In this document: positions 1-31,958 of the stretch, in pieces | How the letters are laid out: the number at the start of each line of letters is the position of its first letter | Numbering within the stretch: the stretch's first letter is position 1 | Origin: a virus | Lineage: Duplodnaviria; Caudoviricetes | Length of the DNA stretch: 31,958 bases | Direction: 5' to 3' (one strand) | Virus record (IMG/VR): IMGVR_UViG_3300012943_000023 | Span: 1-31,958 of that record | Notes under the pieces: generated by a model | What the model saw: the letters and a program-made list of their open reading frames with translations, nothing else | Told to the model about the DNA's origin: nothing | The model's database searches: none | Position numbers and translations under genes: made by a program

Positions 1-123
1 TGTCAATGCCGTCTGATACGGTGCCAAGCGGGCCAGGGAGTTTCTTCAGTTCGCCAGAAAAGTCCTTAGCGAACTCCTTACCAGTTTTGTTCGCTTTTTC
101 TGACTTCGTTGAGATGTCCTCAA
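1..123. repeat. Terminal direct repeat (assembly overlap of a circular or circularly permuted genome), left copy
   Basis: 1-123 is identical to 31836-31958; the tape measure ORF reads in frame across the join. Confidence 0.97.
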
Positions 124-208
124 CGCTATCACCAATAGAGTTCAGGTCCTTCTGGGCCTCTTTGACACCAGTAGTGACAATCTTTATTAGTTTGGTGATT
201 ACACTCAC
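1..208 (-). CDS. Tape measure protein, 5' part (continues across the join to 30535)
   Basis: GTG at 208 directly after the TAA of the upstream ORF; reads VSVITKLIKIVTTGVKEAQKDLNSIGDS... in frame with ORF 30535..31743. Confidence 0.85.
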   Translation of the reverse strand, partial: MSVITKLIKIVTTGVKEAQKDLNSIGDSVEDISTKSEKANKTGKEFAKDFSGELKKLPGPLGTVSDGID

Positions 209-574
209 TTACTTTCCCCTATTCTCTCGGCACGCCTTCATATATGCAGCATCCATGGCCACAAGGATATTTATGAAGTATGGCCCGATGGTGTCGTCAA
301 ACAACTCCTCGTAGGCACGATACTCCGTCAATGGGATAGGCAGTTCGCCGCCCATTCCACCAAACTTACGTGACATGTTAAGGTATGAGAAACACGACGC
401 AAACAGATTGTTCATTGCGTCGAGTTCTTTTTCCTTATAGACGCCTGAGATTTTCTGGATGTCCCGAACTGACAACTGGCCTTCGATTTTGCGGCTACCA
501 AGGACTTCATCAGTGATAAAGTCCTTAAGTAGTTCAGTTCTGCTTGCGAAAAAAATTAGCCTTGTCCTGGACAA
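209..574 (-). CDS. Tail assembly chaperone, downstream (gpT-like) frame, probably reached by frameshift
   Basis: Lies between the gpG-like ORF and the tape measure; overlaps the gpG end at a T7 run; C-terminal GMGGELPIPLTEYRAY...LVAMDAAYM resembles gpT-type chaperones. Confidence 0.65.
   Translation of the reverse strand: MSRTRLIFFASRTELLKDFITDEVLGSRKIEGQLSVRDIQKISGVYKEKELDAMNNLFASCFSYLNMSRKFGGMGGELPIPLTEYRAYEELFDDTIGPYFINILVAMDAAYMKACRENRGK
268..275 (-). promoter_or_regulatory. NATAAATA late-promoter-like motif (CATAAATA)
   Basis: 60 nt upstream of tape measure start. Confidence 0.5.
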
Positions 575-881
575 TCTTCATGACGTCCTCGACAAGCCAC
601 TCGTTTTCCGTCTGCGACACCACGTCACGCACGTTCTCTGGCGTAAAGGCAAGTTCCATCTGGACTTCGTCCCAACCACGGATGATTGCGACCATAACGT
701 CCTCGACTGCCTTCTTCTGTTCCTTGAAGCCCTTCTTCTTGGCTTCCTCTGCAAGCAACATCTTCTCACGGACAAGAGTGTCCTGTGGGCCGGCGAGACG
801 CACCTTGATGCCCGTTGGACCAAGTGTGGAATGCACCAACTCGTGGTCGATTACCTGCGCTGATAGTTCTCTGAACTTCAT
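534..881 (-). CDS. Tail assembly chaperone (gpG-like)
   Basis: 115 aa between tail tube block and tape measure; AGGAG RBS; AIIRGWD...FTPENV...ANFF pattern typical of siphovirus chaperones. Confidence 0.75.
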   Translation of the reverse strand: MKFRELSAQVIDHELVHSTLGPTGIKVRLAGPQDTLVREKMLLAEEAKKKGFKEQKKAVEDVMVAIIRGWDEVQMELAFTPENVRDVVSQTENEWLVEDVMKIVQDKANFFRKQN

Positions 882-896
882 CTCTCTACTCCTTAC

Positions 897-1214
897 TTAA
901 ATTAACGTTTTCCTACCTTCAAGGATGTCCTCAATGTCATCTTCCAACTGAGGAATGTTGATTTCGACCATGCCGTCTGGCGCTTGGTCTGACCAACCTT
1001 CCTCGAGAACGTCGATGTATGGGGCATCGTTCGAAATCTCGCCGTCACCGTCAGCTGTCTCGTTTATCCAACGAGACGCTGCATATCCCGTATCAACAGG
1101 CGTGTCATCAACAACACGCCCAAAGAACTTATCGATGGCCCGCTGAATGAGGGCGCTGATGTTCCAGAAGTCCTTATCTTTTTGAGAGGACTTCTGGACC
1201 TCGATAACAATCAT
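897..1214 (-). CDS. HK97 gp10-like neck/tail completion protein
   Basis: TPVDTGYAASRW and ISNDAPYIDVLEEGWSDQAPDGMV motifs. Confidence 0.8.
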   Translation of the reverse strand: MIVIEVQKSSQKDKDFWNISALIQRAIDKFFGRVVDDTPVDTGYAASRWINETADGDGEISNDAPYIDVLEEGWSDQAPDGMVEINIPQLEDDIEDILEGRKTLI

Positions 1215-2131
1215 TACGCACTCTCAGTGATTGTCACCGTCACGCCGCTTGAAGACAGGGCCTGCCAGTCAACCGTCACCATAATCTGACCAGAACCACC
1301 AGAGTTAGGGATTTTGGCAGAGTTGAACTTTACCTTACCGAATGCGAAGGTGAGAGTGTTCGTACCGTCCGTCAACTGGATTGACAGAGTTGTCTCGCTT
1401 TCGTTCTTGAAGATGTTGTATTCGCTGAGGTCCTTGAAGAACAGCACTGACGTGCCGCTTACAACGAACTCACCGTCTGGTGCGGCAAAGCCTGAAGCAG
1501 AACCGATACCACGTAGCATCTTTGCATTACCATTGATGGCCCAGTTCAGTGTGCTTGCGTGGGTAACAGGGCTGCCACCAATGCTAAACGTTGAACCGAT
1601 GTGGGTAAATGGCTTGTAGTTGCCGATTGCAGTGAATGAACCAGCGGACGAAGAGGTCGAAATAGTCTCGCTTGCGCCGATGATGTCAAAGTTTGCAGTG
1701 ACAACACCTTCGGTTGTGAGTGCGAAGTTTGCAGCCGTTACCTTGCAACCCTTGTATACGAAGTATTGTGGGGTGTCAAGACCGAGGAACGCACGTTCGA
1801 ACTGGAACGAGTTTTCAGTCGTGCCGTTCGTGATTACGTGCGAAGACCAACCGCTTGAACCAAGTGCGCCGAGAAGCAGCATGTTGAGGTTCGAGTAGCA
1901 CAGTTCGGTCGAAATCGTGCCGCTGATGTCATAGTTACCATGACGTGACCAGCGTTCCGTGCGGTCTGGGCTGAGAACGGCGCTATCAAGCAGTGCCTTA
2001 TTCAGGGAAAGTGAGTTAGACACGAAAGGAACACCCTGCCAGGTTGGCGCTGGGCTTCCTGCGATGGAACCGAAGGAAGTCTCCTTCACCATCGTGAGTT
2101 GTTCTCTGTTGTTAGACTGGACGTTGGCCAT
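1214..2131 (-). CDS. Major tail (tube) protein
   Basis: 305 aa Ser/Thr/Gly-rich beta protein; KETSFG, SFQFER, YFVYKGCKV motifs; position after tail terminator; AGGAG RBS. Confidence 0.85.
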   Translation of the reverse strand: MANVQSNNREQLTMVKETSFGSIAGSPAPTWQGVPFVSNSLSLNKALLDSAVLSPDRTERWSRHGNYDISGTISTELCYSNLNMLLLGALGSSGWSSHVITNGTTENSFQFERAFLGLDTPQYFVYKGCKVTAANFALTTEGVVTANFDIIGASETISTSSSAGSFTAIGNYKPFTHIGSTFSIGGSPVTHASTLNWAINGNAKMLRGIGSASGFAAPDGEFVVSGTSVLFFKDLSEYNIFKNESETTLSIQLTDGTNTLTFAFGKVKFNSAKIPNSGGSGQIMVTVDWQALSSSGVTVTITESA

Positions 2132-2156
2132 TGTAATTTCTCCTTACGGGATGCTG

Positions 2157-2164
2157 TATTTATG
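2157..2164 (-). promoter_or_regulatory. NATAAATA late-promoter-like motif (CATAAATA)
   Basis: 26 nt upstream of tail tube start; contains the TAA stop of the upstream gene. Confidence 0.7.
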
Positions 2165-2549
2165 CGAACATCTCGTAGGAAACCTCTATCGGCGTCATCT
2201 GCCAAGCAGCGCCAGTAAGGGTGTCCCCGACGTTAGCATACTCAATGTCGAGTTTGTCGGTGCCGACGGTAATAGTTTGCGTATCGAGTGCGTCAGCAAT
2301 GTCCTCGACCGTTGAAAGCATGTCTGCAGTGCCAGAGACTGAAGGGTAAAACACCTCAATCGTAGCATTGCCTGTGTATTTCTTGTAGGTTCCGCCAATG
2401 GCAGCAATCTCAGTCTTGCTGTCCTCCATCTTCAGGCGTGCCCATGGCGTGCCAATCTTTGGGGTGTAGCGTTCGCCAGGAACGACTACCTTGATGTCTG
2501 AAACCGTGGCAATCTTGGCAACCACTGCTGTTCTAACTGTGTTAAGCAT
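2160..2549 (-). CDS. Tail terminator/completion protein
   Basis: Size and position before the tail tube; YTP...PWARL, G.ATIEVFYP...G, W..PIEVSY pattern. Confidence 0.7.
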   Translation of the reverse strand: MLNTVRTAVVAKIATVSDIKVVVPGERYTPKIGTPWARLKMEDSKTEIAAIGGTYKKYTGNATIEVFYPSVSGTADMLSTVEDIADALDTQTITVGTDKLDIEYANVGDTLTGAAWQMTPIEVSYEMFA

Positions 2550-2853
2550 TGGTTACTCCCAGCGTGTAGTAGATTGTCGTCTCACCGTCGATGTTCTTGA
2601 ACTCAACGGATGAGATTGCATACCTGTCCTTGCCGATGAGGAGGACGTCTGACACCTGTGGCAACTTCGAAAGGTTCGACACGTAGGCTGTCTTACCGAG
2701 GGAGATTGACATATCGCCCTGACCAGCAGCGTTTGTCATGATGACAGCGACGCACGAAGACTTACCACCTGCAGCGTGTTCGATTGCAGCGACACGACCA
2801 TACTTGGTAATCAGTCGTGTTGCGACTGTCTTCATCTTCGTTGAGAACGACAT
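2542..2853 (-). CDS. Head closure / head-tail joining protein
   Basis: Start reassigned to ATG 2853 (TAATG overlap with upstream stop); ATRLITKYGR and PQVSDVLLIG..YAI motifs; synteny. Confidence 0.65.
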   Translation of the reverse strand: MSFSTKMKTVATRLITKYGRVAAIEHAAGGKSSCVAVIMTNAAGQGDMSISLGKTAYVSNLSKLPQVSDVLLIGKDRYAISSVEFKNIDGETTIYYTLGVTNA

Positions 2854-3386
2854 TACGCACCCCTCGTCTGGGTGATGCTGTAATCGTCGGCTGTCTTCAG
2901 GAGTGGTTCCAAAATCATCCACACACGGTAAAACGTGTCCTCTTTGAAGGTGTTCTTATACGTGTATGTAGTGGAGATGTCGCCGATGCTTTCGGACTTC
3001 TGCGTTACGGCTGCCTCATCTTGGTTGTAGAGGTCCTTGCCGCCATAGATGAGTGCCGCCATCTCAATGGTGGCCTCAGACAGTTCAAGAGGAATGCCGT
3101 CGTTCTCGTCCCAGTCACGTTCATTGTCGTAACTGTCGTATGATTGGGAAATATCACGTGGCCACTGAAGGACCTGGCCGACTGGACGATAGCCGATGAA
3201 CTTCTTACCGAAGCGACGGTCAATAGACTTTGACGCACGCTTGAGTAGTTTCTCAAGTTCAGTGAGGTCGCCCTCTTCTGCGTCTTCAGGAAGTTCGTTT
3301 GATGGGAGGTCAAGACCGTATTCCTCAGCATAGGCCAAGGCGTCTTCAGGCGAAACGTAGGTCTCTACGGCAAATTCGATAGCCAT
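2853..3386 (-). CDS. Head-tail adaptor (DnaT-like phage neck family)
   Basis: YVS.EDA.AY, L.RAS..ID, LQWPR, IP.EL.EAT.EMA, ESIGDISTTY motifs; immediately after capsid gene. Confidence 0.8.
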   Translation of the reverse strand: MAIEFAVETYVSPEDALAYAEEYGLDLPSNELPEDAEEGDLTELEKLLKRASKSIDRRFGKKFIGYRPVGQVLQWPRDISQSYDSYDNERDWDENDGIPLELSEATIEMAALIYGGKDLYNQDEAAVTQKSESIGDISTTYTYKNTFKEDTFYRVWMILEPLLKTADDYSITQTRGA

Positions 3387-3418
3387 TTGATTGTCCTCGT
3401 GAAATCACGGTATGCAAC

Positions 3419-3426
3419 TATTTATG
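3419..3426 (-). promoter_or_regulatory. NATAAATA late-promoter-like motif (CATAAATA)
   Basis: 33 nt upstream of the adaptor start, just after the capsid terminator. Confidence 0.7.
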
Positions 3427-3442
3427 CAAAATCTTCCATCGA

Positions 3443-3476
3443 ATGAAACAATGGCCCGCTTTTGAGGGCGGGCCAT
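3443..3476 (-). terminator. Intrinsic terminator after major capsid gene
   Basis: 9-bp stem ATGGCCCGC/GCGGGCCAT (3451-3459/3468-3476) followed on the minus strand by TGTTTCAT. Confidence 0.75.
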
Positions 3477-3507
3477 CTCATCTTACGATGATTTAAGTTT
3501 CAGGCGA

Positions 3508-4380
3508 TTAAGCCAGCGGAACAACGGTCGAAGAGACCGAACGCAGCGAGTGGATTGGCAGCGCGGCGTCAAGCGTTACGATGCTGGTCCAAGCGTCCTT
3601 ACCAACTTCAACAGGAACTTCCTGGAAGGTGAAGCGGCCGCTTTCTGGTTCAACAGCGCACATACCGTCCATCTCATCGCCGACCACTGCGTACAGCGGG
3701 CTGGTGTCTGGGGATGGGGTCGTGGAGGTGCTGATGAAGTCGTTGCGAACGAAAGGAACACCGTCGTAAGCAAGGAAGTAAACGCCATTCAGTTCGATGG
3801 TTGTGATACCACCTGCGCCACGCATTGCCTTCTTGAGGACGTTCTCAACAGCAGCGTTACCCATGAGGAACGCACCCTGCTTCTTGTGCAGCTTAGCAAG
3901 GATTGCGTCGACGTTAGCGAAAACGTCAGAACCCGTGTAAGAAACTGCCTGAGAAGTTGCAGTGGTGCCAGTGTGGGTAGCGAGGGCAGAAACAAGCGCA
4001 GCCTGGAAGGCGTAGATTGCCTGCTTAGCACCTGCCTGAACAGCGAGGTCCTTCTTGACGGCTGCGCCCTGGGCGCCAGCAGCACGAAGGTCACGGTTCG
4101 GGATTGAGTGAGTGCCGACATACGACACGATTGGGAGTGCAACCTGAGTGCTTGAGATTGCAGTGCCGGCGGTGATTGTGCCGTCAGCGGCTACAGTCGT
4201 GCCAGAACCAATGTCTGCAAGGCGGTTGAACGTGTATGCTGAACCAGCAGTCGTTGCCCATGGAAGAACAATCGACAGTTCTGGTGCGACCTTCGTGTAA
4301 AGGTCAATCAGCTGAGTGTTAAGGTCTGCTGGAACATACTTGTTGTTCTCAGTGGACGTGAAGTCTACGAACTTTGCCAT
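3508..4380 (-). CDS. Major capsid protein (HK97 fold, inferred)
   Basis: 290 aa after scaffold; LPW....GSAYTFNR E-loop-like and YDGVPFVRNDFI motifs; strong AAGGAG RBS; followed by terminator. Confidence 0.85.
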   Translation of the reverse strand: MAKFVDFTSTENNKYVPADLNTQLIDLYTKVAPELSIVLPWATTAGSAYTFNRLADIGSGTTVAADGTITAGTAISSTQVALPIVSYVGTHSIPNRDLRAAGAQGAAVKKDLAVQAGAKQAIYAFQAALVSALATHTGTTATSQAVSYTGSDVFANVDAILAKLHKKQGAFLMGNAAVENVLKKAMRGAGGITTIELNGVYFLAYDGVPFVRNDFISTSTTPSPDTSPLYAVVGDEMDGMCAVEPESGRFTFQEVPVEVGKDAWTSIVTLDAALPIHSLRSVSSTVVPLA

Positions 4381-4415
4381 TTGAAATGTCTCCTTAGCGA
4401 TGTAAGGCTAAGGTG

Positions 4416-5075
4416 TTAGGCCCTCGCCTTGAAGTAGTTAATGGACGGTTTTGTTGAACCACCACTGTTGTTATTTATGCGAACGTCACCAGGATTGCCC
4501 CTCTTTTGCTGATGGGATGGTCCCTGTGACGGCTTGACGAAGTGAGGTGCTGCCTTTAGGGTGTCCGAAAGCCAGGTCTGGAGGGTCAACGGATTGCCCT
4601 TGCTGTCCTTCGCATCATCCTTGGCAACAATCTTGCCTTCGTCGTCTACAGAGAACACATTTGCGGCCCTGTAGAACAGGTCCTCATATGCGGTCTCATA
4701 CACACCTGCCTCTGCCGCTGCCTTACGAATGCCTCCACCGAGGACGTAATCAGCGATACGAGACTTGTATGTCTCATTCTGCTTTCTGATGTCTGCAGTT
4801 TCTGTATCGAATGTCTGCTGCATCGTAGCAATAGTGGCGTCGGACTTCTCCTTAGCCTTTGCTGCAATGCGCTGTTCCAAGGTATCAGGGGTTACACCGC
4901 CTTCACCAAAGATTGCTGCAAACCCAGCGTATTTGTCCTTTTCCTTCAACAGGTTAACGTTGTTGGTGCGGAACTCATCGAGACTGGTCTTGACCTTTTT
5001 GAAGTCTTCGTCACTGTGAAGGACACCTTCGACCTTGACGTATTCACCAGTTTCATTCTTTGTAAAGTATTCCAT
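4416..5075 (-). CDS. Capsid scaffolding protein
   Basis: Charged coiled-coil protein between portal and capsid; EFRTNN and W...L...APHFVKPSQG motifs. Confidence 0.8.
   Translation of the reverse strand: MEYFTKNETGEYVKVEGVLHSDEDFKKVKTSLDEFRTNNVNLLKEKDKYAGFAAIFGEGGVTPDTLEQRIAAKAKEKSDATIATMQQTFDTETADIRKQNETYKSRIADYVLGGGIRKAAAEAGVYETAYEDLFYRAANVFSVDDEGKIVAKDDAKDSKGNPLTLQTWLSDTLKAAPHFVKPSQGPSHQQKRGNPGDVRINNNSGGSTKPSINYFKARA
4472..4479 (-). promoter_or_regulatory. NATAAATA late-promoter-like motif (CATAAATA)
   Basis: Inside scaffold 3' end, 92 nt upstream of capsid start. Confidence 0.6.
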
Positions 5076-5121
5076 TTGTCACATCCTCCGGATGTTTGTT
5101 GTGCCACCGGCACGTTCAATG

Positions 5122-5129
5122 TATTTATG
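5122..5129 (-). promoter_or_regulatory. NATAAATA late-promoter-like motif (CATAAATA)
   Basis: 47 nt upstream of scaffold start; contains the portal TAA stop. Confidence 0.7.
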
Positions 5130-6303
5130 CGTTTTCTGTAATATCCGCTGCATTCACAAACTCTTTGTTGAGTTCGATTGTTGTGTTTACACCAGAGATT
5201 TCAGTGATTAGGGCGAGGGTCTTGTTCATCTGTGACTGCACTGCGTTCACGATGGTCGTAAGACTTGCCGTCTCAGCAGATGACCTGATTGCAAGGGCAT
5301 CAGCACTCTCACCAACCGCCTTAGGTGCAACGAGACGTGAACCGGCTGCCGTGCAGCGGTCCTCAATCTTCTCAATCTCACCTGACAGCATGTTGTAGGA
5401 CGAACCACTTACCTCAGTGTAGTCAAGTGTTGCATTGTCTTCAATGTTGGTGACGTTCTTAGTCGAACCAACATAAATCTTTGCCTTCGACTGGACGCCC
5501 TCGCTGTCAGTGTAGGTCTTTAGTTCACCCTTGAGTGTCAGCGTTGGCAGGGCCATGAAGTGGCCGTAGTGTGCCAAGTCGCAAGACATGCGATAGTGTT
5601 GAATGTTGAGTTCGGCCTGTGTGAACAGCGGTGGGGCAAATACTTCCCACGTGCTGTCAAACGGGTTGGCTGGAAACAGCGGGATGTAGTCGATTGGGGT
5701 GCCACGGATTAGGAACTGTGGCAGGTCCTCATACACCCAAGTGTCCTTCTTGCCCTTGCGCCACTGACGCACCTTGTATTCGTCCTTGCCAGTAGCAGGA
5801 TTAAACTCGAGATAGTGTTCAGTGTAAAGGTCGATGACAATCAACTCAAAGTAGTTATCTGGGTTCTCGACCTCTTCAGTGTCATGAACAACAACACGAC
5901 GGTCAGACCAGTTGATGATGTCGAAGCCGCTGTAAACTGTGACCTTCGGCTTACCATCAGCGTTGATGGACACGAGGTTGACGTTGCGACTTGTAAGAAG
6001 AATGTTCTTGTAGATGATGTTCAAGAACGCAGTGATTGACGAGAACTCGTGTATGAACTCTGAAGACTGAATAGGCGCGTTCGACGTAAGCTGTCCGATG
6101 AGTTCTGAAGTGGTCGGTGCGACAATGTTGTTAAAGCCGGCACGGTTAAGGTAGGCCTCACGTTCAAGTTCAGTCTGTTCCTCGAGTTTCTCGACGTAAG
6201 ACTTCACGTTGCCGGTGAATGCAGCGTTGGTGAGTTTTGCCTTTTCAACAAGCATCTCATATTCACGGTGTGCTGTCGATGGGTTTACATTTGACTTGGC
6301 CAT
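5125..6303 (-). CDS. Portal protein (DUF4055-type)
   Basis: Follows TerL; AYLNRAGFNN, DIINW, PPL...AELNIQHYR.S.D...H...LPTL motifs. Confidence 0.88.
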   Translation of the reverse strand: MAKSNVNPSTAHREYEMLVEKAKLTNAAFTGNVKSYVEKLEEQTELEREAYLNRAGFNNIVAPTTSELIGQLTSNAPIQSSEFIHEFSSITAFLNIIYKNILLTSRNVNLVSINADGKPKVTVYSGFDIINWSDRRVVVHDTEEVENPDNYFELIVIDLYTEHYLEFNPATGKDEYKVRQWRKGKKDTWVYEDLPQFLIRGTPIDYIPLFPANPFDSTWEVFAPPLFTQAELNIQHYRMSCDLAHYGHFMALPTLTLKGELKTYTDSEGVQSKAKIYVGSTKNVTNIEDNATLDYTEVSGSSYNMLSGEIEKIEDRCTAAGSRLVAPKAVGESADALAIRSSAETASLTTIVNAVQSQMNKTLALITEISGVNTTIELNKEFVNAADITENA

Positions 6304-6322
6304 TTCGTTCTAATCCTCTGGG

Positions 6323-7681
6323 TTAGAAACCAGACATCACCACCGGTGCGGTCTGTGTGTTCTTGAGTTTAAATTCTCGTAGCATGAAGTATCCGAATGC
6401 ATCCACCGGACCTGAAATCTCGATGTTGGTGTTACCCAGTCTGCGTCCCTTTTCAGGCTTGCTTGACTGGTCATAGCACTGCGTCTCGAGAGACATTGTC
6501 AGATACTTGCATGTGCTTGTATTTATGTAGCATCTTACTGTATCTGCGGCGGATAGCAGCATTCCGTTGACAGTGTTGATGCGGTCTTTCACTGAACCTG
6601 GGTAGTTTGAGTTGGTTGTGATGACCGTGAAGCCTGCATTGCGTAACTGGGCATGGTCGGTGTCAGCCGACGTAGTCGAACGGACATACTGACCTGATGC
6701 GTCAGGGTACACGAGAATACGACGGTTGCCATATGCTTCCTTGATGTCCTTGATGAGGGCTGGGGTGTTGAGTGCGCCCATCAACTCATTGACCACATAA
6801 ACGACCGGCTTACCATTCTCCGTGCGAATGACACACACAACAGCAGACATACCATTGTTGTTGAAGTCGATGCCAATATGAAGGACGTCCTTGCTGAAGT
6901 CAAGCAGTGTGCGGTGATGGCGCTTACGGTCGAAGGTGTAGTAGACACGACCTTCAGCCAGGGTGAAGACGCACATTACTTCCTGCTGGAACTCAACAGC
7001 CGACATGTCAAACTTCATCTGTTCAATCTCAGACTGTTTGATTGAACCGGCCTCAGTAGTAGGGATACGAACAGAATACCAACCGGCCTTATGCGATGTT
7101 CCTGCCTGCCCCATCATGTAACGGTCATACATGTGGTTGAAGCCACGCGCCGTTCCGGTGATTACACTGCCGCCCATGTTGTCCATCAACATTGGGAACA
7201 CGATTGGGATGATGCCAGGGTCCATTGACTGAAATTCGTCAAGGCGCACCTTGTCAAGTGACTGACCAAGTAGCGCTTCCCAGTTCTCAACGCCACGCAG
7301 GGACATCGTTGAACCGTTAACAAGGTCTGCGCCAAGGCGGCCTGAACCCTTGTTTAGTTTCTTCACCATGCCAGGCGGAATGAGGGGTGGCAGAATGACG
7401 TTGCCTGGTAGTTTAACACGTTCAAACAACATCTTCCACATCAGTTCTTCAGCCTGACCATGTGTGAGTGCCAGGAACCACTGGTTGGTGGTGCGGGCCT
7501 GCGCCATCAGCGCCATGTCAACGGCCTGCATTGTCGTCTTTGCTGAACGGCGGCCTGCAACGGCAACCTTGTGGCGTGATGGGTTCAAGATGAAGTCTGA
7601 CTGCCACGGAAGCAGTTCAAGTCGTGGCCCAGTAGGACCTTCCTTCACGTTTGGGATGAGTTCCTCTTCAAGCGAAAGCAT
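6323..7681 (-). CDS. terL: Terminase large subunit
   Basis: Q motif (LLPWQ), Walker A VAGRRSAKT, Walker B VRLDE, motif III TGTARGFNH, nuclease IGIDFN, YPDASG, DAFGY. Confidence 0.95.
   Translation of the reverse strand: MLSLEEELIPNVKEGPTGPRLELLPWQSDFILNPSRHKVAVAGRRSAKTTMQAVDMALMAQARTTNQWFLALTHGQAEELMWKMLFERVKLPGNVILPPLIPPGMVKKLNKGSGRLGADLVNGSTMSLRGVENWEALLGQSLDKVRLDEFQSMDPGIIPIVFPMLMDNMGGSVITGTARGFNHMYDRYMMGQAGTSHKAGWYSVRIPTTEAGSIKQSEIEQMKFDMSAVEFQQEVMCVFTLAEGRVYYTFDRKRHHRTLLDFSKDVLHIGIDFNNNGMSAVVCVIRTENGKPVVYVVNELMGALNTPALIKDIKEAYGNRRILVYPDASGQYVRSTTSADTDHAQLRNAGFTVITTNSNYPGSVKDRINTVNGMLLSAADTVRCYINTSTCKYLTMSLETQCYDQSSKPEKGRRLGNTNIEISGPVDAFGYFMLREFKLKNTQTAPVVMSGF
6520..6527 (-). promoter_or_regulatory. 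NATAAATA late-promoter-like motif (CATAAATA)
   Basis: Within terL 3' end, about 217 nt upstream of portal start. Confidence 0.45.
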
Positions 7682-8258
7682 CTTCCCACCTCATCTTAGG
7701 ATAAGCTGACACTGTGCTGTCAACGTTTAGATTGACAACGCTGATGTTGAGACGTTCAAGGTCCTTCAGCAAATGACCGTGCTGTGCACCAAAGAAGTGA
7801 AATGCCGTCTCCGGGTTGTCTACTGGCTTTTGCCCCTTACCGTCATCCGGCCACAAGTGATTGCCAACGGTTGACGGCTTGCCATCGTATCCCAGGAGAT
7901 ACACTGTAGTGTAGCCCAACTGAACAGCGAGGTTGATTGCTGCACACCCCGAGTTGAAGCCATGGCGCAGACACCCAGGCGTAGTTGAGATGCCACGTTC
8001 ACCGTCAAATAACCACTGACGATACCAGATGTTCTCCGGTTTATCGTCTACATACTGCACTACACCACGGTGACACTCGTGCTGGCGCAGTTCAGGTTCC
8101 CAGTCACGGTGAAATTCCTTGTCGGCCCAATACACGTGGGTTGGGTTCTTGAGGTAGATGAACGCACGGTTGATGGTTATCGTCTTCTTGTCGTCAAGTA
8201 AGCTGAAGTCGAAGGTGCGAAGTGATGGGCCGCCGGCAACAATAAAGACCTCACTCAT
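7668..8258 (-). CDS. Maf/DUF115-GT42-like glycosyltransferase-fold protein
   Basis: VFIVAGGPSL, TITINRAF, NSGCAAINLAVQLGYTTVYLLGYD..., later H: pattern of the Maf/CstII-like CMP-ulosonate transferase fold. Confidence 0.7.
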   Translation of the reverse strand: MSEVFIVAGGPSLRTFDFSLLDDKKTITINRAFIYLKNPTHVYWADKEFHRDWEPELRQHECHRGVVQYVDDKPENIWYRQWLFDGERGISTTPGCLRHGFNSGCAAINLAVQLGYTTVYLLGYDGKPSTVGNHLWPDDGKGQKPVDNPETAFHFFGAQHGHLLKDLERLNISVVNLNVDSTVSAYPKMRWEDAFA

Positions 8259-8766
8259 TATGCGTCTCCGTGTAGTCTGCCTCTATTGACGGCTGCTGGT
8301 ACAATGGTTGCTGTGGTTGCTGCCCCTGAAAAACGATGGTTGGGGCAATGACCTGAGATGGTGTGTCAGTCTTCGCCTCATCGGTCTTGTTAATGCGGTG
8401 CAGCCTGTCGAGTTCCTGTCGCTGCGACTTCGACGTGTTGTCTGTTGCCACCATCCAAGTCAGGTCCATAAGGGCCTCAGCGGCATACGAATAGCCACGG
8501 TTGATGGTGACGTCTATTGACGGGTAGAACTCACGGATTTCGGCGAACTGTGCTACAGTGTAGCCAAGGCGATACGCCATTGCAGCCGGCTTGAATGATT
8601 TACGTGCCAGGCTGTCACAGACAGCGAGAATGTCTGCCTCAGAATGCTTACAGAATGATGGCACGACCTTTGCAGGGGCCAAAGTCTGTTCGAGTTGTTG
8701 GCTTACTCCGTCACGGACGGCAAGCCAGTAGTCAGTCTGTTCCACGGGAACTCCATACGCACCCAC
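8251..8766 (-). CDS. Putative terminase small subunit
   Basis: HTH-like AAMAYRLGYTVAQFAE..EFYPSI...INRG; position upstream of terL; low-complexity tail. Confidence 0.55.
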   Translation of the reverse strand: MGAYGVPVEQTDYWLAVRDGVSQQLEQTLAPAKVVPSFCKHSEADILAVCDSLARKSFKPAAMAYRLGYTVAQFAEIREFYPSIDVTINRGYSYAAEALMDLTWMVATDNTSKSQRQELDRLHRINKTDEAKTDTPSQVIAPTIVFQGQQPQQPLYQQPSIEADYTETHNE

Positions 8767-8778
8767 CGGGTGATACAG

Positions 8779-8786
8779 TATTTATG
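8779..8786 (-). promoter_or_regulatory. NATAAATA late-promoter-like motif (CATAAATA)
   Basis: Upstream of putative terS; contains the TAA stop of the GT29-like gene. Confidence 0.65.
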
Positions 8787-9312
8787 TATTCAGGCGCTGA
8801 TACGGCACAAGTGTAGGTAGTGCGTATGTCGGGCGCACGTCTACAGGCGGTGGCTGAATGACCGTAATCCTCGGGTCGTTCTCAATGTGCCACTTCTCGT
8901 ATCGATAGTTATGGCAGATACGTGGCTGATGTTCATACCAGTTCGACGATGCGAACCAGTCAAAGCCGATGATTGTGATGGTTGGGTTCATGACCAACTG
9001 GTGGTAGATTGCAATGAACCCTGTTGACAGACGCAGTTGGGTGTTGTGCTTACCTTGGTAGTCCTTGTCGAACTTCTGGGTGAACTCCTCAATATCGTAG
9101 TTGATGTTGATGTAGTTGCCGGCACCTGGCGCCCAGTCGTGCTGAGGTATCTTCTTTGCTGAACCGTAGTAAAGGAACGTGGTCTTGTGGCCCATAGCAC
9201 TGTAAAACGGTGCAGGTCTGTTGATGCGGCACACGATGTCAAAATCGTCGATGAACTTCGTAAAGTCGCCAGTATGGAAACTTAGCGCATTACCTACCAC
9301 TATCGTCCGCAT
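8782..9312 (-). CDS. GT29 (sialyltransferase)-like glycosyltransferase
   Basis: Start reassigned to ATG 9312; sialylmotif L-like IVVGNA...IDDFDIVCRINRPAP...GHKTT, S-like STGFIAI...ITIIGFD, VS-like HNYRYE. Confidence 0.75.
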   Translation of the reverse strand: MRTIVVGNALSFHTGDFTKFIDDFDIVCRINRPAPFYSAMGHKTTFLYYGSAKKIPQHDWAPGAGNYININYDIEEFTQKFDKDYQGKHNTQLRLSTGFIAIYHQLVMNPTITIIGFDWFASSNWYEHQPRICHNYRYEKWHIENDPRITVIQPPPVDVRPTYALPTLVPYQRLNT

Positions 9313-9547
9313 ATACCTGTTCCTCAAGGTCAAGGCGTGTAGCGTGTTCCCACTTCCACATGCCGTCATACTTACCAGTGCGAACGCAATAGCATTCACC
9401 AACCCTGATGTCCTCATATGGGAACGGGTCGTCGTTGGTGAAGAATGTAGTGGATGGACTTCCAGTGTCCAGCCACTCAAACTTCACGTAGTTGTCGGCC
9501 ACCTGCACTACACGGATGGCGATGGTCTTCTTATACACGTCGTTCAT
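9290..9547 (-). CDS. Hypothetical protein
   Basis: 85 aa, TAATG-coupled to upstream gene. Confidence 0.6.
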   Translation of the reverse strand: MNDVYKKTIAIRVVQVADNYVKFEWLDTGSPSTTFFTNDDPFPYEDIRVGECYCVRTGKYDGMWKWEHATRLDLEEQVYADDSGR

Positions 9548-9729
9548 TATAGCCCCTGTGCAGCCCTCTTTGCTGCTTCTTCACGTGCCTTACGGCGTTC
9601 CTTCACGTAACCCATCGCAGCATCGTGTGCTTCACGAAGTTTGATTGGGTAGTCTGGAACGGACGGGCTGACCGGCTTAAACTTCCGGTCGTAGTCTTTG
9701 GTTTCGAGTTCGTTCATATCAAATAGCAT
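9547..9729 (-). CDS. Hypothetical protein
   Basis: 60 aa in tightly packed minus-strand run. Confidence 0.55.
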   Translation of the reverse strand: MLFDMNELETKDYDRKFKPVSPSVPDYPIKLREAHDAAMGYVKERRKAREEAAKRAAQGL

Positions 9730-10030
9730 CCAGTCGGATGAGTTTGCTAAGGTGTGTCTTTATCAGCGCAACAACTTGTTCATGCTGTTTCGGTGATAGG
9801 CCTACAAACATTGGAACATCAACAAAGGTCGGGCGGGGCGATGATGGTGACGCCGACACGAATATCTCTTCATCTTTCTTTGGGGTCTTCAGCAGATTGC
9901 CAAAGTGATAGCGCAGTTTAGACACCGCACTATCGAGTTCCATGAGACGACGTTCAATCGGCCCAACGTATTCTGTGGAAAGCAACGTGTCCATATAGTT
10001 CAAGATTTTCAAAATCTCTTCATTTGTCAT
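9719..10030 (-). CDS. Hypothetical protein
   Basis: Start reassigned to ATG 10030 (ATGA overlap, GGAG upstream). Confidence 0.55.
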   Translation of the reverse strand: MTNEEILKILNYMDTLLSTEYVGPIERRLMELDSAVSKLRYHFGNLLKTPKKDEEIFVSASPSSPRPTFVDVPMFVGLSPKQHEQVVALIKTHLSKLIRLDAI

Positions 10031-10149
10031 ACATTTCTCCATACATTTCTAATCCAAGTCTTGACCTTTCTGATGACCTTCTGCCACCACTTCTCTGGGG
10101 TCTTAGGCAACATGCAATAGTAACCAAATGCGTCCATACAGTGGTCCAT
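10027..10149 (-). CDS. Small cationic Trp-rich peptide (40 aa; below ORF-track cut-off)
   Basis: MDHCMDAFGYYCMLPKTPEKWWQKVIRKVKTWIRNVWRNV; GGAG RBS; fills the gap exactly. Confidence 0.55.
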   Translation of the reverse strand: MDHCMDAFGYYCMLPKTPEKWWQKVIRKVKTWIRNVWRNV

Positions 10150-10150
10150 A

Positions 10151-10363
10151 TCAGTTAATCTCCGTCTTCTTTACTGTTTCCTTGCGAAGGTTCTGTTCGT
10201 GCAGGTAGCAAATCTCACGGAGAAACTTGTTCTCAGCCGCCAACTGGTTGAAGTTGTCAGCATATACGCTAAGCTGACCTCCGAGGTTTACCAGTGTCTG
10301 GGCGACGGTGTCCCAGTCTTCCTGTCGGCAGATTACCCACTTCCAAAACTTACGGACTTTCAT
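10151..10363 (-). CDS. Hypothetical coiled-coil protein
   Basis: 70 aa, ATGA overlap with upstream gene. Confidence 0.55.
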   Translation of the reverse strand: MKVRKFWKWVICRQEDWDTVAQTLVNLGGQLSVYADNFNQLAAENKFLREICYLHEQNLRKETVKKTEIN

Positions 10364-10587
10364 GACTTAACATTCCTCAATGTGTTGCCTGCCACAATGT
10401 GTGCGGCTGCAACACTGATGCTACCAATAATTAGCGACAGACACACGAGGTCGGTCGAGTGCATCTTGATTGGTGAGTTGAACACGATGGCCAAGAACCC
10501 TTCGAACGCACAAAGGGCAAGCAGGGCGATGCCAGACGTGGTTACTACCTGGGACAGGGCATTGATGATTTGCACGAGAACTTTCAC
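10360..10587 (-). CDS. Small two-TM membrane protein
   Basis: Two hydrophobic stretches; GAGGAG RBS before GTG. Confidence 0.6.
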   Translation of the reverse strand: MKVLVQIINALSQVVTTSGIALLALCAFEGFLAIVFNSPIKMHSTDLVCLSLIIGSISVAAAHIVAGNTLRNVKS

Positions 10588-10613
10588 TTTACTACTCCTC
10601 TACTAACTGTGTG

Positions 10614-10621
10614 TATTTATG
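10614..10621 (-). promoter_or_regulatory. NATAAATA late-promoter-like motif (CATAAATA)
   Basis: Intergenic, 27 nt upstream of start 10587. Confidence 0.7.
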
Positions 10622-10626
10622 CAAAC

Positions 10627-11190
10627 TCAGAACTTGAACGTATCGTCGATTACCCTGTCGGCCTGCTGAAGTCGCTTGCTGAGTGAGAGGAAGTCAGGCA
10701 ACGGCTTCTTCTGGTCTGCGCAGCGTTCCAACTCATTCATCAACTCGACAAAGCCGGTTGGGGTGATGGCATTCCAGCGTGGTGAGATTTCGCCGCCCTG
10801 AATGAAGCGAATGCGTTGTGGCACAAACTGGTAGTGACCTTCCTTTGCCTCTGCACCCCATGGCCCGTTCATTACCGAACGGCGTTCAGTCTCAACAACC
10901 ACAGCAACAGAACAATCTGCGCCGAGTTTCTTTGTGAGACGCTTAAGCAGCAACTCCTGCGCTGTCTGCAGTTCGCCCTGTGGGAACTTTACTTCATTGA
11001 TGAGATAGTAGTCTTTGTATTCGATGATGCCGTCGATGTCAGACATCGTAATCTTCGGGTTAGCGAATGCGCCACGGAAGGCGCCGAACGAAATCTGGCA
11101 GTTCTCACGCAACTCTGTAGGTGCGTTGAGGGCGTGACGGTCGTAGTCGATTTCCGCCTTGAGGTGGGTGTTGTAGCGTGGTTTGGCCAT
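10627..11190 (-). CDS. PD-(D/E)xK nuclease-fold protein
   Basis: MSDIDGIIE...YLINEVK...Q..LL..L core; AAGGAG RBS. Confidence 0.6.
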   Translation of the reverse strand: MAKPRYNTHLKAEIDYDRHALNAPTELRENCQISFGAFRGAFANPKITMSDIDGIIEYKDYYLINEVKFPQGELQTAQELLLKRLTKKLGADCSVAVVVETERRSVMNGPWGAEAKEGHYQFVPQRIRFIQGGEISPRWNAITPTGFVELMNELERCADQKKPLPDFLSLSKRLQQADRVIDDTFKF

Positions 11191-11237
11191 GTCAATCTCC
11201 TTACTTTCATACTATGAGGAACAATCTCCTCTTGCTG

Positions 11238-11273
11238 GTATTTATCTGGTTTCCACAAAAACTTGCAAAAATC
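11238..11273 (-). promoter_or_regulatory. Composite promoter element, copy C
   Basis: GATTTTTGCAAGTTTTTGTGGAAACCAGATAAATAC, similar to copies at 14098 and 14470. Confidence 0.65.
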
Positions 11274-12075
11274 AGGTGTCTTCAAGGAACGGCGATTGTT
11301 TCACCAGCGCATCAATCTCCATCAACTGTCGCAGCAGCGGTTCGACGTTCGAAAGCAGCAGGCTGTTAGGGCCGTCGCTTAGCGCTTCATCTGGCCTTGG
11401 GTGTGTCTCAACGAAAAGACCGTCAACGCCTGCTGCAACGGCGCAGCGTGCCAACACCGGAATGGCGCAGCGCTGACCACCTGACTGGTCACCAAGGGCG
11501 CCTGGCTGCTGCACGCTGTGAGTAGCGTCGAACACCACTGGCGAAAACTTCCTCATGATAGGAATGCCCTTGAAGTCTGACACGAGGTTGTTGTAACCAA
11601 ACATGTAGCCACGTTCGCACACCCAGATGTCGTTGTTGCCTGTCGATTTCGCCTTTGCAACCACATTCTCCATCTCATGAGGAGACATGAACTGCCCCTT
11701 CTTGATGTTGACTGGCTTACCGTGAGAGGCGGCATTGATGATGAAGTCCGTCTGTCGGCAGAGGAAGGCAGGTGTCTGAAGCACATCGACTACCGACGCA
11801 ACCTCTGCGATTGGGGTGTATTCGTGTATGTCAGTGATGACGGGGCAACCATACGTGGCCCTGACATATTCAAGGGTCTTCAGCCCCTCGTCAATGCCTT
11901 GGCCACGGTATTTGTTCAGTGAAGAACGGTTGGCCTTGTCGTAGGACGCCTTGAAGATGAACTTTACCCCAAGGCAGTGCGTGATGTCTGTCAGCGTGCC
12001 AGCAATCTCATCGATTACGTCCTTGCTTTCGATTACGCAGGGACCAGCAATGAGGAACAGCGGCTTCACTTCCAC
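11272..12075 (-). CDS. kdsA: 3-deoxy-D-manno-octulosonate 8-phosphate synthase (metal-dependent type)
   Basis: IAGPCVIES, KASYDKANRSS, PAFLCRQT, NIKKGQF, ERG, DATHSVQQPG, ETHP..DEALSDG; start may be GTG 12069 (GTGA overlap with endolysin stop). Confidence 0.97.
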   Translation of the reverse strand: MEVKPLFLIAGPCVIESKDVIDEIAGTLTDITHCLGVKFIFKASYDKANRSSLNKYRGQGIDEGLKTLEYVRATYGCPVITDIHEYTPIAEVASVVDVLQTPAFLCRQTDFIINAASHGKPVNIKKGQFMSPHEMENVVAKAKSTGNNDIWVCERGYMFGYNNLVSDFKGIPIMRKFSPVVFDATHSVQQPGALGDQSGGQRCAIPVLARCAVAAGVDGLFVETHPRPDEALSDGPNSLLLSNVEPLLRQLMEIDALVKQSPFLEDT

Positions 12076-12506
12076 TGTCCCGTGATTACCTGGTCAGCAA
12101 GACGCTGGGCACGTGGCCCTACCTGCTTTGCCCATAGGCTGTTCAGCATGCCCTGGCTGGCAGCAATCCAGTCGCCACGTTCAAAGGCCGCAAGGGTGTT
12201 CTTGAACTGGAACAGTTTGTTGCCAAGGTTGAACGACATGTTCTGCAGGACAGCAAAGCGGACTGGGTCGGTGCACATCAACTTGGCTGTCCAAGGGCAC
12301 TGTGTCAGTAGGTCAGCTGTGTGCTTGGCGATGTTAGCGATGAGGTCGTCTTCACACTTCTGTGGCGTGATGCAATGGCCCTCCCACTTTGGATTGGTTG
12401 GGTCTGGCAGCAAGCAGCCAACGCCGACTGTCCATAGTCCCATAGTGTCCTTGTAGGCCGTGAGGCGGACGCCCTCGTCACGCTTGAGTTGTTCGATGAG
12501 GTTCAT
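12066..12506 (-). CDS. Endolysin, T4-type lysozyme (GH24)
   Basis: LKRDEGVRLTAYKDTMGLWTVGVG (E-D-T triad), NMSFNLG, SLWAKQVGPRAQRL; start ATG 12506 by TAATG overlap. Confidence 0.93.
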   Translation of the reverse strand: MNLIEQLKRDEGVRLTAYKDTMGLWTVGVGCLLPDPTNPKWEGHCITPQKCEDDLIANIAKHTADLLTQCPWTAKLMCTDPVRFAVLQNMSFNLGNKLFQFKNTLAAFERGDWIAASQGMLNSLWAKQVGPRAQRLADQVITGQWK

Positions 12507-12655
12507 TAGATATCCTGTGCGCATTCATAAGCGCAGTTGTCGCAGCAATCGCAACGTGGTATGGGGTCATTATGAACGTCTTCGTCATAAGGACATGGAT
12601 GTAGTTCTTTAGTCGCATCATTTACTCCGCAGCGGCACTTCTTTGGTGCGTCCAT
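12506..12655 (-). CDS. Small Cys-rich (metal-binding?) protein
   Basis: 49 aa, CRC...HPCPY...CDCCDNC...C; AAGGAG RBS. Confidence 0.6.
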   Translation of the reverse strand: MDAPKKCRCGVNDATKELHPCPYDEDVHNDPIPRCDCCDNCAYECAQDI

Positions 12656-12743
12656 TCTTCTTCTCCTTCTTTCCAAAGATGCGGTCCCAGTTCTCGTCAA
12701 TCTTCTTTCTGTCCTCAGGACGGCGCTTGCTACCCTTACTCAC
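12618..12743 (-). CDS. Small basic phage protein (41 aa)
   Basis: MSKGSKRRPEDRKKIDENWDRIFGKK; GTGA overlap, AAGGAGG RBS. Confidence 0.6.
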   Translation of the reverse strand: MSKGSKRRPEDRKKIDENWDRIFGKKEKKNGRTKEVPLRSK

Positions 12744-13093
12744 AACACGCCTCCTTCTGTGCGGCGAACGATGTCGTCCGGGTCGATTGGGCTGTTGTCG
12801 TCATTGTAGTAAAGTTCATGGCAGACACAGTCAGTGATGGCCCTAAACTTGTGCCACACCATGGCCGGCACAACGTGCGCCTGTCCGGCCTCAAGCACTG
12901 TGATTATCTCTTCGCCAGTCAGTGTAGACCATTCTGTAATCTCAAGGGTGCCAGACACAACAAAGAATGAGTTGTGCTTACCATTGTGATAGTGTTCTGA
13001 ACAGTAGCCACCAGCCTTAATGTTTAGTCTGTGGACTTCCTTGATTGTCAACACCACGAGTGGGTGCGTCGTGCCCCATACTTTGTCTGTCAC
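12740..13093 (-). CDS. Cupin-domain protein (sugar isomerase-like)
   Basis: KVWG, CSEHYH...NSFFVVSGTL, L.AGQAHVVP..VWHKF motifs; start reassigned to GTG 13093 (AAGGAG RBS, GTGA overlap). Confidence 0.8.
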   Translation of the reverse strand: MTDKVWGTTHPLVVLTIKEVHRLNIKAGGYCSEHYHNGKHNSFFVVSGTLEITEWSTLTGEEIITVLEAGQAHVVPAMVWHKFRAITDCVCHELYYNDDNSPIDPDDIVRRTEGGVL

Positions 13094-13257
13094 TTCAGTT
13101 TCTCCTTGTCGAGATACTTCTGGCACTTGCGGTATGCAGTGCGGAAGCCCTCAAGGGTGGATGGTGTCCAGAAGTCCTTGAGATTGATGAGGAACAACAG
13201 CGTGTTCTGCGCCTCTTCCACCTGGTCAAGTGGGATGGTTGTCTTTGGTTTCGTCAT
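13090..13257 (-). CDS. Hypothetical protein (55 aa)
   Basis: MTKPKTTIPLDQVEEAQNTLLFL...; AGGAG RBS; fills gap. Confidence 0.55.
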   Translation of the reverse strand: MTKPKTTIPLDQVEEAQNTLLFLINLKDFWTPSTLEGFRTAYRKCQKYLDKEKLK

Positions 13258-13433
13258 TAAAATTCTCCTGATAGGTCGAAAAGCTGCACTGTCAACTTAC
13301 CTGCAGCGTCAATGTAGATGATTTCAGCCTGCCAATCCTTGTCGATTGTCACAGACTGAATAGTGTTTCGTGGGCCATCGTAGCCGGCCCTGCCGAATAG
13401 GTCGATGAACCAATCACGTAGTTTCAGGTCCAA
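13257..13433 (-). CDS. Hypothetical protein, paralog of 13443..13670
   Basis: TTG start; DWFIDLFGRAGYDGPRNTIQSVTI; ends in TAATG overlap. Confidence 0.55.
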   Translation of the reverse strand: MDLKLRDWFIDLFGRAGYDGPRNTIQSVTIDKDWQAEIIYIDAAGKLTVQLFDLSGEF

Positions 13434-13442
13434 GTTAGCATC

Positions 13443-13670
13443 TCACACTTTGCGCACACGTAGACCGTCTTCTTCGTCGGGTTGTGTCTTATACATCAGT
13501 GATAACACCACAACACCGAGTGGCGCAGATGTGTTAGAATACGCGTCGCTGAAATACTTGATTGTGGCGATGCCTGGCGGTGACAGCACAACTTCTACAA
13601 TGTGATTTCGGTTTCCATCATAGCCACACTCAACGAGAATGTCAATGATGCGGTCGATTGGGTCTTTCAT
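13443..13670 (-). CDS. Hypothetical protein
   Basis: 75 aa, AAGGA RBS; GYDGNRNHI motif. Confidence 0.6.
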   Translation of the reverse strand: MKDPIDRIIDILVECGYDGNRNHIVEVVLSPPGIATIKYFSDAYSNTSAPLGVVVLSLMYKTQPDEEDGLRVRKV

Positions 13671-13747
13671 GTTTATCCTTCCTTCTGTATTTTGTGCGGT
13701 CCCTGTGTGTTTGGGGCCGGTTGATGTTCAAGTTCTTGGCTACAGGA

Positions 13748-14053
13748 TTACGCCTTGCCGGATTTGCGATTTTGACTTTCACGGATGCGGTCCTCTACAC
13801 GCTGACGACGAACCTTCTTCTGGTGGGCACGGACAGCCTCTGTGATACCATTCGACTGGTGGTCTGAGTTGATGCCCCACTGAACGACGATGGAGGACGG
13901 GTCGTCGTTATCCTGCTTGATGAGTTCGAGGGCGTCAATCTTTGCCTTGGCGTAGATTTCTGGGTGATGGAAGCGAACCCACTGGGAAATCAGGCGGTTC
14001 ATCTTACGGGTCAGACCGGCTGGGGTGGCTGCTACTGTCTTCTTGCGTCTCAT
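13748..14053 (-). CDS. Basic hypothetical protein, first gene of leftward unit
   Basis: AGGAG RBS, directly downstream of promoter copy B. Confidence 0.65.
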   Translation of the reverse strand: MRRKKTVAATPAGLTRKMNRLISQWVRFHHPEIYAKAKIDALELIKQDNDDPSSIVVQWGINSDHQSNGITEAVRAHQKKVRRQRVEDRIRESQNRKSGKA

Positions 14054-14097
14054 ACTTTACTCCTACTGTTTGCTGTTGCCCTGTTTGGGCGTTCTTG

Positions 14098-14131
14098 GTA
14101 TTTATAGATTTCCACAGATTTTTGTAAAATC
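14098..14131 (-). promoter_or_regulatory. Composite promoter element, copy B (leftward)
   Basis: GATTTTACAAAAATCTGTGGAAATCTATAAATAC: TTTACA-16-TATAAA plus TATAAATA. Confidence 0.7.
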
Positions 14132-14345
14132 TCACCTCAATCAGACACCTCAACTCGATGTCGTGGGGCTGAGGTGGAGACTTGCCCTGCAAGTCGAACA
14201 CCGAAGACACATCGACTGGTGAGGTGCGCCAGCACCGAACCACACATCACAAGACGTGGCCTGGCGGCCAGAAGACGTGCTGATGTGTTAGCCGGCAAGC
14301 CGGCTTGGCCTGGCGGCCACCACACATCACCCCGCTTCGTCATCT

Positions 14346-14394
14346 GAAATAGTGTTCCAAATAGAATGACTTGTCTTATTACGAACACTATTTC
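14346..14394. repeat. 12-bp perfect inverted repeat
   Basis: GAAATAGTGTTC 14346-14357 / GAACACTATTTC 14383-14394, AT-rich 25-bp spacer. Confidence 0.85.
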
Positions 14395-14395
14395 G

Positions 14396-14444
14396 CATAC
14401 AACCGGTAGTAACTGGGCGGACTACTTACATACAACCGGTAGTA
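14396..14444. repeat. 16-bp direct repeat, iteron-like
   Basis: CATACAACCGGTAGTA at 14396-14411 and 14429-14444 (33-bp period). Confidence 0.85.
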
Positions 14445-14469
14445 TCTCCCAAACCAGCGAACCAGGCCT

Positions 14470-14504
14470 GATTTTACAAAGTTTTGTGGAAATGGTATAA
14501 ATAC
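14470..14504 (+). promoter_or_regulatory. Composite promoter element, copy A (rightward)
   Basis: TTTACA-17 bp-TATAAA with TGn extension, overlapping TATAAATA at 14496-14503. Confidence 0.75.
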
Positions 14505-14513
14505 TCTCGTTGA

Positions 14514-14593
14514 CGGTGAAGATGCAATCGGGACTGAAATCCCACCCGGTAGGTTTAGCGGCCTACCGGGTTCCTTCCGAGGTTGCGCCACCG
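14514..14593 (+). ncRNA. Structured leader RNA, C4/CI-antisense-like architecture
   Basis: Closing stems CGGTG/CACCG and GCAA-TCGG/CCGA-TTGC enclose a GGGA-CTGAAA-TCCC hairpin and a 10-bp ACCCGGTAGG/CCTACCGGGT hairpin. Confidence 0.45.
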
Positions 14594-14610
14594 AAGACAA
14601 GGAGATTGTA

Positions 14611-15207
14611 ATGAGTAATTTAGTAGTCAAGACAAGGCCCTATTCAAGGGCGAAGGTGCCTGCTATGAAGCGTGGCCCATACAAGACAAAATCTATTTCA
14701 GAGAATATGCTGCCGCTGTTCGAACAGGCTTTGACCTGGGCGCAGGGGCAGCACCAGTTCTGCGTCACGAACAAACTCTACGACCGTGACTTCCCTATGA
14801 CACGCCTCTACAAGAGGTTCAACGCAACCAACCCACGCCGCAAGAAGGTCGTGGTGGATGCCATCTCAGTCTTCTTCAGTTACACCAAGCGTGGCAACGG
14901 CGAATACACCAACAAGAACGGTCAGCTGATTGCGCCACGCGCCACCCAGTGGAGGTCTCGCCCGCTGGTGTTCATCAATCAGACAATCTTCGACTTCGCC
15001 GTGAAACTCTGGCACGAGAACTCTTCGTGGGTCAGTGAGACCAACAAGGTCGTGTTCAAGAAGAAGGATGACGGCGAGGTCGAACTAACCGCAACGTTCA
15101 AGTTCGTCGGTGTTGATGCCATCCTGCTGGAAATCATCCAGAAGGGCATCGAATACGGCTTCGACATGGACGAACCTGTCAACCTTGTAAAGGAGATGTT
15201 GAAATGA
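14611..15207 (+). CDS. Basic hypothetical protein; candidate DNA-binding/replication initiator
   Basis: AAGGAG RBS; largest plus-strand gene, next to origin-like repeats; function inferred from position only. Confidence 0.6.
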   Translation: MSNLVVKTRPYSRAKVPAMKRGPYKTKSISENMLPLFEQALTWAQGQHQFCVTNKLYDRDFPMTRLYKRFNATNPRRKKVVVDAISVFFSYTKRGNGEYTNKNGQLIAPRATQWRSRPLVFINQTIFDFAVKLWHENSSWVSETNKVVFKKKDDGEVELTATFKFVGVDAILLEIIQKGIEYGFDMDEPVNLVKEMLK

Positions 15208-15413
15208 AAGTTTGGATACCACCGCTTCTGGCCGCCCTGGTTATCGTCGGCTTCGTAGTCTATGAGAAGGTGCAGCCTACCCCGTATGAGTGGTGCAACA
15301 ACCACGTCAGGTCGAAGTTTAACACTATGGATGAGTGGATGAAGGTGTCTACGGTGAACTCCTGCATCAGCAGGATGAAGGACGGGACGCTTGACAAGAA
15401 GGACTTTGAGTGA
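15204..15413 (+). CDS. Small membrane-anchored protein
   Basis: N-terminal TM, two Cys; ATGA overlap; AAGGAG RBS. Confidence 0.65.
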   Translation: MKVWIPPLLAALVIVGFVVYEKVQPTPYEWCNNHVRSKFNTMDEWMKVSTVNSCISRMKDGTLDKKDFE

Positions 15414-15447
15414 TATTGTTAAATGGGCAACACTGCTGATATCACTG

Positions 15448-15456
15448 TGATATAAT
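15448..15456 (+). promoter_or_regulatory. Extended -10 sigma70 promoter (TGnTATAAT)
   Basis: TGATATAAT 30 nt upstream of ATG 15486, AGGAGG RBS at 15475-15480. Confidence 0.65.
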
Positions 15457-15485
15457 GTCCTTGTCTGCTGAAGTAGGAGGAAAGT

Positions 15486-15758
15486 ATGAAGTCTCTCGAA
15501 CTCGCTGGTATTCTGGCCAACACTGAAGGTCGCATCTTCACGGCTACCTTCGTCAAGAGGACGACAGGTGAAGTTCGCACCATGACCTGCCGCACCGGTG
15601 TCAAGAAGCACAAGTCTGGTGCTGGGCTGGCGTTCAACCCTATCAAGAAGAATTTGTTGCCCGTCTGGGACATTGATGCGGACGGGTATCGCTTCATCAG
15701 CGTCGATGCGCTGCTGTCTGCTGTGGTGGATGGCAAGGAATACAAGGTGGCAGCATGA
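15486..15758 (+). CDS. Sm/SH3-like (DUF2693/WYL_2-type) phage protein
   Basis: IFTATFVKRTTGEVRTMTCRTGV...VWDIDADGYRFIS pattern. Confidence 0.7.
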   Translation: MKSLELAGILANTEGRIFTATFVKRTTGEVRTMTCRTGVKKHKSGAGLAFNPIKKNLLPVWDIDADGYRFISVDALLSAVVDGKEYKVAA

Positions 15759-15779
15759 TGCGCACCCCACTGAATGTCT

Positions 15780-16184
15780 TCAGCGGCCTCGTCTTTTTGC
15801 TGGCTTCTTACGTGTATCGGGCATTTCGCTTACTTTTCGGTAAAGCCAAGCAGTGACGTTACCGACGAGGTAAGCTGCCGTCTCTTCTCCTGGTGCTTCT
15901 TCACCGACATGTCGGAAACACTGTTGCACTGCGTGGAATGCCTCATGGGCGCAGTGATTGATTAGGTCAGGGTCGTCCTTGCACAGGCAGATGAAGATGT
16001 CTGATGGACACGTGTCTGTATAGAAGGTCCAGGCGGCAGTCCATTCCTTTGGTTCCCACTTCAAGTCCAACTTAGGGTTCTCCTTGATAAGTTGGTCGAA
16101 GCCCTCTTTCCCTGGAACAAACAAACACCTCACATTGAATGGGTCCATCCCATACCAGTGCAACTTTAGGGGCTTCTTTTTCAT
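15780..16184 (-). CDS. HExxH metallopeptidase-like protein
   Basis: CAHEAFHAV followed by EETAAYLVG. Confidence 0.65.
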   Translation of the reverse strand: MKKKPLKLHWYGMDPFNVRCLFVPGKEGFDQLIKENPKLDLKWEPKEWTAAWTFYTDTCPSDIFICLCKDDPDLINHCAHEAFHAVQQCFRHVGEEAPGEETAAYLVGNVTAWLYRKVSEMPDTRKKPAKRRGR

Positions 16185-16696
16185 AGCGGCTTCCTTATTG
16201 TCCAGGATGGGTAGTGGCTGAACGGCGTGCCCTTCTTCTCGAAGTCAAACACCTCAACCTCAAGGTTTCTGTCATAGGCGAACTTGTTGATGTTCTGCAT
16301 CACGAGTGGCCAGCGAGGGTGATAGTCGTCACCTGCGAACAGGCCGCCAGGTGCAAGGATTGGCCACCAGTCCTCAAATGTCTTACCATCATCTTCACCA
16401 GTGTGGGCGTAGCCGTCAATGTAGATGAAGTCGGCGTAGCCGAGTGGGAACTGGTCGAGGAACTGAGAGAACGTTCCTCTTAGTATGACAGACTGTGGGA
16501 ACTTTGACAGGCGTTCTTTGGCGCCAAGATACTCATTCTCATCGTGGTGGTCATCCCACTTGTCGATGGAGATGAACTCCTTGAACTTGCCTGTCTTCAG
16601 CAGCGCCTCACTGAACTCACCCCTTGCGACACCGAGTTCGATGCCAATGGAGTTGTCAGGTAGGTCAGCTGCGATTTCCCAACGGTAGGTCTTCAC
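16181..16696 (-). CDS. Class I SAM-dependent methyltransferase (Methyltransf_24-like)
   Basis: GIELGVARGEFS, SIDKW, DFIYIDG.AH, W.ILAPGGLFAGDDY. Confidence 0.88.
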   Translation of the reverse strand: MKTYRWEIAADLPDNSIGIELGVARGEFSEALLKTGKFKEFISIDKWDDHHDENEYLGAKERLSKFPQSVILRGTFSQFLDQFPLGYADFIYIDGYAHTGEDDGKTFEDWWPILAPGGLFAGDDYHPRWPLVMQNINKFAYDRNLEVEVFDFEKKGTPFSHYPSWTIRKPL

Positions 16697-16980
16697 TTAG
16701 CCCACAGAAGTTTGGCCACCTCGAATAGGCCGACGAGGACGATGCCGGCGCCGAGGACCTTGTTCCAGATGCCGTTGAACTTCGTAATCTCGTCCCTGGA
16801 TGTCTTCATCTCCGAGAGGATTGTCTCGTTGAACTTCGTCTGCGCCTCCAGCGTGTGCTGGATGATGGCGATGTTCGTCGTCTGCGTGTTGAGAACACCC
16901 TGTAGTTCCTTGAAGTTGTGTGCATCGTCGGCGACGTGCCTCAACAGGGTGTCATTGATTGTGTCAAGTCTGTCACTCAT
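16693..16980 (-). CDS. Coiled-coil protein with C-terminal TM (lysis-associated, XhlA/holin-like)
   Basis: Heptad N-terminus plus VLGAGIVLVGLFEVAKLLW; coupled to holin. Confidence 0.55.
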   Translation of the reverse strand: MSDRLDTINDTLLRHVADDAHNFKELQGVLNTQTTNIAIIQHTLEAQTKFNETILSEMKTSRDEITKFNGIWNKVLGAGIVLVGLFEVAKLLWAK

Positions 16981-17390
16981 TTCGTTGCGCCCTTAATCTT
17001 TTCTGCCGTGCGAAGACCACCAAGACCAAGCATGCCAAGCATAACTGGGAGAACTTCACCAATGTCGAGGCGTGGTGGCGGTGGAATGTTGAAGTAGCCG
17101 GAAAGCCAGGCAAGCAATGGGACGCCGATGTAGTTGCAGACGAAGATTGCGCCACACGCCCAACCGATGAACGGGCGCCAGCCCGATACAAATAGGTTAG
17201 TAGATGCGGCCTCTACCTTGTTAATCTCCTGCTGGCCCTTAGCGAGGTCTGTTTCAGCAGTTAGTTGCGCAAGTTCTCCAGTCTGCTGGAGTTCAAGCAA
17301 CTTCAACTGCGCTTCAGCCTTTGCGGCCTTGTCAGGGATTAGCCTGTCAATCAACTTCGTGCCGAAGTTCAAAAAATCAAGGATTGCCAT
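16977..17390 (-). CDS. Holin (GTA 3TM holin family)
   Basis: IDRLIPD, EINKVEAAS..LFVSGWRPFIGW, GMLGLGGLRT.EK motifs. Confidence 0.85.
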   Translation of the reverse strand: MAILDFLNFGTKLIDRLIPDKAAKAEAQLKLLELQQTGELAQLTAETDLAKGQQEINKVEAASTNLFVSGWRPFIGWACGAIFVCNYIGVPLLAWLSGYFNIPPPPRLDIGEVLPVMLGMLGLGGLRTAEKIKGATK

Positions 17391-17422
17391 GGTATTTCTC
17401 TAATATGATGGGACTATGGTGG

Positions 17423-17430
17423 TATTTATG
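17423..17430 (-). promoter_or_regulatory. NATAAATA late-promoter-like motif (CATAAATA)
   Basis: 33 nt upstream of holin; contains upstream TAA stop. Confidence 0.7.
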
Positions 17431-19852
17431 AGGAAAGTGTGCCACTCTTCTCTTTTGGTGGGGTGAGTGTGCCAGCGACCTCGATGTCGTTAGACATCGT
17501 GCCAGCGACCTCAACTGCAGCAATGAGTTGTCCAGGAACACGTGCCTCAAGGCGGTATGAGTAGGTCTTCGTGACCTCGACGAGGCGTGCAGTGTGGTCA
17601 CCATCGAGTTGCCACTGCTTGTATGTGGCGGTGACAGTGAAACCGACTGGAAGGTTTGTAGTGAGAGTTGGGTCAAGCAACTCCTGAACCTGCGACAGCA
17701 CAGCAACACGGACTGCCTCATCAAGGCTTGGCGCAAACTCTTCCTGCGTCATGTTCAGCGTATCGATATCGACCGACACGTTGAGTTTGACGTTGTTCAG
17801 CGTCTCAAGGAATGACAGCGTGTCAGCATTTGCAGCCGTATTCGCCTTAGGCGTAAGGAACGACTGCAGTTCGCTGAGAGTTGGGACGTATGCGCTGATG
17901 CCGACGATTAGCGATGGGTCAAGCAACGACTGAACAATAGTTGCGACACCGACCTTAACATCAACGTTCAACTTAGGTCCGAACAGCGTTTGTGTGAAGT
18001 TCTTGGTGCCTGGCTTGACGTTCGTTGGGACAAGTGGTGCGTTCAGCGTCATCGTCTCATCAAGGTGTCCTGGCTTCGTGGTGAAGTTGGCCTTAGGCGT
18101 CTGAAGTGTCTGTGTCTCTGACAGGCTGCCAAGCGCAACTGCGCTGTTTGCATTAGGTGCAAATGTAGTCTGAACGTAATCAACGTGGCCAGGTGTAACT
18201 GATGTCTTCAGGTATGGAACGTATGGTGTCTCAGTGAATGAGAACGTAGGCACGTCTGCGATGATGAAGACGCCTGCAAGTGGTTCATACAGCGCCTGGA
18301 TGAACTCATACACACCAACAGATACTGCTGAGTTAGCATTTGGTGCAATAACAGTCTGTGTCAGGGTCAGCGTTGGTGAACCACTTACCAAGTTAGCAGT
18401 TGGCACCAACAACGTCATTACTTCAGACTTAACACCTGGTGCTACAGCGGTGTTCAGCAGCGGCACATAGCGGGTCTGTGTTTGTGTAAGTTTCGGCGGC
18501 TTGATTGAGAAGTTTGCTTTAGGTGTCTGCAGCGCCATCGTTTCAGACTTAACACCTGGTATAACGCTTGCATTCGCTTTAGGTACACGAGGTGTCTGCG
18601 TCTCAGTAAGCTTAGGTGAGGCAGCATCATTAGTTGTATACCAGATGCGCAGGCTGACATGGTCAATCGACCATGTTCCGCCTGCCGTGGCGGCACCAGC
18701 CCAGCCGACATACGTGTTACTGTCGAAATCCGAATAACGAAGATTTCTGTCCTTTACGTCGTTGTTATCAGTGTCGCAGCCGCCCCAAGTATCGGCCGGT
18801 CCACCGTAAATGTATGTGCGTTCTGTAGATGTGAACGATGAACCGAATGTGCCATACTGCGTTACAGCGTCAGTTGATGATTTTGATTGAACGGTGCGTG
18901 GATTGCTAAACGATGCACCGCCGACGTGAACGAAGGCATAGTCATATGAGAAGGTGCCAGACGTGATTGCGCCTTCCACCCTTACTTCAATGCCGGTGAT
19001 TAGTGCCGTTGATGGAATGCTTAGCCCGCTGAAGCCACCAACGTAGAAGTAACCAGTTTCAGCGGTGCCCGAAGTAGTGCACGTCGCGCGGCTGTTATCA
19101 CTTGCATAAAGATTACCGAGGCCAGTCCAACCAGAACCTGCCGAGTTTGCTGTTGCTGTTAGCCACCCGGTTGTCTGCGCAGCATTATTTGGGTCTGGTG
19201 CAAGCGCAAGGGTGATGAAGGCTGCTGTAGTTGACGCTGCAGACGTTACCGAACACGTTCCAGATGAACCCTGACTTTCAAGGTTTCCAGACGCAATAGC
19301 GATACCACCGCCTTGGTTTGCGGTTACGGTCTCGTCGGCGTGTTCAGTGATAGAAAGTAGATTTGAGTTGGCCCACGCAGATGTGTTTGCTGTGCTGGCG
19401 GCATCACGGTCCATGCCAATACACATCACAATCTTACAGTTGTCGATTGTCGTTGTTACTGCAGGGCAAGTCCACGACGTTGATGCAGATGACTGAACAC
19501 TACCTGCGTTCACGTGAATGGGTGTAGTCTGGTCACACCCACGCCACAAAGTTTTGATTGCTGTAGTATGGTCGCCAGAGTCCGCTACTGAGGTGGTGCT
19601 ATCTGCACCAGATGCTAACTTCCAGAAAACAGCAAGTCGCACACCACCTGCTGCTGCGGCAGTGCCAGTTGACTGTGGGGAATTTGATACTTGTGTCCAG
19701 CCACCGGATGGTGTTGCAATAGACTGGTTTGCGCTTTCAATGCACAGCAGAATGATGTCGCCGGCTTGGCACAGGGTCAAGGCCGCTACGGTTAGGGCAC
19801 CAGTGCCCGATGCCATTGCTGTCTTTTCTACAAAATACGGCTGTGCCAACAT
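17426..19852 (-). CDS. Large Ser/Thr-rich fibre/appendage protein with 20-aa repeats
   Basis: 808 aa; two N-terminal beta-rich domains then about 16 tandem 20-22 aa repeats; structural gene context. Confidence 0.7.
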   Translation of the reverse strand: MLAQPYFVEKTAMASGTGALTVAALTLCQAGDIILLCIESANQSIATPSGGWTQVSNSPQSTGTAAAAGGVRLAVFWKLASGADSTTSVADSGDHTTAIKTLWRGCDQTTPIHVNAGSVQSSASTSWTCPAVTTTIDNCKIVMCIGMDRDAASTANTSAWANSNLLSITEHADETVTANQGGGIAIASGNLESQGSSGTCSVTSAASTTAAFITLALAPDPNNAAQTTGWLTATANSAGSGWTGLGNLYASDNSRATCTTSGTAETGYFYVGGFSGLSIPSTALITGIEVRVEGAITSGTFSYDYAFVHVGGASFSNPRTVQSKSSTDAVTQYGTFGSSFTSTERTYIYGGPADTWGGCDTDNNDVKDRNLRYSDFDSNTYVGWAGAATAGGTWSIDHVSLRIWYTTNDAASPKLTETQTPRVPKANASVIPGVKSETMALQTPKANFSIKPPKLTQTQTRYVPLLNTAVAPGVKSEVMTLLVPTANLVSGSPTLTLTQTVIAPNANSAVSVGVYEFIQALYEPLAGVFIIADVPTFSFTETPYVPYLKTSVTPGHVDYVQTTFAPNANSAVALGSLSETQTLQTPKANFTTKPGHLDETMTLNAPLVPTNVKPGTKNFTQTLFGPKLNVDVKVGVATIVQSLLDPSLIVGISAYVPTLSELQSFLTPKANTAANADTLSFLETLNNVKLNVSVDIDTLNMTQEEFAPSLDEAVRVAVLSQVQELLDPTLTTNLPVGFTVTATYKQWQLDGDHTARLVEVTKTYSYRLEARVPGQLIAAVEVAGTMSNDIEVAGTLTPPKEKSGTLSS
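17645..18616 (-). repeat. Coding tandem repeat, about 60-bp/20-aa period
   Basis: Units such as PKLTETQTPRVPKANASVIP / GVKSETMALQTPKANFSIKP; exact 19-bp DNA repeat at 18422-18440 and 18542-18560. Confidence 0.8.
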
Positions 19853-19936
19853 AACGCTACTTCCTCTTCATCACACGAATAGGGTCGGGAGACATCACTG
19901 CCCCCGACCAAATCTGGTGCGGCAAGTCAGTTAGAC

Positions 19937-20410
19937 TTATGCCCAGGTGACGATGCCGGAAGCGTTGAACGAGACAGTGAAGTCGCCGTCCACGTTGCCC
20001 TTGTCGGCGCCGAAGTCGATGTAGCAGATAAGCGTGCTGGTTGCTGCTGTGCCCGTCGACTTGTAGATGACGGCGTAGCGTGCGTTCGAGAAGCCGGAAC
20101 CCGACTGACTGAAGACGTAGTCTGCAGCATCAAACGTTACAGTGCCGCCGCTTTCACTGAGGGTCGGTGAGGAAAGCGTTACACCACCAGATGAATAGTT
20201 GGTGCCAGATACCTCGTTAGATACCGAGTTGAAGGCAGCATGACCAGATGCCGACGGCGTGTATGAAGACGTGCACAGTGCCATCTTGATAGTGTCAGTG
20301 TCGAAGTCGACCACGCGCGCAGCGTTTGAAGTTGAGGAACCAGTGGTATCGGAACCGCCGTTCATCTGCGTCTTGAGGAACATGTTGTACTTGTTGATTG
20401 AAACGGCCAT
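19937..20410 (-). CDS. Virion structural protein (fibre-associated beta-sandwich, inferred)
   Basis: DFDTDTIKMAL, EVSGTNYSSGG..L, TFDAAD, ARYAVIY, LICYIDFG pattern common in phage structural modules; AAGGAG RBS. Confidence 0.7.
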   Translation of the reverse strand: MAVSINKYNMFLKTQMNGGSDTTGSSTSNAARVVDFDTDTIKMALCTSSYTPSASGHAAFNSVSNEVSGTNYSSGGVTLSSPTLSESGGTVTFDAADYVFSQSGSGFSNARYAVIYKSTGTAATSTLICYIDFGADKGNVDGDFTVSFNASGIVTWA

Positions 20411-20454
20411 TGCGATACTCCTTTAGAGTTTGTAGTAATGAAGAAGGCCCGAAC

Positions 20455-20462
20455 TATTTATC
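20455..20462 (-). promoter_or_regulatory. NATAAATA late-promoter-like motif (GATAAATA)
   Basis: 45 nt upstream of start 20410; contains upstream TAA stop. Confidence 0.65.
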
Positions 20463-20847
20463 TGGTTACTTCACGGTTAAGTGTGAAAGTGCCATAGAAC
20501 GGCTTTTGTGTTCCGTAGGTAGTCGTGACAACCTCGATGTCATAGACACCTTCGAAACTGTCAGGGTTTGCACTGTCAAACTTGATTGAGGAGGTATCAC
20601 CTGGTTCAAGGTGCAGCTTAAATTTACCCGCTGCAGCATCAACGATGACAATCTTATTGTTTGCGATGGTTCCGTTGATTACCCAGTCAGAGGCGCCGTA
20701 GGACTTACGCACCTGGAAGCGAATGATGGCATCCATGAGGTCGATGGCCGCTTCTGTGCTGCTGTCCGTCAGGGTGTAGACAATGTCTGCGGTGTTGCCC
20801 TGGTGCATTGTGATTGGGTCTTCAAGACCAAGAAGTGATGTAGACAT
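20458..20847 (-). CDS. BppU-N/LtfC-like fibre attachment (collar) protein
   Basis: ITMHQGNT, IDL.DA.IRFQVRK, DAAAGKF.L.L.P.DT, GVYDIEV, G.F.L.REVTR. Confidence 0.7.
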   Translation of the reverse strand: MSTSLLGLEDPITMHQGNTADIVYTLTDSSTEAAIDLMDAIIRFQVRKSYGASDWVINGTIANNKIVIVDAAAGKFKLHLEPGDTSSIKFDSANPDSFEGVYDIEVVTTTYGTQKPFYGTFTLNREVTR

Positions 20848-20871
20848 TGTTCTTTTCCTCTAATCCTGTAG

Positions 20872-20879
20872 TATTTATG
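20872..20879 (-). promoter_or_regulatory. NATAAATA late-promoter-like motif (CATAAATA)
   Basis: Intergenic, 25 nt upstream of start 20847. Confidence 0.7.
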
Positions 20880-20898
20880 ACGAACGCCAGCCTGTGGA

Positions 20899-22227
20899 TT
20901 ATTCCGGGATGAAGCGCACGTATGACACGAACATGTATCTGTCTGTGCCAGGGGTTGCCACACCACCGAAGTTGGCATTGTTGGTGCCCCAGTGGTTGAT
21001 GAAGATTGGTGCTGCTGCGGTTGGCTTTACAGTTGTGTGGCTTGCCACCTGCACGCCGTTCACATAGAACGTAGTCCCTGCAGCAGACCATACGAACTTG
21101 TAGTGGCTAAAGCCCGTGTAAAGACCAGGAATGGTGTAATACGAACCCTGACTTTTGTTGGTTACCAACTCAAGTGAGAACGAAAACCAACCTGTTGCCG
21201 TACCTGAATATGTGCTTGTTGTAGTGCTTGACAACGTATCACCGGTCGTTGCACCATTGGTGTCGAATATTGCAATCTCGTTTGAGTTGGTTGCGTCGTT
21301 TGCACGAAGGGTGTAGCCAGAAGTCAGGCCGGCTTCGACGTTGGTGTTTGTTGCCTTGATACCAACACCACGAATTACCCAAGGGCGCTGCCATTCTTCT
21401 GCTTCTGTCTCAGAATATGTGAGTGCTGGATATGTGATGGTCTGTGGCGAAGATGAACCACCCTGGATTACACAGGCGCCGATTGGTCCCTGCAGAGAAG
21501 CACCATAGTAGCATAGCACTGCCACCTTGCCAGCGTTCGTCCACGTGCCACTTGTTTCAGAAGACGACGCAGCAATCTTGTAGGCGATGACCATTGCACG
21601 GTTCTGTCCGCTTGTACCAGCCGCAGACGTGACGGTTGTCCAGCCGGCTGGAACCGTTGGAACTGTGTTCGATGTGTTGTTGAAGGCGATTGCAATGAGG
21701 GTGTCTTCTGCCTGGTGCGTTGGCATTGTAACAGAGGTGGTTCCCTCAGCATGGCCACGGAAGTAGATACCATCCCACTTCCAGTTCGTCATCTCGATAT
21801 TGTCCTTGCGTGCATCAAGGCCCTCCAACTCGAAGTCGATTTCTGTTTCTGAGTTCGTCTTGTAGTTGAAGAAGGCGCTGATTGTGCCTGACACGTTGTT
21901 GCCGGCGACAGTAGGGTCGCCACTGTCAGACGACATTCTACCTACGAACTCGTATGTGCCGTAGCTGTAACTTGCAAGTGTGTGGATTTCAGAACCGACA
22001 GAGGCATACACACCTCCACCGAGGTCTGACTGAGACAGCTTAAGGCGCAACATACCGTAAGACATATCAACGTTTGCTGACGACATGCTTGCTTCATTAG
22101 TCGGGCTATCACCGACAGTGCCAGTCCCAGTTGAAATGGACCAAATCGCAGGGTCGAGGTAGCCCTTGTCAAAGCGTTCTTCGAATGAACCTGGTGGCAG
22201 TGGGCGTTGCGGATTACGGCGTGCCAT
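20899..22227 (-). CDS. GH16 glycoside hydrolase-like protein with inserted domain
   Basis: YSYGTYE, GTISAFF.Y, catalytic EIDFE, FSHYKFVW...FYVNG, PIFINHW, MFVSYVRF; about 205-aa insert after the catalytic strand. Confidence 0.8.
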   Translation of the reverse strand: MARRNPQRPLPPGSFEERFDKGYLDPAIWSISTGTGTVGDSPTNEASMSSANVDMSYGMLRLKLSQSDLGGGVYASVGSEIHTLASYSYGTYEFVGRMSSDSGDPTVAGNNVSGTISAFFNYKTNSETEIDFELEGLDARKDNIEMTNWKWDGIYFRGHAEGTTSVTMPTHQAEDTLIAIAFNNTSNTVPTVPAGWTTVTSAAGTSGQNRAMVIAYKIAASSSETSGTWTNAGKVAVLCYYGASLQGPIGACVIQGGSSSPQTITYPALTYSETEAEEWQRPWVIRGVGIKATNTNVEAGLTSGYTLRANDATNSNEIAIFDTNGATTGDTLSSTTTSTYSGTATGWFSFSLELVTNKSQGSYYTIPGLYTGFSHYKFVWSAAGTTFYVNGVQVASHTTVKPTAAAPIFINHWGTNNANFGGVATPGTDRYMFVSYVRFIPE

Positions 22228-22669
22228 TTTGCACCTGTGGAAGTGCTGCTTCTGCGCTTACCTTCGGCTGTGCCTTTGGCGGTGCACCAACAGAACGGGC
22301 CTGCTTGAATGCTGCCATAGAAGCGTCCTTTGCAGCCGTATCGACGACATCGGTATCTTCACTCTTTGGCGAGACTGTGTATGTCTGGCTGTCAGGAACG
22401 ATGGTGTCGGCTGAACCACCCTTGAGAACTTCATCCACCTTTGAGAGTGAGTAGAAGCCGGCAAGGACCGACTGGTCAATCTCACCGAGTTTGACGGTCT
22501 GGTAATGGTTCCAGGCAGGCATGTAGTCGCCATCACGTGTCTCCTTATCGACATACACTGCGTAGTGCATCGTGACAAGGTCCTTTGGGACGTTGATGGT
22601 GACGTTGATGAGTTTGAAGTATTCAGCGGTTACGCCGTTGTTCAACTTTACTTTCTGAATGACTGCCAT
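22214..22669 (-). CDS. Hypothetical tail-associated protein
   Basis: 151 aa, AGGAG RBS, follows tail-tip genes. Confidence 0.6.
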   Translation of the reverse strand: MAVIQKVKLNNGVTAEYFKLINVTINVPKDLVTMHYAVYVDKETRDGDYMPAWNHYQTVKLGEIDQSVLAGFYSLSKVDEVLKGGSADTIVPDSQTYTVSPKSEDTDVVDTAAKDASMAAFKQARSVGAPPKAQPKVSAEAALPQVQNGTP

Positions 22670-22693
22670 GATACTTTCTCCTAATGGACGATG

Positions 22694-22701
22694 TATTTAT
22701 T
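22694..22701 (-). promoter_or_regulatory. NATAAATA late-promoter-like motif (AATAAATA)
   Basis: 25 nt upstream of start 22669; contains upstream TAA stop. Confidence 0.65.
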
Positions 22702-24232
22702 GTGTGACGATGAAGTCAGTGTCGATGGTGACGTCAGTAGAAACACCGTCTGAAATGACTACACGGATTGTTCCCGTGAATGTGCCACTGCCTACCTTCG
22801 TGATTGACGCAGACTGGCTTGATGTGCCACCGGAGAACGACATGCTGTCAGGGTTCGTTATCAAACTCCACGTGTAAGTGTATGTGCCTGAACCACCAGA
22901 CGGATATGCAGTAAATGTAGAGATGTTGTCATAGACTGGGTTGCTTTCGAGTGGGTCGCCAGTCATTGCGACTGGGTAGTAACCATCGAAGAAGTAGTAA
23001 CCGTCATCGTAGTAGTAATACTCCATGTAGGAACCCTGCACGGAACCGTTGAACGGGTATGACACAGCGTTGTAGAGGTCACCTGAAGCGCACATGATGA
23101 ACAGGCCAGACGTGTTCTTGTATGTGTAGATGAGGTTGCCGCCGGCAGAAGAAGCAAGCACGTCACCACCGTATGGACACATTCTCATGTCAATGCCTGT
23201 CGCAGTTCTACGAATGGCAGCGTGGAAGATGTAGTTCTCACCGACATTCTTGTCCCAGTTCCAAATAATGTCTGGTGGGCTGAAGATTGGGTTTGATACG
23301 TCGGACACGAGGTCGGTCGTGTATGAGGTAACGTTGTAGAAGTTGCCCCAGTCAGAACCAGAGTATGTGAGACCGACGTCATCTACTGCACCGGTGACGT
23401 CAAGCAAAATCTTGTTGCTGTCGAACGTTACCGCACCACCGGCGTCCTTGACAATCATGCCGTAGTCAGTGGAGGCAGTGAAGCCACCCATCTTGAAGAC
23501 ATAGACGCGTGGCATAGCACGATATGACGGCGCAGCAGAATACTTGCCGTGCCAGAAGAAGTTGAAACTGATTGTCAGCGTCGTGGTTGAGGTGTATGAC
23601 GCAGAAGGTAGTCTCCACCATTCATCTTGTGTCGTCTCAGGGATGGACCACATCAGCATGTAGTCGCCAGCAGATGGCACGGTCACCTCAATCTCATACC
23701 ACTGGATGTGCTTCTGCATCGTGCCTGTGCCGTCTGACTTGATAGCACCAGATGAACCGGTTCCAGAGATTGAACCGGAGAACGTTGACTGCAGCGAGTT
23801 GTAGTGCTGTGTGTAGGTGTCCCACGTAGTAGTGGCGCTTGTCACATACTGTGGGATTGGATACACGGCTGAAACAATGGTGTCGCCATCATCGTTCGTC
23901 GTCAAGATGCCGTAGTTCTGTTCCTGTGTGCGTGTCGTAAAGACGAGAAGCGACGTGAACGGAACGCTGTAGTATTTCGGGTCACCATTGGCCACCAGCG
24001 TCACACGGGCGTGGTCATCGTAGGTGCTGATTGTGTAGGTGTGGGTGTCCCCGCCGATTGACAAAATGCGGATGTTGTCGCCGCTTGGCACATCGACATA
24101 ATCATAGTGCGTCGTGGTGCCGGTCGTTTCTTCCTCACGGTAGATGGAACCGACATAGCAACGACCACCCTTGATTGATGCGTCAAGGGTGATGAAGTCA
24201 TCTGGGTTGCTGGACTGGATGCCGTAAGCCAT
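22697..24232 (-). CDS. Tail-tip/receptor-binding protein downstream of J
   Basis: Three YG(I/M)...(N/D)..(G/D) motifs (MAYGIQSSNPDD, NYGILTTNDDG, DYGMIVKDAGG), as in J-associated tip proteins; TAATG-coupled to J. Confidence 0.7.
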   Translation of the reverse strand: MAYGIQSSNPDDFITLDASIKGGRCYVGSIYREEETTGTTTHYDYVDVPSGDNIRILSIGGDTHTYTISTYDDHARVTLVANGDPKYYSVPFTSLLVFTTRTQEQNYGILTTNDDGDTIVSAVYPIPQYVTSATTTWDTYTQHYNSLQSTFSGSISGTGSSGAIKSDGTGTMQKHIQWYEIEVTVPSAGDYMLMWSIPETTQDEWWRLPSASYTSTTTLTISFNFFWHGKYSAAPSYRAMPRVYVFKMGGFTASTDYGMIVKDAGGAVTFDSNKILLDVTGAVDDVGLTYSGSDWGNFYNVTSYTTDLVSDVSNPIFSPPDIIWNWDKNVGENYIFHAAIRRTATGIDMRMCPYGGDVLASSAGGNLIYTYKNTSGLFIMCASGDLYNAVSYPFNGSVQGSYMEYYYYDDGYYFFDGYYPVAMTGDPLESNPVYDNISTFTAYPSGGSGTYTYTWSLITNPDSMSFSGGTSSQSASITKVGSGTFTGTIRVVISDGVSTDVTIDTDFIVTQ

Positions 24233-27200
24233 TACGACAGGTCTCCAATCTTCACACGAACTGCGTTGCTGCTGTCATACACGGTAATCTGGTTGTCAGC
24301 AATCTCAACACGTTCGCCCGACGTTGCAGTGCGGCAGAGGCCGATTGTGCCGGTGATTGCCGACAGTTCAACAACGTTCATCTTTGGTGCAGTGATGGCA
24401 CCGTCTTCAATGATGACGTCCTGGTTTGCAGTGTTGATTGGGTTACGACCAGAGACACCACCCGTTGCAAGGATGCTTTCGAGGGTTGGTTCGTTACCGT
24501 CACACATTTCGACACGTGGGTTCCAGAAGTATGTGATTGCGCCGTTTGCAGCGTTATACTGGCCGCACGTAAAGCCGATGTAGTTCGTGGTTGCCTTGAA
24601 CACCTTGTTGGCGCCAATGGAACCTGGAAGAATTTGAATTTGTGTCGTTCCATCATAGACGCCTGCAGTATCAGGGTCTGCACCGGTTGTGCCGTATGGG
24701 AAGATATACATGACGGCGAGATACCAACGGTCAGCTGTTCCCTGGTCTGGGCGCCAAGTCACAACACCGGTGTCAGGTGCAAGCGAACCAGCAACGTCAT
24801 TCAGTTCGCTGTCAATGCCGGTAGCCGTGTAGCCGTATGAGTTGCCGCCGACAACGATACCGTTTGTAAAGTCGCCTGATGGCTTGAACCACACAGACAG
24901 ACGGTAGGTCTTCGTAATGTCAATAGGGATGAGGCCAGTGTAGATGACACCGTCATTCTGTTCACCTGAAGTGTAGGCATCGTTTGATGTTGCCTTGAAG
25001 GCAGTAACGACGTGGCCAGATGGACCAGTCGTAAGCACCCACGAACGCTTTGCACTGTCGCTGTCAGAATACCAGCCGTAGTCAGTGCCTTCATCATTGC
25101 GTGCAAGGGCAGATAGCGCCACGCCTGGCACCCACTTTGAGGTGTCAAGCATATTGACGTCGCCGCTTGTCTGCAGTTGGGCCTTGTCAATGGAACCAAC
25201 GACAATCTTCTCACGTGCAATGATGGTGTTACCAGCAATCTTGTCGCCAGTAACAGCCAGGGCAGCCAACTTCGGCGTGATGATGGCGTCATCGGCGATA
25301 TACACCTCAGTGATGCTGCCTGGCAGAAGTTCCTCAAGACGTGGCGTCCAACCAGAGTAGGACGATGCCTTCTCGAGTTGGATGCGGTCGATGAGGAGAA
25401 CGTCATCAACTTCTGGTGTGCCGTGGAACAGCACGAACAGGTAGTTGCTGTCAGTTGTGCCATCCCACTTGAAATGAACAGCGTAGCGCTGCCACTCAGT
25501 GGAGAGGTCTGGGTTCAGCAGATACTCAACAGTGTCTGGCAGAACGTCGAGGCCAAGGGCCATCGTTGTAAGATTGGCGCCGTTTTCCTTCTTAGCGTAG
25601 AAGGACAGCGTGTAATCAACACCAGTCTCCCAAGGTGGGATTGCGACCGTCTCTGTTGGTGCATACCAGTTGACCGTGTTGAAGCCCATGTAGAGGGCGT
25701 CAGTCGCATCAACGCACTTGAATGCAAGAGACGTGTCTGAACCGAGACCGGTCCTATCGACATACTCAACACCCATGTCAGCGTATGAAGTGTCATACTG
25801 GAAGCCCCACCACTGGTATGGGCGGTAGCGGTTTGGATTTGCAGTTACGCCGTCCTCAAGGAATTCGGCGGTATCACGTGCAAACATGTCGGAGTTGCGC
25901 GCGAGGTTGTCATTGCCGTCACCGACAACGGTTACCTTGATGTTCGACGAGATGACGAGGCCAGTGCCGTCGTATGACTTCCAGAAACTGTCATAGCAGC
26001 CAACGATGTAATAGACTGGTGCATTGGCTGTTACATTACTATCCACAACGTAACTGTCAGTGCCGTCATAGATGAGGTTGTCAATGGATGGCACGAAGCC
26101 GATGTCGGTCGAACGCCAGATGAGAACACCTTCGAAGTCCTTTACACCTGGAAGGTCGAACGTGATGACCACTGACGACAGGCCAGCAACAATGTTTAGC
26201 CCAGGTGGAATGCCTGGTGGTGGGTTGTTGAAGGTGACAGTCGTTGGAGTGGTGTTCTTACGGTTGAAGCCGTCACGCAGATAGACACGAACCTTAAACT
26301 TACGTTCCGGAACACCATTGTTGTCATCGAGGTTGTCCTGGTAGAGATACTCACCAGTCTGGTATTCACCTGGTTCAACCGGGTCAAGGGCAAACTCACG
26401 AACAACGTTGTCGCTGAGGTCGAGGATTTGCACCCAGAAATCCTTTAGCGCAAGTGGGTTCGTTGAGTTGCTTGATGGGTTGAGGAACTTGAACTTCAAG
26501 TCGTCAGTGTTGAAGATTGTGCCGCCATCAGTGAAATCGACCAGCGTAGTTACTGCATCAAAGTCATTGTCCGCATCTGGGTCAATGCTGTTGTAGGTGT
26601 AGTAAAGAACGGCTGGTTCAGACACACGGCCGCCGAAGCCGATAGCACGAACTTCGACCTTGTAGTATGCGTCGTATGGGATGTCAAGTGTGAATGACGT
26701 CTGTGTGCAGCCCCATGTTCCGATTGGTGCGCTGTCGCCGACAGATAGGTGGATTTGGTAGCCACGCACGACTGTGCCAGGGCGGTCCCACGTAAGGACC
26801 AACTGCTGATGGACCGTGTTGTCATCGTTGATGAAGGCGTGCTGTTCAGCTGACAGGTTTTCCGGTGCTGCAACTTCAAAGTTCTGTGTGTATGACGGAG
26901 TGATACCGACTGGGGTGTCGTCAATCAGCGCATACTTGTTGGCATCGTATTCAATAGCAAGGAACTCGAACTCGAGTTCTGACACACGACGCTTCTCAAC
27001 AATCTTCCAAGGCTTACCAACAATGGCACGCTGGAAGTAGATGTTTGGGTTAATCTTAGCAGAGATGTCACCACCAGAATATGAAACAGTATCACCAGTG
27101 CTGTTCGCAGTGATTGTGCGCTGAAGCCACGTCTCACCATCGTCGTCGAGTATCTTGAACGTTTCGCCGTTGAGAACAGTAATCGGACGGTCAAGTTTTA

Positions 27201-28785
27201 GTGACGACGATGTCGAACCAGTGGCTGCCTTACGTGCGGTCAGCTTAACGCCGGCCCAACGTTCATCGTAGATTTCAACAACTTCACCCTCAGTAATGTC
27301 AGCGTGTGCAATGGAGAGTTTGAAGCCAGCCGTCCATTGCTGAAGGGTGTTAGTGTAAAGCATGTTCTTGGCACCACGCAGCGCCTGACCTTCGCTGGTG
27401 ATACCGTCAAAGCGGTATTCTGTCGAACGCACGTCAGAGAATGGTGACAGTTCGTAGTTTGAATACGTTACGTTCTTTTCAAGCCAGTTCTCATTCTTGT
27501 CGTGATACCATGTATTGACCTCATTCCACTGCGTGGTGAGACCGGCCTGTGTGTATGAAACGTTACCTGCAATGATGTCAAGATTTGACAACTGACGATA
27601 TGGACCGGAAACAGGGCGGTCCTGGATGACGGTCAGAAGACCTTCAATCACCTGCACATACGCATTACCAACGGCGCAGATGTCCTGAATACGTAGTGGT
27701 GCGACCTTTTGGTCCATAAACTGGAAATCAAAGGTGAAGCGGCGTTCTGTGCCACTCACTTCGCCATTCACGAGTGCATTTACCTGGCCATCTGCATAGA
27801 CAGCCGCATCATAGAACGAACCAAGGTCGATGACGGTATCGTCAATCTTGTCGCCGATACCTACATCAGGGTTTGTAAGCAGTTCAAGTACAATCCAGAA
27901 TGGGTTCGACGTTGAAACCTTCGTCTCAGAAAACTCAAGGTCCCACTCGCCCGTGTAAGTGTGTGTGTCTGGGTCATAGTTAGACGGAACACGACAGAGA
28001 AGACCGGCAATATCAAAGTTGATAGATGGGAAGTCTGTGCCGACAGTGTTCGTGTCAATAAGAGTGCGAATGACGGTGTTGCCATCATATGTGCTGGTGT
28101 CATTCAAGATTTCTTCAACACCGTAAACTTGGGTGAGGTCAATCGTCTTGCCGTCGGTGTTGTCTTCAGTATCACGAACAACACGGATTTGCCACGTGCC
28201 GGCGCCAGATGGGCGCTTGATACCAACTTCTACATCGAACTTCTCGTCTGCCTTACTTTCAGCATACATCGTCTTTACGGTAGTCCAACTGCCGTCAGCA
28301 ACCAACTTACGCTGGAAAGTCAGTGAGATTGGGGTTGCCTTACGCTTGCCCTTCTTCGAGGTATGATAGAGACCGGCCGGGAAACGAACGATTACGTGTG
28401 CAATGTCGATATCTGAACCGGAAAGGTTGTGGGTGTATGGCGTGTCGTGCGTTAGGTTCTGCTGAATGTTGAAGAACGTAACAGTGGCTGGCATACCTTC
28501 AAGTGCTGCCTGACCTGTCGAACCATCACGCTGTTCATAGTCGAACGGTTCAAGAACAGTAGTTCCCTCATCACTCTCTACCTGGTTGTTATTGACGAAG
28601 ATAGAACGCTTTGGGTGTGCAGAGTTGTAGAGACCGCCAGTTTTGCCGACAGACACGAGGTGCAGCATTTCTGCGATTGCTGGCTTGACAGTGATATCAC
28701 GTGGCAGCGTAAGACCTGCGCGGGCATCACGTTCCTGATTATTGCGACGCTGCAGTTCATTGATAAGTGAAATAGGAACGCCCAT
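24232..28785 (-). CDS. Central tail fibre / tip attachment protein (lambda gpJ-like)
   Basis: 1517 aa; RVPSNYDP...YTGEWD..F....TSNPFW, ERRFTFD, AIEYDANKY, FN3-like repeats, C-terminal VYDSSNAVRVKIGDL. Confidence 0.92.
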   Translation of the reverse strand: MGVPISLINELQRRNNQERDARAGLTLPRDITVKPAIAEMLHLVSVGKTGGLYNSAHPKRSIFVNNNQVESDEGTTVLEPFDYEQRDGSTGQAALEGMPATVTFFNIQQNLTHDTPYTHNLSGSDIDIAHVIVRFPAGLYHTSKKGKRKATPISLTFQRKLVADGSWTTVKTMYAESKADEKFDVEVGIKRPSGAGTWQIRVVRDTEDNTDGKTIDLTQVYGVEEILNDTSTYDGNTVIRTLIDTNTVGTDFPSINFDIAGLLCRVPSNYDPDTHTYTGEWDLEFSETKVSTSNPFWIVLELLTNPDVGIGDKIDDTVIDLGSFYDAAVYADGQVNALVNGEVSGTERRFTFDFQFMDQKVAPLRIQDICAVGNAYVQVIEGLLTVIQDRPVSGPYRQLSNLDIIAGNVSYTQAGLTTQWNEVNTWYHDKNENWLEKNVTYSNYELSPFSDVRSTEYRFDGITSEGQALRGAKNMLYTNTLQQWTAGFKLSIAHADITEGEVVEIYDERWAGVKLTARKAATGSTSSSLKLDRPITVLNGETFKILDDDGETWLQRTITANSTGDTVSYSGGDISAKINPNIYFQRAIVGKPWKIVEKRRVSELEFEFLAIEYDANKYALIDDTPVGITPSYTQNFEVAAPENLSAEQHAFINDDNTVHQQLVLTWDRPGTVVRGYQIHLSVGDSAPIGTWGCTQTSFTLDIPYDAYYKVEVRAIGFGGRVSEPAVLYYTYNSIDPDADNDFDAVTTLVDFTDGGTIFNTDDLKFKFLNPSSNSTNPLALKDFWVQILDLSDNVVREFALDPVEPGEYQTGEYLYQDNLDDNNGVPERKFKVRVYLRDGFNRKNTTPTTVTFNNPPPGIPPGLNIVAGLSSVVITFDLPGVKDFEGVLIWRSTDIGFVPSIDNLIYDGTDSYVVDSNVTANAPVYYIVGCYDSFWKSYDGTGLVISSNIKVTVVGDGNDNLARNSDMFARDTAEFLEDGVTANPNRYRPYQWWGFQYDTSYADMGVEYVDRTGLGSDTSLAFKCVDATDALYMGFNTVNWYAPTETVAIPPWETGVDYTLSFYAKKENGANLTTMALGLDVLPDTVEYLLNPDLSTEWQRYAVHFKWDGTTDSNYLFVLFHGTPEVDDVLLIDRIQLEKASSYSGWTPRLEELLPGSITEVYIADDAIITPKLAALAVTGDKIAGNTIIAREKIVVGSIDKAQLQTSGDVNMLDTSKWVPGVALSALARNDEGTDYGWYSDSDSAKRSWVLTTGPSGHVVTAFKATSNDAYTSGEQNDGVIYTGLIPIDITKTYRLSVWFKPSGDFTNGIVVGGNSYGYTATGIDSELNDVAGSLAPDTGVVTWRPDQGTADRWYLAVMYIFPYGTTGADPDTAGVYDGTTQIQILPGSIGANKVFKATTNYIGFTCGQYNAANGAITYFWNPRVEMCDGNEPTLESILATGGVSGRNPINTANQDVIIEDGAITAPKMNVVELSAITGTIGLCRTATSGERVEIADNQITVYDSSNAVRVKIGDLS

Positions 28786-29405
28786 TATGCTTCTGCCTCA
28801 ATGTAGTATTGCGCCGTATAGTTAGAACCAACAATGACAGAACCGCAACGAACCCTCTCACCTACTGCAAGTGGCTTTGCGGTGCCCATCTCAGTGATGT
28901 TTGGCAGGTAGCCGAACACCTGTTCCTTACCAGACGTTTCAAGTTTGGCCGTCTTCATCATGAAGCCCATGACACCCATCATAGCAAGTGAGAAACCAAG
29001 CATACCTACCCAATAGGCATATGTGGCACCCCAACTAAAAGGGTTGATGACAGAAACCACAATAAGAACAACACCGATGACAATCTTGATAGCGTTGCCA
29101 AGCCAACCAGCGGCTTCAGTTTCAGCGTAGAAGTCAATGGCGATAGCATTCAACTTAAATGGCATGCAGTCAGCTGCATCAAGCCAATCTTCTGTGCCAT
29201 CCTTCTTGGTGCGCTTGATGGCCCATGAACCGGACTTCAAATCGACTGTGATGTATTTGCCAAAGCGAAACTGAAGGCCACGCAGAAGTTGCGTCATATT
29301 GTCGGCCTTAACGGTCACTTCCTTGCCTCGACCATACTTACGGCCAAGCCAGTTGTGTAGGCGAACTTTGACGGTCTGTGGTGATTTTACTGCAACTTGT
29401 TCCAT
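28785..29405 (-). CDS. Tail assembly protein (lambda gpI-like)
   Basis: VRLHNWLGRKYG ubiquitin-like N-terminus, hydrophobic middle, G..KPLAVGERVRCGSVIV. Confidence 0.85.
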   Translation of the reverse strand: MEQVAVKSPQTVKVRLHNWLGRKYGRGKEVTVKADNMTQLLRGLQFRFGKYITVDLKSGSWAIKRTKKDGTEDWLDAADCMPFKLNAIAIDFYAETEAAGWLGNAIKIVIGVVLIVVSVINPFSWGATYAYWVGMLGFSLAMMGVMGFMMKTAKLETSGKEQVFGYLPNITEMGTAKPLAVGERVRCGSVIVGSNYTAQYYIEAEA

Positions 29406-29701
29406 TTTCTACCTTCTACATAATACAGAAGCCACGGTCTTGCCTCTAACTTTTGACTTCTCTTGTCTGTTTCACTGAACTCATCCTTCGCATCACCTAT
29501 GGTGTGTGAATGAATGAAGAAGTCGTAATCATCAGGCAAACGACCACGAAAGTTAGTCGTTGGGCTGTCGTGTGTATTTATGACGATTTGTAGTTCGTCA
29601 CCGACAATGACAGCACCAACCTCATTAGGATACGCAGAACTGGCGTATTCTTCAAACTTAGCCAGTAACTCTTCGAACACGGCCGGCACCAGGAAATTCA
29701 A
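29387..29701 (-). CDS. JAB/MPN-domain tail assembly protein (gpK N-terminal domain only)
   Basis: YPNE.GAVI, IHSH......FSETD, PWLLY; no NlpC/P60 domain. Confidence 0.8.
   Translation of the reverse strand: MNFLVPAVFEELLAKFEEYASSAYPNEVGAVIVGDELQIVINTHDSPTTNFRGRLPDDYDFFIHSHTIGDAKDEFSETDKRSQKLEARPWLLYYVEGRKWNKLQ
29575..29582 (-). promoter_or_regulatory. NATAAATA late-promoter-like motif (CATAAATA)
   Basis: Inside K-like gene, 170 nt upstream of I-like start. Confidence 0.45.
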
Positions 29702-30179
29702 CTCGAGTTACAATCTGACGTGGAATTTGAACATCGCCAACGTCCATCACGTTTCGAAGTTCAAACTTGACTTCTACCTTGTCGGCAGACATCACGCGTT
29801 CAATCACCCACTCAGTGTAGAAAATAATCTGTGTTGGGTCTGGGTCTGAACCATTGTCAAGAAACTTCTTCTGCGTTACACTATGCTTGAGTTTGCAACC
29901 GACAAGACCGTTATGTTCCCTGACGGCAGAAAACACGACGCCGAATACGTCGCCGACAGTAAGGACTGGGCGTGGAAACTTTGTGCCAGACATCAACTCT
30001 TCAGAGATTGAAATGGGGATTGGGATGTAAGTGTTACCACCAAACTCGATAGATGACAGGTCTGCGTTGGTGTCTGGTGCGAAATACTCGCTACCTTCAC
30101 CGATTGCAGAAAGGTCGAACTCAAACAGTTCAACCAATGGGTCAAGTATAGCCTTCTTTAGTTCTGCTTCAATACTCAT
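29658..30179 (-). CDS. Minor tail protein (lambda gpL-like)
   Basis: VELFEFDL..IG, GNTY.P.PI, PRP.LTVG, KFLD....PDP, W.IER, V.FEL...D.....IPRQ. Confidence 0.88.
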   Translation of the reverse strand: MSIEAELKKAILDPLVELFEFDLSAIGEGSEYFAPDTNADLSSIEFGGNTYIPIPISISEELMSGTKFPRPVLTVGDVFGVVFSAVREHNGLVGCKLKHSVTQKKFLDNGSDPDPTQIIFYTEWVIERVMSADKVEVKFELRNVMDVGDVQIPRQIVTRVEFPGAGRVRRVTG

Positions 30180-30190
30180 CTACTAACTCC

Positions 30191-30535
30191 TTAACCAAAA
30201 TACTGTGTCAGCGTGAAAGCCACATCGTAGTATTGGTTGTTCGACTTCGAACTCCACTGTGTAATCTGCCACTTGTAGGTGCCAGACAAACCAGGCGGTG
30301 TCCATGTAAAGTAATCTACACCGGCCGCCGCATCAACTGCAGTGGCCCAGGTGCCAAGGTCGGTGGCATTGAGACACCTAATCATCGCCTGAATGGAGAT
30401 GACCTTGTTGTTGATGCCGTCGGGCGCAATCTGCTGATAGCCGTCAGCAAACTGGGCCACAAGGCGTCGATACTGCACTGACTGACTGAAACTGTCCTGG
30501 TCAATGCGTGTTGAGAATGGTAGTGAGGCTGGCAT
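30191..30535 (-). CDS. Distal tail protein (lambda gpM-like)
   Basis: AQFADGYQQIAPDGIN, YFTWTPPG, FTLTQ.F. Confidence 0.88.
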   Translation of the reverse strand: MPASLPFSTRIDQDSFSQSVQYRRLVAQFADGYQQIAPDGINNKVISIQAMIRCLNATDLGTWATAVDAAAGVDYFTWTPPGLSGTYKWQITQWSSKSNNQYYDVAFTLTQYFG

Positions 30536-31958
30536 TATGCTACTCCATAGCGACGTTCTTGCGCCCTAAGACGCAGATACTCTGCACGAACAATGTTCAT
30601 CGTTTGCTGCTGCAGTTCTGCTGCACGCTGATTACTATCAACAGAACCGATGTTCATTGAAATCTGTGGCGCAAACACTGCACCACCCATCTGGTCGGAA
30701 CCTACAATCTTGCCATCGCTTGGTGCAACGAACATTTCTGGACGGCCCTTGTCACCAACAATCATTCTGTCGCCAGCATGGACGAACTCGTCACCATAAG
30801 CGGCAGGCATACCACCGCCAATGTTTGCTGCACCCATCGAACCACCTACGCCGTATGCACTTGCACCACCTGCGCCAGCACCGAGGAACATGCCACCAAA
30901 CCAAGCAACGAACTTCAGAACGGCCTGTTGCATAAGCATTTGCACAATCATCTGAATGAGTGACGAGATAAGGTCACGGAAGTTCAGCTTACCTGTCATC
31001 ACGAAGCGGGTGATTGCCTCGCCCATTCTCTCTGTTGCGCCAGAGATTGCGTCGGTCATAATCTGACCGGTCGTCTGCGCCTGTTCAGCGACATCCTTCA
31101 TTGCCTGACCGAGTTCTTCCCAGTATGTTGGCAACTTGATATCGACGTTTGGCATGTCGATTGGGCCAACTTCAGGTGTGATGAAGCCAGCTTCAGCCTG
31201 CGCTGTCAGGCCGTCAAGCAGCGCCTGGTAGTCCATTTCATCTTGGATGGATGTGCCACCAAGGTTGTTCTTCCAGTTCTTGTATTCCTCTACGCTATGG
31301 ACGACACCTGCGTTGAGGAGGTTAATGTAGCCTGACTTTTCGTCATCAGTGAGGCCCTTGTATGGGTCAGGTGCCTTTGGTGGCGGACCGAACTCACCGA
31401 GTTTTGCGGCTGCAAGTGCACCCTTCAAATCGACATTCTTGATTGCTTCAGGCGTCAGCGTCGCTGGATAGCCCTTGCTGTAGTCGAGGCTACCCTCATA
31501 GCCGATTTGCTTGCCGAGAAGGGCAAGTTCATTCTGTGTTGCACCGGCCTGTGCGAACGCACCGAGAATTACACTTGGGTCTTGGGCATACGCACCAGTA
31601 AGGTTTGACGCCTTGTAGATGTCAGACTTCGTGGTGCTTTTGAACACACCTTCCATCTGAAGACGAAGGTTTCTTGCTTCCTTTGCTGCCTTCGCCATTG
31701 CTTCGGCTGCCTTATCTGCTGCTTCCTTCGCTTCCTTACCCATGTTCTGGAAGTAACGAATGACGTCTGGCAGGATTGCAGCAAGACCAAGGAGACCGAG
31801 GGTTCCGAAGCCGGCGGCGCCAGCACCAAGGATTTTGTCAATGCCGTCTGATACGGTGCCAAGCGGGCCAGGGAGTTTCTTCAGTTCGCCAGAAAAGTCC
31901 TTAGCGAACTCCTTACCAGTTTTGTTCGCTTTTTCTGACTTCGTTGAGATGTCCTCAA
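30535..31958 (-). CDS. Tape measure protein (502 aa in total, starting at 208 across the join)
   Basis: Ala-rich helical; lambda-type C-terminal FVMTGKLNFRDLISS and VGDKGRPEMFV motifs; upstream of M-L-K-I-J. Confidence 0.88.
   Translation of the reverse strand, partial: EDISTKSEKANKTGKEFAKDFSGELKKLPGPLGTVSDGIDKILGAGAAGFGTLGLLGLAAILPDVIRYFQNMGKEAKEAADKAAEAMAKAAKEARNLRLQMEGVFKSTTKSDIYKASNLTGAYAQDPSVILGAFAQAGATQNELALLGKQIGYEGSLDYSKGYPATLTPEAIKNVDLKGALAAAKLGEFGPPPKAPDPYKGLTDDEKSGYINLLNAGVVHSVEEYKNWKNNLGGTSIQDEMDYQALLDGLTAQAEAGFITPEVGPIDMPNVDIKLPTYWEELGQAMKDVAEQAQTTGQIMTDAISGATERMGEAITRFVMTGKLNFRDLISSLIQMIVQMLMQQAVLKFVAWFGGMFLGAGAGGASAYGVGGSMGAANIGGGMPAAYGDEFVHAGDRMIVGDKGRPEMFVAPSDGKIVGSDQMGGAVFAPQISMNIGSVDSNQRAAELQQQTMNIVRAEYLRLRAQERRYGVA
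31836..31958. repeat. Terminal direct repeat, right copy
   Basis: Identical to 1-123. Confidence 0.97.

Follow-up and report, generated by a model that had tools for sequence, protein, structure and literature searches.

A small siphovirus and its uncultured relatives carry putative T4-type late promoters and may depend on a T4-like helper phage

Genome organization

The stretch of DNA analyzed here (31,958 nucleotides at its full length, hereafter the window) comes from a soil phage, is a closed circle of ~31.8 kb with a 123-nt end repeat and is of the siphovirus type. A 31,865-nt contig from sequencing run X1, which may be the source of the window, closes on itself; over 20 kb its depth is flat and no host junction is seen. 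Profile libraries found head, tail and lysis genes all encoded in the window, which thus has virion proteins of its own (Table 1). The tail genes are lambda-like, and the contractile tail, gp23-type capsid and genome of >150 kb that characterize T4-like phages are absent. No sigma factor, clamp, polymerase, primase, helicase or integrase, and hence no key replication gene, was recognized in the window by these libraries, with ~20 orphan ORFs being without assignment. Library scans combined with sequence and profile searches detected no gp55, gp45, gp44/62, gp43 or gp46/47 in the window, and library scans detected no gp33. The window also contains no tRNA genes and gave no Rfam matches, while its capsid found no match among cultured phages.

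Table 1 Features of the window, with strand and context
Feature	Position	Strand	Context
CATAAATA box	268..274	-	59 nt before tape-measure GTG
Tape-measure gene	GTG at 208, across circle junction to 30535	-	downstream of 268 box
Tail tube gene	1214-2131	-
CATAAATA box	2157..2163	-	before tail tube
Head-tail adaptor	2853-3386	-
CATAAATA box	3419..3425	-	before head-tail adaptor
Major capsid gene	3508-4380	-
Scaffold gene	4416-5075	-
CATAAATA box	4472..4478	-	91 nt before major capsid gene
CATAAATA box	5122..5128	-	before scaffold gene
Portal gene	5125-6303	-
terL	6323-7681	-
CATAAATA box	6520..6526	-	within terL 3' end, 216 nt before portal gene
Likely small terminase	8251-8745	-	unit with sialyltransferase-like gene and terL
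CATAAATA box	8779..8785	-	before likely small terminase, sialyltransferase-like gene, terL
Small uncharacterized genes and GT29-like gene	10587 to 8782	-
CATAAATA box	10614..10620	-	before small genes and GT29-like gene
VRR-NUC-like gene	10627-11190	-	weak match, E 0.008
GATAAATA box, upstream TGATTTT...TGTGGAAA element	11239..11270	-	before weakly VRR-NUC-like gene
kdsA (KDO8P synthase, passes NCBIfam cut-off) and lysozyme	11272..12524	-	unit downstream of 14099 box
TATAAATA box, upstream GATTTT...TGTGGAAA element	14099..14131	-	leftward of divergent pair, before 13748-14053
Repeat-rich spacer between divergent boxes	14132..14469		19-, 14- and 12-nt direct repeats, 18-nt inverted repeat
TATAAATA box, upstream GATTTT...TGTGGAAA element	14470..14503	+	rightward of divergent pair, before 14611-15207
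Gene for 198-aa orphan protein	14611..15207	+
Extended -10 TGaTATAAT at 15448, short palindrome	15441..15758	+	before 90-aa gene
Holin gene	16977-17390	-	methyltransferase also in unit
CATAAATA box	17423..17429	-	before holin and methyltransferase
Gene	19937-20410	-
GATAAATA box	20455..20461	-	before 19937-20410 and 808-aa gene
phrog_1084 gene	20458-20847	-	tail-fibre assembly families matched by relatives
CATAAATA box	20872..20878	-	before phrog_1084 gene
Gene	22214-22669	-
AATAAATA box	22694..22700	-	before 22214-22669 and GH16-bearing tail gene
Tail assembly and central fibre J genes	29405 to 24232	-
CATAAATA box	29575..29581	-	before tail assembly and central fibre J genes

We infer that the repeat-rich spacer is a candidate origin or operator region. 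The product of 14611-15207 is, from its position alone, a candidate origin-binding or regulatory protein; profile comparison found it not to be gp55-like, and an AlphaFold2 model built without alignment reached a pLDDT of 35. In the ESM Atlas, this product and that of 13748-14053 returned unnamed viral clusters or no usable match. Gene 13748-14053 resembles a gene of the related genome G009 (E 9e-6), while a similarity of the 14611-15207 product to a 187-aa protein of G003 was not supported (E 0.93). The 90-aa gene that starts at 15486 bears a phrog_2267 / 'WYL domain' label and, judging by its sequence, the extended -10 preceding it is the clearest predicted host-polymerase promoter of the genome.

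The ATAAATA boxes

The first-pass annotation had counted, by eye, sixteen copies of ATAAATA, and an exact search returned the same number. The fifteen minus-strand copies lie where they had been placed, while the position of the single plus-strand copy had to be corrected, as 14496 is the preceding T and the box occupies 14497-14503. The excess over chance, previously a rough estimate, was upheld by a shuffle test (16 copies versus 1.02 expected, with a maximum of 5 in 100 shuffles). ATAAATA is the most enriched 7-mer of the window, and its one-mismatch versions are depleted (16 versus 28-47 in 12 simulations). As also noted earlier, all 16 boxes are co-oriented with the local genes and 12 lie within 60 nt of a start codon (11 at 24-48 nt and the 268 box at 59 nt), the other four being 91, 107, 169 and 216 nt upstream of one. 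The base before the core is C in 11 cases, G in two, T in two and A in one (n=16), in line with the 11 identical 8-mers reported. The arrangement found, namely an ATAAATA core facing a gene and lacking a -35 element, is that of a T4-type late promoter.

Three copies (the 11239, 14099 and 14497 boxes) have a common upstream element. A search of viral contigs for TTTT..TGTGGAAA gave six matches, all in AT-rich contigs and none then followed by a box, and these were taken as chance. The two TATAAATA copies have TTTACA 16-17 nt upstream, which is sigma-70-like, but the -7 T is missing, and these two are at most possible sigma-70 promoters.

In T4, late transcription uses a TATAAATA box, gp55, gp33 and gp45 (PMC1524935, PMC2988020, PMC2984593), with the box occupying -13 to -6 (PMC1524935). 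At the predicted +1, 6 nt past the box, the window has C in 0/16 and a purine in 13/16 cases, as compared to 8/145 and 96/145 in the family as a whole and 3/57 and 42/57 in cultured T4-like phages. The base bias in the family fits the start placement of T4. The box could instead be an RNA-level or DNA-binding signal, as its distance from the start codon varies from 24 to 216 nt; however, the bias falls exactly on T4's +1 and the box is switched in the sole family member with its own gp55 (L053), and we thus give this explanation almost no credence.

The lineage variants of the family, CTAAATA, GTAAATA and CTAAGTA, were also seen among T4-like phages in culture. Of the RSP15 sites, 6/18 read CTAAGTA, while GTAAATA accounts for 4/7 in IME-SM1 and CTAAATA for 4/6 in phiM12, the latter being found also in Aeh1. 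These recurrences are based on 3-18 sites in each phage, and the stretches examined of ViI and phiW-14 contain few boxes.

Conservation across the capsid-defined clade

The genomes of the clade, as defined by the capsid, measure ~32-38 kb (31.8-37.7 kb where near-complete), have a GC content of 38-64% and show capsid identities of mostly 30-35%. Given this GC range, many hosts are probable. A box site lies upstream of the scaffold and tail tube genes in all 14 records, of the adaptor gene in 12 and of the portal gene in 7. In a capsid tree, which is a quick, unrooted tree without a clade test, one branch (SH-aLRT 99) splits 28 rows from 42. An xTAAATA is found 720-860 nt before the capsid gene in 23 of the 24 ingroup loci of sufficient length, the 24th reading CTAAGTA, while an equivalent site is present in 2/42 outgroup rows; some TAAATA does occur near the capsid gene of the outgroup members L092, L098 and L099. 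Because the sites come from related genomes and orthologous places and are not independent, the nominal p of 6e-8 is too strong. For the AT-rich L011, L014 and L022, total box counts are within chance (p 0.5-0.9) and the evidence there is positional only.

All gene clusters present in at least 5 of the 14 records belong to the virion or to packaging. G005, L011 and L022 carry primase and helicase genes and, therefore, replication dependence is not clade-wide. Among species genomes, none of 600 pattern matches was confirmed as a prophage, with 2 outgroup matches among 29, and the best 10 of 939 plasmid matches were distant capsids of at most 31% identity. The DNA of the head genes of G002, another family genome, matched no E. 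coli genome.

These data bear on whether the phage is autonomous, with a protein of its own (e.g. that of 14611-15207 or 13748-14053) directing host RNA polymerase to the boxes and host enzymes replicating the genome from 14132-14469. Every genome has unassigned genes of 100-230 aa near divergent boxes, some of which are common to lineage pairs (as 13748-14053 is with G009), and a structurally unrelated activator might be among the ~20 unassigned ORFs of the window, the single model made having the low pLDDT given above. Yet the box is nearly invariant while no non-virion gene is common across the clade. Moreover, both candidates lie behind a box themselves, with an independent start being seen only for the 90-aa gene at 15486. 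When 19 window ORFs were compared with a gp55 profile, as had been suggested for the orphans, they scored at most 2%, as compared to 98% for the control, which also argues against autonomy. We consider such autonomy unlikely.

Where gp55 is found

The earlier statement that no gp55, gp33 or clamp is recognizable stands, in that four profile libraries or tools revealed no sigma-like gene in the window. Phrog_234 was found in none of 10 family records (7 with terminal repeats), while 8/9 large myophage controls were positive. A 23-sequence gp55 profile, run in six frames against 21 family records, matched L053 only (E 6e-18; the next match had E 1.1). L053 is a fragment with its own gp55, encoded ahead of terS-terL-portal. 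Each of its three boxes reads GCTAAGTA, unlike those of the window.

As L053 shows that the clade can carry gp55, the helper might itself be a relative with gp55, such that the sigma factor is supplied by an L053-like clade member or a resident element rather than by a T4-like myophage. The gp55 of L053 adjoins family terminase and portal genes, and gp55 alone supports basal transcription on supercoiled DNA (PMC2988020). This source is nonetheless quite improbable: gp55 is present in only one of the 21 records, together with a different box, and such a helper leaves the absent replication genes unexplained. In addition, of 80 gp55 loci sampled from 5/64 parts of the collection, 79 lie beside T4-like genes and none beside family virion genes.

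An ordinary host-dependent phage, the boxes of which are read by a host-encoded sigma factor or regulator, is very unlikely. The box lacks the -7 T of sigma-70 spacing, most copies miss a -35, and the clade probably spans many hosts. No bacterial sigma consensus is known to equal ATAAATA. Within the host class suggested by kdsA, gp55-like genes were found in 2/400 genomes, and two of the three matches adjoin T4-like genes.

Proposed helper-driven late transcription

The promoter reading of the first-pass annotation gains from the conservation of orthologous sites, the +1 signature and the one relative with a real gp55, and the ATAAATA boxes of the window are likely T4-type late promoters. As gp55 is not detectable in the window, a T4-like phage infecting the same cell is likely needed for transcription from the boxes. 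From sequence comparison, we consider it probable that this complete small siphovirus lives as a virophage-like satellite driven by the gp55 of a T4-like helper. The host would be Gram-negative and probably a proteobacterium, and the genome would enter or wait in it in a nearly silent state, with a few host-polymerase genes active at most. All 16 boxes would become active once a T4-like phage had made the host RNA polymerase gp55-specific. The helper replisome and gp45 would probably also work on the satellite DNA, as no polymerase, primase or helicase was seen and as T4 late transcription requires a template-loaded clamp.

Comparison with known systems

The boxes are like T4 late promoters in their core, loose -13 base, absent -35, predicted +1 geometry, position before virion genes and family variants, which are those of other T4-like phages. 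Unlike T4, the window is a 32-kb siphovirus with a lambda-like tail in which the T4 proteins listed above were not detected, and its boxes precede non-virion genes too.

Among cultured phages, the closest capsids are those of PaMx28, Acinetobacter phage Effie and Brevundimonas phage Leszy (27-30% identity to a family capsid). These phages have a similar head module, but are 54-86 kb in size and present no conserved box before the scaffold or tail tube genes.

The first-pass annotation saw here the reverse of capsid-stealing satellites. P4 late promoters answer to the helper activator Ogr. P4, PICI, PLE, cf-PICI and the jumbo-phage island I55 are helper-dependent, take capsids or tails, integrate and have their own replicase, according to passages of PMC10690885 and PMC12772148, whereas the window shows no integrase or replicase and builds a whole particle. 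The contrast holds for these elements, but own-virion satellites are already known. The Streptomyces satellites MiniFlayer and MulchRoom (PMC10690885) and Ando (PMC13587820) carry genes for encapsidation, are without a primase or other genes for replication and need a helper, and Acinetobacter Phanie is of the same type according to a passage of PMC11476376. The window is like the MiniFlayer kind in encoding virion proteins without recognized replication genes, although this does not apply to G005, L011 and L022. Ando and Phanie, in those accounts, use helper tails, while the clade has a full set of tail and lysis genes and shows a promoter of the helper type; neither promoter nor sigma turned up in word searches of the main texts on MiniFlayer and Ando.

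Virophages are the closer parallel. Sputnik, Mavirus and Guarani have their own capsid and a giant-virus late promoter and are deemed users of the giant-virus transcription machinery, as stated in part of PMC6723459. The window likewise combines small size and a capsid of its own with a large-virus-type late promoter before most genes. Unlike virophages, as portrayed there, which infect protists together with giant viruses, it is a tailed bacterial phage with a putative helper and is taxonomically not a virophage.

Implications

In the mostly open-access literature searched, no small phage that has T4 late promoters but lacks a sigma gene was described, nor was a satellite running on a T4-like late sigma found. 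T4-like phages rank with the most abundant of lytic phages, and they shut down the host's own transcription. We lean towards regarding the clade as a bacterial counterpart of virophages, that is, as a widespread, uncultured group of 32-38 kb phages wired to the T4-like late sigma, with promoter variants that track the helper lineage and one lineage that escaped by capturing gp55. The gp55 captured by L053 would then be a natural system in which to test whether sigma and promoter change together and how a satellite becomes a free phage. The promoter would serve as a marker for such parasites and would allow for a direct test with cloned gp55, and a screen for TAAATA without gp55 would, in any metagenome, reveal them and indicate which helpers they use. 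If this is true, many of the small 'complete' phage genomes that lack replication genes would be parasites of other phages, which would account for such genomes remaining uncultured.

Putative late-promoter boxes in the window

ATAAATA, the core of the T4-type late promoter, is the most enriched 7-mer of the window. Its 16 exact copies compare with 1.02 expected and with no more than five in any of 100 shuffles, so the enrichment suspected in the first-pass annotation holds. Exact counting upheld the 15 minus-strand copies reported there and placed the single plus-strand copy at 14497 rather than 14496. The count of preceding bases likewise agreed with the claim that 11 of the 16 boxes read CATAAATA; all 16 follow the local gene direction, with 12 lying within 60 nt of a start codon, as had been claimed. 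One-mismatch forms are rarer than simulated (16 vs 28-47 in 12 simulations) and CTAAATA, GTAAATA and TTAAATA are absent from the window, so the signal is strict. A near-palindromic upstream element, GATTTT(T)RCAA...TGTGGAAA, is common to three of the boxes and is possibly an operator for a phage protein.

The clearest host-type promoter in the window, a perfect extended -10, lies at 15448 and precedes a 90-aa gene. Homologues of this gene include those of the jumbo phages Phosso and Atu_ph07, and the same gene is found in the relatives G004 and L020, oriented against the main strand.

Features and their coordinates
Feature	Location	Remark
gp55 late sigma in small siphovirus-type head module	L053:213-878 (G015)	box switched to GCTAAGTA
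Tyrosine and serine integrases	L187:6860-7441 and 11156-12721 (G012)	both in one family record
Host-type extended -10 and gene	window 15441-15758	on palindrome ATATCAC-T-GTGATAT; gene is phrog_2267
Shared upstream element	window 11239-11270, 14099-14131, 14470-14503	
Spacer between divergent boxes	window 14132-14469	direct and inverted repeats, origin-like
Surface-sugar genes	window 7668-9480 and 11272-13126	kdsA, two sialyltransferase-like genes, cupin

Conservation in the capsid-defined family

Relatives were gathered by capsid searches, and a quick, midpoint-rooted tree was built from 70 capsids, rows shorter than 200 aa having been dropped. One branch of this tree (SH-aLRT 99) sets the window and 27 other rows apart from 42 rows, among them the cultured PaMx28 and Effie. 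Four of the 28 ingroup loci are cut too near the capsid gene for an upstream check; in 23 of the 24 usable loci, xTAAATA (any first base) lies 720-860 nt upstream of the capsid gene, and the 24th, L053, has GCTAAGTA there. A site in this range occurs in 2/42 outgroup rows, though many of these rows are short. Among the longer records, several of which are close kin, a box precedes the scaffold (14/14), tail tube (14/14), adaptor (12/14) and portal (7/14) genes. Family GC ranges from 38 to 64%, and as whole-locus box counts in AT-rich members are at chance level, position alone is informative for these. The cultured controls lack the pattern: PaMx28 has two copies and Leszy none, while the 25 copies of Effie and 11 of Vibrio 1.168.O are scattered over both strands. 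The box feature is real and clade-wide.

TAAATA is also found near the capsid gene in outgroup loci L092, L098 and L099; in the latter two, on contigs binned with bacteria, GATAAATA stands 9 nt upstream of the called capsid start. The sub-lineage of L030-L031 (G004), L020 and L185-L186 (G011) differs in its tail module (phiJL001 gp84-like hub, NlpC/P60) and has kept the same boxes.

Comparison with T4-like late promoters

The T4 late box occupies -13 to -6 with a loose -13 base, and that of Aeh1 is CTAAATA (PMC1524935); the cyanophage box is NATAAATA (PMC2984593). At family sites outside long ORFs and at most 110 nt from a start, the position 6 nt past the box, where transcription is predicted to start (+1), is C in 8/145 and a purine in 96/145, a bias not seen at neighbouring positions; as sites are not independent, its nominal p is too optimistic. 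The corresponding numbers are 0/16 and 13/16 for the window alone, and 3/57 and 42/57 for cultured T4-like phages above 43% GC. Lineage variants of the family also recur among T4-like phages, with small counts (just three sites each for ViI and phiW-14): CTAAATA in G003 (7/10) and phiM12 (4/6), GTAAATA in G012 (7/9) and IME-SM1 (4/7), and CTAAGTA in L053 (3/3) and RSP15 (6/18), with ATAAATA in XacN1 (3/5). It is highly probable that the box is a T4-type promoter read by gp55, the T4 late sigma.

Search for the cognate factor

The window ends in a 123-nt repeat, and soil run X1 (possibly the source of the window) contains a 31,865-nt contig joining onto itself; the genome is thus a closed circle. 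Pfam and PHROGs scans of 48 ORFs named terminase, portal, scaffold, capsid, adaptor, lambda-like tail, holin, lysozyme, kdsA, cupin, methyltransferase and glycosyltransferase-like genes, with no match to a sigma, clamp, polymerase, primase, helicase or integrase; NCBIfam, run on 30 of these ORFs, added none. Together with the gp55 profile, to which 19 window ORFs scored at most 2% in the comparison suggested earlier, these scans support the initial impression that the window has no recognisable gp55 or clamp gene.

An activator of the clade's own would be expected to appear as a shared gene. Every gene cluster present in at least 5 of 14 family records has a virion or packaging role, and a looser comparison revealed pairwise sharing only. 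The gp55 family profile phrog_234 matched none of 10 family records, seven of them with terminal repeats, and matched 8/9 large myophages as a control (BcepSauron was missed). When a gp55 profile of 23 sequences was run on 5,511 six-frame segments of 21 family records, L053 was the single match (E 6e-18; next E 1.1).

The 221-aa gp55 (phrog_234 E 2e-15; profile comparison 98%) of the 9.1-kb fragment L053 best matches that of XacN1 and lies upstream of a GIY-YIG endonuclease, followed by family-type terS, terL and portal. L053 is the sole surveyed record with all boxes reading GCTAAGTA, to which its near twin L055 adds one more. No close homologue of this gp55 was found, a 14.9-kb contig contains it, and G009, a complete close relative, lacks gp55.

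T4-like genes adjoin 79/80 sampled gp55 loci and family genes 0/80, and 17 family records gave no match to the proteins with which T4 and pf16 replicate and recombine their DNA. The window kdsA shares 56-67% identity with copies from gamma- and betaproteobacteria, the best being from Steroidobacteraceae (in a scan of 1/64 parts), a weak hint from sequence similarity at a host in these groups. In the class so indicated, gp55 was found in 2/400 genomes (one unscored), and 2/3 matches adjoin gp46/47. A T4-like phage is probably the source of the gp55.

Proposed mode of life

In T4, late transcription is coupled to replication and requires both gp33 and a gp45 clamp loaded on the DNA; on supercoiled templates, gp55 by itself supports a basal level of transcription (PMC2988020). 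In the simplest account, gp55 would be the cognate factor of the box, and all lineages but one would obtain it from outside. As no replication genes are seen in the window, the helper's replisome probably also copies its DNA, for which the repeat-rich spacer between divergent boxes is a candidate origin. The window has no integrase; a ParB-methyltransferase is found in G009, the G005 lineage encodes primase and helicase, and G012 has integrases, which could indicate either an integrated form or flanking DNA. Nucleases of the GIY-YIG, HNH and endonuclease VII types, along with a denV-like gene, occur across G001, G002, G003, G005, G009, G011, G012 and G013. Such genes are of kinds common in T4-like phages, and gene flow from helpers is possible.

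Some known phage satellites encode virion proteins themselves: MiniFlayer and MulchRoom (PMC10690885), Ando (PMC13587820) and Phanie (as described in PMC11476376). Capsid-taking satellites are also described (PMC12772148, PMC8096241). Word searches of the main texts on MiniFlayer/MulchRoom and Ando gave no match for promoter or sigma, and the literature searched yielded no small phage that relies on late promoters of the T4 type. With a T4-like phage as the probable gp55 source, the window and its clade likely belong with the satellite viruses.
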